From Nitrospirota bacterium (GTDB lineage Bacteria > Nitrospirota > UBA9217): a stretch of DNA of 64,000 nt. Position numbers and translations under genes: made by a program. The notes beneath the pieces are model-generated. The model saw only the letters and a list, made by a program, of their open reading frames with translations. It did no database searches and was not told where the DNA came from. The stretch covers positions 1,536,001 to 1,600,000 of the forward strand of contig CAVTRN010000002.1 in NCBI GenBank assembly GCA_963737155.1, given 5' to 3'. Shown here one piece after another: positions 1-64,000 of the stretch. Numbering within the stretch: position 1 is the first letter of the stretch; each line of letters opens with the position of its first letter.

Positions 1-367
1 TGTCGGGTTTATCATCGCCGCGATCCCCGCGGTTATTCTCACCCTTGTTCAACTCGGGTTCGGCAGTGCCGCGCTCGCCGCTGCCGGATATCTGGCCATT
101 AGTTTCATACTCGGCAATGTCGTCGAGCCGAGGCTAATGGGGCGGAGGCTCGGTCTGTCCACGCTGGTTGTATTTCTCTCGCTGATCTTTTGGGGAAGCC
201 TTCTGGGTTTGATTGGTGTGGTTCTGTGCATACCGTTTACCATGACGCTGAAGTTCGCATGCGAGAACAATAAAAGCACACGATGGATAGCAGTATTGCT
301 CGGGCCTGAAACACCCGCTGAAAGCATTCCACCATTATCGAAAAAAGAAGCCGACCTTGAGACCTGA
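1..367 (+). CDS. AI-2E family transporter, C-terminal part (truncated by window edge)
   Basis: Hydrophobic C-terminus EPRLMGRRLGLSTLVVFLSLIFWGSLLGLIGVVLCIP, typical of AI-2E/PerM permeases. Confidence 0.85.
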   Translation, partial: VGFIIAAIPAVILTLVQLGFGSAALAAAGYLAISFILGNVVEPRLMGRRLGLSTLVVFLSLIFWGSLLGLIGVVLCIPFTMTLKFACENNKSTRWIAVLLGPETPAESIPPLSKKEADLET

Positions 368-604
368 ACAAATATTGAGAAGGCTCGATAGAGAAGAAAA
401 ATGGTAATTCCTCGGGAACATCATTTGATGCTGCAATGACGAAGAGCTAAAAACTTGGAACCGCTACGGCGCAAAGATCTCGATGGTTTTTTTAAAGCCT
501 TAAACGGGTTCAGTCCGTTCTTTGTGACGTCGCGATTTAAAATATATTATCTTATTAAGCCTTGCCTGACTAGTTATGGAAAATGTCCCTAAGGAGAAAC
601 GAAT

Positions 605-944
605 ATGCCGGGAAAAAACACATGATAAAGAACTAGAGGTACTGAAGGCCAATATTGCGCCCGAGTGAAGAGATCGCCGGATTCGCTGCAGGAGTGGAGA
701 AATCCGCAGAAAATTATACCGAACAGTCGCACGTAGCTGCCCAACAGGAAACCCCCACCCATGGCGAGGAAGGCCGCGGTGTATGGGCGGACCTATTGCA
801 CAAGCTTGATTCATCGGGGATCAAGGGTGAAAAAGTCGTCAGGGACCTTGCTGCCGAAGTGGTCCAGCACCGATGGTGTGTATTATGGCCGCATTCGAAC
901 TGGGCTATATAATCGCCAAACTGTTATACTTCGAGAACAAATAA
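605..944 (+). pseudogene. DUF883/ElaB-like small protein, frameshifted
   Basis: RBS aaggag before ATG at 605. Fragments KELEVLKANI, EKVVRDLAAEV and AAFELGYIIAKLL lie in different frames and resemble ElaB/YqjD C-terminal anchor proteins. Confidence 0.45.
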
Positions 945-955
945 TAAGGATACTA

Positions 956-1150
956 ATGGCGCTCATTGATATCGCGACGGCCTTTCTGCATTTTCTGGAG
1001 CTAGAAGGGAAAACACTGAAAATAGCTTTGATGAATGTGGGATGGGCGCTTGCATTTTTCGGGTTTGCGTTCATTCTGATCTTGACTGCGGCGGGCTTTT
1101 CACTGGGTGGCCGCATCGCTCCTTGTGTCGTTCCTGGCTTTTGTACTTGT
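956..1150 (+). pseudogene. small membrane protein remnant (type usually found downstream of DUF883 genes)
   Basis: MALIDIATAFLHFLELEG...VGWALAFFGFAFILILTAAGF hydrophobic segment, then degenerates. Confidence 0.35.
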
Positions 1151-1329
1151 ACTGATTTTCGCGAGCGTCGCAAGTTGGAAGACCGCTGCTGGCCTGCAAT
1201 GAGATGCGCATCTGTTCGCGAGTGGTCTCACCTGATGCAGGAGGCGATAGGCCATTTGGATGGCCAACTTATTGTTTATTATGAGTGGCCTAATGAAGTG
1301 TGATGAAAAGATAAAAGAGTAGCTCGTTC

Positions 1330-1539
1330 ATGCACTATCTAAACTGCGTCCGCAATATGTCGCGCCAAAAAATCAATAACCGGGCTATTTCGGCTGAGCT
1401 CGCGGTCGAGAAGGCCCGTTGCTATGCCAAAAGCATCGTGGAAACTGTTCGAGAGCCTATTTCGGTCCTGGATGACAAACTGGAGATAATTTTGGAGACC
1501 CGCAGCGGGTTACCGCTAAAGCATCCCACGGAGGCATAA
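1330..1539 (+). pseudogene. PAS-domain fragment related to CheBR-type sensor kinases
   Basis: ARCYAKSIVETVREPISVLD closely matches ARDYAEAIVETVREPLIILS in 48713..53392. Confidence 0.55.
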
Positions 1540-2528
1540 TGAAAAAAATAATGATCGTTTTTATCCCAGTGCTGTTTTTTTCCGTCAATGGCGACGCAGG
1601 TGAGCTTATTGCACAGGTTAATTCTGCGGAGGTTGCCCCACAGGCTTATACGGTGAGTCAACCACAAGACGTGAATGATCCTGAAAACACACTGCCCACT
1701 GTTCAGCAACAGCAATCACCTCAAAGCGCGTATGCTGGGAAGAAAACGGACCGTGCAGTTTCTACAGACAAGGTGAATTATTTTTCTTTAAATAATTGGC
1801 CCGGAAACAACGACGCGCAGGCCAAGTTCCAGATAAGCATGAAGTTCCGGGTGCTGCAACCGAACTTATATGTCTTCAAATATAACATTTTTCCTGCATA
1901 TTTAGCCTATACGCAGAAGTCGCTCTGGAACTTAGGGCGGCACCCTTTTTTTGCGGAAAGCAATTATAACCCGGAGTTTTTTTTAGATTATCCGGTCAAC
2001 GCCGTGATCTTCGGCCGGGTTAAATTGCGTAACATACTTATAAGTCCGCTCGAACACGAATCCGACGGTCTCGCCGGCGCACAGGCACGAAGCTGGAACA
2101 GGCAATATGTTCTGATCAAGTTCGGCCTCGAGTCGAAGGAGAAGCTGGAAGAAACGAGTTCTTTCCTGTCGGACAAGGCGTTATTGTATATTAAACTCTG
2201 GTACGCAGAGGGTTATTCCGACGAGACTGCCTATCTGCAATCTATCGGCAACAAAGCAACATTCCTCGACTACATGGGGCGAGGGGAGGTCGGGGTAAGC
2301 GTCAGGAATTTCCTCTGGGGCGGAAGCTTGAGGGACCACCAACTGGATGTAAAAACGCCGATATTCCGCGATTTCAACAAAGATTCTTACGAATTCGAAT
2401 TCCGGCAGCAACTTCCGAATACGAATTTCGCACTTTACCTGCAGTACTGGTATGGTTACGGAGAAACCCTGATGCGATTCGATCAGTTTGGACGAAGAGG
2501 TTTTATGGGGCTTGCTTTTTCTTATTAA
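1539..2528 (+). CDS. pldA: outer-membrane phospholipase A (OMPLA/PldA family)
   Basis: Signal peptide. Motifs AKFQISMK, AYTQKSLW, ESNYNPE, HESDG (catalytic His-x-Ser), SWNR and YGYGETL. Confidence 0.85.
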   Translation: MKKIMIVFIPVLFFSVNGDAGELIAQVNSAEVAPQAYTVSQPQDVNDPENTLPTVQQQQSPQSAYAGKKTDRAVSTDKVNYFSLNNWPGNNDAQAKFQISMKFRVLQPNLYVFKYNIFPAYLAYTQKSLWNLGRHPFFAESNYNPEFFLDYPVNAVIFGRVKLRNILISPLEHESDGLAGAQARSWNRQYVLIKFGLESKEKLEETSSFLSDKALLYIKLWYAEGYSDETAYLQSIGNKATFLDYMGRGEVGVSVRNFLWGGSLRDHQLDVKTPIFRDFNKDSYEFEFRQQLPNTNFALYLQYWYGYGETLMRFDQFGRRGFMGLAFSY

Positions 2529-2714
2529 AGGTATGCGGATGCAGCAGTGGAGTATTTTAAATACCTCCATGGTATATAAAGAGTAATAAAACATGAAACC
2601 AATCCGCACCAGCATGCATATGCGTGTACGAGATGATACCTTAGGAGGTGGCGATTGATGGTAAAAAACGACAGGAGCAATACCCGACCGGAATAGTGAA
2701 GAAAGGTACGAATC

Positions 2715-4595
2715 ATGGCTGAAGATACGAAAGATGAGAAAGGCGGCATCCCCAAAATCTATTGGAGATATTTTGCTGTATTTATAGCAATTTCGATACT
2801 TATGTATGGTTGGAATATCTTTTTCAACCCCAACGCTCCCGCGCGCACTACGATAAACTACAGTCAGTTTATCGATCAACTGAGTGCAGGCAACATCAAA
2901 TCCGTTTCAATAAAAAAGGAACTGGTAAACGGAGAGTTGATTAAAGAGGTGAGCGTCTTACCGCCGGAAGAAAAGAAGCCCGTGCAAGTGAAATACTTCC
3001 AGACCGTCCTGCCTTCTTTCCAGGGTGAAGGACTCCTGTCCCAACTAAGGGAAAAGAATGTGATCATCACCATCGAGCCTGCTGAACAGGGCATGTTATG
3101 GCAGATGGTGGTCGGGGTCCTGCCCTGGGTGCTGATCATCGGTTTCTGGGTCCTGATGATGAAAAAGAATCAGCAGATTCAGGGAGGCGCTGGAGGCCTC
3201 TTTACCTTCGGTGCAAGCAAGGCCAAACTGTATGATGCGAAAAAACCGAGTGTGACCTTTAAAGACGTAGCCGGGATGGACAATGTGAAGATGGAACTGA
3301 GAGAGACCATAGAGTTTCTGAAAGACCCCTCCCGGTTCGAGAAGATCGGAGCAAAGGTCCCGAAGGGCGTGCTTCTTATCGGTCCTCCGGGAACAGGCAA
3401 GACCCTTTTTGCGCGGGCAACCGCAGGGGAGGCCGCAGTGCCTTTTTACAGCATCAGCGCTTCCGAGTTCATAGAGATGTTCGTAGGGGTCGGCGCCTCA
3501 CGGGTCAGGGACATGTTCAAAAAAGCCAAGGACACCCAGCCGAGCATTATTTTTATAGATGAAATTGATGCAGTAGGACGTACTCGCGGCGCGGGGCTTG
3601 GAGGCGGAAGTGATGAACGGGAGCAAACGCTGAACCAGCTTTTGAGTGAAATGGATGGATTTAATCCCCACGAAGAAGTGATCGTTATGGCTGCGACTAA
3701 CAGGCCGGATGTTCTGGACCCAGCACTTCTCCGCCCGGGAAGGTTTGACCGGCATATTGTGATAGACAGGCCGGGCTGGAAAGAGCGGAAGGCGATACTG
3801 GAAATCCATGTGAGGGGCAAGAAACTGGCGCGTGATGTCGATTTCGAAGCCCTGGCAAAGGGTACTCCGGGCATGACCGGCGCCGACCTCGAGAATCTCA
3901 CCAACGAGGCCGCTTTGATCGCCTTGCGGAAGAACAAAGAAATGATAGACCGGCTTGATTTTTTAGAGGCCGAGGACAGTATCCTGATGGGAACAGTGAA
4001 GGAGTTGACCATCAGCGATTTGGAAAAGCGGATAACGGCCTATCATGAGGCAGGTCACACGCTCACCGCGTGGCTATTGCCTGGAGCCGATCCCATATAC
4101 AAGGTTAGTATTATACCCCGCGGGATCGCGATGGGTGTTACTCAGCTCCTGCCCGGCGAAGACCGGCATTATTATCCCCGCACCTATCTTATGAACAGGT
4201 TGAGCATCAACCTTGCCGGACGAGTTGCGGAAAAGATCGTTTTTAACGATATTAGCAGCGGCGCACAGAATGACCTGAAAGATGCGACTTCTCTTGCCGA
4301 GAAAATGGTGGCACAGTGGGGAATGAGCGATAAGGTAGGTCCGATCAATCTCGGGCGCGGTGAAGAACATCCATTCTTGGGCAGGGAGTTGTCTCTGCCA
4401 AAACGGTACAGCGAGGAGATGGCCTGGCTTATGGACCAGGAAATCCAGAAAATCGTTATCGATGCAGAATCCAGGGCAACTGAAATATTGTCAGGGAAAA
4501 GGCATGCTCTTGACGCGCTTGCGGAAGCGTTAATAAAGGAAGAGGTGCTTGAAAGGGCCGATGTGGAACGGATAATACAGGGTACTCAAAAATAG
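2715..4595 (+). CDS. ftsH: ATP-dependent zinc metalloprotease FtsH
   Basis: Two TM helices, Walker A GPPGTGKT, Walker [37 protein letters not shown] zinc motif. Confidence 0.97.
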
Positions 4596-4747
4596 TGCAT
4601 CAGACCGGATCCCCCGGGCGAATAACTCTCCTTGGGCACGAAATGAGCAATGCTTTAAAAAAACGTCAATGTGAATAAGCAACGAAATCGATGCTTCTAA
4701 ACGCGATATACTTAGAATGATGAATTAGTATCCCCAAGGAGAAGTCT

Positions 4748-5120
4748 ATGAAAACGGCAAAGGGTTTGTGGATCGACCATAGAAAGGCCGTTATCATGGC
4801 TGTTACGGAGAAAGGAGAGGTAGTAAAAGAGATAGTTTCATTGGTGGAAAAACAACTCGGCCGTTTTGAGGGCATGCGCTCAACGACTCCCTATGAATCT
4901 CAGCTGGTTCCGGCAGATGATTCACAGGAAAGAGGTCTACGGGACATCTCGTCAAATACTACGCGAGGTGATATTGCATCTTAACGATGCGGAATTAATC
5001 CTGATCTTTGGTTCCGGCGAGGCAAAGGGTTCCAAGCTGAGTGGCCGTGTAGCAGGTATTGAGACAGTTGACAAGATGACCGATCGTCAGAGTGCGGCGA
5101 AAGTCCGGACGTACTTGTAA
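4748..5120 (+). pseudogene. host-attachment/baeRF-like (eRF1 domain 2-like) small protein, frameshifted
   Basis: GLWIDHRKAVI in one frame and EVILHLNDAELILIFGSGEAK...IETVDKMTDRQ in the next. Confidence 0.7.
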
Positions 5121-5291
5121 AACAATGTTCAGAAATAGGGTTGAGGTAAAAAATCAGCCTGGTGCCCGGCAAGGTCCACTGCAACGGAAGAAGGCAGGTC
5201 GCTGTGTGCGAGCTTGATTGAACCGCAATACGCTAACATCTTTCTTCCAATTGTGCAACCGCCTTGGCAATGCCACTATGGTCCCTTCAAG

Positions 5292-6782
5292 ATGCCGAAC
5301 TATCTTAATAACATGGTTGTACACAAGAAAAAAATTTTATTCATAACTACGGGCGTAATCACGCTTGTAGTCTTAGTGAGCGTCCTCGTTCTCCTGCTCA
5401 ATATGCAATGCTTCAAGCCGCAGATCGAGGCAGCTGCATCGAATGCTCTGGGAATGGATATCCGGATCAGGGGCAGGATGGGCATTGCTCTCTTCCCGGG
5501 TTTCGGTCTGTCGCTGAAGAACACCAGCGTGCAGAACGGGGAAGCGGATGTAGTTACCATTGAGAAGATGAGGATCGGTTTGAAGCTCATCCCCCTTATG
5601 AGGCACGAAATCCAGATAAGCCGGGTTGAGCTTATCAAGCCGGCCTTCTCCATCGTGCGGGACAAGAACGGGATGCTAAATTTTAAAAAAACAGGACGCA
5701 CGCTTTTGGGAAAGCCCCTCGCTGTGGAAAAGATATCCATCTCCCAGGGGAGACTTGTTTATACTAACGAAAGATCCGGCGAGAGGGTCGAAGTGGGCGA
5801 CTTCGATATGACCATACGAAACCTGTCGTACAACGGTACAAATAGCGTGGAACCAGCTAAGAACGGCTCATTCACCGGCGATATCAGCTGCAAGAAGCTC
5901 AAGATCAACAACATCACTATTACAAACCTGGTGATGAGAGCAACAGGGGAAAACGGAATACTCGATATCAACCAAGTCAGGATGGACATATTCGGCGGGA
6001 CCGGGAAGGGGAGCATTCATGTGGACGTGACGGGGGCATCGCCTTATTTCCGGGTAATCTATACTCTCAACCGGTTCAGGATCGAGGAACTAATGCAGGC
6101 ATCCCCGCCCGGGAAAATCCCAAAGAAAAGCATAGAAGGGACGGTCAACTTTTCCGCAAACCTGACGGCAACGGGGAAGAGCGCAGATGAAGTGAAGCGA
6201 TCGCTCAACGGCGACCTTTCTTTGAATGGGGAGAACCTTATGCTCAACGGCATCGATATCGATGCCCTTATCCCAAAGTACGAACGAAGCCAGAACTTCA
6301 ACCTCGTGGATGTAGGGGCGTTCTTCCTCGCCGGCCCCTTCGGCCCGGTACTCACCAAGAGCTACAATTTCGCAAGCCTGTACGAAGAGTCGCGAGGCGG
6401 AAAAGGGATCATCAGAAAACTTGTCTCACTCTGGAAAGTAAATCACGGTATTGCCGAGGCGAACGACGTGGCCCTTGCATCAAACAAACACAGGATCGCC
6501 ATGAAGGGTGGATTGAACTTCATCGACGACCGTTTTGTTGACGTAGTCGTAGCGGTTCTCGATAAAAGAGGGTGCGCTGTTTACAGCCAGAAGGTACACG
6601 GACCGTTCCGTAAACCGCAGATCGAGAAGGTAAGTGTCTTAAAATCAATATCGGGGTCCGTGTTGAACGCGCTGGGGGATGTGTGGAAATTAATTCAGGG
6701 TAAATCGTGCACACCATTTTACTCAGGTTCGGTGGCGCAACCGGAGGGGTTCTCAACTGGTCATGCTTTAATTGTATATTAG
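5292..6782 (+). CDS. AsmA family protein (last 10 residues contributed by an inserted element)
   Basis: N-terminal TM, KPQIEAAASNALGMDIRIRG, beta-rich repeats, GKSADEVKRSLNGDLSL. Start codon uncertain (5214, 5292 or 5313). Confidence 0.85.
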   Translation: MPNYLNNMVVHKKKILFITTGVITLVVLVSVLVLLLNMQCFKPQIEAAASNALGMDIRIRGRMGIALFPGFGLSLKNTSVQNGEADVVTIEKMRIGLKLIPLMRHEIQISRVELIKPAFSIVRDKNGMLNFKKTGRTLLGKPLAVEKISISQGRLVYTNERSGERVEVGDFDMTIRNLSYNGTNSVEPAKNGSFTGDISCKKLKINNITITNLVMRATGENGILDINQVRMDIFGGTGKGSIHVDVTGASPYFRVIYTLNRFRIEELMQASPPGKIPKKSIEGTVNFSANLTATGKSADEVKRSLNGDLSLNGENLMLNGIDIDALIPKYERSQNFNLVDVGAFFLAGPFGPVLTKSYNFASLYEESRGGKGIIRKLVSLWKVNHGIAEANDVALASNKHRIAMKGGLNFIDDRFVDVVVAVLDKRGCAVYSQKVHGPFRKPQIEKVSVLKSISGSVLNALGDVWKLIQGKSCTPFYSGSVAQPEGFSTGHALIVY

Positions 6783-6821
6783 CAACTTTTATGATATATT
6801 ATATTTAATGGAATATATAAA

Positions 6822-8377
6822 CCTCAATAATGCACGAAAAAGGATATCTTAGTCATAAAACCAGCATAAACATTGATCGACGAAGTACGAGTTACTTGCA
6901 AAATCGTTAAAATTAAACTAGCTTGAGCCTATCAATTTTCTTGAGGGCAGCCTCAAACTGCTCGCGGTAGTGGTAATCGTGTGGCAATGCCAGGACATTC
7001 CGGCTGCCTTCCTTGCTCAGCTTGGCTGGCAAAACAAGGAAATCGGTACGTATTGAATCCAGTGTGGCGTTCAAATACTCTTTCGGAAGACAGAGCCGCT
7101 TGAACCAATGCATGATGTCGAAGGCTAATAACAATAATTGGAAGAATGCTACATTCGCCAGCCAATCCTCCGTCGGTATTTTGCCAAGGGGATAATCGTA
7201 AAGCAGTTCTCGAATGTTCTTCTCGATAGTTGCCCGTTTGGCGTAGAACTGCCAGATTCGCCAGGGATGAGCTTTGATGTTCGTCACAATGACGTGATAG
7301 GCATACTTCCGATCTTTGAAAAGTGTCAGTTGCTTGGCTTCTATCGGATCGTCGGGGATGGGACGCCGTACCACGATAAAACGATGCAGATTTTTCCAGT
7401 GCAACGGTTTGTACTTGAACTCGCTCACTTCCCAACCAGTCCCCAGTGATTTGAATCTGCATGCCCTGGCTTGGGATTTGATGGTGGAATATTCTTTGGC
7501 TACAATCGCGTAACCTATGCCAAGGGCATCGAGAAATTCGATCACATTGTGGCCGAAGAACCCTGAATCGGCCCGTATACGGATTCTTGACCGCGAGATG
7601 TTTTTGGGTGCTTTGGCCAAGCAGCGCTTCATGAACGAGATCACACCTGAACTGGAAGCAGCATTCCCCGGTCGGAGTGATCCATGCCAGAATTCCTGAA
7701 GATGCGCTTCGAAACACAAAAGCGGATGATAAGAACGTCTGCCTCGCTTCTTGGGATTGTACCCGACACGGGCGAACTGTATTTTCCCATAGATTGTCAG
7801 CACCACGGAGTCCAGGTCGAAGATCAGCGATGTTCTCGGTTTGGGTAAAGGAAACAACATAAGCCGAAGCCGATCGTGGAGTGCAACAAGTTGCCGGATG
7901 TCTTTGGGCGTAAGTCGTTTGAGAAATCGACGGATCGTAGACTGATTCGGGAATTGTGGCAACCCTAAGAGCGAGAGAAACACTCCGTTGTATTGTAATA
8001 TCTCGGTCTTGTTGATTCGGCGAAGGCCAACCATGACCGCAAAGAGCAGGGCGAGGATGAGATCGGAAGGACGATAGCTGCCATTGCGGAGATTCACTGT
8101 CACCACTTGCTTTAATAGGCGGCGCAGTCCGAGTTTGTTGCAAAATCGTTGGAGTAGTACCATCCCGCCGAAGTGCGTTAGGTGAGTATCTTTGAACGAT
8201 AGACGCAGTGTTTGCAGGCCTTTTGACATTGTAAAACGCGAAATAAGGTGAGTAAATGGCTTCTTCCGGAAACCGTCCATTTTGGACGGATTCCGGTATA
8301 TAAAAATTATAACGTTCTATATGCATTTTTGCTGAATCTTTTGATATCGCATTCATGATTTTCATGCATTATTGAGG
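6822..8377 (-). mobile_element. IS1380-family insertion sequence
   Basis: 19-bp terminal inverted repeats CCTCAATAATGCA(C/T)GAAAA, with a 5-bp target duplication ATAAA at 6817-6821 and 8378-8382. Confidence 0.93.
6913..8280 (-). CDS. IS1380-family DDE transposase
   Basis: Motifs LTHFGG, IFDLDS, GYNPKKRG..YHPL, LRPGN, RIRADSGF, FYAKRATIEKNIRE. Confidence 0.93.
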   Translation of the reverse strand: MDGFRKKPFTHLISRFTMSKGLQTLRLSFKDTHLTHFGGMVLLQRFCNKLGLRRLLKQVVTVNLRNGSYRPSDLILALLFAVMVGLRRINKTEILQYNGVFLSLLGLPQFPNQSTIRRFLKRLTPKDIRQLVALHDRLRLMLFPLPKPRTSLIFDLDSVVLTIYGKIQFARVGYNPKKRGRRSYHPLLCFEAHLQEFWHGSLRPGNAASSSGVISFMKRCLAKAPKNISRSRIRIRADSGFFGHNVIEFLDALGIGYAIVAKEYSTIKSQARACRFKSLGTGWEVSEFKYKPLHWKNLHRFIVVRRPIPDDPIEAKQLTLFKDRKYAYHVIVTNIKAHPWRIWQFYAKRATIEKNIRELLYDYPLGKIPTEDWLANVAFFQLLLLAFDIMHWFKRLCLPKEYLNATLDSIRTDFLVLPAKLSKEGSRNVLALPHDYHYREQFEAALKKIDRLKLV

Positions 8378-8425
8378 ATAAATAAGGGTTACGCATCAGT
8401 AAACCAATAACTTGAGGCCGTAAAA

Positions 8426-10117
8426 ATGTCAAATGGGAAAAGAAGCAAAAATAAGAATGTTGGTGGAAAAGACACCCTGTCATTCACTGCAAATATGCTT
8501 CTGGATGATCATCCCTACCCGGAAATAAAGACCTCTCTTTACGCCATCCTCGACGATACGGGCATCTTGTATGGCCGTATAAAGAGGACTCTGTTCAAAG
8601 ACTGCATTCGCTCCGGCAAAAAAACAACAGAATTAAAGAACGAGTACCTGTCAACGTACAAGATCACCGCACGGCAGTTCAATGCAATCCGCTATGATCT
8701 GGACGGGAATGTCAAGGTGGTAACGGAAATCAACAAGCTCAGGACCCTGGATCTTGAAGAGAAAATAATATCGGTAAAAAAGTGGATTGCAAACAATGAA
8801 TCAGGAATACTCAAAATAACGGCTGATGCGGGTATCCCGAACACTGAAAAAAAGAACCAGGCAAGAGAGCTTCAGTATCGTGTTGATAATAAGAAACGAA
8901 AGCTTGCTTCTTTGGAGCAAAAGCTTTCCAAACTCAGGGAAGATCAGAAAAACGGGCGGGTAAGGATTTGTTTCGGGTCAAACAAGATATTCAGAAAACA
9001 ATTTTCCCTGGAGGAAAACGGGTACAAGAGCCACAATGAATGGCTTCTGGACTGGAAAGGGTCTCGCAATAACACCTTCTTTTGCCTTGGCTCGAAGGAC
9101 GAATCGGGCGGGAACCAAACGTGCACCCTGAAGTCCGATGGGACGATGAGATTAAGGGTCCCTGATTGTATAAAGGACAAATACGGGCATTCCATTATAA
9201 TGCCCAGCATAAAATATCCCTATGGCCAGGAACATATCGAAGCGGCCCTTCAGGCCGGAACAGCGATTTCTCACCGGTTTACCAGGGGCGGGAAGGGCTG
9301 GTACCTGCACACGACGGTAGATATTCCAAAGGCAAAAACAGTTACTTGCAAGCCAAAGGAAATCGGGTCTATCGGAGTGGACGTCAATGAAAAAGAAATT
9401 GCGGTTAGCGAGACCGACCGGTACGGGAATTATGTCAGGAGCATAACATATCCATCCTGCGTTAAGGATTTGCGCACTGAACAGACAGAAGCAATGTATA
9501 GCGATATCTGCAAATCCATCGTGGACCGGGCAGCCAAGACGGGAAAACCTATATCCCACGAAGAACTCGATTTTAGCAAGAAGAAAGCATCCTTAAAAGA
9601 GCAGGGCGTTACTTACGCAAGGATGCTTTCCGGTTTTGCCTACGGAACCTTCCTCACCCTGCTGGATAGAAGGGCGGCAAAACATGGCGTTTCCGTGCTC
9701 CCGGTCAACCCTGCTTTCACCACGATCATAGGGAAATTTAATTACGTGGACCGCTATGGCATTACGTCGCATGAAGCTGCGGCGCTGGCCATCGCGAGAC
9801 GTTCTCAACATTTCAGTGAAAGGCCTGATTCCGCCAGAATCGCGTCTCCCGTACCTGCAAGGAATCGGGGGGCGCATATCTGGAGCATTTGGAGAAGGCT
9901 GAAGACGAGACGGGCGGGCGGTAGCATTAGCCTGACCGGCTCAAGGCGGTCCTTACAGGACTCCTCAGGTTGCGCTGAACCACAAACGAAATTTACAGCA
10001 ACGACGACAGCGCAATCCATGCGGCCACCTCTTGCTACAATAAAGAGTGTACACCGCCGCATGGGATCCCAATTCATAAATCACGGGACTTGGGTGAATC
10101 AGAGGCATGCGCCCTGA
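8426..10117 (+). CDS. tnpB: large TnpB-related protein (IS200/IS605/IS607 accessory RNA-guided nuclease family)
   Basis: RuvC-I IGVDVN, RuvC-II ISHEELDF, VNPAFTT, HEAAALAIARR in the RuvC-III position, GSKDESGGNQ motif. No C-terminal CxxC zinc finger. Confidence 0.85.
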   Translation: MSNGKRSKNKNVGGKDTLSFTANMLLDDHPYPEIKTSLYAILDDTGILYGRIKRTLFKDCIRSGKKTTELKNEYLSTYKITARQFNAIRYDLDGNVKVVTEINKLRTLDLEEKIISVKKWIANNESGILKITADAGIPNTEKKNQARELQYRVDNKKRKLASLEQKLSKLREDQKNGRVRICFGSNKIFRKQFSLEENGYKSHNEWLLDWKGSRNNTFFCLGSKDESGGNQTCTLKSDGTMRLRVPDCIKDKYGHSIIMPSIKYPYGQEHIEAALQAGTAISHRFTRGGKGWYLHTTVDIPKAKTVTCKPKEIGSIGVDVNEKEIAVSETDRYGNYVRSITYPSCVKDLRTEQTEAMYSDICKSIVDRAAKTGKPISHEELDFSKKKASLKEQGVTYARMLSGFAYGTFLTLLDRRAAKHGVSVLPVNPAFTTIIGKFNYVDRYGITSHEAAALAIARRSQHFSERPDSARIASPVPARNRGAHIWSIWRRLKTRRAGGSISLTGSRRSLQDSSGCAEPQTKFTATTTAQSMRPPLATIKSVHRRMGSQFINHGTWVNQRHAP

Positions 10118-10190
10118 CGTTAACCGGCAGCAGCACTGTTCGGCTGCCGTCCTAGTATATGGAAATAAAATACTATGGTTCCAAGAACGG
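10096..10190 (+). ncRNA. 3' part of a putative omegaRNA/reRNA scaffold (element right end)
   Basis: Three hairpins (TCAG..CTGA, GGCAGC..GCTGCC, TAGTAT..ATACTA) conserved in a second copy at 38148-38237. The true 5' end probably lies further upstream inside tnpB. Confidence 0.6.
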
Positions 10191-10442
10191 TAAGAGTACT
10201 CAACCGTTACTTCTTTCACTTTAGGCGGAGCAGGAGCAAGACGATTCTACTCTGTTGTAATAATTGCATCGTTGTCATTCTCCAAGGTCCACCTCTCCGC
10301 ATAACAATATACTCTGCATTATGCTCGATTTATGGGGTCAACTATAGACTTATAAATTTGCGCTAAGACTTTGTATATGCTAAAATTGTTTATCCATACT
10401 AACATGTAATGTTTCGGTGATAACCTCTCGAAGGGAACGATT

Positions 10443-11564
10443 ATGGGCGGTATAGAGATTATTGTTGCGGAAGGGGGGTCGGAATTAAAGGACTTCATTG
10501 ACCTGCCGTGGAGGATCCATGCTAAGCACCCCAACTGGGTTCCTCCCCTTAAGAAAGAGGTTCTCCGGATGCTGGACCCCCACAGACACCCTTTCTGGGA
10601 GTTTTCTGAGGGCATCCTCTTTCTGGCCCGACGTGGTTCGGAAACGGTGGGAAGGATCGCGGGCATCATAGATCGCCGTTATAACCAGTTCCACAACGAA
10701 AAGATGGGCATCTGGGGATTCTTCGAATGTGCTGACGATCCGGAGATTGCGGCAGCCCTCTTCTCTTCCGTGGAAACGTGGGTTCGCCGGAAAGGGATGG
10801 CCTTCATGAGAGGCCCGCTCAACCTGTCCACCAATTACGAGGTGGGCTTGCTCATTGAGGGCTTCAATTATCCGCCTGTCGTGATGATGGCATACAACCC
10901 GCCGTACTACCTGGGGCTGGTCGAATCGTGCGGCTACACCAAAGAAAAGGACCTGTTGGCTTTCCTGATAGATGGCGAGTACCGGCTTCCTGAGTGGATG
11001 GATCATCTTGCTGAACGGATAGCCAAAAAAAAGGGTATCCATATCAGGCTCTTTCGTCCAAAAGAAGAGGATGCTGAGTTTGCCCTTATCAGGGAGATAT
11101 ACAATGCCTCTTGGTCCAGTAATTGGGGTTTCGTCCCCCTGACCGATAACGAAATGCGGGACATTCAAAAGAACGTAATGGAATTCGCAGATCCGGACTT
11201 GGCTTTTTTCATCTATTATGAGAATGAACCCGCAGCAGTATGCGTGATCTTTCCCGACATTAACCCATTGCTCAAGCGTCTTAACGGGCGGATCGGTCTC
11301 ATGGGTCTGCTGAAGTTCCTCATATATCGGCGTGAGATCAAGGGACTGAGGTGTTTGATGTTCGGGATCAAGGAAGAGTACCGACAACTGGGAATCCCTT
11401 TGCTTGCCTTTCACCACATATATGAGATCGCGAGGAGACAAAAGAAATATCAGCAGCTGGAGATGGGCTGGACCCTGGAGGACAACGAGTCGATCAACTC
11501 TTTGATTGATGAAGCGGGCGCAAAAAGATATAAAAAATATCGAATATTCAGAAAGTCCTTATGA
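10443..11564 (+). CDS. YghO-like GNAT N-acyltransferase (bacterial ceramide synthase-like family)
   Basis: Motifs FIDLPW..WVPPL..HPFW, GRIAG, GFFEC, RGPLNLSTNYEVGLLIEGF, YNPPYY, NWGFVP, WTLEDN, characteristic of the YghO/bCerS double-GNAT family. Confidence 0.8.
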   Translation: MGGIEIIVAEGGSELKDFIDLPWRIHAKHPNWVPPLKKEVLRMLDPHRHPFWEFSEGILFLARRGSETVGRIAGIIDRRYNQFHNEKMGIWGFFECADDPEIAAALFSSVETWVRRKGMAFMRGPLNLSTNYEVGLLIEGFNYPPVVMMAYNPPYYLGLVESCGYTKEKDLLAFLIDGEYRLPEWMDHLAERIAKKKGIHIRLFRPKEEDAEFALIREIYNASWSSNWGFVPLTDNEMRDIQKNVMEFADPDLAFFIYYENEPAAVCVIFPDINPLLKRLNGRIGLMGLLKFLIYRREIKGLRCLMFGIKEEYRQLGIPLLAFHHIYEIARRQKKYQQLEMGWTLEDNESINSLIDEAGAKRYKKYRIFRKSL

Positions 11565-11729
11565 TTATATAGCCTTGCATAAATAGGGCTACCTCTGCTT
11601 ATTTTCTCTTAGCTCCGCTAGCTGCTTATATGAACTAAACATGTACCGTTATTAACGCAAGTTGGCAAACATCCGGGTGGATGTTAATATTGCTGCGCTT
11701 TTGTTGATCAAATTGATTTTAGGCAATGC

Positions 11730-11956
11730 AATTTTAGAGTATTAAGGATAAGCTCACGATCGTTCGGGAGCTTCTTCTTGAAAATATGTTTGCCGTTCTC
11801 ATCCTCAATGCCAAGGTACGTGTTGTTTTAATGTAGGTCTAATCCCGTGAACAATTTCATATAGCATCTCCAAGGTTAGAATGGGCCTCTTTCCTTAAAG
11901 CATACCAGAGTGCCGATTCGCTTTGGTATGCTGAGGTGTCTTCATATGATTATCAA
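11730..11956 (-). pseudogene. IS110-family transposase 5' remnant with its upstream non-coding end
   Basis: Minus strand RBS GGAG then ATG at 11860 giving MKLFTGLDLH*NNTYLGIEDENGKHIFKKKLPND (IS110 DEDD N-terminus). Upstream hairpin AGCATACCA..TGGTATGCT. Confidence 0.7.
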
Positions 11957-12100
11957 CGATGGTAGTGTATTTGATGGGCAAGAGTGCAATGGTGGTATTT
12001 AAAGGGAAATCACGAACGAGCTCGCTGGGAGTTGGATGGTTCAGGTGGTAATGATTGGTTGACGTTGGCCATGGGGCAAGGGTAAAATAGTAAGGACCGA

Positions 12101-12958
12101 ATGAACAGCAAAGCAACCGTACGAGCATGTCGAGAGAGCCTCCTCGAGTTGATGAAATGGCTGGTGGGGGTTGCGATCGGATTCGTTCACCAGACGCCCA
12201 GGCTCCACGCTCCGATGCAACCCGACGGCTGGAGTGCCCAGCCCCTATCGGTTGCGTGCCGCTTTGCCCCTGATGCCGACCTTGATCACGCCACCGGAAC
12301 GCCCGTGGGGGACGAGGGATTTTACCTCTACATCCTGAACGAAGCTGCCAATTGGGACTACAGCGATGCGAAGTCGATTCTCTTCTCGATTTGGCAGCGT
12401 CCGTGGGCGCATAGTTGGATCATCCTGGAAAGTCCCCAGGATCGTCAGGAATTCGGCCACACCGGCGACTTCGGGCAAACGAGGCCGCGTTACCATGAGG
12501 GCGTGTTTCAGAGAATTCGGGATGGGCATCCCGATCCTATCGCTTACTTGTGGCAAATGATGTCCGATGGCCAATTCCAGATTGGCAAGCCCAATCGCCC
12601 GCCCTCGTTCGTCTGGCGAATGCCGATTACCCGGCGACGGTATCAATTGATCTATGAATATGTGTTGCAGCGGAAGTATGGCCAGTTCGGCGTGAGGGCC
12701 AACAACTGCACCGATATGGTGATAGAAACGGCGGCGCTGGCGGGTATCAACCTGATTCACCGCATTCGCCTCACCTTGCCGCCGGAAGCAAAGGTTTGGG
12801 GTCGGACGCGGCGTGTTTGGACGGATCCCCAATACCGCATACTGGAGTACAGTACGCCCGACGTTCTGGAGGCAGATCTGCGCCAGCTTGCCCGGTTAGG
12901 GATCGGGAGTGATGCCACGGAGTGGCATCTTGCTTTGATGCGGGGACGATCGAGCTGA
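12101..12958 (+). CDS. hypothetical protein with a permuted NlpC/P60 (papain-like) His...Asn-Cys signature
   Basis: AHSWIILE..EFGH followed about 90 aa later by YGQFGVRANNCTD. Located immediately upstream of the PKS. Confidence 0.55.
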   Translation: MNSKATVRACRESLLELMKWLVGVAIGFVHQTPRLHAPMQPDGWSAQPLSVACRFAPDADLDHATGTPVGDEGFYLYILNEAANWDYSDAKSILFSIWQRPWAHSWIILESPQDRQEFGHTGDFGQTRPRYHEGVFQRIRDGHPDPIAYLWQMMSDGQFQIGKPNRPPSFVWRMPITRRRYQLIYEYVLQRKYGQFGVRANNCTDMVIETAALAGINLIHRIRLTLPPEAKVWGRTRRVWTDPQYRILEYSTPDVLEADLRQLARLGIGSDATEWHLALMRGRSS

Positions 12959-13018
12959 TACGTGGGCGCATCGGGTGGAATATACCCAACTGGCGAATTG
13001 TCATTAAAAGGTGAATGC

Positions 13019-16000
13019 ATGGTGATGAAGCAGAGGTCTGACATAGTGGCTGAGCATGGGATCTCTATCATCGGTTTTGTCTGGCGGCCTGAGGAGATCA
13101 CCCCATCGGTGATTCAAATGGCTCAGCGAACAGGGAGTAGGGCCGTCTTCGATTTTTCCATGACGAGGGTGGAGGGGTTACGTTCTTTCTTGCGAAAGGC
13201 TGACCCTGCCGGCCGCGTTAGGGACATCAAAATTGCTGTCCCTGCCTTCTTTGATCCATCGTTGGGGCAGTTATTGAAGGAAACTGGGGTCGACGACATC
13301 TGGGTAGAGTGCCATCCCGAGTTCTTTCAGGGAGATCCTTCCCTCTTTATGCAGCGATTGAGGGAATTGTCGGAAAACCACCATTGCTTTCCCATCATCG
13401 GTGACATGGATCTCCTGATAGCGATTTTGAAGGATAGCTCGGGCATCGGGCGCATCGTCCTGAAAGGATGCGAGGCCTCTGGATTTGTGAGCGGTGAGAC
13501 GACCACGGCTCTCTATTCGATGGCCAAGGAAATGCTGCATTCGCCCTCAAATGCTCTCGACATCCTAATCTGGGGAGGCGTCTCTACCCCTGAGGCGGCA
13601 GCGGCATTTCTGTCGACCGGGGCAACTGGGATCGTTTTCGAGAGCGTCCATTGGCTGACAGATATGGTTGCCATGGATGATGTTCAACGCCAGCAACTCT
13701 CCAATCTCCGCCTGGATTCTACCGATCTGGTTGGCTTGGATCTGCAGGTTCCCTGTCGCCTTTTCAACAAAGGAAACTCGCTTGCGTTCAAGGAGATTAA
13801 AACGTTTGAGGATTCGCTGCGCGGAGCGGAGATTACGGAAGAAAGCCGCCGCTCTTTTGTAAGCCAGGTGTATGCCAGTGCCCTCCATCCTTTGGAAAGC
13901 CGTTTCGGTCAGTATGAGGTCATCCCTCTTGGCGTGGAAGCTGCCTTTGCTGGGTCGTTTGTTGAGCGTTTTGGGGCTGGAACTGAGGAGGCCGTGAAAG
14001 CCTTCATCGACGAAATTCGTAACACATGCCGACTGGCTGAGGCAAAAAAGGATTGCTTTCTGGACAGTCCTGTCGCCAGAGAGATGGGAACCCTCTACCC
14101 CTTTATCCAGGGTGCCATGTCCTGGATCACGGATGTCCCGGAGTTTGCCGCTAGAGTTGCTGATGCCGGTGGATTGCCCACCATCGCCCTTGGCCTGATG
14201 GACGCAGAGACCCTTGACCGGAGGCTGGGACGCTTGCCGGAGATCATGGGGGGGCGCCCTTATGCAGTGAATGTCGTCTCTTTGGCAGAGAACCCTTTCC
14301 GGGAAACGCATTTGGCCTGGATAAAGAAACAGAGACCCAGTTTTGTCGTGATCGCAGGTGGCGATCTCTCCCCTTTGAGAGAATTGATAGAATGCGGCTT
14401 AGGGGTTATGTATATTGCTCCTGATGAGGCGCTGCTGAAACTCGCCGTGGAAGCCGGCGTTCGGTACGTGGTCTGCGAGGGGTATGAGGCCGGCGGCCAC
14501 GTTGGGCAGCATAGCACGCTAACCCTTGCTCAAATGGTGCTGGATCTGAAACGGCGCACGCCATCCCTGTTCAAGAACTGTCGCGTGATCCTTGCAGGGG
14601 GAATCTTTAATCGGGAGACCGCATTCATGGCCGCCATGCTCGGCGCGGACGCCATCCAGATGGGCACCGCCTATCTGGCCACCCAGGAGATCGTTGAAAC
14701 GGGCGCCTTGACGGCACTCTATCAGCGGCTGATTCTGAAATCGCCTCCGGGGGGAACAGTCGTTTCAGGCCGGGACACTGGACTTCGGGTGCGGTCCTTG
14801 AAGACCCCGAGAGTTGAAGCTATTTTATCTCTGGAGAGGGAGTTTGCAGCAGGCCACCAGGACGAGGCTTCTTTCCGGGTGAGAATGGAGGAAATGGCTG
14901 CGGGGAGCCTCTTCGCTGCAGCCCGGGGCATGGATAGGCCAGGCGAGGTGTCACTGGATGAACGGGCCTGTCTGGAACGAGGGCAATTCATGAGTGGGGC
15001 CTGCGCCGGTCTCATACGCGAGGTCCAAAATCTGCAGTCCTTTCACCGCGATCTGGCCGAGGGTCCTCTCTCGCTGCATCTGCCCGCTGTGGGTTCGATC
15101 GAGAGAACCGCGGAGGCGCCATTCTCCTCGGTCAGCCCGGGACGGAAGCGAGTTGTGCCCCACGGAGACGATCGTGAAAGGGTTGCCATCACCGGGATGA
15201 GCATACTTAATGCCCTGGGGAAGAGTCCGGAGGAAGTCTGGACTTCAAGCCTGGCCATGAAGAGCGGGATTACCTTGGTTCCGCCTTCGCGGTGGGATCA
15301 CACACTTTTCTATGATCCCCGGCCGAACGTTCCGGACAAGACCTACTGCAAGGTGGGCGCCTTTACCGATTTTCATATTTCTCGCAATGACCTCGGGATT
15401 TCTCCCCATGATTTCCGTTCCATGACCGAAGCAACAAAGATCACCCTGTGGTTGGCGGACAAGGCCATCCGGGCATCGGGTATCCTCGATTCGGACATCC
15501 CGCGCGAACGGATCGGCGTCCTCATCTCCCAGAACTCGGGAGAGGCGGCAGGGGTTCTTACCAATACCATAATCAGGGCGTACGTTCACGATATCCTCAT
15601 TTCCGCCAAAAGGGCCGTGCACCTTACGCCGCACCAGGAGAGCGCCATCGAACGAGAGGTGAAGTCAGGACGCATGTCACCTGACGACACCACACTTCTG
15701 GGCAGACTCAATTGCGCGGTGGCCGGCTTCATCTGCAGCCGGTATGGGTTCATGGGGCCAAGCTACGCCGTCTCTGCAGCCTGTGCGACCTCGCTGGTTG
15801 CACTTCACAGCGCCATCCAGATGATCCGGAGCGGTATCATCGATGCAGCCATCGTTGGCGGGGGCGAGGAGAATCTCACTCATTTGCATTTTCTGGAATT
15901 CTCCGCCCTGGGCGCACTTTTCGGGATGTCCGGAAAGGAAAGACCCGCTCACGAGACCTCCCGTCCCTTCGATGCAGAACGAGATGGGATGATCCTCGGC

Positions 16001-19000
16001 GAAGGCGGGGGGATGATCGTCATCGAGCGGGAAAGCCTGGCCCGCGCACGAGGGGCGCGTCTCCACGCATTCGTGACAGGCATGGGAGCGAGCAATAACC
16101 ATCTGAGCATGGTGGAGTCCTCCCATGTCACCCAACAGATGGCCATCCGTGCCTCTTTCCGAGGGATACCCTATGGACCCGATGCCGTGGACCTCGTGGA
16201 ATGCCATGCCACGAGCACCCGGCAAGGGGACGTGGAGGAGGTCCGCGCTCTGAAGGCCGTCTTCAATTCCTCCAAGCGCACCGTGATCACCTCATTCAAA
16301 TCCCAGATAGGACACACGCTGGGCGCCTCGGGTATTAACAGCCTCATTCGAGGAGTCACGGCTATGAAGGCGGGGATTTTTCCTCCTACCCTCAATTATA
16401 TGCATCCAGATCCGGAAATCGACTTGAACGGATCGGGTCTCCTCATCGCCCCGGAGCCACTTGACTGGACTTGCAGGGTCGGCGAGCCAAGAAGGCTTCA
16501 GGTCAATGCCTTCGGGTTTGGAGGTTCCAACTACGTTGCGCAGGTGGAGCAGGCTATGGATGAATCGGATACGATCCTGGTCTCACCCGGCAGAGAATCC
16601 GGACTTGATAGAGAGAAGAGGGATGGCTCTCCCACGCTCCAAGGCGTTTTTTTCTTTCGAACTGAGATCGACGGCCGCAATCTCCGGCTGGCCGTCGTGG
16701 CGCAAACCGAAGAGAATGCGCTCATGGTCATCGAAAGGTCGGCCTCCATCGTCGAAGCCGGGGTTGCCTCACCCAGAATATTGAGATCCTTGGCGCAGCA
16801 GGGGATTTTCATGAGCCCCGAGGATATGCCGGCCCTACCGCTTGCCTTTGTATTTCCCGGACAGGGATCACAGTACGGAGGAATGGGGCTGGATCTCTAC
16901 GAGTCCTTTCCCGTCATCAAGGAGTGGATGGATCGGGCTGCAGTTGTAGCGGACTTCGACCTCCTTCATTTATTGTTCCACGATCGAGAGGAGAATCTTC
17001 AGAAGACCCGGTGGCAGCAACCTGCCATGTTCGCCATGGAACACGCCATGGCTCGATACCTCACTACTCTGGGTATCCATCCCGTGGCCATGGCTGGCCA
17101 TAGTTTGGGCGAACTGATCGCCTTGTGCCTGGCCGGTGTCTATTCCGCGGAGGACGGATTTCGAATTGTGAACAAGAGGGCCCTCTGCATGGACAAGGCC
17201 GCTGCCATTCACAGGGAACCCGGCGTCATGGCGGCCGTGGACGCTCCCCTGGATCTGCTGAAAGAGATGATCCGGGGACGGGAGAATGTCCACATCGGCA
17301 ATATTAATTCACCGAACCAGGTCGTCCTGAGCGGTAACACCGGGGCGGTCAAGGATATTGGCAAAAGACTGAAGGAAATGGGATACCGGGCCACCCTGCT
17401 GCCGGTTAGCATGGCCTTCCACTCTCCTAACATGAGGGTCATTCATGACGAGCTCGAGGCGTACATTGCCTCCATTCCATTTAATTCCCCGCAGATTCCG
17501 GTCATCTCCAACACGACCATGGCACCGTATCCGTCAGATCCCGGGGAAATCAGGCGAATCCTGATGGCTCACCTGGAATCTACCGTCCATTGGATGAATA
17601 ATGTCCAGACCCTCTGGAATGACTACGGAGCCCGGCTCTTCGTGGAGGTGGGCCCCGGAGAAATACTAAGCAATCTCATCTCAGACACGCTTCCTGAACC
17701 GGTATGCATCCAGACGTGCCTTCCTTCCGCAGAGGGCCTGACCTACAAGACCGCTCTCGCTCAGCTCTTCGTTCAGGGTCATCTAAGGGCTGAAGGAGAA
17801 CTGCGGTTTGTTCCCCTCCCTGCAGTCGGAAAAACTCCTGGGTCTCGCCGGATCGCCCCGGCACCCTCGTTATGGCCGTCGGAACCTGGGCTTGCAGGCT
17901 CCAACCCGGTGGAGAGGATCATCCAAAGGGAAATCAACCGATTCGTGATGAAGAACTTCGGACGCTCCCTTAAGCCCAACATCCTGGAAGCGATCCGCCA
18001 GGAGCTTGACCCAACATTCCAGGAAGGCGACCTGTCATCCGTCATCAGATCCATGTTTGAGGGTTCCGGGCCTCCTGAAGATCAGAAACAGGTCGTTCTC
18101 GGTAAACCGGCATCCCCGTATTTCGATTCCACACGTTCCATTCCGGGACAGGCCTCACTTGCCCCCGGTGAGGCGTCCGAGGGCCAGGATCTTATGGAGA
18201 GGCTTATACGGATCATCATGGATGCTACAGGGTTCAATAGGGAGGAGATCCAACCCGATATGGATCTCAGGAAGGACCTCTCCATCCGGTCCAGCCGCCT
18301 CCCCATCATCATGGATGCTGCGGAACGCCAATTCGGGATCACTATCGAATTGGAGGATTTTATCAATGTCCGCACTGTGAAAGACATTGCCCAGAGAATC
18401 TCCAAGATAATCGCCAGGCAGGGAGGTACCGTCCTGACGCCAGCCACTCAGACGGCTGAAGCGGGCTTCATGCACGGTAAAGCCCTGAAGCCCTCTCCGG
18501 CCATTCCGGGACAGGCCTCCCTTGCCCCCGGTGAGGCGTCCGAGGGCCAGGATCTTATGGAGAGGCTTATACGGATCATCATGGATGCTACAGGGTTCAA
18601 TAGGGATGAGATCCAACCCGACATGGATCTCAGGAGGGACCTCTCCATCCGCTCCAGCCGCCTCCCCATCATCATGGATGCTGCGGAACGCCAATTCGGG
18701 ATTACTATCGAATTGGAGGATTTTATCAATGTCCGCACTGTGAAAGACATTGCCCAGAGAATCTCCAAGATAATCGCCAGGCAGGGAGGTACCGTCCTGA
18801 CGCCAGCCACCCAGGCGGCTGAAGCGGGCTTCATGCACGGTGAAACCCTGAAGCCCTTACAGGATGAGTCGAGTTTAAAGCGGCTCGTATTCAAGAGCGT
18901 TCCTCTGAAGCTATCGGCCCCGGCTCCACTACAAATGAGCCCAGGCGAGTCAGTGCTTCTTCTGTCACCGGAAAGGGATGACGAGATTGCTAGGAATGTC

Positions 19001-21337
19001 GATGATATATTCCGGCAGGATTATGGGGTTGACACGATTCCCCAACTCTTTATGAAGGAGAAAGATGCTGGACAAAAAGATTGTGATATTCTAACTGATG
19101 AAGGATCCCGTAAGGTATCGGAGCGAATATCGAGTTTGACGTCCCTGGCCGGGTTGGTTATCACCTTACCGAAAGGTTGGTCGGGAAAGTTAAAGGGCAT
19201 GGCTGATGTTTCGCGACTCCTTAGGGGACTCTTTCTCCTCCTGAAGCCATTTCTTCAATCACCGGCAAAGAAATTCGTGGTGCTGATCCATTCCAGGGAG
19301 GATACCGAAACTCTCGGTCGGCTGCTGGCGGAAGGGATGCTTGGACTTTTTCTGAGCGCAGCGCAGGAACACCCATCTGTCCAGTTTCGCACCGTAGAGA
19401 TTGGGATCGATACCGACCTTCGCGTTGCCTTGCGCGATGCTCTGGACAGAGGATGCACTGTAGTGGAGATCATGCATCGTGATGGAAGGGTCTTCACTTC
19501 GGAGGCACACCTGGCCCCTTCAATTTTCGGGAATTCACCAGGTCTGGCCCTGAGCCCTGGAGACGTTGTCGTCATGTCCGGGGGCGCAACCGGGATCAGC
19601 GCTCACTTGGCCCGCAGCCTTGTGCCTTTCGCGCCCCGCCTGGTCTTTCTGGGAAGGACCCTTCTCGATTCAGGCATCCATCCAGAAAAGCCGCGGACCG
19701 GACATTCGGCTTCCGAGGCGTTCTCTTTAGACCCAAGGGCAGCGGAGATTGCCCGGATGCTTGCGGATCTGCACTCCGCGGGGGTCGAGGCAATCTATCG
19801 TACCTGCGATGTAACCGACCCCGAAGCGGTCCGAGCGATCATGGGCGAGGTGACAAACCATTATGGCAGGATCGATGGGATCATTCACGGCGCCGGTGTC
19901 CTCAGGGATGGCCTATTAATCCAAATGACCCCGGAGGATCTCTCCCTGGTCATGGACGTCAAATTCCTCGGGGCCTGGAATCTATTCTCAACTGCAGAGG
20001 GGGCCGGCCTGAGGTTTTTCGTGGGCCTCTCCTCGGCGGCCGCGATCCAGGGGAATCCTGGCCAGGCCAACTACGCTGCAGCCAACCGGATGATGTCTGC
20101 GTTACTCGGAAACCTCCGCCGGAAGAATGGCGCCATCCGGTTCAAGGCTTTGATGCTTCCCCCTGTCGAGGGGACGGGCATGGCTGAGGACCCGGAGGTT
20201 CGGGAACTGATGAAGCGGAAGGGCGCGGCGTACATCCATGTAAATGAGCTTGCGGGGCTTTTCTGCCGGGAGCTCTTCATAGCCCCGGCTGACGATGATT
20301 GGGTGATGTTCATGCGGAGGCTGCCATCCGTGAGGACGGCACTGCTCAACGATACAGCCCGTCCTTCACTCAGCGGAGAACTGGATGGAGGCACCGTATC
20401 CTTAAGCCCTGAAAACTTTCCCATGATAGAAAGGATCTCTTTTCTGGACATCTACCGGGAAGAACTGGAGGCCTTCAGATCCTTCTCCCGGGAGAAGGAT
20501 CATTGGATCGAGGATCATCGGCCTTTCAAGTTCGTCAAGCATCCTCTGGTCTCAGCCGCAATGGTCCTGGAGATATTCATGGAAGCCGCCCGTATGCTAT
20601 ATCCCCATCTGCAGGTGCGAGGAGTTAGCCGGGTGCGGTTCATGGACATGATTGAATGTCCCCCCGGGGTTCCACGGACTTCCAGGATATCGTGCCGCCG
20701 GACCGGCAACGGCCTTCGGGAGGTAGTGTGCGAGGTCTCTCTCGCAGCACAGGAGATCTCCCCCGCTGGGAGATTGACCGACCTTCTTACCCCGCACTGC
20801 AAGGGCCACGTGATCCTTGATGGCGGGGATGGCGGAGGAGAACATGTCGGAGAGGTGCTCCCGGATTTTACTGTCCGGCTGGACGAACTGCGGACGAGGC
20901 CCATGGATCATAAAAAAGTGATTAAATGGTATGAAGACCGCAGCGGCCTCGGAGGCAGGTATCGTGTGATGGAGTTCCTTGACGGTGCGGGTCCAAGAGT
21001 GGTGCGGGGCCGAACCATATACCGTGAGACAAGTGATTTCGCACATCTCCGGAGCACCCAGTACCAATATTCTCCCTACCTTTTCGAAGCCCTTTTGCAG
21101 ATGGCCGGCTTCCACGTCGCTGCAACGGACCCCTCAGAGCGACGATCGATGGTCCCCATGGAGATAGGGGACATGAGGTTCTTGCGCAAATGCCGGGCAG
21201 GGGAACAAATAACCCTGGAGGCCCGCATGCGGGCGCAGGATGACAAAGGCGTCGTCTGGGACGCCAGAGGGATTGACGACCAGGGCCGCACCGTCATGCA
21301 GATTCGTGGCATTCGGTTGCACTGGGTTTTGGATTGA
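13019..21337 (+). CDS. iterative type I PKS / Pfa-like synthase: FabK/NMO-like ER x2 - KS - AT - ACP - ACP - KR - DH
   Basis: PFIQGAM, EGYEAGGHVG, AGGI and QMGT (FabK/NMO-like). KS triad SAACATS, ECHATST, KSQIGHT. AT FPGQGSQ, GHSLG, VSMAFHS. Two ACPs. KR GGATGIS, HGAG, YAAAN. DH DHRP..HPLV. No thioesterase. Confidence 0.93.
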   Translation: MVMKQRSDIVAEHGISIIGFVWRPEEITPSVIQMAQRTGSRAVFDFSMTRVEGLRSFLRKADPAGRVRDIKIAVPAFFDPSLGQLLKETGVDDIWVECHPEFFQGDPSLFMQRLRELSENHHCFPIIGDMDLLIAILKDSSGIGRIVLKGCEASGFVSGETTTALYSMAKEMLHSPSNALDILIWGGVSTPEAAAAFLSTGATGIVFESVHWLTDMVAMDDVQRQQLSNLRLDSTDLVGLDLQVPCRLFNKGNSLAFKEIKTFEDSLRGAEITEESRRSFVSQVYASALHPLESRFGQYEVIPLGVEAAFAGSFVERFGAGTEEAVKAFIDEIRNTCRLAEAKKDCFLDSPVAREMGTLYPFIQGAMSWITDVPEFAARVADAGGLPTIALGLMDAETLDRRLGRLPEIMGGRPYAVNVVSLAENPFRETHLAWIKKQRPSFVVIAGGDLSPLRELIECGLGVMYIAPDEALLKLAVEAGVRYVVCEGYEAGGHVGQHSTLTLAQMVLDLKRRTPSLFKNCRVILAGGIFNRETAFMAAMLGADAIQMGTAYLATQEIVETGALTALYQRLILKSPPGGTVVSGRDTGLRVRSLKTPRVEAILSLEREFAAGHQDEASFRVRMEEMAAGSLFAAARGMDRPGEVSLDERACLERGQFMSGACAGLIREVQNLQSFHRDLAEGPLSLHLPAVGSIERTAEAPFSSVSPGRKRVVPHGDDRERVAITGMSILNALGKSPEEVWTSSLAMKSGITLVPPSRWDHTLFYDPRPNVPDKTYCKVGAFTDFHISRNDLGISPHDFRSMTEATKITLWLADKAIRASGILDSDIPRERIGVLISQNSGEAAGVLTNTIIRAYVHDILISAKRAVHLTPHQESAIEREVKSGRMSPDDTTLLGRLNCAVAGFICSRYGFMGPSYAVSAACATSLVALHSAIQMIRSGIIDAAIVGGGEENLTHLHFLEFSALGALFGMSGKERPAHETSRPFDAERDGMILGEGGGMIVIERESLARARGARLHAFVTGMGASNNHLSMVESSHVTQQMAIRASFRGIPYGPDAVDLVECHATSTRQGDVEEVRALKAVFNSSKRTVITSFKSQIGHTLGASGINSLIRGVTAMKAGIFPPTLNYMHPDPEIDLNGSGLLIAPEPLDWTCRVGEPRRLQVNAFGFGGSNYVAQVEQAMDESDTILVSPGRESGLDREKRDGSPTLQGVFFFRTEIDGRNLRLAVVAQTEENALMVIERSASIVEAGVASPRILRSLAQQGIFMSPEDMPALPLAFVFPGQGSQYGGMGLDLYESFPVIKEWMDRAAVVADFDLLHLLFHDREENLQKTRWQQPAMFAMEHAMARYLTTLGIHPVAMAGHSLGELIALCLAGVYSAEDGFRIVNKRALCMDKAAAIHREPGVMAAVDAPLDLLKEMIRGRENVHIGNINSPNQVVLSGNTGAVKDIGKRLKEMGYRATLLPVSMAFHSPNMRVIHDELEAYIASIPFNSPQIPVISNTTMAPYPSDPGEIRRILMAHLESTVHWMNNVQTLWNDYGARLFVEVGPGEILSNLISDTLPEPVCIQTCLPSAEGLTYKTALAQLFVQGHLRAEGELRFVPLPAVGKTPGSRRIAPAPSLWPSEPGLAGSNPVERIIQREINRFVMKNFGRSLKPNILEAIRQELDPTFQEGDLSSVIRSMFEGSGPPEDQKQVVLGKPASPYFDSTRSIPGQASLAPGEASEGQDLMERLIRIIMDATGFNREEIQPDMDLRKDLSIRSSRLPIIMDAAERQFGITIELEDFINVRTVKDIAQRISKIIARQGGTVLTPATQTAEAGFMHGKALKPSPAIPGQASLAPGEASEGQDLMERLIRIIMDATGFNRDEIQPDMDLRRDLSIRSSRLPIIMDAAERQFGITIELEDFINVRTVKDIAQRISKIIARQGGTVLTPATQAAEAGFMHGETLKPLQDESSLKRLVFKSVPLKLSAPAPLQMSPGESVLLLSPERDDEIARNVDDIFRQDYGVDTIPQLFMKEKDAGQKDCDILTDEGSRKVSERISSLTSLAGLVITLPKGWSGKLKGMADVSRLLRGLFLLLKPFLQSPAKKFVVLIHSREDTETLGRLLAEGMLGLFLSAAQEHPSVQFRTVEIGIDTDLRVALRDALDRGCTVVEIMHRDGRVFTSEAHLAPSIFGNSPGLALSPGDVVVMSGGATGISAHLARSLVPFAPRLVFLGRTLLDSGIHPEKPRTGHSASEAFSLDPRAAEIARMLADLHSAGVEAIYRTCDVTDPEAVRAIMGEVTNHYGRIDGIIHGAGVLRDGLLIQMTPEDLSLVMDVKFLGAWNLFSTAEGAGLRFFVGLSSAAAIQGNPGQANYAAANRMMSALLGNLRRKNGAIRFKALMLPPVEGTGMAEDPEVRELMKRKGAAYIHVNELAGLFCRELFIAPADDDWVMFMRRLPSVRTALLNDTARPSLSGELDGGTVSLSPENFPMIERISFLDIYREELEAFRSFSREKDHWIEDHRPFKFVKHPLVSAAMVLEIFMEAARMLYPHLQVRGVSRVRFMDMIECPPGVPRTSRISCRRTGNGLREVVCEVSLAAQEISPAGRLTDLLTPHCKGHVILDGGDGGGEHVGEVLPDFTVRLDELRTRPMDHKKVIKWYEDRSGLGGRYRVMEFLDGAGPRVVRGRTIYRETSDFAHLRSTQYQYSPYLFEALLQMAGFHVAATDPSERRSMVPMEIGDMRFLRKCRAGEQITLEARMRAQDDKGVVWDARGIDDQGRTVMQIRGIRLHWVLD
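18138..18857 (+). repeat. tandem 363-bp duplication encoding two ACP domains
   Basis: CCATTCCGGGACAGGCCTC begins at both 18138 and 18501. The units are nearly identical at DNA level. Confidence 0.95.
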
Positions 21338-21385
21338 GCCTCCCGGACTCGGAAGGGACGCAGACCGGGAAGCAGGGGAGCGAAT

Positions 21386-22120
21386 GTGGCAAAGGATCGC
21401 GAAGGAGTAACCGTCCATACGATGAGTCCCGTTCCTCGAAGGGGGCCGGTCTTCTATGCATCCCTGCCACGTGACACCGAAGCCCCCACGGGACAGGGTA
21501 CGAACGGAGAAGATGACAAGCACCGCCTCGTCTCCGCCTTGTGGGATCACCTTGTGGCGATGGAAAATCCTCTTTGGAAACGCTGTCAATCTTCCACCAG
21601 CGCTGCTTTCCCAATTCAGGTGGTCCGCGGCCTGCTTGGCAGGCCCCATCTCCTGTTGGGAGAATCCCATGGTCCGGCCATCTCCTTCAGCGAGGGTGGA
21701 GGAAAAGTCTGGGCTGCTCTTTGTGGCGATGAGTCTGATATCGGCATTGATGCGGTAGGGACCGATGAATTCCATAGAGGATACCCTTATCAACGGGTCT
21801 TCCATCCGCAAGAGCTCCAACATGCCCAGGGATTGGCGGGCGGAGATCTGGAAATGGCATCAGCCCTGCTCTGGTCCATCAAGGAAGCCATAGTCAAGGC
21901 ACTGGGATGTGCATTCCATCTCGTGGATCCGCGGCAGATCACCGTCAATCCATCGGCAGGGGGGAACGGCGTGTATACCTTTCCGGTTGGCTTATCAGGG
22001 AAGGCCCTTGCGCGATTTCCCCTGGCTGCGCGTGGGTCCTTATGGGTGCATTCGCTTCCCCAGAGCAAGATGTGGCTTTCCATCGCCCTCTTGAACCGGA
22101 GACCAGCAGACCATGAATAA
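21386..22120 (+). CDS. 4'-phosphopantetheinyl transferase
   Basis: GRPHL, IGIDAV and WSIKEAIVKALG motifs. Adjacent to the PKS. Confidence 0.9.
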   Translation: MAKDREGVTVHTMSPVPRRGPVFYASLPRDTEAPTGQGTNGEDDKHRLVSALWDHLVAMENPLWKRCQSSTSAAFPIQVVRGLLGRPHLLLGESHGPAISFSEGGGKVWAALCGDESDIGIDAVGTDEFHRGYPYQRVFHPQELQHAQGLAGGDLEMASALLWSIKEAIVKALGCAFHLVDPRQITVNPSAGGNGVYTFPVGLSGKALARFPLAARGSLWVHSLPQSKMWLSIALLNRRPADHE

Positions 22121-23291
22121 CCTTACCTGCAATCACGTGCCGCGGTCAGACGGAGTGCCGGCGGCAGATCTTGGACGGCTTTTCCCAGAGCCGTCTATTA
22201 CCGCCCCCCTTCTTTCGCTGTTACAGGAATCGGGTATTGACGGTTTTAACCTGCGCAGTATCGTGGTGTCGAAAGATGATGTTCCTGTTCTCTTATTGCC
22301 GTTATTTGAGACTCGTTTTGATTTGTCCACTTTTGCGGAGGGATGGATCAAGAAATCGCTGAAAGTGTCAGGCCGTCTCGTCCCCTCGGTTTTTCAACCC
22401 CGCGTTCTGGGCGTGGGATTGGTGGAAGGGGAATGGAGTGAAATCGGGATCGATCCTCAAATCGATGAGGGCACCCTAGATGCGGCGTGCAACATGGCCT
22501 TGAGCGTCCTGCACACGCTTGCGGCCGAACTTAAAAGCGACATCGAGGCGCTTTACAACTTTAATCAGTACAGCAAGCTTCCCGGGGAAGTATTCAAGAA
22601 ATTCAACCAGGTGCAATTTAGGTCTTGCGCCCGCTTGCCGATCAATTTTAACAGCATGGAGGAATACCTAGGTCGCCTTTCAAGTGCCGCGAGAAAAGAC
22701 CTGCACCGCAAAATGCGGGTTGCCCCCGAAATCCGGGTAATTCGAAGTCGTACTATTTCGCCTTTTCTGGACAGGATCTACCAGCTTTATCGGGAAACAG
22801 TGGAGCGCAGTCCCATGGCGCTTGGCGTGCACAACCGTTTATTTTTTGAAAAGATCTGTGAAAAAGTACCGGGCGCCGAGTACACGCTCTATTTTGTGCA
22901 GGAAGAACTCGCCGCTTTCAACCTTCTCGTCATAAAACAGCAATGGATGGAGGATATATATTTCTGCATGGATCACGAGCTTGGCAGCAACTACAACCTT
23001 TATTTCTTATCCTGGCTTGAAAATGTCCGCACCTGCGTCGAGCGGAAGATCCCGCTCTATTACGCGGGCCAGGGCACGGAGAAGACCAAAGCGCATATGG
23101 GTGCGACGTTTATCCCGAGCTTTATTTTATTCAAGCACCGCCATCTGGTATTTGACCGTCTTCTTGCCGGGCAGCCGGCGTTGATTGCGAAGGTCCTCAG
23201 CCATCTCGGGTTTTGGCCAGCCGCCTCCTCGAGCCGCTTCGGATGTTCTGGCGCGGAGCCGACAGGAGCAGGTCCTTGTACGCCGCCTTGA
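22113..23291 (+). CDS. GNAT/FemAB-like acyl- or aminoacyl-transferase
   Basis: SMEEYLGRLSSAARKDLHRK, YNLYF and YAGQGTEKTK motifs. Overlaps the PPTase stop (translational coupling). Confidence 0.75.
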   Translation: MNNLTCNHVPRSDGVPAADLGRLFPEPSITAPLLSLLQESGIDGFNLRSIVVSKDDVPVLLLPLFETRFDLSTFAEGWIKKSLKVSGRLVPSVFQPRVLGVGLVEGEWSEIGIDPQIDEGTLDAACNMALSVLHTLAAELKSDIEALYNFNQYSKLPGEVFKKFNQVQFRSCARLPINFNSMEEYLGRLSSAARKDLHRKMRVAPEIRVIRSRTISPFLDRIYQLYRETVERSPMALGVHNRLFFEKICEKVPGAEYTLYFVQEELAAFNLLVIKQQWMEDIYFCMDHELGSNYNLYFLSWLENVRTCVERKIPLYYAGQGTEKTKAHMGATFIPSFILFKHRHLVFDRLLAGQPALIAKVLSHLGFWPAASSSRFGCSGAEPTGAGPCTPP

Positions 23292-23402
23292 TCCGGTCGC
23301 GCAGAAGAATGAACTCAGACGGGGTGAGCGTCTTCAACGCCCGCAGAAGTCCTGACGTAACAACGTTCAATACCGTTTCCCATAGAGGCGAGATGGAGAT
23401 TC

Positions 23403-24353
23403 ATGACCAAAGAAACTGAATACGCAATCGAAGTCGAAAAACTGACGAAGCGATACGTGGATTTACTGGCGGTCAAAGACATATCGTTCAACGTCAGGAA
23501 AGGCGAGGTGTTCGCCCTGCTGGGGCCGAATGGCGCCGGCAAGACCACTACCGTCGAGATCATCGACACAATCCGCACGCCCACGTCTGGGAAAGTGACC
23601 CTTCTTGGCATGGACGTCACGAAGAAGAAGCATAACATCGTCCACCGCATCGGCGTCCTCCCGCAGGGGTTCAGCTCTTTCGACAGGATAACGGTCAAAG
23701 AGACCTTGCAGTACTACTCGCGGCTTTTCAGCCACCCGAAAACCGATATTGACGGACTAATAGAGCTCGTGAACCTCAAGGACAAGACCAAAGAGCAGTA
23801 CAGGAACCTCTCTGGGGGACTGAGGCAGCGCCTAGGAATCGCGATCGCGCTTGTGAACGATCCCGAGGTCGTGTTCCTCGACGAGCCGTCGACAGGGCTC
23901 GACCCCCGAGCAAGACGCGAGGTGTGGGAAGTCCTGCAAGGGCTGAAGAAAAAGGGGAAAACGGTGTTTCTGACCACACACTACATGGAGGAGGCGGAAC
24001 TTCTTGCAGACACGGTCGCAATCATCTCGAGGGGGAAAATCATCGCGATGGGCTCACCCGGAGAACTCATCGAAAACAACGCACATGACTTGGTTCTTAC
24101 TCTGCAGTCCGTCGATGAAAAAGTCCTACACATCGTCCGGAAGATGGGCTTCAAGACGGCTCTGAACGACCATAACATCAAGATCAGGCTGGAGCACACG
24201 GACGATGTGCAGAAGATACTGAGCGCCATCAAGGATGCCGGGGCGTTGTACCTCGGCTTGGATGTTCGGAAACCCAACCTTGAAGAGGTCTTCCTGAAGC
24301 TCACCGGCGAGGTGCTCCGCGATGGTCCCGTCGGGGCAAAGGGGGCGGAATGA
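23403..24353 (+). CDS. ABC-2 type exporter ATP-binding protein
   Basis: GPNGAGKT, LSGG, FLDEP, TTHYMEEA. Confidence 0.95.
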   Translation: MTKETEYAIEVEKLTKRYVDLLAVKDISFNVRKGEVFALLGPNGAGKTTTVEIIDTIRTPTSGKVTLLGMDVTKKKHNIVHRIGVLPQGFSSFDRITVKETLQYYSRLFSHPKTDIDGLIELVNLKDKTKEQYRNLSGGLRQRLGIAIALVNDPEVVFLDEPSTGLDPRARREVWEVLQGLKKKGKTVFLTTHYMEEAELLADTVAIISRGKIIAMGSPGELIENNAHDLVLTLQSVDEKVLHIVRKMGFKTALNDHNIKIRLEHTDDVQKILSAIKDAGALYLGLDVRKPNLEEVFLKLTGEVLRDGPVGAKGAE

Positions 24354-25465
24354 ACCTGCGCATCATCGGTGCAAATCTCTTCGTGAAACTCATGAGTGTC
24401 TACCGCGAGAAGGCCGCCATGTTCTTCACGATTGCGTTCCCGATAATCCTGATACTCGTGTTCGGTACGATCTTTATGAGCAAGGACAACGTGAGCTTCC
24501 ACCTTTGCGTGCAGGACCTCGACCAGACGAATTCGTCCGCACAGACCGTCAAGGCCCTCGAGCTCGACGGGAAGTTCAAGATAACCAAGGTCGACCCGGC
24601 CATCAACGCCACCCAGTACATCAGGGACAACAAGGTGAACCTGGTCCTCGTTATTCCCAAAGGCTATGAAAGGTCCCTCTCGCAGAGGGCGATGTTCAGC
24701 GACCCCACCGCATCCGTCACCATCACCTATATATACGACCCCAGTTCCTCTTCGGTGCCCACGAAGATACAGATCCTGAACGCGGTGATCGCCGGGATTA
24801 ATCAGAAGATGTCCGGGACGCCGCCGTTCATCAGGTCGGCCGAGACATCGATACTTACCAAGAAATACCGGTTCATCGAGTTCTTCATTCCCGGCATCAT
24901 CGCAATGGCGGTGATGACGTTGAGCCTGTTCGGCACGGTGAACTTGAACACGGAGCTGCGACAGAAGGGCATCATCAGGAAACTGTCTACGACGCCTATC
25001 ACCCGTACCGACTGGATACTTTCGAACATTCTGTTCCAGTTTACGATCGCGGTCATATCCACGATCGCGATGCTGCTGGTAAGCTATGCCGTGTTTCACG
25101 TCCGCCTGCATATAGATGCATGGCTCCTTGTGTTCATTTTGCTTGACGTCTTCGCGTTCGTTGGGATCGGGATGATACTCACCCGCTTCGTCAAAGAGGC
25201 GCAGAGCGCCGCCGCCGCCGCAAACGCCATCAGTTTCCCAATGATGTTCCTCTCCGGGAGTTTCTTCCCCATCGAGCTGATGCCGGGCTTCCTGCAGACA
25301 TTCGCCAAGATACTGCCGCTGTATTACGTGAACGAGGGGCTCCGGGCATCAATGATATTTGAAGACAACATGGCTGCGCTGCGTTACTCAGCGATCATAG
25401 GGGTTTTTGCGGCCGTGGTCTTCATCCTGGGCATAATAGCCACCAAGTGGGAAGAGGACGCGTGA
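24350..25465 (+). CDS. ABC-2 type exporter permease
   Basis: Six TM segments with a large periplasmic loop, FLSGSFFP motif. ATGA overlap with the ATPase. Confidence 0.92.
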   Translation: MNLRIIGANLFVKLMSVYREKAAMFFTIAFPIILILVFGTIFMSKDNVSFHLCVQDLDQTNSSAQTVKALELDGKFKITKVDPAINATQYIRDNKVNLVLVIPKGYERSLSQRAMFSDPTASVTITYIYDPSSSSVPTKIQILNAVIAGINQKMSGTPPFIRSAETSILTKKYRFIEFFIPGIIAMAVMTLSLFGTVNLNTELRQKGIIRKLSTTPITRTDWILSNILFQFTIAVISTIAMLLVSYAVFHVRLHIDAWLLVFILLDVFAFVGIGMILTRFVKEAQSAAAAANAISFPMMFLSGSFFPIELMPGFLQTFAKILPLYYVNEGLRASMIFEDNMAALRYSAIIGVFAAVVFILGIIATKWEEDA

Positions 25466-25565
25466 TATAGCATAGTACTCCCTTCGCATCATCACTCAAG
25501 GAAGGAGGTTCGGCAAAAAAGACGCTGGTTGGTTTTATGGAAAAAAATATTGGAGAGATGAAAAC

Positions 25566-26918
25566 ATGAAAATAAAACTTATCGCACCCCATGAACATCG
25601 TCAAGACGCTTTATCCAGCCCTTTCAAGTTCCAAAGGGTGAATCTTCCTCTTCTGTCTGCGCTTACCCCGCCCGGCCACACAGTGACCCTTGTCGAGGAA
25701 TCTTTTGCGCCCGATGACATCAATCAAGATGTTGATTTGGTGGGCATCACCGTCTTGACCGAACTTGCGTTAAGAGCCTATCATATCGGTGACACCTATC
25801 GCCAGAAGGGTGTGAAGGTGGTGATGGGAGGAATACACCCCACGGTATTGCCAGACGAAGCTTTAAAGCATGCAGACGCTGTCGTTGTAGGAGAAGCGGA
25901 GGGCGTCTGGCCGCGACTTGTATCGGATGCCGCCTTGGGACAGATGCAAAGGCTATATCGGGCGGGTAAAATGACCGATCTCAAAGGCCTACCGAAACCA
26001 CAGCGAAATCTCTCACCTGGAACCAACGGTAAAGGTTATATCCCGATCCCGATCGGCGTCGAGACATCCCGCGGCTGTCCGTACGATTGTGAATTCTGTT
26101 GCATTGGCCAGACATTGGGGCATCAGTATCGAGTCAGGCCGGTTCAGGAGGTGATTGCCGAGATAGAGTCCATTGATTCCCCTCACCTCTTCTTCGTCGA
26201 TGACGCCCTTGGACTGAACCGGAATGCAGCGAAAAAGCTCTTTACTGAAATGATACCTCTTCGGCGGCGATGGCTGGCGCAAGGAACAGTGTCGTTGGCT
26301 GAGGACGTGGAGCTGCTCAGATTGATGGAACGTGCGGGGTGCCTGGGGCTTTTGATCGGGTTCGAATCGGTACAGAAAGGAACACAGAATGAGGTGAATA
26401 AAATAAAGAACCTGAGAATCGATTTTTATGAGGCCATGCATCGATTCCATGGCGAAGGTTTCGGTATACTCGGCTCCTTTGTTTTTGGCTTTGATTACGA
26501 AAATAAGGATGTGTTCGAGCAGACCCTTGAGTTTATAATGAGGAGTCGTATGGATGTTGCCCAGCTGAGGATTCTCACTCCTTATCCGGGAACACGGTTA
26601 TATGAGCGTCTCTTAAGCGAAGGCAGGTTGTTGGCCCGTGATTGGTGGCTCCGTGGATATCCTCCGGATACAGTCCTTTATCAACCCAAGGGCATGACTG
26701 CCGACGAACTCATTAACGGCTTCTCCCGCTTGAACAGACAAGTATATTCTTTCGGCGCAATGACAAAACGATTCTTTGGCATGAGCCCATGGAAACGGAC
26801 TCTGCTCGGCTGCCAGGCGTACGTTGGAGTCAATCTATCTACTCGTAAACGCTATTTCAAAGGTCTGAAGAATCCACAACCATTTGCAGAGGCTTCCAAC
26901 TCAATAGAAAAGCGGTAG
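25566..26918 (+). CDS. B12-binding radical SAM protein
   Basis: VVMGGIHPT B12-binding motif, SRGCPYDCEFC, FFVDD, IGFES, TPYPGT. Confidence 0.93.
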   Translation: MKIKLIAPHEHRQDALSSPFKFQRVNLPLLSALTPPGHTVTLVEESFAPDDINQDVDLVGITVLTELALRAYHIGDTYRQKGVKVVMGGIHPTVLPDEALKHADAVVVGEAEGVWPRLVSDAALGQMQRLYRAGKMTDLKGLPKPQRNLSPGTNGKGYIPIPIGVETSRGCPYDCEFCCIGQTLGHQYRVRPVQEVIAEIESIDSPHLFFVDDALGLNRNAAKKLFTEMIPLRRRWLAQGTVSLAEDVELLRLMERAGCLGLLIGFESVQKGTQNEVNKIKNLRIDFYEAMHRFHGEGFGILGSFVFGFDYENKDVFEQTLEFIMRSRMDVAQLRILTPYPGTRLYERLLSEGRLLARDWWLRGYPPDTVLYQPKGMTADELINGFSRLNRQVYSFGAMTKRFFGMSPWKRTLLGCQAYVGVNLSTRKRYFKGLKNPQPFAEASNSIEKR

Positions 26919-27119
26919 ACATCACCTATGAAAAAACCGGCAAATATACACCGCGCATATCCTCTCAAAAGATCTTTACAGAATAAAATGGCTGACCCTC
27001 ACACCTCGCCATCGCTTCAAACCCAGATACCATGCTGTAACAGCAGAGTTTTCAATTTGAGCGTCGGTGTCACGCCAGGGCAGCGGCGCTCCTTCGACTT
27101 CTCTCCTTTTAACCATGCG

Positions 27120-27300
27120 GTCTTCCAAGAGCAACATTACCATCAAGAGCGTAACCACCAAGGAAGAGGTAATGTGTTGTCTTTTCCTTCTCCACGATAG
27201 GAGCAAAAGCGCGATCATCCTCATCAATGTCGAGAAAGGTTCGGAGGTCTGTTTAAATATTACGACCATAAGGCCGCATGAGTTGTTTGGTCGTACGGGA
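27120..27300 (+). pseudogene. integrase-core (IS-type) transposase 3' remnant
   Basis: HYHQERNHQGRGN and ..GGLFKYY..AA* fragments, followed by a probable element end TTTGGTCGTACGGG. Confidence 0.5.
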
Positions 27301-28466
27301 TAACAAAAAAGCTGCCGCACGCATCCCTGGCTGTCACTCTGCGCAACGTGAAGAGTCCGGCAATAGCAAAAAAGAGATGCTTTGCTACGCTCAGAATTAC
27401 GGACCGGGCAGAATCGACGTTTGAGAAGCAAACTCAAAAGCTGAGCAACTATCACAATAAAACTTTTCGGTAAACTCCGCGCCCTCCGTGGCGGATGTTT
27501 TAGTAATCATGCATTCTTGTTTGCAAGCAGAAGCGAGGGGGCATCCATGGCCGAAAAAGAGAAAAAAACTCTGTTACCGCAAGATCAAACGGCTGCAGCT
27601 AAGCTCCAAGGCTCCGTGATCTACGGGCCGAGCTTGCTGACAGACCGTGACATTTACCTCTTTAAGGAAGGCAGCCACTCCCGGTTGTACGAAAAACTTG
27701 GGTCCCATCTCATGACCGTTGACGGCAAGGCGGGCGTGCTCTTCGCGGTATGGGCGCCGAACGCCGAGAAGGTTTCGGTCATGGGTGACTTCAACGGCTG
27801 GAACAATGCCTCCCATCAGCTTGCACCTCTGAGGGATGAATCGGGCATCTGGGAAGGGTTCGTGCCGGGCCTCGGGAACAGCAGCCTGTACAAGTACCAC
27901 GTTGTTTCCCGGCTTGGCGGCTACCGCGTGGACAAGGGGGATCCCTATGCCTTTGCCTGGGAGCTGTCGCACAAGACGGGGACCGCGTCTGTGGTCTGGG
28001 ACCTTAGGCAAGAGTGGAACGACCAGGACTGGATGCAGACCAGAAAGGCCAGAAATGCGCCGGACGCGCCCATTGCCGTATACGAAATGCACCTCGGCTC
28101 CTGGCGACGGGTGCCCGAGGACGGGAACCGATCGCTCAATTACCGCGAAATGGCCGAGTGGCTCCCGTCCTATCTCAAGGACACGGGCTTCACCCACGTG
28201 GAGTTCATGCCCGTGATGGAACACCCCTTCTTCGGGTCCTGGGGATACCAGGTGACGGGATACTTCGCGCCCACGAGCCGCTACGGCATGCCACAGGACT
28301 TCATGCATTTGATCGATCGCCTACACCAGGAAGGCATCGGCGTGATCCTCGACTGGGTGCCGTCCAATTTCCCGAGCGACGAACACGGTCTCGGTTATTT
28401 CGACGGGACACACCTGTACGAACATGCGGACCCGCGCAAGGGCTTACACCCCGACTGGAACACTTA

Positions 28467-29568
28467 CTAAGAACTACGTTAGTATAACCTCATAATTTTG
28501 CGTACGCACAAGTAGGCACATGAAAGAAACTCTCAACAATTTCCGGCATCTTTTGCAATCGACGCATCACTCGTCCGATCATGGACTTCATCTCGACCTT
28601 GGTCTGTGTAGTCGCTTTGGCAATTTTTGCCTTCACATGAGCCCACGCCAATTCGTCAGGATTCAGTTCTGGCGAATAAGGCGGCAGGAAGAACAGTTCG
28701 ATTTTCTTGCTGTTATCCTCAATAAACTGTTTTACCAACTTGGACTTATGGGCAGGATGGCTATCCACAATCAAAAAAACCTTTCTGTCCATATTAGTAA
28801 TCAGCCGTTCCAAAAACTCTCGAAACACGATGCCATTGACACGACCGTCGACTGTCATGAAACGAAAATGTCCCAAGGCATTCACCGCAGAAAGCATATT
28901 CATCGAGTAGCGTGCTCCAGTAGCTTTCACGATCGGTGTTTGCCCCTTGGTTCCCCACGTCGTACCGGCGTGGTAGTCCGACCGGACGCCCGATTCGTCA
29001 GCAAAGAATATCAGCGCGCCTTCTCGCTTGGCACGCGCAGCGATCTTGGGGTATTCTTCCGTCTTCCATTGATCCACCAGCACAGGATTCTGCTGCCAAG
29101 CCCGATACAGGGGGCGTTGCGGAGTAAAGCCAAGCCGTCTCATCAGTCGCCCCACCGAGACCTCACTCAATTTGATGCCAAAGTCACGTCGTATCAACTC
29201 ACGGATAATTGCCAGAGTCCACAGGGCGTATTCAAACTTCATTTGCAGCGGATTTTTCTCGCGTACTATTTTGGCAAGCTTCGCCATCTGCTTGGCATTT
29301 ACCTTCGTCGGCGCACCAGGGATCGGTTTGGCTCTCAACCCCGCTTCACCCTGGTAATGGTATCCCGAAAGCCATCGATAGATTGTTCTGCGGTTGATAC
29401 CAAGCCCCAACGCAACAAACTCTGGGCTTTCCCCGGCTTCAATGCGCTTTACCGCGCCCAGTCGCATTTCTTCCAAAGTCGTGTGAGAGTACGCTCGTCC
29501 GTCGGTAGTTTTTTTGCATTTCATGCCTCATAGTATAGCATATGAGGCTTTACTTGTGAAGTTCTTAG
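28467..29568 (-). mobile_element. IS630-family insertion sequence
   Basis: Imperfect ~28-bp TIRs CTAAGAACT...CCTCATA, with TA duplication at 28465-66 and 29569-70. Confidence 0.93.
28490..29524 (-). CDS. IS630-family transposase
   Basis: N-terminal HTH, FADES, IVDSHPAH, LPPYSPELNPDE. Confidence 0.95.
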   Translation of the reverse strand: MKCKKTTDGRAYSHTTLEEMRLGAVKRIEAGESPEFVALGLGINRRTIYRWLSGYHYQGEAGLRAKPIPGAPTKVNAKQMAKLAKIVREKNPLQMKFEYALWTLAIIRELIRRDFGIKLSEVSVGRLMRRLGFTPQRPLYRAWQQNPVLVDQWKTEEYPKIAARAKREGALIFFADESGVRSDYHAGTTWGTKGQTPIVKATGARYSMNMLSAVNALGHFRFMTVDGRVNGIVFREFLERLITNMDRKVFLIVDSHPAHKSKLVKQFIEDNSKKIELFFLPPYSPELNPDELAWAHVKAKIAKATTQTKVEMKSMIGRVMRRLQKMPEIVESFFHVPTCAYAKL

Positions 29569-30785
29569 TATATCTTCAACTACGGAAGGCACGAGGTTCG
29601 GTCTTTTCTCTTGAGCAGCGCGCTCTTCTGGCTCGACCGCTATCACGCCGACGGCCTCAGGATCGACGCTGTGGCTTCCATGCTCTATCTCGACTACGGC
29701 AGGAAACAGGGTGAGTGGATCCCGAACGAGTACGGCGGCAAGGAGAACCTGGATGCCATCACGTTCCTGCGCAAGTTGAATGAGGAGGTCTACCGCGTCT
29801 TCCCCGACGTGCAGACCATTGCAGAGGAGTCCACAGCCTGGCCCATGGTCTCCCGGCCGGTCTACGCAGGCGGTCTGGGATTCGGGATGAAGTGGAACAT
29901 GGGGTGGATGCACGACATGCTCTTCTATTTCTCACGGGAACCCATTAACCGCAAATACCACCAGGGCCAGCTCACATTCAGCCTCTGGTACGCCTTCACC
30001 GAGAACTTCATGCTCGCCCTGTCCCACGACGAGGTGGTCCATGGCAAGGGATCCCTCATGGGCAAAATGCCGGGGGACGACTGGCAGAAGTTCGCGAACA
30101 TGCGGCTGCTCTTGGGCTACCTCTACACCCATCCGGGGAAAAAGCTTTTCTTCATGGGTGGGGAGATCGGCCAGCGGCGTGAATGGAACCACGATTGGAG
30201 CGTGGACTGGCATCTCCTTGATTTCGCGCCCCACCAGGGACTGCGGCGGTGGGTGCAGCATCTGAACATCCTCTACCGGGGCGAATCAGCGCTCTTCGAG
30301 CTCGATTTCGATCCCGCCGGGTTCGAGTGGGTTGATTTTACCGATGCCGACAACAGCGTTGTCTGCTTTCTGAGAAAAGGCAGGAACCCCGGCTATGCGA
30401 TCCTGGTCGTCTGCAATTTTACGCCGGTGACACGACACGACTACCACGTCGGCGTCCCCCTGGGCGGGTTTTGGCGGGAACTGCTGAATAGCGACGCACG
30501 GGAGTATGGCGGGAGCGACCATGGAAATATCGGAGGCGTCGAAGCTGTTCCGGTGCCCATGCACGGACGCTATCAGTCTCTCTCGCTCACCCTGCCGCCG
30601 CTGGGGATGGTGGTGTTTAAGAAGATTTAGGAGCGTGGGATGTAAGTTTAATCTCTCTATGAGATGTGTTTAAAAGATAACGTCCTTGGGAAAACCGCAA
30701 GCAACATTTAAGGTACGTCTGGTTGATCGATCAGAACCATCCATTACCTTAGACATCGAATTAATATACGGCATGAAGATTTTAA

Positions 30786-32160
30786 GGCTCTTGGCACGAT
30801 ACTATGGGCTGAAATGCGTTGAAAAGACACCCGGAAAGCGTTAACTTCTTGCAAATGACTCGCAATCATTAAGCAAGGAGGGGCCTTCCGGATGCATTTA
30901 GATTATCTCACACGCTTATTAGGAATTCAAGGGCATCATGTGACGGAGTTTGATATAGGATACCGAAAGGAACGTATATCCGTCATTGTTACGATAGCTC
31001 GGGATCATAAAACTCATACATGCGCGAAGTGTGGTGTAATAGACGTCGGCGGATACGACAGCAAGGAATTTGAGGTCCGCCATTTACTGTTTTGGAGTAC
31101 CCCAACATTTATCCGATTCGAGCGCTACCGCGGCAACTGTAAAGCGTGCGGGATTTTATCGGAACCTCTTGATTTTGTAGATGTCCGAGGACCGCGGGTC
31201 ACCGCAGAATTGGCGCATGTAACCAAGGAATTGTGCAAAGTGACAACGGTCAAGGCCGTGGGCGATATCCTGATGCTGCACCGACATACGGTCAAGGCGA
31301 TCGATAAACAGGCATTACAAGAAGAGCAGGCAAACCGCCCTCTGGACGGCATAAACGTATTGGGCATGGATGAACTTTCCCATGGAAAGGGCAAGGGTCA
31401 TAAGTATAAGCACATGATAAGCGCTCTGGATGGACCTCGTGGTCCCGAGATGCTGTTTGTGGGAAAAGGGCGAAAAGAACGCAACTTGAGCAAGTTCTGG
31501 AAGTGGTTTGGCAAAGAGCGTGCTCATATAATCACCCATGCAGTAATGGACATGTGGAAGCCGTTCCGCAACAGTGTCCGCAAGCACTGTCCGAGTGCGC
31601 AGATTATTTACGATAAGTTTCACGTTATCCAACACTTACTAAAAGCTCTTAATGCTGTGCGAGTACAGGAGATCCGAAAGGCCGGGAAATGGATGAAAGG
31701 CCGACTGTCGGGGAAAAAATTTATTCTGCTTTCCCGTCAAGCCCATGTACGAGGAAATGCGCGGGTAGAGCTGAATGACGCATTGCGAGCAAATAAGCGA
31801 TTGTTTAAGGCGCATTTGATGAAAGAGACGTTTGGGCACTTGTGGAGCTATGAATCAATAACATGGGCACGCAAGTTCTTTCGAGGTTGGGTAGACCAAC
31901 TTAAATGGAGTCGACTGAAGCCGATGCAAAAATTCGCACGTATGGTGGAAAAGCATCTGGATGGTATTTTGGCGTATTGCGATAATAAAGCGCCGCTTGG
32001 ATTTATTGAGGCCGCAAACGCTAAAGCAAGAAATGTAATTCGCCGCGCATACGGTTATCGAGACAATGCCTATCTAGATTTGAAGATCATTCAGGCCTGC
32101 ACTCCCTGGATGAATCGATTCCATCCGTGGTCTTTTACCCACAGAAGGGTGCCATGAGCC
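30786..32160 (+). mobile_element. ISL3-family insertion sequence
   Basis: Ends GGCTCTTGGCAC and GTGCCATGAGCC, with an 8-bp target duplication GATTTTAA (30778-85, 32161-68). Confidence 0.93.
30892..32157 (+). CDS. ISL3-family transposase
   Basis: CAKCG and CKACG zinc finger, LGMDE, VMDMW, YDKFHV, EAANAK..RRAYGYR. Confidence 0.95.
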   Translation: MHLDYLTRLLGIQGHHVTEFDIGYRKERISVIVTIARDHKTHTCAKCGVIDVGGYDSKEFEVRHLLFWSTPTFIRFERYRGNCKACGILSEPLDFVDVRGPRVTAELAHVTKELCKVTTVKAVGDILMLHRHTVKAIDKQALQEEQANRPLDGINVLGMDELSHGKGKGHKYKHMISALDGPRGPEMLFVGKGRKERNLSKFWKWFGKERAHIITHAVMDMWKPFRNSVRKHCPSAQIIYDKFHVIQHLLKALNAVRVQEIRKAGKWMKGRLSGKKFILLSRQAHVRGNARVELNDALRANKRLFKAHLMKETFGHLWSYESITWARKFFRGWVDQLKWSRLKPMQKFARMVEKHLDGILAYCDNKAPLGFIEAANAKARNVIRRAYGYRDNAYLDLKIIQACTPWMNRFHPWSFTHRRVP

Positions 32161-32202
32161 GATTTTAATATAATAAAGCGAGAAAAACCGAGGAGATACT
32201 CT

Positions 32203-32395
32203 ATGTCCGAAATGCGCGAGCAAAAAAAGGACATTGAGGCGTTCAGCAACGGCGTTTTCGACATTGCCAAAAAACCAGGCAGCAACTATATGAACGCTGA
32301 TGCATTTCGTAGCGTTCGCGATTCCCTTCCTGTCCGTTGGTTTGAGCACTGAAGTTTGCCTTTACCTGGCAGTGTTCATCAGGTTCAAGGGCTAG
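32203..32395 (+). pseudogene. possible TMEM175-family channel remnant
   Basis: RBS AGGAG, and IEAFSNGVFDIA resembles the TMEM175 RLEAFSDGVFAIA motif. Most of the gene is missing. Confidence 0.35.
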
Positions 32396-32807
32396 CCGTC
32401 GCGGCATTGACCTTCGTTGCTGTGCGTGGTCCTTTCCCTATCGTTTGCATCTTAGGGTAAGCGATGCTATAATTTTATCATTTAATCAAGCATTGCTGGA
32501 AAAAACGCTGCATCAGTCGTCAGGAAGGTGCTGTAACTTGTCATTGAAGGGAAATCACTCTTGAAGCCGCAACCAGTCTCCATGTGGGCGAGAAAATCGT
32601 GGAGGCCTTACGCCAGCGAATTATAAAGAAAATCAAATACACATGATAGCTGCTGATGGGGCTGATCTGAAGTGAGTTTAATGCACAAAAAATCACTTTG
32701 AATTTGTCTGATAAAGGAGGATCTCTTTGAAGACATCTTGATCGGCCCAAAACATAACAACTGGGTACGGATGAGGGAAAGTTGACAGCTAAAGGAGGCA
32801 GTATTCT

Positions 32808-33164
32808 ATGAAAATTATTAACATATTGTTTTTTCTGAGTTTAGCATTGACATCAGTATTAGCTAGTTTTAATGCCTATGCCACTGATCAACAAATTTGT
32901 CATTCTGGATCAAACGTTTTACTCTATGACAACGGATCACTGAAAGCTTGCCAACTCGAACATGATTACGAAGCGAATGGCATCCAATGTAAAGGTAATG
33001 GTTCTGTTAGTTTTTATAACAATGGCAACTTAGAATCTTGTGTGCTCTCTACGTCGGTTACCATAGACGGGAATAACTGTAGGAAAGATGGTCTAATTTC
33101 TTTCTACATCGATGGCAAACTGAAATCATGCATGAAACCAGATAGTAACTATTCAGTTCCCTAA
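32808..33164 (+). CDS. secreted Cys-rich beta-hairpin repeat protein
   Basis: Strong RBS AAGGAGG, signal peptide ending AYA, three C-x(4-5)-(V/I)x(L/F)Y-x-(N/D)GxLxxC repeats. Confidence 0.75.
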   Translation: MKIINILFFLSLALTSVLASFNAYATDQQICHSGSNVLLYDNGSLKACQLEHDYEANGIQCKGNGSVSFYNNGNLESCVLSTSVTIDGNNCRKDGLISFYIDGKLKSCMKPDSNYSVP

Positions 33165-33296
33165 TAAGCGTGTGAGATAATCTTGCTGAATCCGGAAGAC
33201 CCTCCTTGCTTAATGATCGTGAGTCACTTGCAAGAAGCTAACGCTTTCCGGGTGTTTTTTCAACGTATTTCAGCCCATAGTATCGTGCCAATAGGC
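33157..33296 (-). mobile_element. truncated left end of an ISL3 element related to 30786..32160
   Basis: Reverse complement aligns with 30786-30925, including TTGGCACGATACTATGGGCTGAAAT and GATTATCTCACACGCTTATTAGG. Confidence 0.85.
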
Positions 33297-33519
33297 AACC
33301 TTATCAAGTCTCACCGGTTAATGGGTATATTATGATTGGCAATGCAGTGTTGCAGATGTTTCTCTCAAAAAAAACTATCATCTATGGAAGTTATAAAGAA
33401 GGATAGATGAGAGTGCAAAACATACCAGATTTATATGGTAGCCGGCAGGCGAATTGGCCCGTCCTATACCAGAACCCATGATAACGACACAACGGGAGGC
33501 TGGTATCGGAAGTTGCCAA

Positions 33520-33786
33520 GCATGCAACGCGAAGCTTATCTGGGCCATCCGTGAGGCGCTGGCATCGCAGGCCGACACAGCCATTGTTCCTGTGCAAGAC
33601 CTTCTGGAGCTGGGGTCGGAGGCGCGAATGAATTTTCCCGGAATTGCGAAAGGAAACTGGCAATGGCGCCTGAAGGATGGCGCACTGACCCAGGAACTCG
33701 CGCAAAGACTGCGAAGCATAGCTGTAACGTATGGGCGCCTGAGGAGTGGTGATGCCCCGTCAGACTCCTCGGTGTCGGGAAGATGA
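33520..33786 (+). pseudogene. malQ: 4-alpha-glucanotransferase C-terminal remnant
   Basis: AIVPVQDLLELGSEARMNFPG..GNWQWRL. Confidence 0.8.
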
Positions 33787-33909
33787 CTCGACGCCACAGA
33801 TCGCGAAGAGGGCCTAGACAGGATGCTGAACTTATCGGCCTGGGAAGACTTTTTTGTTTAATCAGCATACGCTAGGTCTGATAGAAATGATTAAACTTTG
33901 GAGGGTCAA

Positions 33910-35740
33910 ATGGAAGAAAAAACTCGCGCAATGGCAAAACATTCGGGCATGGGGGCCACTCCCACTGCAGAGGGTGTGACCTTTCGCGTATGGGCGCCTC
34001 ATGCCGAAAAAGTTTACGTGACCGGCACCTTCAATGGACTGGAACGAGACCTCGACACCTCTGGTGAGCGAGCAGAACGGTTACTGGTCGATTGATGTGC
34101 CAAAGGCAAAAAAAGGAGACGAGTACCGATATCTGATTCACGCCCCTGCTGATTGGAATCTCCCGCCTCTCTCTCGCATTGATCCTTATGCCAGAAAGGT
34201 GACGAACTCAGCGGGCAATGGAATTATCTATGATCCTCAAGCCTTCGACTGGGGTGATGATAACTTTCACATGGCCACGGGGAATGAGCTTGTCATTTAC
34301 GAGATGCATATCGGCACCTTTAACGTTAAAGAGAAGGGACACATGGGCACGTTCGATAGTGCCATTGAAAAATTGCCTTATCTTCAAGAACTGGGTATCA
34401 ATGCCGTCGAAGTGATGCCGATCGCGGAGTTTGCAGGCGATTTTTCGTGGGGGTACAATCCGGCTCATCCCTTTGCTGTCGAAAGCATTTACGGTGGACC
34501 GGATGCCTTTAAGCTCTTTGTTAAAGCAGCCCACGAGCATGGTATCGCTGTCATCGTAGATGTCGTTTACAACCACTTTGGCCCGTCTGATCTTGATTTG
34601 TGGCAGTTTGACGGGTGGAGCGAAAATGGGAAAGGGGGAATCTACTTTTACAATGATCACCGCTCGCAAACACCCTGGGGCGAGACGCGCCCCGATTATG
34701 GCCGGGGCGAAGTGCGCCAATATCTGCGCGATAACGCACTGATGTGGTTCGAGGAGTACCACGCCGACGGCTTACGCTGGGACATGATAACCTATATCAA
34801 AAGTATTGACGGTAATGACGAAAATCCGGCCAATGACATTCCCGAAGGCTGGAGCTTGATGCAGTGGATCAATGAGGAAATCCAACAACGGTTTCCCGGC
34901 AAGATCAGCATCGCCGAAAGCATGCAGAATAACGCCTGGGTCACCAAAGATGTCGGAGCGGGCGGCGCAGGCTTCAATGCGCAATGGGATGCCGAATTTG
35001 TTCATCCCGTTCGCCAGGCCGTTATTGCTCGTGATGATACCTCCCGCGATCTGGGGGCAGTCAGTAAAGCTATTGAGCATCGCTACGATTTAGATGTCTT
35101 TCGGCGGATCATTTATACCGAGTCGCACGACGAGGTCGCTAATGGCCGGGCCCGCGTGCCGGAGGAGATCTGGCCGGGAAAGGTGGACAGCTGGTTTTCC
35201 AAGAAACGCTCCACGTTGGGCGGTGCTCTTGTTCTAACTTCGCCCGGTATCCCGATGATTTTTGAAGGGCAGGAGTTGCTGGAAGATCGCTGGTTCCAGG
35301 ATAAAGTCCCGATCGATTGGTCCCGGGCTGAGGGACGAACACGGTATTCTCAGCATGTACCGGGATCTGATCGCCCTGCGGCGCAATCTGTCGGGTGTGA
35401 CGCGGGGGTTGTGCGGTCAAAATATCCATATCTATCATTTTGACGATGGAGCCAAGACTCATCGCTTTCCATCGCTGGGACAAACAAGGCCCAACCGATA
35501 GCGTCGTTGTGGTGGTTAATATGATGAATCAATAACCGCGATGGTTATCTCATCGGTTTTCCACGGGCCGGATTGTGGAAAACGCGATTTAACAGTGACT
35601 CATATAACTACGGCCCAAATTTTGCAAATCATCCCACCCCTGATGTCGAGGCCCATGAGGAAAAAATCGATGGGCTGCCCTGCTCCGGCAAAATCAGTAT
35701 CGGGCCATACACGGTGGTAATCTTTTCACAGGATGCATAA
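33910..35740 (+). pseudogene. GH13 alpha-amylase-family glycosidase (CBM48; GlgB/TreZ-like) with several frameshifts
   Basis: FRVWAPHA, IYEMHIG, DVVYNH, DGLRWD, IAES, ESHDE. Frame breaks near 34036, 35330, 35460 and 35530. Confidence 0.85.
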
Positions 35741-35784
35741 GATGATCGCCACTTCAGGTGGCAGAAGGCGATGACGGTGGCCAA

Positions 35785-36329
35785 ATGAAAAGAGCGATCC
35801 CCATCACGACCTTGTTTCTGGATAGCGGCGATGCCCTGCTCACCGATGTGTATGATCATCATGCCTGCAAGCGGGCGGGGATGAACTTCAAGATGGAGTT
35901 GGCCGAAATTTAGGCTCGGCATTACCTGACCTTCGAAGCCTATGAGGAAGGAAAAATCACGCTGGGAAAATATTTAGGTCTGGTGGTATTCACCAAAAGC
36001 AAGCGTTCACCCGGTCTCGGTTTTGGCGTTTCATGTTCGCCCAATAGAAACCATACCACGAGATGATCGAGTTGGTCCGCCCGCTTAAGACACAGTATAG
36101 ATTGAAGCTTGTCGTGGTCAGAAACGAAGCAACGGAGCTTAATATGTACCGGATTCGAAAGTTGAAGCTTGATGTATTTGTGGATTTATTCATTTCCTCG
36201 ATGTTCGTCCAGATCGCGGAAGGTTAGGGGATTCGTAGCATTCTTCACATGGATTACCGGTCAACGTGCGTGGAACTGACTTCGTTCGGATTGCAGAATA
36301 ACAAAAGAGTCGTCCATGAAACCAGCTAA
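35785..36329 (+). pseudogene. HAD-family phosphatase, degenerate
   Basis: ITTLFLDSGDALLT, YEEGKITL, RFMFAQ*KPY, LVVVRNEATELN, FISSMFV fragments with stops and frameshifts. Confidence 0.65.
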
Positions 36330-36365
36330 CTCACACATTCTGACGATCAATGGCGGTTCGTTGAC
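36316..36365 (+). pseudogene. acetate kinase 5' stub
   Basis: MKPANSHILTINGGS (AckA N-terminal motif), then homology stops. Confidence 0.5.
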
Positions 36366-36744
36366 GCGCTGTCTGCGGTCTTGATTTCTACTCATGCCTC
36401 TCAACAATGTCTGAGTTAGCAAAAAAATGGTTACTGGAGCACTAGGCAATGTACTCCAAGTAAATACCAACGGCTACGTCTAAGCCAATTAGACAGCCAT
36501 TCAAGGGGAAACAAACCAGAAAAAAAGGCTCAGAAGCATTCCTAATAGGCTGGGTGCACAGAGATTTTACAAACTTCATTAGTAGATGACAAAGAATGCT
36601 GTGCCTTCGCACCCGAATAAGACCGATAAGCAAGATCTAAAGGTTATTGCCGATAAATATACGCTTGGCTACGCCTTTCATACATCAAAACCAACCAGCC
36701 TCAGCCTGTAGAAATGATCGGCGTATGTAATCACAAAAGGCCTG

Positions 36745-37293
36745 ATGGAGGCACAAGGCATGCGGTTGCCCGTTTTTCAAGGGATCCTCCCCGTAAAAGG
36801 ATCTCAGGTGCTCAAAGATATCATTGCCGGTCTTACGCTTGCTGCCCTCGCCATTCCTCAGGTGATGGGCTACACAAAAATTGCAGGTACCCCGGTGATC
36901 ACGGGCCTCTACACCATCCTCATCCCAACGGTCCTTTTCGCCTTTTTCGGCTCATCCCGGCACCTTGTCGTTGGTGCCGACTCTGCCACAGCGGCCATTC
37001 TCTCAGGTGCTCTAACCGGGATGGCCGTGTCCGGGTCAGCAGAGTGGCTTGCGCTGGCAGAAGTTCTCGCGGCTCTGTCGGCTGTTTTCCTGATCATTGC
37101 CTGTATCATTCGACTGGGGTTCCTTTCGGATTTTCTGTCGCGAACTGTGCTCGTCGGGTTTCTGTCAGGCGTAGGCGTCCAAGTTGCTCTCGGTGAGATA
37201 TCGAGTATGTTAGGGCTTCCTGGAGGCGATACGGCACAGAGCGTCAAAAAGCAGGAGAGGTTGCCGGCAGCGTCGAGGGCGTCAAAGAGGTGA
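36745..37293 (+). pseudogene. SulP-family anion transporter, truncated
   Basis: DIIAGLTLAALAIPQVMGY, FGSSRHLVVG, FLSRTVLVGF. Only about 180 aa of a normally much longer protein. Confidence 0.85.
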
Positions 37294-37434
37294 AAAAAGA
37301 CCTGATTATAAAATGAGTGTGTTACCTCATGTGATATGACGACCAGCTCCGGCATGTTTTATCGATTCTGTCAAACGATATAAACGACGTTGGCTAACGC
37401 TACTGCCAGCCATTGTCAAAGAAGGGAGGATGTT

Positions 37435-37584
37435 GTGTTGTGGACGATTGCTGTGGTACTGATACTCATCTGGATGTTAGGGATGGTGAGCAGTTACACG
37501 ATGGGAGGGTTCATCCATATTTTGCTTGTGATCGCAATTGTTGTGGTATTGATTAGGATCATCCGGGGACAAAAAATCATGTAG
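37435..37584 (+). CDS. lmo0937/DUF5670-family small membrane protein
   Basis: LWTIAVVLILIWMLGMVSSYTMGGFIHILLVIAIVVVLIRII, RBS GGAGG. Confidence 0.85.
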   Translation: MLWTIAVVLILIWMLGMVSSYTMGGFIHILLVIAIVVVLIRIIRGQKIM

Positions 37585-37679
37585 TTCATGGGAGACCTGA
37601 GACATATAGACGAACAACCTTCGCTGAGAATGATCTCAAGAGGTCGCCGCGATTGTTCCTCAGACCACGCAGGGTCATC

Positions 37680-37936
37680 CAAGGTATGCCGTGTCACCCA
37701 TTTATACAGCCACGGTTTAGTTTTCCCCAGTGAAGCGCATATGCTTTGGGGACTTCACCTGTGAGATACCGCTGTACTGCTAATGCCCGTAGCTTCTGAA
37801 GCTTCTTTTTCATGAACACCTCCTTAAAAGATTAGGTGTCCATGATAAAGCAGTTTGTGGCTATTCGATTGTCAAAGAACGAAAGTAAACGATGTCCTGA
37901 ACGGAAAATTAGTAAACGATGTCTTGAACGTTGTCA
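37680..37936 (-). mobile_element. IS481-like element left-end remnant
   Basis: Minus strand ..SPQSICASLGKTKPWLYKWV HTH fragment. Repeated AAACGATGTC(C/T)TGAACG. Homologous to 48460-48647. Confidence 0.6.
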
Positions 37937-37939
37937 CCT

Positions 37940-38237
37940 AATGTTTAAATATCCCTACGGTCAGAAATATATTGAACAGGTTCTCTCAAGTAGGCAGGCA
38001 ATTACTCACAGGTTTGTTCATGGTGAAAAAGGCTGGTATCTGAATTCATCTATTGATATCCTCAAAAGGGAAGCAGTTACGGAGAAACCACAAGGGATAG
38101 GATGAATTGGTGTAGATGCGAACGATAAAAAGATTGCTGTTTCCGGAGAATCAGGGCGCGACCACCTGACGTTAACCGGCGGTAGCACTGTTCGACAGCT
38201 GTCATAGTTATTATAAATAAAATACTATTAGGAATGG
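37940..38237 (+). pseudogene. internally deleted TnpB-like remnant with intact right end
   Basis: KYPYGQKYIEQVL..AITHRFVHGEKGWYL..IG*IGVDANDKKIAVS matches the 8426..10117 protein. It is fused to a copy of the 10096-10190 structured end. Confidence 0.85.
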
Positions 38238-38389
38238 TAAATCATGAATCCAGCCTTTCTTGGTGCATTTGGCGACTTTGCGCGAAAATCGGTCTTGATT
38301 CGAAAACTTGACTCAAAACTAAAGATCTTGGTTTGTAAAGTGCTTAATGACTTCGCAGGAACTTCGTTTTTCAGAAGGAGACCTCGAAT

Positions 38390-41300
38390 TTGAAGATAAG
38401 CAGCAACATCATTCTTGAAAAACTATCCCTTTTGTGGGCGAGGTTTCGCGGAAACAGCCGGACACAAAAAAGCGCTGACACCGAGCCACCGCTTCGATCA
38501 GAACTGTTCAGCAGCGATCAGATGGAACAGCATGGCAAGACCCTGGCGGGTTCGCATACGTTGGGTCCGGGACGTGCGCGCGATCGCCTTCTGACGCGGC
38601 TGGATGAGAATGAAGGCGTGCTGCTTGGGGTCCGCAACCTGCTGACGGAGGCTATTAAAGCTACCCGTCGTATTACGCCGGCCGGGGAATGGCTGCTTGA
38701 TAACTTCTATCTTATTGAAGAGCAGATTCGCACGGCCAGAAGACATTTGCCAAAGGGGTACAGCCGGGAACTTCCGCGACTGCTGAATGGCTCATCGGCT
38801 GGTCTTCCGCGCGTGTATGACATTGCGCTGGAGATTATCTCACATGGCGATGGGCGGGTAGATCCGAAGGGCCTCAGCAGTTTCGTGGCAGCCTACCAGA
38901 CAGTCACTACCCTGAAGCTAGGTGAATTATGGGCAATCCCCATCATGTTGCGCCTGGCACTGATTGAGAATCTCCGACGAGTTGCAGCCCGGATTGCCAC
39001 TGACAGGACAGACCGAAACCATGCCGATTATTGGGCGGACCAGATGACGGAGGTTGCCGGGAAGGACCCGAAAAGCCTCATTTTAGTGATCGCGGACATG
39101 GCGCGATCGGAACCACCCATGGTGAGTTCGTTTGTTGCGGAACTTACGCGCCGATTGCAGGGACAGGGCCCTGCTCTTGCAATGCCGCTTACCTGGATTG
39201 AGCAGCGGCTTTTCGAATATGGCCTGACGATCAAGCAGTTGGTGCAGTTGGAGAACCAGAAACAGGCCGCTGATCAGGTTTCGATGAGCAACAGCATTGG
39301 CAGCCTCCGTTTCCTGGACGCGATGGATTGGCGTGCGTTCGTGGAGACGATGAGCGTCGTCGAGCGGACACTGCGTGATGACACGGACGGAGTTTACGGG
39401 AATATGGATTTCACCACCCGTGACCGCTACCGCCACGTCGTGGAAAAGATAGCGAAGAGCAGCCGACTGTCCGAGAGCGAGGTGGCGCGCGAGGCGATTC
39501 AGCTTGCCCGTGTGAGCGCCGCCAGAAATGGCAGCGATGATCGCTCGGCGCATGTCGGCTTTTACCTGATAGACAAGGGACTGGCGCAGCTTGAGCAGCT
39601 TGCAGAAGTGCGCTTGTCTGTCTCTGAGGCCCTTCGAAAGTTGGGCTCACGGGTTCCTCTGCAGCTGTACATAGGCACGATCATGCTGATGACAGCGATC
39701 TTCACCGGGAGTTTACTGGCTAAGGCGCATGCCAATGGTTTATCTGGCTGGGCACTCGGACTGATCGGCACTCTCTCGCTTCTGTGCGCAAGTCAATTGG
39801 CAATAGCGCTGGTAAACTGGTTGGCGACATTACTCGCGACGCCGCACCCGCTGCCGCGAATGGACTTCTCCAAGGGAATTCCTCCGGAATTGCGAACTCT
39901 GGTAGTGGTCCCGACCATGCTTATAAGCACTCAGAATATAGAGGATCTGATCGAGGCGCTTGAAGTCCGGTTCCTTGCAAATCGGGACGACAGCCTGCAC
40001 TTCGCCCTGCTGACTGATTTTCGGGACGCGCGCGAGAAAATGCTACCGGAGGACGAACCGCTGTTGCGGCTGGCCCGGCAGCGGATCGAAGAGCTGAATG
40101 AAAAGTACAAGAGTTTAACAAACGACGCTTTCTTCCTTTTCCATCGTCCGCGCCGATTGAATTTGCAGGATAAGATTTGGATGGGGTACGAACGCAAGCG
40201 AGGGAAGCTTGCGGAATTAAATTCCCTTCTGCGCAGAGGGGCAAAGGGTGTCTCGAGGGAGCACTTTTCGCTCATTGTGGGTGAAACGGGCGTCTTATCG
40301 AACGTGAAGTATGTGATCACCCTTGACACGGATACTCAACTACCCCGCGAGTCGGCGTGGCAGTTTGTGGGAGCTATGGCGCACCCGCTGAATCGTGCGC
40401 AGTACGACAAAGACAAACAACGTGTGGTCGCCGGATACGGTATCCTCCAGCCACGCTTGGCCGTGAGCCTGCCGGGTACGAACCGGTCGCGGTATGCTCG
40501 AATGTGCGGGAGTGAGCCTGGCATCGACCCGTATACGCGCGTTGTCTCCGATGTCTATCAGGATCTGTTCCGTGAAGGCTCGTTCATCGGCAAGGGAATC
40601 TATGATGTTGATGCGTTCGAACAGGCGCTGGATGGGCGCTTCCCCGAGAACCGCATCCTCAGCCACGATCTTATCGAAGGGTGCTACGCGCGGGCAGGAC
40701 TGTTGAGCGATGTGCAATTATACGAAGAATACCCCTCTTGCTACAGCGCAGACGTAAGCCGCCGGCATCGCTGGATCCGCGGAGATTGGCAGCTTGTGCG
40801 ATGGCTGCTGCCGCGCGTGCCGGGCCTTGATGCGCGCTTTCAGAAAAATCCTCTCTCGTTCCTGTCCCAATGGAAGATCCTTGACAACCTCAGACGTAGT
40901 CTCGTGTCACCGGCGTTGACACTGCTGTTGCTGCTGGGCTGGATGGTCTTGTCATCGGTATGGATCTGGACCCTGTCGGTGATCGGCATCATCCTGGTTC
41001 CTTCTTTGATTGCCTCTGTCCTGGATGTGTTTCAGAAGCCGGGCGATGTGCTTCTCGGTCAGCACCTTGCTGTCTCGGCGCGTTCTATGCGCAGGCGTTT
41101 CGCTCAAGCCGCTTTTTCTCTCGTCTGCCTGCCTTATGAGGCGTTTTACAGTCTAGATGCGATTGTGCGCACCACGTGGCGGATGCTGGTAACGCACAGG
41201 CGACTGCTTGAATGGAATCCGTCGGGCGACCCTGGACGTAATAGCTGTATGGGTTTCGTTGCCGCTTGTCGGACCATGTGGATCGCCCCGGTCATCGCCA

Positions 41301-44300
41301 CTTCCACGGTGATCTACCTGGCGCTTTCGGGGTCGGCTGATATAGTAGTAGCCGGGCCTCTACTGGGTCTCTGGTTTATCTCCCCCGTTATCGCGTGGTG
41401 GATCAGCCAGCCACTCCCTCGAAGCGGAGCAAGGCTGTCTGCTGACCAGGCCCTTTTTCTCCGGAAACTTTCCCGAAAGACCTGGGCGTTTTTCGAGACC
41501 TTCGTCGGCCCGGAAGATCACTGGTTGCCGCCTGATAACTATCAGGAGCATCCCATTGCCGCGGTTGCACATCGCACGTCGCCGACCAACATGGGAATTT
41601 CGCTGCTCGCGAATTTATCCGCATATGATTTCGGATACATTTCAACCGGACAACTCATCGAGCGTACAACGAATGCTTTCCACACCATGGGGGCGTTGGA
41701 ACGACACCGAGGCCACTTCTTCAACTGGTACGATACGCAATCTCTGAAACCTTTGCTGCCCACCTACATTTCGGCGGTGGACAGTGGAAACCTTGCGGGT
41801 CATTTGCTGACATTGCGGCCGGGTCTGCTCGCACTTCCCGATCAAAAAATCCTGGGACCGAGATTGTTTGACGGCCTCAGCGATACCCTCATGATTCTCA
41901 TGGGGATTCTCTCGGATGCTGCAGAAGAAACCGCTCCGGGAGTATATGCTCCTACGGGGCTCGATCTCCTTCAGAAGGATCTGGAGTCCGCGTACAATTC
42001 CCCGCCAACTACGCTTATGGCAGTGCGGTTGTGTCTTGATCAACTAACAAACTCTGCCGAGGAGGTGGTCGCCAGTTTCAATACCCTTGATACCTATGGC
42101 GCTGGCCTTGATAATCAGGCTGCATGGTGGGCGCGTGCCTTTAGCCGGCAATGCCAGGCCGCCCTCGATGAGCTTTCCCTTTTCTTCCCTTCGACGGTTC
42201 TCGGTACTGACAAGATACCGACATTGCGCGAACTGGCAGGACTTGGCAACCAACGCGCCCTATCGATGATCCTGGCCATCGAACAACTTGCGTTGCAATC
42301 AGTTGAACTCAGCCGTATGGAATATGACTTCCTGTTTGACCAGGAGCGCCATCTATTGACCATCGGGTACAACGTGGAGGAACACCGGCGGGACGCGAGT
42401 TATTACGATTTACTTGCTTCGGAAGCAAGACTGTACAGTTTCGTGGCGATTGCGCAGGGACAACTGCCGCAAGAGAGCTGGTTCACCCTGGGGCGCCTGC
42501 TCACCACCGCCGGCGGAGAGCCGATCCTCCTTTCGTGGGGCGGATCGATGTTCGAGTACCTGATGCCGCTTCTGGTGATGCCGACGTATGAAAACACGCT
42601 GCTCGATCAGACCTATAGGGCGGTTGTGGCCACGCAGATAGAATACGGAAAGAAGCGCGGGGTACCGTGGGGCATTTCGGAATCGGGCTACAATTCGTTC
42701 GATGTCCGTCTTAACTACCAGTACCGGGCATTCGGCGTGCCCGGTCTGGGGCTCCGACGCGGCCTCGCCGGGGATCTGGTAATTGCGCCGTATGCTTCGG
42801 CGCTTGCGCTGATGGTGGCACCTGAGGAAGCGTGTCTCAACCTCGAGCGACTCTCCGCTGCAGGGTTTGAAGGAAAATACGGCTTCTATGAAGCGATCGA
42901 TTACACACCTTCGCGTCTCCCGCGTGGACAATCGAGCGCCGTGGTCCGGTCCTTCATGGCGCATCATCAGGGTATGAGCCTGCTCTCGCTGGCCTATCTG
43001 CTTCTGGACCGTCCGATGCAGAAGCGATTCGAGGCGGAGCCGGTGTTCCAGGCAACCATGCTGCTGCTCCAGGAGCGGGTGCCGAAGGCCACGGCGTTTT
43101 ATTCACACATTGCCGAGCTCTCCGACGTACAGGGGGCTTCGAGCGTCACGGAGACGCCGATGCGCGTTTTCAGCAGCCCGGATACGCCGATACCTGAAGT
43201 GCAGTTGTTGTCCAACGGAAGATACCACGTGATGATCACGAATGCGGGGGGCGGCTACAGTCGCTGGAAGGACATCGCCGTGACACGCTGGCGCGAAGAC
43301 AGCACCCGCGACAACTGGGGGACGTTCTGTTATCTCCGCGAAGTGGCGAGCGGAGAGTTCTGGTCAACCGCATATCAGCCGACGCTCAAAAGACCTGCCA
43401 ATCAATCGAATAACTACGAAGTGACTTTCTCGGAGGCGAAAGCGGAGTTTCGCTGCCGGAACCACGACTTTGACGCACATACCGAAATCGCTGTATCACC
43501 CGAGGATGATATTGAACTGCGCCGGATCACCATCACGAATCGCGCCCGGATACGCAGGACGATTGATGTCACGAGTTACGCGGAAGTGGTTCTCGCACCG
43601 CCTGCCTCTGATGCGCTGCATCCGGCGTTCAGCAATCTCTTTGTTCAGACCGAGATCGTCCGCCAGCAGCGAGCGATCCTTTGTAATCGCCGACCCCGCT
43701 CTCAGGGCGAGCAGCAACCGTGGCTATTCCATCTCATGGCCGTGCATGGGGTGGAGATTGGAGAAGTCTCCTATGAGACGGACCGCATGCAGTTCATCGG
43801 CCGTGGAAATACGACCGTTGATCCACAAGCGATGAGGGGGGTAGCTGGTTTTTTTACGGGGGCGCTCTCGGATAGCCAGGGCTCAGTGCTCGATCCGATT
43901 GTTTCTGTACGATATAGGATAACTCTCGACCCGGAAGAATCGGCAACGATCAATATTGTCACCGGCATCGGCGAAACCCGCGACGTGTGCTTGGGCCTTG
44001 TGGAGAAATACCAGGACCGGCATATCGCGGATCGTGTCTTTGAGTTGGCGTGGACACATAGCCAGGTGCTCCTGCGGCAGCTCAATGCCACAGAGGCCGA
44101 CGCACAACTCTATGGACAACTTGCCGGCTCGGTGATCTACGCCAATTCTTCACTGCGCGCCGGGCCAGGCGTCATCATCAACAACCGCCGGGGGCAATCC
44201 GGTCTCTGGGGCTACTCCATTTCAGGCGATTTGCCGATTGTGCTGCTGCAGATTGAAGATCCGGCCAATATCGACCTGGTGCGCCAACTCGTACAGGCCT

Positions 44301-47101
44301 ACGCATACTGGCGTCTAAAAGGATTGGCGGTGGACCTGGTGATCTGGAATGAAGATCACGCCGGTTACCGGCAACTTCTGCAAGATCAGATCATGGGGCT
44401 CATTGCTTTAGGCGTCGAAACCAACGTGACCGATCAACCAGGCCGTATTTTTGTAAGACCTGCGGACCAGATTTCGAACGAGGACCGCATCCTGCTCCAA
44501 ACCGTTGCTCGCGCCATCATCACCGACAGCCGGGGAACGCTGGCGGAGCAGATCATTCGTCATAATCCCGGGAAAGTATCTGTACCGCTCCTTACCTTGA
44601 CCCGAACCCACCTTTCCGAACCCCCTGCAATTGCCGCCATGCCTCGCCTTGATCTGACGTACTACAACGGGCTAGGCGGATTCACCGCGGATAGGCGCGA
44701 GTACGTCGTTACGACCGCGCACGGGCAGGTGACGCCGGCGCCATGGGTGAATGTGCTGGCAAACCCGCATTTCGGGACCGTCATTTCAGAGAGTGGACCT
44801 ACCTATACCTGGAGCGAGAATGCCCATGAGTTCCGCCTCACTCCCTGGGAGAACGATCCTGTTTGCGATTCGAGCGGAGAGGCTTTTTATATCCGTGATG
44901 AAGAGCGCGGCCACTTCTGGTCCCCCACGCCGCTGCCCAGCCGCGGGGCGACGCCTTACATCACCCGGCACGGCTTCGGTTACAGCGTCTTTGAGCACAC
45001 GGAGCGCGGCATCCGCTCAGAGATGTGGGTTTACGTGGCCGTGGATGCACCGATCAAGTTCACGGTGCTGAAAGTGCGAAACGAGTCTGGGAGACCGCGC
45101 CGGCTCTCCGCCACCGGATACGCGGAATGGGTGCTGGGAGACCTGCGGCCAAAAACGACAATGCATGTAATCACCGAACTTGATCCCAACAGCGGTGCAA
45201 TCTTTGCGCGAAACTCCTACAACACGGAGTTCGTTGACCGAGTTGCCTTCTTCGATGTGGACGATGCGCCCCGAAGTGTGAGCGGTGACAGGACTGAGTT
45301 CCTCGGGCGCAATGGCACGCTCCGGAATCCCGTGGCGCTGACCCGGTTGCGCCTCTCCGGCGGGGTAGGGACCGCTTTGGATCCCTGCGCCGCTATCCAG
45401 GTCCCCTTCGAGCTGGCCGATGGGCAAGAGCGCGAGATCATCTTCAGGCTCGGCGCAGGGCGGGATGTTAATGACGCCGGCAAATTGGTGCGTCGTTTTC
45501 GAGGAGCAGTTGCAGCGCGCGACGCGCTCGAAGCGGTGTGGCAGTACTGGAATAACACGCTTGGCGCGGTGCAAGTGGAAACACCCGACCCGTCCGTCAA
45601 TATCCTGGCCAATGGCTGGCTCTTGTACCAAACTCTCGCGTGCCGTCTTTGGGCCCGCAGCGGATACTACCAGTCGGGCGGCGCCTTTGGTTTCCGCGAC
45701 CAGTTGCAGGACGTGATGGCACTCATCCACGCAGAACCGGGCCTCGTGCGCGAACATCTCCTCCTGTGCGCGGCCCATCAGTTCAAGGAGGGTGATGTCC
45801 AGCATTGGTGGCATCCTCCGTCAGGCCGGGGCGTGCGTACACACTGTTCGGACGATTTCCTCTGGTTGCCGCTTGCTGCCTCCCGCTACGTTCTGAACAC
45901 CGGAGACACCGGGGTATTGGATGAGTACGTTCACTTCATCGAGGGCCGCCCCGTAAACACGGACGAGGACTCGTATTACGATCTTCCCCACACGTCTGAA
46001 GAAACAGCTAGTCTGTATGATCACTGTGTGCGGGCCATTCTGAAGGGCCTCAGCCGAGGCGAGCACGGCTTGCCGCTCATCGGCTCGGGTGACTGGAACG
46101 ACGGCATGAACCTGGTGGGCCAGCACGGCAAAGGTGAAAGCGTCTGGCTCGGATTTTTTCTTTATGAGGTGCTTGTGCGATTTTCAGAGATCGCGCGCCT
46201 GCATAGCGATCCGTCATTCGCCGACCGCTGCCGGGAGGAAGCCGATCATTTGCGCATGAAAATCGAGGAGCATGGCTGGGACGGCGAGTGGTACCGGCGC
46301 GCATATTTTGACGACGGTTCTCCGCTGGGTTCGGCAAGTAATCCCGAATGCCGTATTGATTCCATATCGCAAAGCTGGTCTGTTCTCTCCGGCGCCGGGG
46401 ATGCGGAACGCTCCCGCATGGCAATGGAAGCTGTGGATAAACTTCTTGTTCGACGGGACCGCAACTTGATCCAGCTTCTGGATCCGCCGTTCGACAAATC
46501 GGATTTGAATCCAGGCTATATCAAAGGCTACGTTCCCGGTGTAAGAGAGAACGGCGGGCAGTATACGCATGCCGCAGTCTGGACCGCGATGGCTTTTGCA
46601 GCTTTGGGCGACTGCAGATGCGCATGGGACCTTCTGACAATGATCAACCCGATAAACCATGCGAGATCGCCCGAAGAAATCGCGATCTACAAGGGAGAAC
46701 CATACGTAGCCGCCGCCGACGTCTATGCGGTTTCTCCGCACATCGGGCAAGGCGGATGGACCTGGTACACGGGGTCGGCCGGGTGGATGTACCGGCTTAT
46801 TTTGGAATCACTTCTGGGGCTGCGGCTCGAAACGGACAAGCTGCGCTTTGAGCCGTGCTTGCCAGCGGAGTGGAATTCGTTTACAATACACTATAGGTAC
46901 CGGGAAACCATCTACCATGTCACCGTCCTGCAAACGCACGACAACAGCGCGTCCAGTGTGATTGTCGATGGCGCCCTGCAGAGCGACAAGATTATTTCCC
47001 TTGTTGACGACCGTAGGGAACACACGGTCGAGGTGAGAATGCCTGGCCCGGATAAAACGAAGAAAAATACTGTGATAATAAAAGAGGGCACTATACTATG
47101 A
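38390..47101 (+). CDS. cyclic beta-1,2-glucan synthase (Cgs/ChvB/NdvB type; GT84 + GH94)
   Basis: [81 protein letters not shown]. Start codon uncertain. Confidence 0.95.
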
Positions 47102-47970
47102 GACCTGTTCCAACAATTAAGAAAGCGATAGTTGCTGTAGCCGGCGCCGGGACAAGATTCCTTCCGGCAACAAAGACCATGCCCAAAGAGATGTTGCCGA
47201 TTGTGGATAAGCCGATTATTCAGCTCGTCGTAGAGGAGTTGGTGGAGGCCGGGATACATGATATAATTTTAGTCACAAAATGGGATAAGAAAACCTTGGA
47301 AGACCACTTCGATCATAACTGGGCACTAGCAAATGAATTAAGGGAAGCGGGAAAGTTGCAACAGCTCGAGGAGGTTAGACGAATTTCCGAGATGGCTAAT
47401 TTCGTCTATATCAGACAAAAGGGGCCTTATGGCAACGGGACTCCGGTACTGTCTGCCGCGAGTCTGGTGTACAACGAACCGTTTATATATGTTTGGGGTG
47501 ATGATCTTGTACGCTCGAAGATATCCTTTACCAAGCAGATGATAGAGGATTATCAGCGGCATGGCCACCTGATGATCGGGGTGCAGAAAGTCGAAAGAGA
47601 TATGGTGAACCGCTACGGGATTGTAAAGCTGCGTCCTAACTCTTCGGAAATCGAAAATATTATAGAAAAACCGTCCATCGATGAGGCACCCTCTCAATTG
47701 GCTGATTTCGGGCGGATGATTTTGAATCAGGATATTGTCGATATCCTAAGAGAGATTCCGCTCGGCAAAGATAATGAGCTTTGGATCGTCGATGCAATAC
47801 GTCGATACGTGGAACGCGGGGGGATCTTCCTGGCCAAAGAGGTAGATAATGGACAATGGCTGACTACCGGAGATCCATTGAATTACCTGAAGGCGGTCAT
47901 AATATACGCGCTAGACAGGGAGGATATCGGGAGCGACCTGAAGGAATTCCTGAAAAATACGGCATGCTGA
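47098..47970 (+). CDS. galU: UTP--glucose-1-phosphate uridylyltransferase
   Basis: [33 protein letters not shown] overlap with the glucan synthase. Confidence 0.9.
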
Positions 47971-48199
47971 AATCATTGGAAAGGCTACCTCGCTCTTTCC
48001 TTGCGGATCACTTAATCTCAAACTAGCTACAGCGTTTCCTCACCATGTCGATCGCGTCGAGATTATGGCTGGCAACACCAGAGGAAGCACACAAAGGGAG
48101 ATAAAGGCGGCAAAAAGGACAAAGACAAAAACTAGATACAGAAGATGGGCATACAGTCATATGATTTAAAAGAGAAGAAAGCCAAACAACCCGAAAGTG

Positions 48200-48647
48200 C
48201 ATAATACGTCAGGTTGGGGAAGAGCATCGGAAACTGGGAATACTTCTTGCCCTTCGGTATATATCTTCCGATTCGCCGGTGGGCCAATTCATGGCGATGC
48301 AAAATGCGACCAATGGCACGAATGCAGGGCAGCGGCTGAATGTTCATGTCCTACATCTCCCATTGGATGGCTTGACTTCCGCAGAAGAGCCCCTTGTTGT
48401 ACAGGTTCAATCGTACCAACAGCGACGAGATTTGCCAAGTGATAAACAAATGCTCTCCGGGTCTTCTCCGGCAAGATGCCTTTGGACTGCTGATGCTCGT
48501 ACCTGCTGAAGCTTCTGTTTTATGAACACCTCCTAAAAATTGGATGGTGTTCATGATAGTACACTGTATGGCTACTCGATTGTCAAAGAGCGTTTGTGAA
48601 CGATATCGTGGCACAAAAAATTGTGCACGATGTCCTGGCATTTAACA
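48200..48647 (-). mobile_element. IS481-like element remnant (left end plus degenerate transposase 5')
   Basis: End TGTTAAATGCCAGGACATCGT. Fragments RASAVQRHLAGEDPESICLSLG and ILHRHELAHRRIGRYIPKGKKY. Confidence 0.6.
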
Positions 48648-48712
48648 ATGAAGATTTGAGAAATTGAATCTTCAACTATTTAACGAATGATACATGATAG
48701 CGGGAAGAACAC

Positions 48713-51700
48713 GTGGCTAAAAAAAATTCACCAGATGGACGTTCATCAAGGGCTGCCAAAAAAGGTTTAAAGGTCAAAAAGAGCCCATTGCCTGCAAAAC
48801 CAGTAAGAGCCAGGCCATCAGGATCTTCTTCCAAACTCACACCCAGCTTGGCAATCGAGAGTCAGCATGCTGAACAAGACCGCTCGAAGGAAAAGTCCTT
48901 TCCCCTTGTCGGGATCGGCGCCTCTGCGGGAGGGCTGGAAGCATTTACGAAGCTTCTTAAAACTCTTCCGCCTGATACAGGCATGGCTTTTGTGCTCGTT
49001 CAACACCTGGCCCCCACAAAAGACAGTATTTTGACCGAGCTCCTTTCAAAAGCCACTTCCATGTCAGTTCTTGAGGTGCAGGACGGCATGTTGGTGGAAC
49101 CCGACCATGTCTATGTTATTCCGCCAAATAAGCTCATGGCTGTTTACCACGGCAAACTCCTGCTTCAGCCGCGTGCCGAACCTCATACCCAGCATATGCC
49201 TGTTGATTCTTTTTTCCGTTCCCTTGCCGAAGACCAGGCGCAGAATGCCGTTGGCATCATCCTTTCCGGGACCGGCTCCGATGGTTCTCTGGGGATCCGG
49301 GCCATAAAAGCTGAAGGCGGGATCGTTTTTGCCCAGGACGAAAAATCGGCAAAATACGATGGTATGCCCAAAAGCGCCGTTGCGACCGGCTCCGTTGATT
49401 ATATCCTGCCTCCTGAAGAGATAGCTGCTGAGCTGGCGAGGATCAGCCGCCGTCTCTTCGTGATTCTTCACGCCTCCCTGAAGACAGGACCGCTGGTTCC
49501 GGCGGATGATCTGAATAGAATATTCATGCTGATCAGGACGGCTACGGGCGTTGATTTTACCTATTACAAGCAGGCAACCATAGTGCGCAGGATTCATCGG
49601 CGCATGCTCCTGCACAAGATGGATGCTTTGGAACAATACGTCCGCTATTTGCAGGAGACCCCCCCGGAAGTCGGCATTCTGTACCAGGACATCCTCATCA
49701 ACGTCACTTCCTTTTTCAGGGAACCGGAGACTTTCAATACATTGAAGAATGTGGTGTTCCCACGCATTCTGGAAAACAGATCGTCCGATACGCCCCTGCG
49801 AATATGGATCCCCGGATGCTCTACAGGAGAGGAGGCGTACTCTTTTGCAATGTGTTTCTCGGAATTCTGCGACGAACGGGGAGTTTCCTACCCGGTCCAA
49901 TTCTTTGCATCCGACATCGACGAGACGGCGATTGAAAAAGCCCGCCAGGGTCTTTATCCGGACAATATCGTGCAGGATGTATCTCCTGAACGGCTCAGTC
50001 GTTACTTTACCAGGACGGAACACGGATATCAGATCAACAAGGCTATCCGGGAGCAATGCGTATTCGCCAGACAGAACCTTATCAAGGACCCGCCGTTCTC
50101 CAAGATGGACCTGATAAGCTGCAGGAACCTGATGATCTATTTCGGCTCAATGCTGCAGAAAAAAGTGCTCCCGATCCTGCACTATGCCCTCAATCCTTCG
50201 GGTTATCTCATGCTTGGGAAGTCTGAGTCCATCGGCGAGTTTGCGAATCTTTTTTCTTTGGTCGACAAAAACGGCAGGATCTATTCCAAAAAGACATCAT
50301 CGTCGGAACTGCGCTTCGACGGGGAGCGGGTTCATGTGAGAGAAATTGCCTACAAGAAGGAAAAAAAGGTGGAAGAGCATGCCACAGGCGGGACTGACAT
50401 CCAGAAGGAAGCCGACAGCATCATTCTGGACAGATACAGTCCCGCGGGACTGGTCATTAATGAGGAGATGGATATTATTCAATTCCGCGGGAATGTCAGC
50501 CCCTATCTGAAACCCCAGCCCGGCAAGGCAAGCCTCAATCTCATGAAGATGGCGGGTGAAAGCCTCGCCTTGGAGCTGCGAGTTCTGATCCGCCAAGTCC
50601 ACGGAAAAGACGTTGCCGTCAGAAAAGATGGAATAAAGGTCAGGCATAACAATATCGTTACCACGATGAATATCGAAGTGATTGCGTTTAAGCCCCGGGG
50701 CTCTCAGGAGCGTCTATTTCTTGTCATATTTGAGGATACTGCAACGCCGACAGTGCGGGACTCGAAAACGCGGGGGAAAGCACCGGTAAAGACGAAAGGC
50801 CGGCCTGAGGAGGACCAGGTTGCGGTTGCGGAGCGCGAGCTTGCTGCCACACAACAGCATCTGAAGTCGATCATTACGGAACATGAGGCATCTACCGAGG
50901 AACTCAAAGCGCTCAATGAAGAAGTGCAGTCCAGCAACGAGGAGCTGCAGAGCATCAACGAGGAGCTTGAAACGTCCAAGGAAGAGCTTCAATCCACGAA
51001 CGAAGAGCTGAGCACCGTGAATGATGAACTGCGCAGCCGCAACGAAGAAATAATGCAGAGCAACAGCGACATACTTAATGTTTTAAGCGGTATCGATATC
51101 CCGATTTTGTTAGTCGGAAATAAAATGCAGATCAGGCGTTTCAATCCTGCAGCAGCCAAGGCGCTCAACCTTATTGCCAGCGATATCGGGCGGCCAATAT
51201 TCGATATCAGGACTAATATCAACGTTCCGGACCTCGAAACGTTGATTCATGATGTGATCGACTCCCTGACGATCAGGGAAAAGGAGGTCCAGGACACGCA
51301 GGGCCGTTGGTACTCCATGACGATACGGCCGTACAAGACCGTTGACAACAGAATCGACGGCGCACTCGTGACCTTCGAAGACATCAACGACCTGAAACAG
51401 GGCATGCTGCGCATCAAAGATGCCCGCGATTACGCCGAGGCGATCGTCGAGACCGTACGCGAACCTCTTATCATACTGAGCAAAGACATGCGGGTGATTA
51501 CCGCAAACCGAGCGTATTATAGGAACTTCGAAGTAACGCCGGATGCTACAGAGAACAAGTCCTTCTACGACCTGCAAAACGGCGTCTGGAATATTCCGAG
51601 GCTTCGGGAACTGCTTGATGATATTCTTGTGCAGAATACCGTCTTTAATGATTTTGAGGTCGCATACGAGGCCGCAGGCGTCGTTACCAGGTTCCTGCTT

Positions 51701-53392
51701 ATCAATGCGCGAATCGTGATTTCGAAAGATCCCGATGCCCATTTGATTCTCCTTGCCATTGAAGACGTCACCAGGCGCAGGCAGGCCGAGGACGCGCTTC
51801 GGGAAAGCGGAAAGCGGTATCGCTCTTTGTTCGAGAACATGCTCAGCGGTTTTGCTTACTGCAAAATGCTTTTCGAGGATGGCCGGCCGGAGGACTTCAC
51901 CTATCTTGAGGTAAAGAGCGCTTTCGAAAAGCTGACGGGGCTGAAGAACGTTGCCGGGAAAAAGGTCAGCGAAGTAATTCCCGGCATAAGGGAGTCTAAT
52001 CCCGTTTTGTTCGAGATTTGCGGTAGGGTTGCGCTGACCGGCAAACCGGAGAGCTTCGAGCTCTATCTGGAGCCCCTGGCAGCATGGTTTATCATATCGG
52101 TCTACAGTACGGAACAAGGATATTTTGTCGTAGTGTTCGAAAACATCACCGAGCACAAGCGGGCTGAGAGTAGTACCCAAGCTAGGCTCCGGATGCTGTC
52201 AATGGCCGCGTCCTCCTCCGTGTTCCGGGATGAAATTCTTCAGAAGATGCTCGACGAGATCGAAAAGCAGACGGGCAGTACGATTGGTTTTTACCATTTT
52301 TTGGATGCTGACCAGGAAACACTCTCTCTTCAGGCTTGGTCTACTGATACACTGCGGAACATGTGCACCGCGGAAGGCAGAGGCAGTCATTACAATATCT
52401 CCCAGGCGGGCGTGTGGGCGGATTGCGTTCGCGAGCGGGGTCCAGTCATCCATAACGACTATGCTTCTCTGGCGAACCGCAAGGGATTGCCGCCAGGGCA
52501 TGCCGCGGTTCAACGGGAAATGGTCGTGCCCATTCTGCGGGGCGGCCGGATTACGGCGATCATCGGCGTCGGAAACAAGCCGACCGACTATAATGCTGCC
52601 GACGTTGAAATCGCCCAGTCTCTGGGACAGCTTTCCTGGGAAATTTTCGAACGCACACGGGCCGTGGAGGAGCTTCAAGCAACGCATGCCGAAATTGAGC
52701 TGCGGTCGCAGGAGCTCGCGGCGACTAACCAGGAACTGGAAGCCTTCAGCTATTCCGTGTCCCACGACCTGCGCGGCCCTCTGCACAGGATATTGGGGTT
52801 CACCGACCTCATGCTCGAAGGCTATGCGGACAAACTTGACGACGAAGGAAAAAATCATCTTGACCGTGTAATAAAGAACGCAAAAAAGATGAACCAGATC
52901 ATGGACGACCTCCTGCATCTTTCGCGGCTTTCACGACTTGAGATGCAGCGACAGGACATCGACCTGAGCAAAATTGGGGTGTCGGTTGTGAAGGAGCTTC
53001 GCGAGGCGCAGCCGGACCGCAGTGCCGTTGTCGATATTAAAGAAGGCATTACAGCGTTTGCCGATGCAAAGTTGATCGAGGTTGCACTTTCAAATCTGCT
53101 TGGCAACGCATGGAAGTTCACCTCGAAAACAGAAAATGCCCACATCGAATTCGGAACGTTCGAACGGGACGGAAAGACCGTCTATTATGTGAAGGACAAT
53201 GGAGCTGGCTTCGATCAAAGTTTCTCCGAAAAGCTGTTTTTGCCCTTCCAGCGCCTACACGCGGATCAGGAGTTCGGGGGAACGGGGATCGGCCTGGCAA
53301 TCGTCGAGCGGGTGATCCGCCGGCACGGCGGCAAGATATGGGCTGAGGGCGAGCCGGGAAAGGGAGCAATGTTTTCCTTTACGTTGCAGTAA
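48713..53392 (+). CDS. CheB-CheR fusion with coiled coil, PAS domains, GAF and histidine kinase
   Basis: CheB GASAGG, VQHL, GSDG. CheR INVTSFFR, GCSTGEE, ISCRNL. EELQSxNEEL coil. SHDLRGPL, NAWKF, DNGAG, GTGIGL. Confidence 0.95.
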   Translation: MAKKNSPDGRSSRAAKKGLKVKKSPLPAKPVRARPSGSSSKLTPSLAIESQHAEQDRSKEKSFPLVGIGASAGGLEAFTKLLKTLPPDTGMAFVLVQHLAPTKDSILTELLSKATSMSVLEVQDGMLVEPDHVYVIPPNKLMAVYHGKLLLQPRAEPHTQHMPVDSFFRSLAEDQAQNAVGIILSGTGSDGSLGIRAIKAEGGIVFAQDEKSAKYDGMPKSAVATGSVDYILPPEEIAAELARISRRLFVILHASLKTGPLVPADDLNRIFMLIRTATGVDFTYYKQATIVRRIHRRMLLHKMDALEQYVRYLQETPPEVGILYQDILINVTSFFREPETFNTLKNVVFPRILENRSSDTPLRIWIPGCSTGEEAYSFAMCFSEFCDERGVSYPVQFFASDIDETAIEKARQGLYPDNIVQDVSPERLSRYFTRTEHGYQINKAIREQCVFARQNLIKDPPFSKMDLISCRNLMIYFGSMLQKKVLPILHYALNPSGYLMLGKSESIGEFANLFSLVDKNGRIYSKKTSSSELRFDGERVHVREIAYKKEKKVEEHATGGTDIQKEADSIILDRYSPAGLVINEEMDIIQFRGNVSPYLKPQPGKASLNLMKMAGESLALELRVLIRQVHGKDVAVRKDGIKVRHNNIVTTMNIEVIAFKPRGSQERLFLVIFEDTATPTVRDSKTRGKAPVKTKGRPEEDQVAVAERELAATQQHLKSIITEHEASTEELKALNEEVQSSNEELQSINEELETSKEELQSTNEELSTVNDELRSRNEEIMQSNSDILNVLSGIDIPILLVGNKMQIRRFNPAAAKALNLIASDIGRPIFDIRTNINVPDLETLIHDVIDSLTIREKEVQDTQGRWYSMTIRPYKTVDNRIDGALVTFEDINDLKQGMLRIKDARDYAEAIVETVREPLIILSKDMRVITANRAYYRNFEVTPDATENKSFYDLQNGVWNIPRLRELLDDILVQNTVFNDFEVAYEAAGVVTRFLLINARIVISKDPDAHLILLAIEDVTRRRQAEDALRESGKRYRSLFENMLSGFAYCKMLFEDGRPEDFTYLEVKSAFEKLTGLKNVAGKKVSEVIPGIRESNPVLFEICGRVALTGKPESFELYLEPLAAWFIISVYSTEQGYFVVVFENITEHKRAESSTQARLRMLSMAASSSVFRDEILQKMLDEIEKQTGSTIGFYHFLDADQETLSLQAWSTDTLRNMCTAEGRGSHYNISQAGVWADCVRERGPVIHNDYASLANRKGLPPGHAAVQREMVVPILRGGRITAIIGVGNKPTDYNAADVEIAQSLGQLSWEIFERTRAVEELQATHAEIELRSQELAATNQELEAFSYSVSHDLRGPLHRILGFTDLMLEGYADKLDDEGKNHLDRVIKNAKKMNQIMDDLLHLSRLSRLEMQRQDIDLSKIGVSVVKELREAQPDRSAVVDIKEGITAFADAKLIEVALSNLLGNAWKFTSKTENAHIEFGTFERDGKTVYYVKDNGAGFDQSFSEKLFLPFQRLHADQEFGGTGIGLAIVERVIRRHGGKIWAEGEPGKGAMFSFTLQ

Positions 53393-53479
53393 ACATTGTT
53401 TCAGGTTTGTAGTTTATGGGATACGAAACTTGGTTTAAGGTTTAAGATTTGCGCCGATCTGATGTTGATTTTTGAACAT

Positions 53480-53777
53480 CTACAGGTGGAGCACGATTTC
53501 ACCGGAAACTATCGTGCAGCGGGAGGGGTAAAGAGCCACCGAAAAAGTTGGATAGGAAAATGTTGCCGTGGGGAACGGTTCGTGAATCATCACCTCAATC
53601 CCCAATTCCTCCCTTACTTCACGCTTCAGGCATTCCGAAGCAGTTTCGCCCTCATTAATCTTTCCGCCGGGAAACTCCCATTTTAAAGGCAGGCTCATGT
53701 GCTCGCTCCTTTGAACTGCGAGGACTTTTCCGTTTTGCTCAATTATGGCGCAGGCCACACGTAAGGATTTTATGTTT
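53480..53777 (-). pseudogene. MutT/NudG-like Nudix hydrolase, truncated
   Basis: WEFPGGKINEGETASECLKREVREELGI Nudix box. No clean start and the C-terminus is missing. Confidence 0.7.
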
Positions 53778-53925
53778 TCCTGGAAGAACAGGATTCCGCT
53801 TTCGCTAAATAGCGATCGCCTATGCCTCGCTTTTTTTAAAGGTCCTTGAATGGTTAATGTTGCCTCAACCGGGCATTGCGAATCAAAAAAGCTCCGGACG
53901 GTTGGCTGGCGGATGGGGTTCCAGC

Positions 53926-54504
53926 TTAGTGATCCTGTGCCTTGCCCGCGGCGAAAGCCTTCCGGTTTACTTCGAGAACCTCTATCGGAACATTGTTCAC
54001 AATGGCATCGGTGATGACCGATTCTTTCAGGGGAAGATACTTCAAAGCAGCGCCCAGAAGCACGAGATTGAGCGTGCGTTTATCTCCCACACCGATGGCG
54101 AGCTGTGTACCGTCAAAGGACATCACGGTCCTCATGCGGCTCCTGATCACTTCATTGACGTCCGCAGGATATTTTTCCGCGGCAATGGAAACACCGATCG
54201 TGCCGATCGCCCGCGTGTTGTATATGACTGCGCCGTCATCCTTCAGACAATGAAGATACCGGGCTGTTTCGAGCGGCTCGAACCCAATCAGCAGGTCCGC
54301 CTCGCCTTCGTTCACAAGGGGCGAGTAGACCTTGTCTCCGAATCGTACCTGCGAAAGCACGCTGCCGCCGCGCTGAGCCATACCGTGCACTTCGCTCTGC
54401 TTCACATCGAGGCCTTCAAGGAGCGCCGCCTCGGCGATTATCTTGCTCGTCAACAGTACACCCTGTCCGCCGACGCCGCTGATCAGTATATTGAAAACAT
54501 CCAC
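53926..54504 (-). CDS. iorB: indolepyruvate:ferredoxin oxidoreductase beta subunit
   Basis: GVGGQG, SEVHGMAQRGGSV. Confidence 0.95.
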   Translation of the reverse strand: MDVFNILISGVGGQGVLLTSKIIAEAALLEGLDVKQSEVHGMAQRGGSVLSQVRFGDKVYSPLVNEGEADLLIGFEPLETARYLHCLKDDGAVIYNTRAIGTIGVSIAAEKYPADVNEVIRSRMRTVMSFDGTQLAIGVGDKRTLNLVLLGAALKYLPLKESVITDAIVNNVPIEVLEVNRKAFAAGKAQDH

Positions 54505-54654
54505 GTCTCTTCTCTCAATTCAGTGATAAGCCGCAACTTTTATGAAATGCGCGCTGAAAAAGGTTGGGACGAGTAGCAAGGAAATCTAGCAGCTTTGGCA
54601 CATGCCGTTTTCAATGTTTCTTCTCCCTGCTCTAGGCTTTTTGCTACTAGCTTT

Positions 54655-56403
54655 CTACTCCTCGGTCTTCATGCACCCAGTAGTGCAGAGTTGTGAACAG
54701 ATCCCGCAGCCGCTGCAAAGGAGCGAATCGATTTCTACGTACCCCATCTTCCCTTCTGAAATGAAGGACAGAGCGATACATCCCGCCTTGAGGCAGAGCA
54801 TGCAGCCCTTGCAGTCCTTTTTTTCAACAGCGTACGCTTTCTTCGAAACACGGTATCGTAGTACGCAGGGCTGGTTCGAAATAAGCACCGATGGCCCCGC
54901 CACCGCAAGCTCCTCGCTTATGATATTTTCAAGTTCTTTAATTTTGTAGGTATCGATTTCACGCACTCGCCGGACACCGATTGCCTGGCAGAGCTTTGCG
55001 ATATCGAGGCGCGGTGCCTCTCGTCCCTTTGCTGTTCTGCCTGTTCCGGCGTGCTCCTGCCCGCCGGTCATGCCCGTAGTAGCGTTGTGCATAATAATCA
55101 CGACGGCGTCGCCGCCGTTATAAACCATGTTCGCCAGGCCCGTGATGCCGGAGTGCAGGAAGGTGGAGTCTCCAATCACAGCCACGGGTTTCTGGCGAGT
55201 GCCCTGGAGAGCAAGACCCCTGGCCATACCATGCGCGGCGGATATGCTGGCACCCATACAGATGCAGGTATGCATAGCGGAAAAAGGCGGGAGAGCGCCC
55301 AGCGTATAGCACCCGATGTCGCCAGACACATAGACCTTGAGCCTTGCGAGTACGGTGTACAGGCCCCGGTGAGAACACCCGGGGCAGAACGTGGGTGGAC
55401 GCACGAGCAGCCCACCCACAGGTTCCTTCGCCGGCAGCACGCTGCCCGAAACCTTCTCGCGAATCAGGCGCTGATTGAATTCTCCGCACAACGGCAGCTT
55501 GTTCTTACCAATATGGACCGTAATGCCCAGTGCCTTGATCTGCTCCTCGAGAAAGGGGTCAAGCTCTTCCACCACGACAAGCCTGGCCACCGAGGCAGCG
55601 AATTTTGCAATTAGCTTGTCCGGAAGCGGGAAGGTCATACCGAGCTTGAGCACCGCTGCCTTCGGGAAGGCTTCACGCACGTACTGGAATGATATCCCGG
55701 AGGTGATAAAACCTACATCCCGGTCGCCGTCAATGATCTGATGCAGCGCTGAGGTCTCAGCCCACTCCTTGAGGCGGAGGATACGTTCCTCGACCACTAC
55801 ATGCCGCTTTTTGGCGTTGCTCGGAAGCATCACATATTTGCCGAAGTCGCAGGCAAGACCGCGGCCTGCCGGTAACTCGGGAGTTACCATTTCCACCACG
55901 CTCTTGCAGTGAGAGATTCTGGTCGTCGTGCGCAGGATAACCGGCGTGTCAAAGGACTCGGACAGTTCGAAAGCGGTCTTAATAAACTGCTTTGCCTCAG
56001 CGGAGTCCGACGGTTCGAGGCAGGGTATTTTGCCGAGCCGTGCAAAGTGGCGCGTATCCTGTTCGTTCTGGGAGCTGAACATCCCCGGGTCGTCGGCTGC
56101 CATGAGCACCAATCCCGCGTTGACGCCCGTATATGCCACGGTCATGAGCGGATCGGAAGCCACATTCACGCCCACATGCTTCATGCACGCCATCGAGCGA
56201 ACGCCGGAGAGGCTGCCGCCGATTGCCACTTCCATGGCCACCTTCTCGTTCACGGACCACTCGGCATGGATGTCCTTGACTTCTGAAAGTATTTCGAGCA
56301 CCTCGGTGCTCGGTGTGCCGGGATACGCCGTTGCGAGTCTGCCCCCCGCTTCGAGGAAACCCCGGGCGATTGCTTCGTTACCGGAAAGAATTGCTTTTTC
56401 CAA
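54655..56403 (-). CDS. iorA: indolepyruvate:ferredoxin oxidoreductase alpha subunit
   Basis: GNEAIARG, YPGTPSTE, MKHVG, CPGCSHR, GDIGC, GDSTF, C-terminal ferredoxin. Likely TTG start at 56403 after GGAG. Confidence 0.95.
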   Translation of the reverse strand: MEKAILSGNEAIARGFLEAGGRLATAYPGTPSTEVLEILSEVKDIHAEWSVNEKVAMEVAIGGSLSGVRSMACMKHVGVNVASDPLMTVAYTGVNAGLVLMAADDPGMFSSQNEQDTRHFARLGKIPCLEPSDSAEAKQFIKTAFELSESFDTPVILRTTTRISHCKSVVEMVTPELPAGRGLACDFGKYVMLPSNAKKRHVVVEERILRLKEWAETSALHQIIDGDRDVGFITSGISFQYVREAFPKAAVLKLGMTFPLPDKLIAKFAASVARLVVVEELDPFLEEQIKALGITVHIGKNKLPLCGEFNQRLIREKVSGSVLPAKEPVGGLLVRPPTFCPGCSHRGLYTVLARLKVYVSGDIGCYTLGALPPFSAMHTCICMGASISAAHGMARGLALQGTRQKPVAVIGDSTFLHSGITGLANMVYNGGDAVVIIMHNATTGMTGGQEHAGTGRTAKGREAPRLDIAKLCQAIGVRRVREIDTYKIKELENIISEELAVAGPSVLISNQPCVLRYRVSKKAYAVEKKDCKGCMLCLKAGCIALSFISEGKMGYVEIDSLLCSGCGICSQLCTTGCMKTEE

Positions 56404-56523
56404 AATCACTCCCAAACTGAAAGATGTATCATACTGGACATGGAAAAACAAAAGTTGAGATATAATGGTTGATGCTGTTCCCCTACCTCTTACTAATTGA
56501 CCCTTTTGCTATTTTTCCTTGTT

Positions 56524-57867
56524 TTACTTGAGTCGGTTGTCGATAACGCGCTTGGACTTGCCTTCACTGCGCTGAATGGAATTCGGTGGCCTGAGTGATA
56601 CCTCGGTGTTCACGCCGATAATATCCTTAATGTTTTTCTGGATCTCGCGCTTGAGATGGATGAGATCCTCTTCCTCCTGGGCAAAGGCTTTCAAGTCAGT
56701 AGACAACACCTTCGTTGCCATTTCATCCATAAACTTCGGCGTCACTTCCACATGAACATTCATCTCGTCGAGGCGGCCTTTTCGAGTCACCTCGATGACA
56801 TAGTGCGGCGCCACCTCCTCTGAGCGGAGCAGCACCGATTCAACCTGCGATGGGAACACATTCACACCGCGGATAATGAGCATGTCGTCGGCCCGTCCAC
56901 GCACCCGTTTCATACGCACCAAGGTTCTACCGCAGATGCAGGGTTCGGGGTCCAGACTCGTGATGTCGCCGGTACGGTAGCGGATGAGCGGCATAGCTTC
57001 CCGGGACATGCTCGTTATCACGAGCTCGCCTTCCTGGCCGTACGGCAGCCGATCGCCCGTCTCGGGGCTGACAATCTCGGGATAGAAGTGGTCCTCGTTA
57101 AAATGCAGACCGTTCTGCGCCTCGATGCATTCAGACGATACGCCCGGCCCGATGATTTCCGAGAGACCATAGATGTCGATGGCCTTGATCCGCAGCCGTT
57201 CTTCAACTTCGTGCCGCATCTCATCGGTCCAAGGCTCGGCGCCGAAGAGGCCGACACGTAGCTTGATCGTATCAAGGTTGATTTTCATTTCGCAGGCGAC
57301 ATCATAAATATAAAGAGCGAAAGACGGAGTTGAGCAGATCACCGTGCTCCCGAAGTCCTGAAGCAGCAGAATCTGTTTTTGCGTATTCCCGCCGGAAATC
57401 GGGATGACCGATGCGCCCACTCGCTCTGCGCCATAGTGTGCGCCGAGACCGCCGGTGAACAGACCGTATCCGTATGCGTTCTGGACCACGTCCTTTTTCG
57501 TAACACCGGCAGAGGTAAAGGTTCGGGCCATTACAGCAGCCCAAAGGTTGATGTCATTCCGATTGTAGGCAACCACGGTGGGTTTGCCAGTCGTGCCAGA
57601 TGAGGCATGGATTCGCACGATGTTTTCAAGGGGCTCGGCAAAAAGACCGTAGGGGTAGTTGTCACGCAAATCAGATTTCTTCGTGAAGGGTAGCTTTGTG
57701 ACGTCTTCAATACCACTGATGTCCGAGGGTTTTACGTTCTTTTCGTCGAACTTCTTTTTGTAAAAGGGCACGAGGGAATAGACCCGCACGCAAACATTCT
57801 TCAAGCGTTCACCCTGCAGCTTGCTTAAGTCTTGTCGTGACAGGGATTCTTCTGGACTCCAGGGCAT
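56524..57867 (-). CDS. paaK: phenylacetate--CoA ligase
   Basis: [48 protein letters not shown]. Confidence 0.95.
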
Positions 57868-58045
57868 ACGCGTCTCCTCAGGGCAAGGATTCGACCGGGA
57901 AAGGTTGTTAATTCATTGAGAAGCGCCGGTTATTATAAAACAGTATGCATTGTTTTGTAAATAAAATTCATATTATCTCTTGAGCGGGAATGCAAGATTT
58001 TGCTATAATGTTGGCACATTGTATAAGCAAGGGAAAGAATGATCT

Positions 58046-58451
58046 ATGGATACTATGAAGAAATTTGTTGATGCGGACAATTTTGCAAAACTTGTCGGTG
58101 TGGAGATCCTTGAATATTCCCCCGGAAAGGCAAAGGCCTGGATGATGCTTCAACAGCATCACCTAAACAGCGCCGGCACTGGCCATGGGGGGCATTTTCT
58201 CGCTTGCCGACGCGGTCTTCTCCGTGGCTTCAAACTCCCACGGTACCCTCGCTATGGCGATCAACGTGGGTATTTCGTTCTTCAAAGCAATGAAGAGCGG
58301 GGTCCTCGTCGCTGAAGGCTGGGAAGTGTCATTCAACCCCAAGCTAGCCACCTACCTGATTGATGTGAAGGATGATGCCGGCAATGCAGTCGCCCTGTTC
58401 TAAGGCACGGTATATCGGAAGAAGGATACAATCGCCGATATCTTAAAATGA
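58046..58451 (+). pseudogene. paaI: PaaI-family thioesterase with a frameshift and premature stop
   Basis: HLNSAGT.HGG / IFSLAD split near 58185. In-frame TAA at 58401 before GTVYRK. Confidence 0.8.
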
Positions 58452-58525
58452 TATCGCCATCGCAAAACTGACATGGATAAGACATCATTATGGCCAATAG
58501 AACAGGGGGCAAGCTTGAACATATT

Positions 58526-58583
58526 GTAGCTCGTCGGGTTCATGACCTCAAGGTCGTAAGTTCAAATTCAGCCCCCACTACCA
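58526..58583 (+). pseudogene. degenerate tRNA-fMet (3' part)
   Basis: GTAGCTCGTCGGGTTCATGACCTCAAGGTCGTAAGTTCAAATTCAGCCCCCACTACCA aligns to bacterial initiator tRNA (CAT anticodon, TTCAAAT loop, CCA) with broken stems. Confidence 0.75.
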
Positions 58584-58593
58584 AATTTAGCAA

Positions 58594-58619
58594 GGGGTTA
58601 CAGCATTTGCCGTAACCCC
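58594..58619 (+). terminator. hairpin downstream of the tRNA remnant
   Basis: GGGGTTAC-N10-GTAACCCC inverted repeat, without a clear U tract. Confidence 0.5.
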
Positions 58620-58750
58620 CGGTATGAATAAAAAGCATAACGAGGTGAAACTCAGGTCGCCCTATGGGCTTCCTCCGGCTCACCTGCTCTTTTTAAAATA
58701 ACCAAAAGTGGGATGATTGCCCCATATCGTCTCAAATATCAATCGCTCAG

Positions 58751-58801
58751 GGTGGTCAAAATTCGGTTATCGCAGGTGGTCAATTTTCGGTGGCTTTTTC
58801 G
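58751..58801. mobile_element. IS21-like terminal repeat remnant
   Basis: Tandem GGTGGTCAA(A/T)(A/T)TTCGGT repeats 24 bp apart, as seen at IS21-family ends. Confidence 0.5.
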
Positions 58802-58804
58802 AAT

Positions 58805-58979
58805 TATGTCTATACACGCTTTCTCTGGCGATAAGGAAGGAAGCAAGGATGCAGAAGCACTCTTCGTTAAGGTTGCCAGAGGAAATGGTATGGACAACAC
58901 CGACCTCGACACTTGCATTGAAGAGGGGCTGTTCGAGGAAGGTGACTATCAGATTTTCTTTGTTCAATCTGAGGATTAA
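58805..58979 (+). CDS. small acidic hypothetical protein (possibly a remnant)
   Basis: Protein-like composition MSIHAFSGDKEGSKDAEALF..EEGDYQIFFV. No family recognised. Confidence 0.3.
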
Positions 58980-59269
58980 TAGCTCCTCATTTACTTAGTA
59001 CCTGTCTTATTCACTATATTACGCCCTATTATTTTGCGTTCCCATACTCTACCTTTAGTTGGAGTGCCGGTTCTTCTGGCAAAAAATTGTTTACCAGCAG
59101 ATAAACCGCTTGCTCTTTTCCTGTTCCATGAAAAGCCAAATTTAGCGCCCATATTATACCCCGCTTTCCTCGCTTTTCTAAACTTACTTAAATTATATCA
59201 GAATTGGAAAGGGGCTAGAGGGAACGGTTTGCAAAAGTTTTCATTACCTCCCCTGAGCGTCGCCCGAAC

Positions 59270-59420
59270 ACCGGGAATGCTTTCGGACGAGTGGATGCTC
59301 ATTGGGAGAGGAGGACACCGGTTTTGGCGGACGCATCGATCTCCTGGCCATTGCACCTGATGGTTCGCTTGTACTTATTGAACTAAAGCGCGACCGTACG
59401 CCACGCGAAGTAGCCCAACC
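59270..59420 (+). pseudogene. NucS-like PD-(D/E)xK endonuclease fragment
   Basis: EWMLIGR / EDTGFGGRIDLLAIAPDGSLVLIELKRDRTPREV across a frameshift. Confidence 0.7.
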
Positions 59421-59533
59421 CCAAAATCATCGGGAGCACGGCCTTTATAACAGAAATCACTTCGTCATGAAGTAGCCCGCTCGTTTCACGCAATAACAAT
59501 GTACGTACGGGGCAGACAGTCCACCAAGACTGA

Positions 59534-60355
59534 GTGAATTACCCCGCAGCAAGCTGCGGGGCATCGGAACTTGAAACCTTAAAAAAGCACAACAAAGAAG
59601 CTGAAGACTTATCCTGGCTTCGCCAGGATGTCCTTTTCATCGTATGCCAGGCATGACGCATTGTATTTTTAGTACGGGCCGATCAGATATGGTGTCTGAA
59701 CGGTGACTCGGAGGTGCAAGTCCTCTACGGGCCTTGATGGAAGGAACCGTTAGCCGAACAGCAAGGGTGTCCGGGGCGACCCGGAATCTGAAGGAAGCTG
59801 TAAGCAAAGTCCCGGCCTGACGAACAGAAACCGCATATGAGGCAGCCACATCTGGGCGAGAGGGCGATAATACTCAAAGCCCGATAACCATCCAGAAGGT
59901 GTGGAAGTAGATGCGGCGGGTATATGGGATGAAGGTCATGCGTCTTACCCTGGGAGATCTATCGATTTGCCTTGTGCTATCGATGCCGTAAGGTGTTGAG
60001 ATGAATCGACAGAAGTCAGCAGAGGCGGTAGTAGTCCAGCAACCAACTGGATGAAGCGCCGAACATGGTAGGCTGGGAAGGTGCCGAAGCCCCGACGAAC
60101 GAAGGAGACGCACACAAGAAGGCTGAGATGCCGGAGGACTCCCGGATGGTAGCGGGCGGAACCCGTCAGAGTACGGAGAGGGAGCGCCAAGCGTTCGCGG
60201 CGACAGAGGAGAACACTAAACCGCAAGTCGTAAAACTTGGACTTGATTAGTCTACCATGAACCGCCGTATACGGAACCGTACGTACGGTGGTGTGGGAGG
60301 ACGGCGGGGGCGACCCCGCCTCCTACCCGATCCAGCAGCAAGCTGCTGGGTATTT
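59534..60355 (+). mobile_element. IS200/IS605-type miniature palindrome-ended element, interrupted by a group II intron
   Basis: Left end GTGAATTACCCCGCAGCAAGCTGCGGGGCATC. Right end TTCATC|CCAGCAGCAAGCTGCTGGGTATT is split by the intron. About 130 bp without the intron. Confidence 0.6.
59642..60331 (+). ncRNA. ORF-less group II intron, class IIC-like
   Basis: 5' GTATGCCAGGCATG, internal CAGAAGTCAGCAGAGG, short domain V GAACCGCCGTATACGGAACCGTACGTACGGTGGTGTGGGAGG, domain VI ..CCTCCTACCCGAT. Inserted just after the hairpin ATCCTGGC-TTC-GCCAGGAT. Confidence 0.88.
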
Positions 60356-60627
60356 CAGGACTGTTTTATAAACATTATCGCGTTACCAAGCAATTGCGCT
60401 GCGATACAACTTTCATCGTAGATATGCCCTTCCTGTCTCCTTTTATCCCTTTGTTGTTCTGTTTTCTTGTAGTTTGTTCCTGTTTCCCTGGAACGGGTGG
60501 TATACTTTTAGTTACGAATATGTTTTGGCAGCTGGCCAGACATGGCAGGTTTAAAAGCATGCCTGAAAGTATGAAGTAGTTCTCTCAACCCTTTCGAATA
60601 CAGTGACGGAAGAAAGGAGTAACGATC

Positions 60628-61155
60628 ATGAAAGAAGAACTAACAGATAGGAAAGGCTCGATTCTGATGCCGGTTCTGGCAGGCAGTGTCCTAGGGGCCG
60701 GGTTAGCGCTCTTGCTGGCGCCGAAATCGGGAAGCGAGACCAGGAAAGACCTGAAGCGGTTCGCCGATCGGTTCTCACAGGCCATTGAGATAGGCAAGGA
60801 CCTCTATGGAGAAAGCAGAATGTTTGTGAACAAAGCCGTGGAAGCCGGCAAGAAGGCCTATGTGGAGGAAAAGCCCCTAGATCTCTCTAACAACAAGGGG
60901 CGCACACTCCTGATCCCGATCCTGTCGAGCGGTATCATCGGGGCAGGCATTGCGCTTCTACTGACGCCGAAATCGGGAAGCGAGACAAGGGAGAACCTGA
61001 AGCGGTTCGCATCGAGCACACGGGAGCAGGTTGTTTCCGCCATTGACAAGGGCAAGGATCTCTACGAGGCAGGCAAAGGAGCGATAACGGAGGCCGTGAA
61101 AGTTGGCAAGAAAGCGTACGGCGAAAGTAAAGGGGAGCTTGGGGAGGCGGTGTAA
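60628..61155 (+). CDS. YtxH-like protein with two tandem domains
   Basis: GAG(L/I)ALLL(A/T)PKSGSETR..LKRFA occurs twice. Confidence 0.9.
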   Translation: MKEELTDRKGSILMPVLAGSVLGAGLALLLAPKSGSETRKDLKRFADRFSQAIEIGKDLYGESRMFVNKAVEAGKKAYVEEKPLDLSNNKGRTLLIPILSSGIIGAGIALLLTPKSGSETRENLKRFASSTREQVVSAIDKGKDLYEAGKGAITEAVKVGKKAYGESKGELGEAV

Positions 61156-61573
61156 CAACAGATGGTTTGAGAGCGCTTTCAGGGGGTGAGACTTGTGTTC
61201 CCGGTTCAGCAAGCGGCCATAAACCGGCTTTCCAGTCAGCGAGGCGACGAGCATTTGTTCCGGTGCCTCTTGTTGTCTCTCCCAGGGGCGCAGCGTTTTC
61301 AGGGAACAGCGTTTCACTGGATGCAAGCTTCTCGATTTCTCAATGGCAATTTACGTAAAACAACTTAGGAAACAACGTTATAGTTATATATCGATAGACG
61401 TTAAAGAAGGTTCATTCGTGTTTAAGTTGAAAGCCTGGGATTAAGTAACCCTCAGTGCGGAGGGATAAGTGCTGTTTGCTCAAGGAGCAGATCCAGTCGA
61501 TTTTTATTACGCACAATCATATGACTCACGTGATAGTTTGGAATAGCAAGTAGTTCTACGATGGTATGGAGCT

Positions 61574-61651
61574 GCATCGGATTTTCTTTCTGGTTTGGTT
61601 TTATTGGGGAACATAACTTTACCAGAATCGGTTAATCCGATGCTCTTTTTT
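61574..61651 (+). promoter_or_regulatory. long hairpin plus T tract upstream of the ferritin-like gene
   Basis: GCATCGGATT/AATCCGATGC 10-bp stem enclosing TTCTGGT/ACCAGAA, followed by TCTTTTTT. Confidence 0.45.
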
Positions 61652-61727
61652 GCAGCACTACGCCGTTTTCAACTTTTCTACGAAAAGACCAATATTTTTT
61701 TACGGTTCATAGTAAAGGAGGCACGAC

Positions 61728-62149
61728 ATGGTCCAAAAAGCAAGCACGAAGCTGGCAGAGATGATGAACCAGGCTCTCGCTGCTGAACTGCAGGCGATCA
61801 TTCAGTACCAGTGGCATCACATCATGGTAAAAGGGATGCATTCAGCCGAGCTGTCCGAAGTTCTCAAAAAAGCATCTATGGTGGAAATGAGGCACGCTGA
61901 ACAGGTCGCCGAACGACTTGATATTTCGACGTCGCACCAACGATCAAGCCCAACCCTATAGCTGTGGGCGGCGATGCGCCAACGATGATCAAGGCTGATA
62001 TCAAAGCGGAGTTAGAGGCTATCATGCTGTACAAGACTATAATCAGTCAGGCGGCCTCTGAGAGGGACGAAACGACCAGGCTCCTTTTTGAGGAGATCCT
62101 TTCCGAGGAAGAAGACCATCATGATACATTTTCGACACTGCTAGGATAG
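61728..62149 (+). pseudogene. ferritin/bacterioferritin-like protein with a single frameshift
   Basis: ELQAIIQY..H, EMRHAE, ELEAI..Y, DETT..EEEDHH. Frame break near 61923. Confidence 0.85.
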
Positions 62150-62434
62150 CTGAGCGGTTTCTTGAAGTGGAAACAACTTTGATAATAACTAATGATTGTA
62201 ACTCGAATAAAAGTAGGAAAAAATATGAATGGTAAACAACTTTATCCAGATGCAACACCAGAAATCTCTGAAAAGAGAGCTGCCCTTGCTCCTGAAATAA
62301 CAGAAGCATTCCACAACTTCAGCAAAGCAGTTTTTAAAGAAGGTGCGCTTCCTGAAAAAACAAAACAGCTTATTGCAGTGGCAGTAGCGCATGTAACTCA
62401 ATGCCCATATTGCATACGCGGACATACTGCACTA

Positions 62435-63544
62435 TACACAGCGCACTAATTAATTGCGCATAATTTACGGACAATATCGTTGCCCGATGTCCACACCCTG
62501 AATCTTGATTCCACTGACCGTACAACATCCTCAAGCGTCGGGAAGTATCGGTTATGCAAACAGAGCCTTCGCGTTAATTTCCATAACCGCTCAATAGGGT
62601 TTAGATCAGGGCTGTAAGGAGGCAGAAAATCCAACATGAATTGAGGCTCATGTTGGCTTCGCCAATCTGCATGGAGCTTGGCATGATGGTATTTGGCATT
62701 ATCTGTTATGACAACGACGCGACGACCGCTTCGGGAACTTATCCTCCGGAGATGTTTGAGAAATGTATGGAACGTCACGGCGTTAAACTTTTCCTCCTCT
62801 CTCTGAAAAGCCAATTTCCCGTCACGCAGACGGATAGCTCCAAAATAACCCACGCTCTTGCGAGTGGGATGGTGCAACAATACAGGGTCCTTCTGTTCGG
62901 GAGGTACCCACATCAGACAGCGTGATCCATATTGCTGAAAATGAACTTCATCAGTCGACCACAGATCGATTTTATTATCGGCTACGAGCCTTCTGAGTTT
63001 TTTTATATTCTTCCTGACGTTCGGGATCGGCCCGAGCAATCAGAGGACGCGGTTTACGCCGACGAAAACCAAAGGATTTAAACATGTATTGGCACTGCCG
63101 AACCCCTAATGTTATTCGATACCGCTTCTTAATGAAGGCGGCCAGCCCTTTGCCATCCCAGAGGCCACTGGCTATTCCTACAGACTCTGGCGGTTGCCGC
63201 AGTACCGTGTTGATTTCCTCCAACTGCTTATCGTTCAAGCGTCGGGGGCGGCCAGATCGTTCTCCTTCTACCAAGCCAGCCAGTCCTCTGTCTTCAAAGC
63301 GTCGGACCCAATATTCCACAGTTCGAGGCGAGTCACCCAGGAGATGGCTAACTTCCGGACAGCTCATTCCCTGGGCGACTAGCAATACGCCATGTAGTCG
63401 GTGGTCGTATCGTGACTCTTCCGAGCGACGGATTTCATCCTGTAATCCAAGAACAATGGTTGATGCATCGGTAATGGTCAATGGTTTCATGAATACAGGA
63501 TATCATATTTTTTATTAATACGCAATTACTTATTGCGCTATGTA
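62435..63544 (-). mobile_element. IS630-family insertion sequence (two-ORF, frameshift type)
   Basis: 24-bp TIRs TACA(C/T)AGCGCA(C/A)TAA(T/G)TAATTGCG, with TA duplication at 62433-34 and 63545-46. Confidence 0.93.
62446..63490 (-). CDS. IS630 transposase (HTH ORF 62975..63490 plus DDE ORF 62446..63039)
   Basis: WSTDE, TDNAKYH, LPPYSPDLNPIE. A7 run TATAAAAAAACTC at the ORF overlap. Confidence 0.9.
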
Positions 63545-64000
63545 TAGCTATGAGAAAAGGATCCAGTAAAGAAGAAATCATGGAAGCCATTTGGGTGGCT
63601 TCTGAAATGCGGGCCGGAGCAGCTTATGCTCACGCTGCATTAGCAATAGATGAAATAGATAAAATAAAAACATAGAAGACCACCATGATACATTTGCGAC
63701 AATGCTTAGATAGTTGCTCAGTTCTTGAAGTGGAAACAACTTTGCTAATAAATTTACAAATCAAATAAACAACGAATTTCGTTACCGCTAAGATGCAAGC
63801 GTTCCCGACTCTGCCGGAGCTCATACTAAATTAGATGCGTTGGAGAACCTTACATAGCCTGGCCGATGACGTGCGGTGATAAGAATGAGAAACACTTCGT
63901 CTTTGAAGACAGTGGCGATGACTAACGATAAGAAAATAATATTCTTATGCACGGAGGTCATGCTTGTTTTAGCACTCTGTTTTTGCAAACCGTCACAGGC

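Follow-up and report, generated by a model that had tools for sequence, protein, structure and literature searches.

A second reading frame kept free of stop codons across the transposase gene in one clade of IS1380-family insertion sequences

Results

An IS1380-family element carrying two overlapping frames

We analysed a 64,000-nt stretch of Nitrospirota DNA (contig CAVTRN010000002.1; hereafter the window), which contains a complete insertion sequence (IS) (Table 1). The terminal inverted repeats pair at 18 of 19 positions, blastn identified one full copy of the 1556-bp element in the host genome, and the neighbour upstream of the element is divergent. The transposase matches Pfam PF13701 (DDE_Tnp_1_4; E = 2.8e-56, 191 bits, cut-off 34.7) and NCBIfam NF033539 (IS1380 transposase; 274.7 bits, cut-off 180), and is at most 30% identical to plasmid-borne IS1380 members. 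We take the conserved ATG at 8229 (M18) as the transposase start, giving a protein of 438 aa, since this ATG is invariant and relatives have in-frame stops 5' of it. Transposase type, a size of ~1.5–1.7 kb with short repeats, and a target duplication of 4–5 bp all place the element in the IS1380 family. Members of this family are usually described as having a single ORF. In the clade to which the window element belongs, a further frame, itself under selection, runs along the element; this is a departure from the usual description, and no ground for exclusion from the family.

Table 1. Features of the insertion sequence and its flanks (window coordinates; IS, position within the element)
Feature	Position	Strand	Details
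Complete IS1380-family insertion sequence, 1556 bp	6822..8377	minus	19-nt terminal inverted repeats, 5-bp direct repeat
Left inverted repeat (IRL), CCTCAATAATGCATGAAAA	8359..8377	minus	19 nt; family consensus CCTCAAtAAtGCGtgaaaat
Right inverted repeat (IRR)	6822..6840	minus	terminal TGAGG supplies the TGA ending the alternate frame in 26 of 47 relatives, not in the window copy
Target-site duplication ATAAA	6817-6821 and 8378-8382	both flanks	seen in sequence
Transposase gene	6913..8280	minus	longest ORF, 455 aa
Alternate ORF, 470 codons, ATG start	6953..8365	minus	-1 frame of transposase ORF 6913..8280
Conserved -10-like box, GTTATAAT, consensus GCTATAAT	8306..8313 (IS 65-72)	minus	26 aligned left ends
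Conserved stem-loop between -10-like box and transposase start, inside alternate ORF	8264..8298 (IS 80-114)	minus	RNAalifold
Outward -35-like hexamer TTGAGG, tip of IRR	6822..6827	minus	consensus match only

A first-pass annotation of this DNA had reported a 470-codon ORF lying over the transposase gene on the same strand, with its ATG in the inner part of the left repeat, and had judged it very unlikely to be due to chance. We found the ORF as described, on the minus strand and in the -1 frame, such that each alternate codon consists of the third base of one transposase codon and the first two bases of the next. Its ATG (8365-8363) occupies IS positions 13-15, within the 19-nt IRL. The distance of 85 nt that had been given between this ATG and the transposase start is right for the ATG of the longest ORF (8280), and becomes 136 nt for the conserved start at 8229. 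Stops in the alternate frame arise where a T-ending transposase codon precedes one beginning with AA, AG or GA, and about 80 such contexts had been said to pass without a stop; we counted 97 codons with these beginnings, three of which follow a T-ending codon, each past the end of the alternate ORF.

We carried out the synonymous-codon shuffling that had been proposed as a check. In 20,000 synonymous shuffles of the window transposase gene no comparable ORF arose: the 441 overlapped codons contain no alternate stop, against 18.9 ± 3.2 expected and a minimum of 8 in any shuffle, and the longest open run in the shuffles averaged 78 codons and never exceeded 230, against the 441 observed. By the same procedure the +1 frame has 21 stops where 21.7 are expected, and the three antisense frames in the window show no stop depletion. 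The -1-frame stop density of the window transposase is the lowest among 1054 host-genome ORFs of at least 400 codons, of which one other has a -1 open run of at least 400. We conclude that the alternate frame in the window copy is far outside chance expectation.

Stops are purged from the alternate frame across relatives

We examined 104 near-full copies of related elements, with 57–85% transposase identity. Where 1728 alternate-frame stops would be expected in total, they contain 163; no more than one occurs in 87 of these copies, and z is -3 or lower in 91. Stop numbers in the +1 frame of these relatives match expectation. Thus, the open frame is conserved in related elements, and the earlier claim that it is no mere antisense shadow is borne out by the specific purging of stops in about 100 relatives. 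Among 47 non-redundant elements with an open frame, there are 16 alternate stops against 764 expected. A trinucleotide context test at codon boundaries gave observed/expected ratios of 0.03 for TAA, 0.05 for TAG and 0.10 for TGA; for TAC, TAT, TGG, TGC and TGT the ratios were 0.80–1.10. Correspondingly, T occupies 0.2% of stop-prone fourfold sites versus 18.8% of safe ones. Since synonymous sites are close to saturation in most pairs of relatives, the open frame is not explained by inheritance alone.

We considered whether the frame could be a functionless by-product of composition, codon usage, codon-pair bias or shared ancestry. GC-rich relatives are indeed expected to have few stops (5–6 at GC3 0.86), and Tyr, Trp and Cys codons are mildly under-represented in the alternate frame (ratios 0.70–0.87), as a by-product might have it. 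However, AT-richer relatives (GC3 0.44–0.55) have 0–2 alternate stops against 20–27 expected, the 10- to 30-fold depletion is limited to the three stop triplets, and neither the +1 nor the antisense frames of the window gene are depleted. Moreover, sister lineages whose protein is the same and whose composition is similar carry 10–23 alternate stops, the property is absent from other IS1380 subfamilies and from ISEcp1, and saturation of synonymous sites and the genome-wide extremity of the gene also argue against such an origin. Chance and composition are ruled out by the synonymous shuffles, the context test and the genome-wide control, and we regard the by-product explanation as a whole as extremely improbable. 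We conclude that purifying selection holds the -1 frame stop-free in one clade of IS1380 elements.

The open frame is specific to this clade. We rejected the possibility that it is a general IS1380-family trait, since 20 other PF13701 loci from the same phylum have scattered -1 stops in about the expected number and the -1 frame of ISEcp1 has 46 stops against 49 expected. One subgroup (L132–L137) shows mild stop depletion only, with the stops scattered. The frame was lost at least four times, in lineages whose transposase genes are intact; hence, it is dispensable.

The protected span extends beyond the transposase gene

Across the 47 non-redundant open elements, the alternate frame covers a median of 98.6% of the element. 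It terminates at the TGA of IRR in 26 of the 47, and in relatives where it reaches the right repeat it comprises about 500–520 codons. The window copy is not among these: its frame terminates 131 nt short of the element end. At the left, the protected span opens at about IS position 10-35. Over IS positions 17-43, the clusters of the 1556-bp class (26 in number) show no stop in the alternate phase; the two remaining phases have 19 and 17. There is one alternate-phase stop in 517 codons at IS positions 46-80, and one in 991 codons from IS position 81 to the transposase start. The right spacer has 15 alternate-phase stops in 919 codons, and the counts for the remaining phases are 33 and 29; truncations of 20–380 nt at the 3' end occur in about 19 of the 47 elements, and the constraint loosens in this direction. 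We also looked at indels of 3n length in the right spacer as a sign of coding and rejected them, as spacers are mostly 1 mod 3 in length but distinct lengths of 0 mod 3 are equally many.

In one relative (L027) the alternate frame joins a host ORF, to give 968 codons in all. We treat this continuity as an accident of a single decaying copy, since in most elements the alternate frame is closed at both repeats.

The extent of the span bears on programmed frameshifting between the transposase and -1 frames, which could yield hybrid or truncated isoforms as in IS3, IS1 and IS5/IS427. IS3- and IS1-type elements pair their frames in this -1 relation, and two-ORF insertion sequences that use frameshifting are described (PMC3281130). 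However, an X XXY YYZ heptamer is not conserved (at best, 6 of the 47 elements have a site in common, and there is none in the window element), the alternate frame is protected for about 100–140 nt upstream of the transposase start, where stops abound in the transposase phase, and a shift product would require only a short open stretch rather than 500 codons. Frameshifting is therefore largely refuted, and we consider it very improbable.

Stops, starts and candidate signals at the ends

In the IRL, IS positions 7-9 form a TAA in the alternate phase, and the alternate ATG comes after it. The left repeat shuts two of the three incoming phases, by this TAA and by a TGA at positions 14-16, and the alternate-phase starts adjoin or overlap these stops (GTG or ATG at 13; ATG at 19, 22 or 34). 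The first in-phase ATG varies among relatives, lying at IS position 6, 9, 13, 19, 22, 34 or later, and no Shine-Dalgarno sequence for the alternate start is evident in the aligned left ends. Neither a conserved start codon nor a conserved initiation signal, as would mark an overprinted gene, was found. Length classes differ in how the alternate frame is phased against the left repeat, indicating that the alternate N-terminus is not homologous between them.

The conserved -10-like box lies downstream of the alternate start. It is a putative transposase promoter, although a promoter consensus scan did not list it. For the stem-loop that follows, RNAalifold predicts 12 pairs from 31 sequences, and compensatory double changes occur in 11 of these pairs. 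At the right end, TTGAGG together with TATAAT in the flank (6798-6803) forms a hybrid promoter-like site that matches the consensus, the one basis for its assignment, at 10 of 12 positions with a spacer of 18. By eye, the repeats contain no convincing -35/-10 pair that would form a promoter across a junction of the right and left ends, and no intrinsic terminator was found within the element.

The alternate product is basic, predicted to be unfolded and barely conserved

The alternate product in the window is rich in R, S, P and Q and has a pI of 9.5. AlphaFold2, run with a 43-sequence alignment, gave a pLDDT of 38.8, a pTM of 0.13 and no secondary structure, in agreement with the first-pass description of an S/R/P/T/Q-rich and probably disordered protein; no Pfam or NCBIfam match was found. 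The frame has been predicted as a protein many times: a profile search detected 507 representative clusters, 190 of them at E <= 1e-30. A word-indexed protein search had given one relative, which is an artefact of its sensitivity. Six of the 507 clusters were looked up, and all are nameless.

These predictions by gene callers, together with a purging of stops that extends along about 500 codons and through about 100 relatives, are what would be expected of a true overprinted gene, encoding a very basic, disordered polypeptide of ~500 residues that acts through bulk properties. Length, charge, and nucleic-acid binding or condensation might be what matters in such a product, which might be an accessory factor or regulator of transposition with a sequence free to drift. 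Viral proteins that arose de novo by overprinting are reported to be typically disordered (PMC3494269, PMC6195259). The alternate product has a pI of 9.5–11.9 and is rich in R, S, P, Q and G throughout the relatives. Relative to a null in which the transposase protein is preserved and stops are avoided, alternate identity is higher by 2–6 points in pairs of open elements (z 0.8–4.1), and C is favoured beyond plain avoidance of T at 10 stop-prone fourfold sites; although these are only 10 sites, a preference for C over G or A favours Gln and Arg over Glu and Lys. The identity excess and the preference for C allow for weak selection to act on the product.

Other observations stand against an overprinted gene. 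The first-pass annotation had suggested looking for reduced synonymous variation, and we found none beyond stop avoidance: not one of 47 safe fourfold sites is conserved. Where the frame stands alone, outside the transposase overlap, variation shows no codon periodicity. The composition of the product derives almost wholly from the transposase frame and stop avoidance, with ratios to the no-stop null of only 0.70–1.18. There is neither a fold nor a family match, neither start nor ribosome-binding site is conserved, and we detected no purifying selection on the encoded amino acids. In addition, a diffusible product would complement defective copies, which would weaken selection on each copy. 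An overprinted gene is a serious candidate, albeit one that we think somewhat improbable.

The annotation had proposed either an overprinted gene or a regulator of transposase expression that works through translation. Its premise that the frame is functional holds in that the frame is under selection; the evidence leans away from a classical coding gene, because the product is barely conserved, safe sites are free to vary, and there is no periodicity, fold or fixed start. A regulator that merely crosses the transposase start, for its part, would not require about 500 open codons. We conclude that selection acts on the continuity of the frame rather than on its amino-acid sequence.

Discussion

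Translation as the likely target of selection

We reasoned that ribosomes would very probably have to traverse the alternate frame, since only translation reads triplets in phase. A long open frame without a conserved product is what selection on ribosome transit should leave behind. We favour, with a probability of roughly 45%, a role for the frame in cis as a lane through which ribosomes pass, with the peptide as a by-product. The transcripts concerned most likely enter through the left end, because the protected span starts upstream of the -10-like box. Such transcripts could be read in from flanking DNA, or could cross a junction of right and left ends from an outward promoter; outward promoters are documented for the IS1380-family elements ISPme1 and ISEcp1 (PMC9330008). 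Ribosomes on read-in transcripts would cross the transposase start and body in a frame other than that of the transposase, and would not terminate inside the gene. Their transit would keep transcription and translation coupled, so that Rho-type premature termination and polarity would not occur; shielding of nascent RNA from Rho by translating ribosomes is described (PMC12360218). Transit would also block initiation or re-initiation in the transposase frame.

A fuller form of this model, in which IRL halts two phases and restarts translation in a single frame that is open to the TGA of IRR, such that read-in transcripts are translated throughout, is possible but in our judgement doubtful. If it is true, the element represents a new kind of transposon-host interface, built by dual coding of a whole mobile element, by which the transposase is insulated from outside expression, the insertion is made non-polar, or both. 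In a crude test based on the longest ORF in each of 55 upstream and 55 downstream flanks, host ORFs upstream were on the same strand as the element in 10 cases and on the opposite strand in 11, and those downstream in 9 and 11, respectively. A benefit to the host from anti-polarity predicts co-orientation, and its absence counts against such a benefit. Likewise, the relaxed constraint at the 3' end and the truncations there fit the tolerant C-terminus of a protein, as found in many proteins, at least as well as they fit ribosome transit. The transit model is further weakened by the missing Shine-Dalgarno sequence and variable start, by the divergent neighbour upstream of the window element, by the loss of the frame in at least four lineages, and by the small identity excess and the preference for C noted above.

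To our knowledge, bacteria very rarely have long same-strand frames that overlap fully and can be shown to be selected. Here selection is documented with unusual clarity by about 100 diverged copies, by sister lineages that have lost the frame and act as internal controls, and by the specificity for stop triplets. The data point to selection on the act of reading the frame, not on its product. If this is so, the element, at 1.5 kb and with silent stop mutations easy to design, offers a tractable experimental system, a route to understanding how mobile elements handle invading host transcription and translation, and a case that could show to what degree coding sequences are shaped by translation as an end in itself. 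Our results also call for caution in annotation, as gene callers sometimes choose the longer alternate frame over the transposase.

Comparison with known systems

In its transposase, short repeats and 5-bp duplication the window element resembles IS1380, IS1247, ISPme1 and ISEcp1. IS1247 (1672 bp) and ISArsp10 (1667 bp, with 15-bp repeats) are of similar build, each with a duplication of 5 bp, and the possible outward -35 at the right end recalls the known outward promoters of ISEcp1 and ISPme1. Named members of the family are described with a single ORF, and the accessible portions of these accounts mention no second one, unlike the window element with its second frame. In full-text searches of the literature outside ISfinder/TnPedia, most subscription journals and the original IS1380 paper, we found no account that gives a second ORF to an element of this family.

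IS3, IS1 and IS5/IS427 elements likewise have a second frame on the same strand, in the -1 phase of the transposase coding sequence. However, in those elements the overlap amounts to tens of bases around a slippery heptamer, and the two frames jointly encode one fusion transposase, whereas in the window element the frames overlap completely, a single frame encodes the whole transposase and a conserved heptamer is lacking.

Viral overprinted genes are similar in that a new frame of restricted range lies over an older gene and encodes a basic, low-complexity product predicted to be disordered. In viruses, overprinting normally depresses synonymous change in the older frame. In contrast, the window clade has no such signature beyond stop avoidance; moreover, its frame belongs to a bacterial insertion sequence and covers the non-coding ends too.

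IS10 and IS50 use RNA secondary structure to hide a ribosome-binding site on read-in transcripts. They share with the window element a device at the outer end that treats outside transcripts unlike the element's own, but have no full-length second frame. The mechanism that we propose for the alternate frame is that of the nested eta/kil genes of satellite phage P4, where, as Forti et al. reportedly found in 1999 (J Bacteriol 181:5225), it is translation of a long frame, not its product, that prevents premature transcription termination. The P4 frames differ in lying in a phage immunity region, partly antisense to small genes, and have no sequence link to the element.

A second open frame along the transposase gene

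The element is a complete insertion sequence with 19-nt terminal inverted repeats, complementary at 18 of 19 positions; the sequence also shows ATAAA duplicated at the target site (5 bp). A genome search found no other full copy in the 4.8-Mb host genome. Two remnants of other insertions are present: a solo left end comprising the first 66 nt of the element (100% identical; C2:118159-118224) and a 168-nt fragment (79% identical; C1:1590433-1590594). Another element, only distantly related, is present at five places on genome contig C2 (e.g. 1021696-1022856); its transposase is 24% identical to that in the window and scores ~67 bits on PF13701. The true transposase start is the ATG at 8229 (position 149 of the insertion sequence [IS], counted from the left inverted repeat inward), since this ATG is invariant in relatives and the transposase phase has stops upstream of it. 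The neighbouring 563-aa ORF matched no Pfam model, and its similarity to TnpB is below threshold (NF040570, 41 bits; cut-off 100).

Features of the insertion sequence and its surroundings (window positions)
Feature	Position	Strand	Remarks
AsmA-family gene	5214-6782	plus	neighbour, convergent to element
Promoter-like sequence, reading outward	6798-6827	minus	TTGAGG and flanking TATAAT; 10/12 matches, spacer 18; consensus match only
Complete insertion sequence, 1556 bp	6822-8377	minus	inverted repeats and target duplication
IS1380-family DDE transposase ORF	6913..8280	minus	Pfam PF13701, E 2.8e-56; NCBIfam NF033539, 274.7 bits (cut-off 180)
Alternative ORF, 470 aa	6953..8365	minus	same strand as transposase, -1 frame
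Stem-loop	8264-8298	minus	IS positions 80-114
563-aa ORF	8426-10117	plus	divergent neighbour, 48 nt from left end of element

The first-pass annotation had described a second, same-strand ORF of 470 codons, opened by an ATG within the left repeat and unlikely to have arisen by chance. The ORF is present, with its ATG at IS positions 13-15, and each of its codons joins base 3 of a transposase codon to bases 1 and 2 of the following one. Of 97 transposase codons starting with AA, AG or GA, just three follow a T-ending codon, and all three fall beyond the alternative stop; hence, as had been claimed, no stop-prone context closes the frame within the overlap. Across 20,000 synonymous shuffles, 18.9±3.2 alternative-frame stops were expected, with a minimum of 8. 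The observed open run of 441 compares with a mean longest run of 78 in the shuffles, none of which had a run above 230; this upholds the judgement on chance. The +1 frame is ordinary (21 stops, 21.7 expected), as are the three antisense frames (18-24 stops). Among 1054 host-genome ORFs of at least 400 codons, the transposase gene has the lowest -1-frame stop density. The only other long ORF in the genome with a -1 open run of at least 400 (448 codons) is a 1027-codon ORF starting MLKSRDFIAF, with a lipoprotein-like N-terminus.

Conservation of the open frame among relatives

We fetched relatives from species-representative genomes (29) and metagenomes (444 matches confirmed, of which the best 80 were taken), and compared 104 near-full single-segment copies, including that in the window, with 57-85% transposase identity; the metagenome part of this set is likewise drawn from the best 80 of 444. 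Expected stops were derived from synonymous shuffles of each sequence. Aligning related IS1380 elements, as had been proposed, revealed a conserved open frame: 74 of the 104 copies have no alternative-frame stop, 13 have one, eight have two to four and nine have five or more, giving 163 stops in total where 1728 were expected, with z ≤ -3 in 91 copies. The +1 frame contains 1247 stops over the same copies, and agrees with expectation in all 28 sequences for which expectation was computed. When complete elements were clustered at 90% nucleotide identity, 47 of the 60 clusters combined an intact transposase with an open alternative frame (16 stops, 764 expected). The evidence is strongest in AT-richer members, such as relative L098, which at a GC3 of 0.47 has no stops where 25.9 were expected. 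Synonymous sites are near saturation in most pairs, with an identical-codon excess of just 0.04-0.10; hence, the open frame is not simply inherited. At codon boundaries in the open set, TAA, TAG and TGA occur at 0.03, 0.05 and 0.10 of expectation, but TAC, TAT, TGG, TGC and TGT occur at 0.80-1.10, indicating that a TpA or TpG effect does not explain the stop depletion. At conserved fourfold sites, T is used in 0.2% of cases before AA, AG or GA, compared to 18.8% where it is harmless. We consider it extremely improbable that the frame is an artefact, an explanation that is poorly supported.

In a separate observation on the transposase region, relatives L016, L027, L006, L012, L013, L018 and L023 show 0-1 stops in the antisense frame that is codon-aligned with the gene, compared to 19 in the window; two of the low-stop relatives have about 50% GC. 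This is probably an ordinary shadow frame reflecting few TTA, CTA and TCA codons.

A tree with other PF13701 loci and ISEcp1 as outgroups unites the open-frame elements in a single clade (60 rows; SH-aLRT 96). Within this clade, the frame is closed in at least four nested lineages (the Verrucomicrobia group L018/L021/L022; L011 with L095; L002; L050 with L068), with intact transposase genes in all. We conclude that the alternative frame is a derived, long-lived but dispensable trait. Among same-phylum loci, strong -1-frame stop depletion is confined to the clade of the window's element (L120-L124); in 20 other PF13701 loci, stops are scattered and at or near expectation. One subgroup, from another IS1380 subfamily (L132-L137), has 6-9 scattered stops where 14-19 were expected (z about -3) and no open frame, a mild deficit that could be due to codon-pair effects or represent the trait in decayed or partial form. 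Unlike the window's clade, ISEcp1 has 46 stops in its -1 frame, with 49 expected.

Protection extends beyond the transposase gene

From IS position 81 up to the start of the transposase, the alternative phase has one stop in 991 codons, and the other two phases have 73 and 19; between positions 46 and 80, it has one in 517 codons. In the 1556-bp class (26 clusters), the alternative phase upstream of the transposase start is closed only by the repeat TAA at position 7, present in 22 clusters, and by single stops at positions 4 and 49; the hypervariable stretch at 17-43 has 19 and 17 stops in the other phases and none in this one. The left end of the 1530-bp class is similarly protected, but its alternative phase differs relative to the repeat. 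Protection thus extends outside the transposase gene. Rightward, the frame ends at the right-repeat TGA, 2 nt from the element end, in 26 of 47 clusters and runs past it in two; the others stop 22-382 nt before it, except for L087, which stops 1253 nt before the element end. From stop to stop, the frame spans a median of 98.6% of the element (47 clusters). That of the window is among the shortened ones, stopping 131 nt before the element end (82 nt in its closest relatives). In a Planctomycetales contig (L027:837-3743), the element is inserted within a host ORF; element plus duplication total 1533 bp, a multiple of 3, and the alternative frame is continuous with the host frame over 968 codons, while the transposase frame has a stop. 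Its 967-aa product is also among the predicted proteins (P0011).

Selection acts on continuity rather than product

Identity between alternative products of relatives is 27-37% at 58-79% transposase identity, only 2-6 points (z 0.8-4.1) above a null preserving the transposase protein, codon usage and a stop-free alternative frame; against closed-frame relatives of similar divergence, z is about 1. The reduced synonymous variation that the first-pass annotation proposed to look for was not seen: the third base is conserved at none of 47 safe fourfold sites. Codon periodicity of variation is absent from stretches used by the alternative frame alone, and composition relative to the same null gives ratios of 0.70-1.18. 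The products, of about 500 residues with a pI of 9.5-11.9, have many R, S, P, Q and G residues and match no Pfam or NCBIfam model. AlphaFold2, given a 43-sequence alignment, predicted no structure (pLDDT 38.8, pTM 0.13). This fits the probably disordered product, rich in S, R, P and Q, that was anticipated earlier. In-phase ATG or GTG codons occur at IS positions 13, 19, 22, 34 and elsewhere, the start being unconserved, and no Shine-Dalgarno sequence is visible for it in aligned left ends. What selection preserves is therefore the continuity of the frame; any selection on its product is weak at most. Of the two roles first proposed, overprinted gene or translation-based regulator, the evidence leans against the first in its ordinary protein-coding form. 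The small excess of identity over the null, together with a preference for C at stop-prone fourfold sites, leaves room for a functional disordered protein, which we regard as possible but doubtful. Programmed frameshifting is very unlikely and poorly supported, as no slippery heptamer is conserved among relatives.

A possible path for ribosomes on read-in transcripts

Only translation reads triplets in phase; hence, we infer that ribosomes traverse the alternative frame. The left end of the element has a conserved -10-like box, GCTATAAT, at IS positions 65-72. Between this box and the transposase ATG, within the alternative frame, lies a conserved stem-loop of 12 predicted pairs, possibly a 5' structure in the transposase mRNA, with compensatory double changes at 11 of 12 (31 elements). 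If the box is the element's promoter, the element's own transcripts would begin only after the protected 5' stretch of the alternative frame, and the frame would then be read on transcripts that come in at the left end, either out of the flanking DNA or, given an outward promoter, over a junction of right end and left end. ISPme1 and ISEcp1 are known to have outward promoters (PMC9330008). The right repeat here terminates in the -35-like TTGAGG. The left repeat stops two incoming phases (TAA at 7-9, TGA at 14-16), and alternative-phase start codons adjoin or overlap these stops.

Our preferred reading, to which we assign a probability of roughly 0.45, is that the alternative frame is a cis-acting pass-through lane, in which ribosomes on read-in transcripts would pass over the start and body of the transposase gene in a harmless frame, with no termination on the way. 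Such passage would keep transcription and translation coupled; ribosomes keep Rho off RNA (PMC12360218). The passage may also keep ribosomes from starting, or starting again, in the transposase frame. A precedent is reportedly found in satellite phage P4, with its eta/kil frame. Counting against pass-through, the host ORFs on either side show no preference for the element's orientation (10 versus 11 upstream, 9 versus 11 downstream), and constraint loosens toward the 3' end of the frame.

The full texts searched do not mention a second frame in IS1380-family elements; an older remark is possible, ISfinder/TnPedia and most subscription literature being outside the scope of the search. In databases the frame appears as predicted proteins without a name (507 representative clusters, 190 of them at E ≤ 1e-30; six were checked, and none is named). 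Overprinting and translation for its own sake are both known phenomena; what is unusual here is that the second frame spans a whole mobile element, and that the selective signal is clear.

Follow-up and report, generated by a model that had tools for sequence, protein, structure and literature searches.

The window, a stretch of 64,000 nucleotides from a Nitrospirota genome, carries the gene of an iterative polyketide synthase (PKS) close to a gene of the bacterial ceramide synthase (bCerS) family, and this raises the question of which lipid such a combination could make and where its amine acceptor would come from. We propose, as a testable but unproven answer, that a mobile cassette of eight genes, which joins a megasynthase, a second bCerS paralogue and an exporter, is a candidate source of unusual long-tailed ceramides in bacteria living where oxygen is absent.

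Integrity and surroundings of the cassette

Eight co-oriented, open reading frames on the plus strand span positions 10443-26918 (16.5 kb); they are listed here with the left neighbour and with a gene remnant on the right.

8378..10191, + strand: multi-copy TnpB-like insertion element, left neighbour, outside the pathway (34 segments matched by tblastn in the genome; copies at the DNA level up to 96%)
10443..11564, + strand: YghO/bCerS-family N-acyltransferase, cassette-specific second copy (373 aa)
12101..12958, + strand: permuted NlpC/P60 (papain-like) Cys-His enzyme (285 aa; no Pfam family)
12962..21337, + strand: one-module iterative synthase (2791 aa; likelier start the ATG at 13019 or 13025)
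21386..22120, + strand: dedicated 4'-phosphopantetheinyl transferase, PPTase (244 aa; PF01648, E 5e-11)
22113..23291, + strand: FemAB-like/BioF2-like tandem GNAT, candidate aminoacyl-tRNA-dependent (or acyl-CoA) transferase (392 aa)
23403..24353, + strand: ABC-2 exporter ATPase, DrrA/NodI-like (316 aa; 72-90% identical in related cassettes)
24350..25465, + strand: ABC-2 exporter permease (371 aa; PF12698, E 5e-38)
25566..26918, + strand: B12-binding radical SAM enzyme, optional member (450 aa; HpnP-like architecture)
27012..27050, - strand: stump, the final 13 codons, of a second papain-like gene now deleted, convergent and lipoprotein-type (C-terminal amino acid and DNA matches)

The original prediction of eight intact, co-oriented genes inside an otherwise decaying island was borne out, as all frames are open at these positions and under purifying selection (pairwise dN/dS 0.14-0.69 across all eight genes, two comparators each), and the flanks are damaged by insertion sequences on both sides. 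The labels it gave to the genes (YghO-like, permuted papain-like, TE-less PKS, PPTase, FemAB-like, ABC-2 pair and B12 radical SAM) agree with the domain, sequence and structure matches. Upstream lie an IS1380-like transposase and the multi-copy TnpB-like frame; downstream are glgB split by IS630, an ISL3 element, an alpha-amylase-family gene with a frameshift and a sulfate permease that is truncated. An upstream AsmA-family gene was left out of the cassette because it is merely 31-35% identical to the AsmA genes near six other cassettes. A promoter and terminator scan of positions 10100-13100 gave results at chance level.

Relatives keep an EptA-like gene and a second papain-like gene, both of which are lost from the window copy; the stump at 27012..27050 matches the C-termini of five of the six convergent papain-like copies tested (69-90% in amino acids) and loci L066, L110 and L115 at the DNA level (78-88%). 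These losses, the damaged flanks and the disappearance of the cluster from a second copy of the island are what would be seen if the cassette were silent or decaying in its Nitrospirota host and yielded nothing there. This is very improbable, as the eight frames have stayed open over 16.5 kb with intact catalytic residues, dN/dS stays below 1, and departures from the consensus are not in excess (in each of the six genes tested, their share at conserved columns is within the span shown by the homologues).

The megasynthase

The domains of the synthase, all on the plus strand, are arranged as follows.

About 13049-14056, + strand: ER-like repeat without the His
14087-15061, + strand: FabK/PfaD-type ER
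15176-16552, + strand: KS
16847-17701, + strand: AT
18197-18400 and 18560-18763, + strand: two ACPs
19568-20188, + strand: KR
20411-21322, + strand: DH

No TE was detected among the Pfam and NCBIfam domains of the 2791-aa chain. The catalytic residues are present; the DH has Glu at the position where we take Asp to be usual, which counts against the pathway proposed below. The ACP motif reads IRSSR, with RS replacing DS. No other PPTase was matched in the genome by tblastn at E 1e-4.

The description of this protein as a Pfa-like PKS stands in part. In common with PfaABCDE, the cassette has a PfaA-related KS-AT-ACPn-KR core, a PfaD/FabK-type ER and a dedicated PPTase; unlike PfaABCDE, its synthase is a single gene in which Pfam and NCBIfam identify a single KS and a PS-DH, with neither a second KS/CLF nor a FabA-type DH, and its TIGR02813 score is 427.8 against a cut-off of 1010.1. 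The ER-ER-KS-AT-ACPn-KR chain without TE is the Type P (ars) arrangement, and the synthase is 29% identical over 1534 aa to a Beijerinckia ars-type synthase (a plasmid protein). It is closer to lipid synthases of the ArsA type than to PUFA synthases, and it would not be expected to make a polyunsaturated product.

The likeness to ArsA/ArsD of Azotobacter and Beijerinckia extends to tandem FMN-type ER repeats, KS, AT, ACPs and KR in one TE-less chain (PMC3098273, PMC6274091), to a neighbouring PPTase and ABC exporter, and to a proposed hand-off from ACP to partner. Three differences are apparent. First, the cassette DH is fused to the synthase, whereas the ars DH is fused to the PPTase, so that an ArsD-like DH-PPTase fusion is lacking here; second, no type III PKS (ArsB/ArsC) occurs among the eight genes or the recurrent neighbour families, the partners being acyltransferases; third, the ACPs have IRSSR in place of GIDS. 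The products of ars-type synthases are C22-26 chains, which go from the ACP straight to the partner enzyme (PMC3098273, PMC6274091). In the cassette, the PPTase would prime the unusual ACPs, and the single-module synthase, having all reductive domains, would iterate on malonyl-CoA to give a long, largely saturated acyl chain, which would remain on the ACP because the synthase has no thioesterase.

The acyltransferase and its association with the synthase

The 373-aa protein aligns over its full length with E. coli YghO (33% over 374 aa, E 5e-68), a homology that points to membership in the bCerS/YghO family; yghO is listed as a homologue of CC_1154 (PMC9386255). It is 38% identical to the SPT-adjacent paralogue of the same genome and 34% to a Roseomonas 'dATP pyrophosphohydrolase'; searching solved structures by sequence gave nothing useful for it. 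In a quick tree the cassette GNATs form a clade of their own (46 rows, SH-aLRT 100) with a stem of 1.24, far diverged from other bCerS, and 54 columns are conserved between this clade and the other bCerS/YghO proteins. Four of the five annotated YghO-family loci that were opened sit in sphingolipid-type contexts.

The cassette is present at 60-90% identity in several phyla, mostly anaerobic. Within an unbiased sample of 301 genomes of the phylum, the orthologues of the KS and of the GNAT are carried by the identical six genomes (6/6 both ways), so the two genes do co-occur elsewhere, as the original prediction required. The GNAT orthologue was likewise found in 53 of 61 genomes with the PKS in the fetched loci, a set gathered through the papain-like gene in which kin are not independent.

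The source of the amine

As had been noted, the window holds no SPT-like gene; it has no AOS gene either. A search of the genome for SPT/AONS homologues located an SPT-like gene outside the window, in a CerR-SPT-bCerS-PAP2-like operon on the other contig (about 1,249,965-1,254,270); the SPT-like and CerR-like genes that accompany bCerS/YghO proteins are found in the same genome. The gene has the PLP lysine motif GTYSKS and is placed between the CerR-like and bCerS-like genes. Its score of 569.6 bits is under the NF047600 cut-off of 640, which none of the 301 phylum genomes reaches, and it is filed as SPT-like; NF047600 is still its best model (BioF and Kbl models score 434 and 395), and a separate BioF in the genome passes its own cut-off.

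Each of the six genomes with KS and GNAT has, in addition, an SPT-like gene and a bCerS-like gene of the ordinary kind. The presence of SPT in six of six is weak on its own because SPT-like genes are common in these families anyway (132/301 genomes; 25/37 in the host's own family, 30/30 and 11/11 in two others). Of the 61 PKS genomes, 23 have an SPT/AOS-like gene no more than 6 kb from the cassette, and 29 have at least one of SPT, CerR, PAP2 and a second bCerS there, against an expectation of about 1% per genome. In FastTree trees, which were also used for the papain-like proteins, the cassette-adjacent SPT-like genes are spread over four or more supported clades. The genome's own SPT belongs to one whose members in seven relatives of that tree stand immediately upstream of the cassette; the genome's CerR, SPT, bCerS and PAP2 are 74-82% identical to those cassette-adjacent copies. 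A strong SPT-like match is absent from 11 of 48 cassette genomes, which are MAGs of unknown completeness, and one more has only a broken copy. These comparisons narrow the candidate amine acceptor to a serine-derived long-chain base from SPT-like genes.

Should the GNATs instead amidate the chain onto an amino acid, a diamine or a sugar amine, independently of SPT, the sphingolipid link would reflect shared envelope-lipid islands. SPT is not adjacent in 38 of the 61 genomes, the long stem separates the cassette clade from other bCerS, and homologues of the FemAB-like protein (~29%) in Agrobacterium and Roseomonas cluster with a class-III aminotransferase and a HAD phosphatase, not clearly in SPT clusters. 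This reading is rather unlikely in the face of the repeated recruitment of four SPT clades, CerR and PAP2 beside the cassette, the 54 shared columns and the sphingolipid-type contexts.

If the base is serine-derived, the chain could enter it at either of two positions. In PfSgaAB of Pseudomonas fluorescens MYb115, an iterative type I PKS is coupled to sphingolipid synthesis and, with an SPT, gives very long C24-C28 sphinganines that are un-acylated, no ceramide synthase being described in the accessible part of the source (PMC12134224). By analogy, an SPT would condense the synthase chain with serine or alanine to a very-long-chain base, and the second bCerS would acylate that base with ordinary fatty acids. 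A cassette-linked SPT clade, often with CerR and a stand-alone FabF-like KS, is in keeping with this, and a clade of 12 SPT-like genes (FastTree), mostly beside cassette genes and with no ordinary bCerS alongside, would also fit a PKS-to-SPT route. We nevertheless regard it as unlikely: the bCerS paralogue is kept far oftener than a linked SPT (53/61 against 23/61), the PKS gene in the window is not directly paired with an SPT gene, and the SPT-like neighbour of several cassettes is a fusion of acyl-AMP ligase, ACP and AOS (L104 by domains, five more by similarity) that brings its own acyl supply. The N-acyl position appears to be favoured by these fusions and also by loci with one SPT and two bCerS genes (L028, L034, L036, L055, L071, L074 and L078). 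As far as the accessible part of the PfSgaAB(C) source goes, the cassette is set apart from that system by gene content, its most conserved partner being a ceramide-synthase homologue.

Tailoring and export

In the papain-like protein, H104, W106, P146 and C203 are invariant in 128 sequences, with the His preceding the Cys. Foldseek returned no match at E<=0.001 for the 285-aa model (pLDDT 94.5); the nine best VIA-align matches are all permuted NlpC/P60 proteins (Z scores: TseH 9.4, YiiX 7.1, DeSI 6.3, RID 5.4, CLN5 4.8, PLAAT4 4.4), placing the protein in that superfamily. This enzyme may transacylate or trim. Alternatively, it might itself set the acceptor and attach the chain by an ester bond to a ceramide, lipid or envelope protein already present, with the bCerS paralogue making the acceptor. 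PLAAT4, CLN5 and RID, which presumably bring lipid transacylases and fatty acyltransferases into the fold family, speak for such O-acylation, as does the position of the gene abutting the PKS in the window, where the copy may act in the cytoplasm because its lipoprotein Cys is lost. A clean lipobox is found in 36 of 69 sequences, and these would be exported away from the ACP; moreover, the best structural match is TseH, which we take to be a peptidoglycan-type amidase, the dN/dS values (0.33 and 0.69) are the most relaxed of the set, and some cassettes have only a convergent lipoprotein copy (L110). On these grounds, O-acylation by this enzyme is highly unlikely.

The FemAB-like protein matches PF04339 (E 5e-5) and ATE_C (E 3e-4), its Atlas clusters are PF04339/PF13480, and sequence searches of solved structures gave nothing useful. 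By Foldseek, the one source of the fold assignment, its model (pLDDT 72.5) is closest to FemX (E 1e-6, TM about 0.4, rmsd 8), followed by Sbb17/Sba18, A-PGS/MprF and ATE1, with acetyl-CoA tandem GNATs at E 2e-5; it is a candidate for the fold of aminoacyl-tRNA transferases. A basic helix with invariant R194, R199 and K200 is presumably linked to tRNA binding. The FemX-fold enzyme may add an amino acid or an acyl group.

The radical SAM protein has B12, radical SAM and DUF4070 domains and CxxxCxxC at residue 171, features that would make it a class B (cobalamin) methylase. Its architecture is that of HpnP and the HpnP-like methylases, the clades of which are mostly uncharacterised (PMC10697835); unlike HpnP, it stays far under the cut-off of every named NCBIfam family (best HpnJ, 101.7 against 577.6 bits), and a sequence search of solved structures had AprD4 and one unnamed protein as its sole matches. 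A hopanoid role, suggested by the HpnP-like domain set and by the presence of a squalene-hopene cyclase in the genome, was set aside because the radical SAM gene travels with the cassette at 77-90% identity. The predicted radical modification of the chain is unproven: 29 of 48 genomes have the gene, an optional member that accompanies the FemX-fold gene, and the chain is therefore favoured no more than the head group. The enzyme may methylate either the group added by the FemX-fold enzyme or the chain, and the ABC-2 pair would export the product.

Proposed pathway and significance

On balance we judge it probable, if only by a little, that the synthase builds a long saturated chain, that this chain is moved by the second bCerS onto a serine-derived base, and that the long-tailed ceramide is tailored and exported. 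The cassette would then extend the bacterial ceramide pathway as a mobile accessory: the base would be supplied in trans by the CerR-SPT-bCerS-PAP2-like operon, the cassette paralogue would transfer the chain to its amine, and the resulting ceramide would bear an N-acyl tail of unusual length. Direct observation covers what the genes are, their folds and catalytic residues, their co-occurrence and their linkage to SPT-like genes; each chemical step, the length of the chain and the sequence of the reactions are proposals drawn from these. The bCerS already characterised is described as dependent on acyl-CoA (PMC9386255), whereas the candidate uptake here would be from a PKS-bound ACP, which counts against this reading.

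With the Spt-bCerS (CC_1154, YghO)-CerR pathway of Caulobacter and E. coli BL21, the cassette shares a full-length YghO-family acyltransferase (PMC9386255, PMC11087976), and SPT-like and epimerase/CerR-like genes are in the genome, adjacent in many relatives. That pathway draws on ordinary acyl-CoA/acyl-ACP pools and, unlike it, the cassette has a separate bCerS clade tied to a megasynthase, a PPTase, an exporter and tailoring genes. None of the systems compared corresponds to the cassette, and literature searches found no paper describing it. The expectation of an exported amide-linked lipid with a PKS-derived chain is supported in that it withstood both refuting conditions open to computation, a match to a characterised pathway and a lack of GNAT-PKS co-occurrence.

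Bacterial sphingolipid synthesis was resolved only recently, and we know of PKS involvement in one system, where it makes the base. A megasynthase that feeds its product to a ceramide synthase of its own would join PKS and sphingolipid synthesis in a second way, different from the first. If true, this would bring new enzymes: a synthase of very long chains, a pair of ACP and PPTase that recognise each other through an unusual motif, and candidates for the transfer of aminoacyl and methyl groups to sphingolipids. The euxinic Black Sea is rich in ceramides whose acyl chains measure C32-C39; they co-vary with Desulfobacterota, have no known producer and, according to their discoverers, have not been met in any organism (PMC11334938). 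It is possible, though doubtful, that the cassette family is the source of such C32-C39 (often odd-numbered) N-acyl ceramides of anoxic waters, through direct hand-off from the RS-motif ACP to the dedicated ceramide synthase, B12 radical methylation and tRNA-dependent aminoacylation of the sphingolipid by the FemX-fold enzyme. The cassette offers a concrete gene set for this open geochemical question and, if the proposal is true, a lipid biomarker would be linked, through these genes, to a trait spread horizontally among anaerobes.

Cluster content and integrity

All eight plus-strand open reading frames of the cluster are uninterrupted and lie where the original prediction placed them, and the flanks hold IS elements and broken genes, so that its description of intact genes inside a decaying island is fair. 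Pairwise dN/dS ranges from 0.14 to 0.69 (two relatives per gene), with the maximum in the 285-aa gene and the PPTase, and the departures of the window copy from conserved columns fall within the range of its homologues for the six genes tested. Pfam and NCBIfam resolve the PKS into an NMO/FabK-type ER, KS, AT, two ACPs, KR and PS-DH, with no thioesterase detected, and recover the PPTase, the FemAB-like protein (weakly), the ABC-2 ATPase and permease, and a B12-binding radical SAM protein with DUF4070; the labels assigned to these genes from sequence alone, including that of a TE-less PKS, are thereby matched. The 373-aa and 285-aa proteins have no match in either library.

For the 285-aa protein, 257 relatives were found at E≤0.001 (50% representatives), and His104 and Cys203 are invariant across 128 aligned homologues. 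Its structure model is confident and the top structural matches are nine permuted NlpC/P60 proteins, which bears out the permuted papain-like assignment; the Atlas agrees weakly (TseH-like, IcsB/Lnb-like), with a recognition score under the threshold of the tool. A clean lipobox is present in 36 of 69 papain-like sequences and a degenerate one in many others; in the window copy, the Cys at the lipobox position is missing. One remnant of a related gene lies in the window:

27012-27050, stump of a second, convergent lipoprotein papain-like gene

Several observations concern the surroundings of the cluster. Contig C2 of the window's own genome (G000) carries, at ~2,056,100-2,058,800, a further version of the right flank (window 26858-30650) at 93-96%. 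This copy starts with the final 20 codons of the radical SAM gene and adjoins DNA similar to that immediately before the window. It seems to represent a duplicate of the island that has lost the entire cluster, apparently by deletion; its glgB is without the IS630 insertion. Upstream of the cluster lie genes for an outer-membrane phospholipase A1 (window 1539-2528) and an AsmA-family protein (5214-6782), and AsmA/DUF748-sized, Mla-like and VacJ-like genes (the latter two labelled by inspection) recur at low identity near other cassettes. Window 38390-47970 contains an intact gene for a 2903-aa GH94 cyclic beta-1,2-glucan synthase-like protein and, after it, a GalU-like gene; at four loci (L064, L069, L079, L118), close homologues (57-75%) are found in the vicinity of papain-like or SPT genes. 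Elsewhere, contig C1 (~674-689 kb; L004:1906-17365) carries a distinct NRPS-PKS cluster that includes a PPTase of its own and an acyl-CoA dehydrogenase.

Distribution of the cassette

Scanning genome contigs with the 285-aa protein as query gave 72 loci, assigned by record title to Thermodesulfobacteriota, Nitrospirota, Myxococcota-type Deltaproteobacteria, Acidobacteriota, Verrucomicrobiota, Lentisphaerota, Planctomycetota, Rokubacteria and one Thioalkalivibrio. Once further flanks were fetched, a PKS orthologue was present in 61 of the 72 genomes. Among these 61, a set biased toward the 285-aa gene by the collection query, the GNAT orthologue is found in 53, the PPTase in 44, the FemAB-like and ABC genes in 38, the radical SAM gene in 28, the EptA-like gene in 24 and all eight genes in 21; each count is a minimum, since many contigs break off. 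A search of 301 genomes from the window's phylum, Nitrospirota, served as an unbiased check. Some bCerS-like (bacterial ceramide synthase-like) gene occurs in 145 of them, the orthologue of the cassette GNAT in six, and the KS orthologue in the same six, so that the predicted pairing of GNAT and PKS recurs elsewhere; three of the five other cassette-positive genomes apparently recur in the larger set, as G014, G016 and G017. The cassette is absent from all eight same-genus genomes searched, and the synonymous distance of its genes to distant taxa is just 0.2-0.5, which together point to recent horizontal spread.

The GNAT and the source of the amine

The 373-aa GNAT is 33% identical to E. coli YghO (E 5e-68), in agreement with its YghO-like label, and matched 45 plasmid records by tblastn, 44 of them over at least 80% of the query. 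yghO is listed as a homologue of Caulobacter CC_1154, an acyl-CoA N-acyltransferase (PMC9386255), and bCerS is described as the cytoplasmic enzyme that attaches the second chain (PMC11087976). In three of five annotated YghO-family loci opened, an AOS-type (alpha-oxoamine synthase) aminotransferase and an epimerase adjoin the gene, and in one an acyl-AMP ligase and an epimerase; the Bacteroides locus has no sphingolipid-type neighbours. G000 also encodes an ordinary bCerS paralogue, 38% identical, immediately behind a gene resembling serine palmitoyltransferase (SPT). This pair is present in two copies, 99.6% identical over 2.7 kb (L001:12659-15378 on C2 and L002:8833-11554 on C1); beside the C2 copy, the CerR-like gene is reduced to a 32-aa stub and the PAP2 gene is absent. 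A quick tree (66 rows) places the cassette GNATs in a single clade (46 rows, SH-aLRT 100, stem 1.24), and a separate clade of ten comprises eight from loci just upstream of cassettes and two from G000; the order of the deep splits is unsure, because long branches meet at the base.

The original prediction had found no amine source within the window. The genome search for SPT homologues that it proposed located one on contig C1, where CerR-like, SPT-like and bCerS-like genes form a run facing a PAP2_3 gene, and therefore the gap is filled in trans. On NF047600, its top model, the SPT-like protein reaches 569.6 bits, below the cut-off of 640, and G000 encodes a separate BioF. The four C1 genes are 74-82% identical to genes immediately upstream of the cassette at L028 and L055. 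Of the 61 genomes, 23 have an SPT/AOS-like gene no more than 6 kb from a cassette gene, and 29 have at least one of SPT, CerR, PAP2 and a second bCerS near the cassette; chance would place an AOS gene there in ~1% per genome, assuming three per 4 Mb, and no p-value is claimed because kin are not independent. The cassette-adjacent AOS genes fall into at least four supported clades (FastTree, 49 AOS proteins), and the G000 SPT belongs to the clade that occurs upstream of cassettes. Across whole genomes, an SPT-like gene at ≥544 bits is present in 30 of the 48 with a cassette; of the other 18, six carry a fusion-type AOS gene of greater length next to the cassette, one has a broken SPT-like copy and for 11 no strong match was obtained. 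In the phylum, SPT-like genes occur in 132 of 301 genomes, none reaching the NF047600 cut-off; they mostly adjoin bCerS-like genes and are near-universal in several families, so sphingolipid potential looks widespread. Because they are this common, their presence in all six sampled cassette genomes is weak evidence.

Two kinds of cassette-linked AOS arrangement were also observed. At a cassette end, L104:8675-12052 encodes a 1125-aa acyl-AMP ligase-ACP-alpha-oxoamine synthase fusion (domains verified), and similar long frames are present in five other genomes. A stand-alone FabF-like ketosynthase accompanies a cassette-linked SPT clade (L097:5321-6565, also L100, L102, L110, L118 and L140).

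In the proposed pathway the synthase would provide the N-acyl chain of a ceramide. This reading is the most economical on three grounds: the bCerS paralogue is a steadier partner than linked SPT (53 versus 23 of 61), seven loci combine one SPT with two bCerS genes, and fusion-type SPTs carry their own acyl supply. An SgaAB-like route (PMC12134224), in which the PKS chain would enter the base, is a viable alternative, especially for cassettes with the dedicated SPT clade. For both routes we infer all of the chemistry.

The synthase and its chain

The catalytic residues of the synthase are as follows.

KS: C941, H1082 and H1118, present
AT: S1381 and H1487, present
KR: K2334, S2357 and Y2371, present
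DH: H2519 and, in the role of the acid, Glu2709, present
ER: H513, present

The synthase is closer to the ars type than to the Pfa type originally proposed. The protein scores 427.8 against a PfaA cut-off of 1010 and, unlike PUFA synthases, yielded neither a CLF nor a FabA-type DH with Pfam and NCBIfam; a saturated rather than polyunsaturated chain would thus be expected. The nearest full-length annotated relatives, at ~29%, are plasmid synthases of Beijerinckia and Methylosinus, whose neighbours are type III PKS-like genes, a PPTase and ABC genes; the PPTase beside the Beijerinckia synthase is fused to a DH. Beijerinckia is placed in Type P, an ars cluster whose product has C22-26 chains (PMC3098273), and we infer that the plasmid locus is that cluster; the ACP of ArsA passes its chain directly to the partner enzyme (PMC6274091). 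Residues 1-365 align with the following ER, lacking the ER His, and since ER domains function as dimers (PMC13311796), the tandem region may form an internal pseudo-dimer. The ACP motif reads [S/A][I/V]RSSR in all 34 motifs recovered from 27 homologues (two further pattern matches are not ACPs, and one protein yielded no motif), with Arg against the GIDS of Beijerinckia; this Arg would explain a private PPTase.

FemX-fold and radical SAM enzymes

The model of the 392-aa protein (pLDDT 72.5) matches FemX first, followed by aminoacyl-tRNA enzymes and acetyl-CoA tandem GNATs. The source of one close homologue names it a BioF2-like acetyltransferase, and BioF2 is an SPT-like protein with an additional N-terminal domain (PMC12910592). 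The radical SAM orthologue is present in 29 of 48 cassette genomes, namely in 28 of 37 with the FemAB-like gene versus one of 11 without. Some double absences are due to missing contigs, but at L126, L127, L059 and L061 the PPTase gene is joined straight to the ABC genes. This association suggests that the radical enzyme acts on the group added by the FemX-fold enzyme, or together with that enzyme. The available portions of PMC10697835 and PMC13459092 provide an HpnP-like architecture and lipid precedents, with no sphingolipid case found there.

Variant cassettes (L059, L061, L065, L126, L110) are without the FemAB-like and B12 radical SAM genes and carry an unnamed 366-aa family, mostly with a SPASM radical SAM gene. 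An EptA-like membrane phosphotransferase, a candidate head-group transferase, is usually encoded between the permease and radical SAM genes (L076:14093-15871 and 23 other genomes); its gene is absent at window 25466-25565, was not found in the window's genome, is shortened in L090, L098 and L119, and has been repeatedly lost. Distant FemAB-like homologues (~29%) in Agrobacterium and Roseomonas (L121:4681-10445, L122:2251-9984) belong to a recurrent cluster with HAD phosphatase, class-III aminotransferase, alpha/beta hydrolase and EamA-type proteins.

Implications

A literature search, mostly of open-access journals, found no description of the cassette, and five taxon stems had no match in 12 of the 20 supplementary files of PMC12134224, whose long tables are possibly incomplete. 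The cassette is a real, conserved and undescribed variant that combines known modules, namely bacterial ceramide enzymes, an ars-type synthase and tailoring enzymes. PMC11334938 reports 1-deoxyceramides that are not known in any organism, with acyl chains up to C39, more than half of them odd-numbered, which co-vary, as a correlation, with Desulfobacterota or Bacteroidota. With its predicted product, the cassette renders this open biomarker question directly testable.
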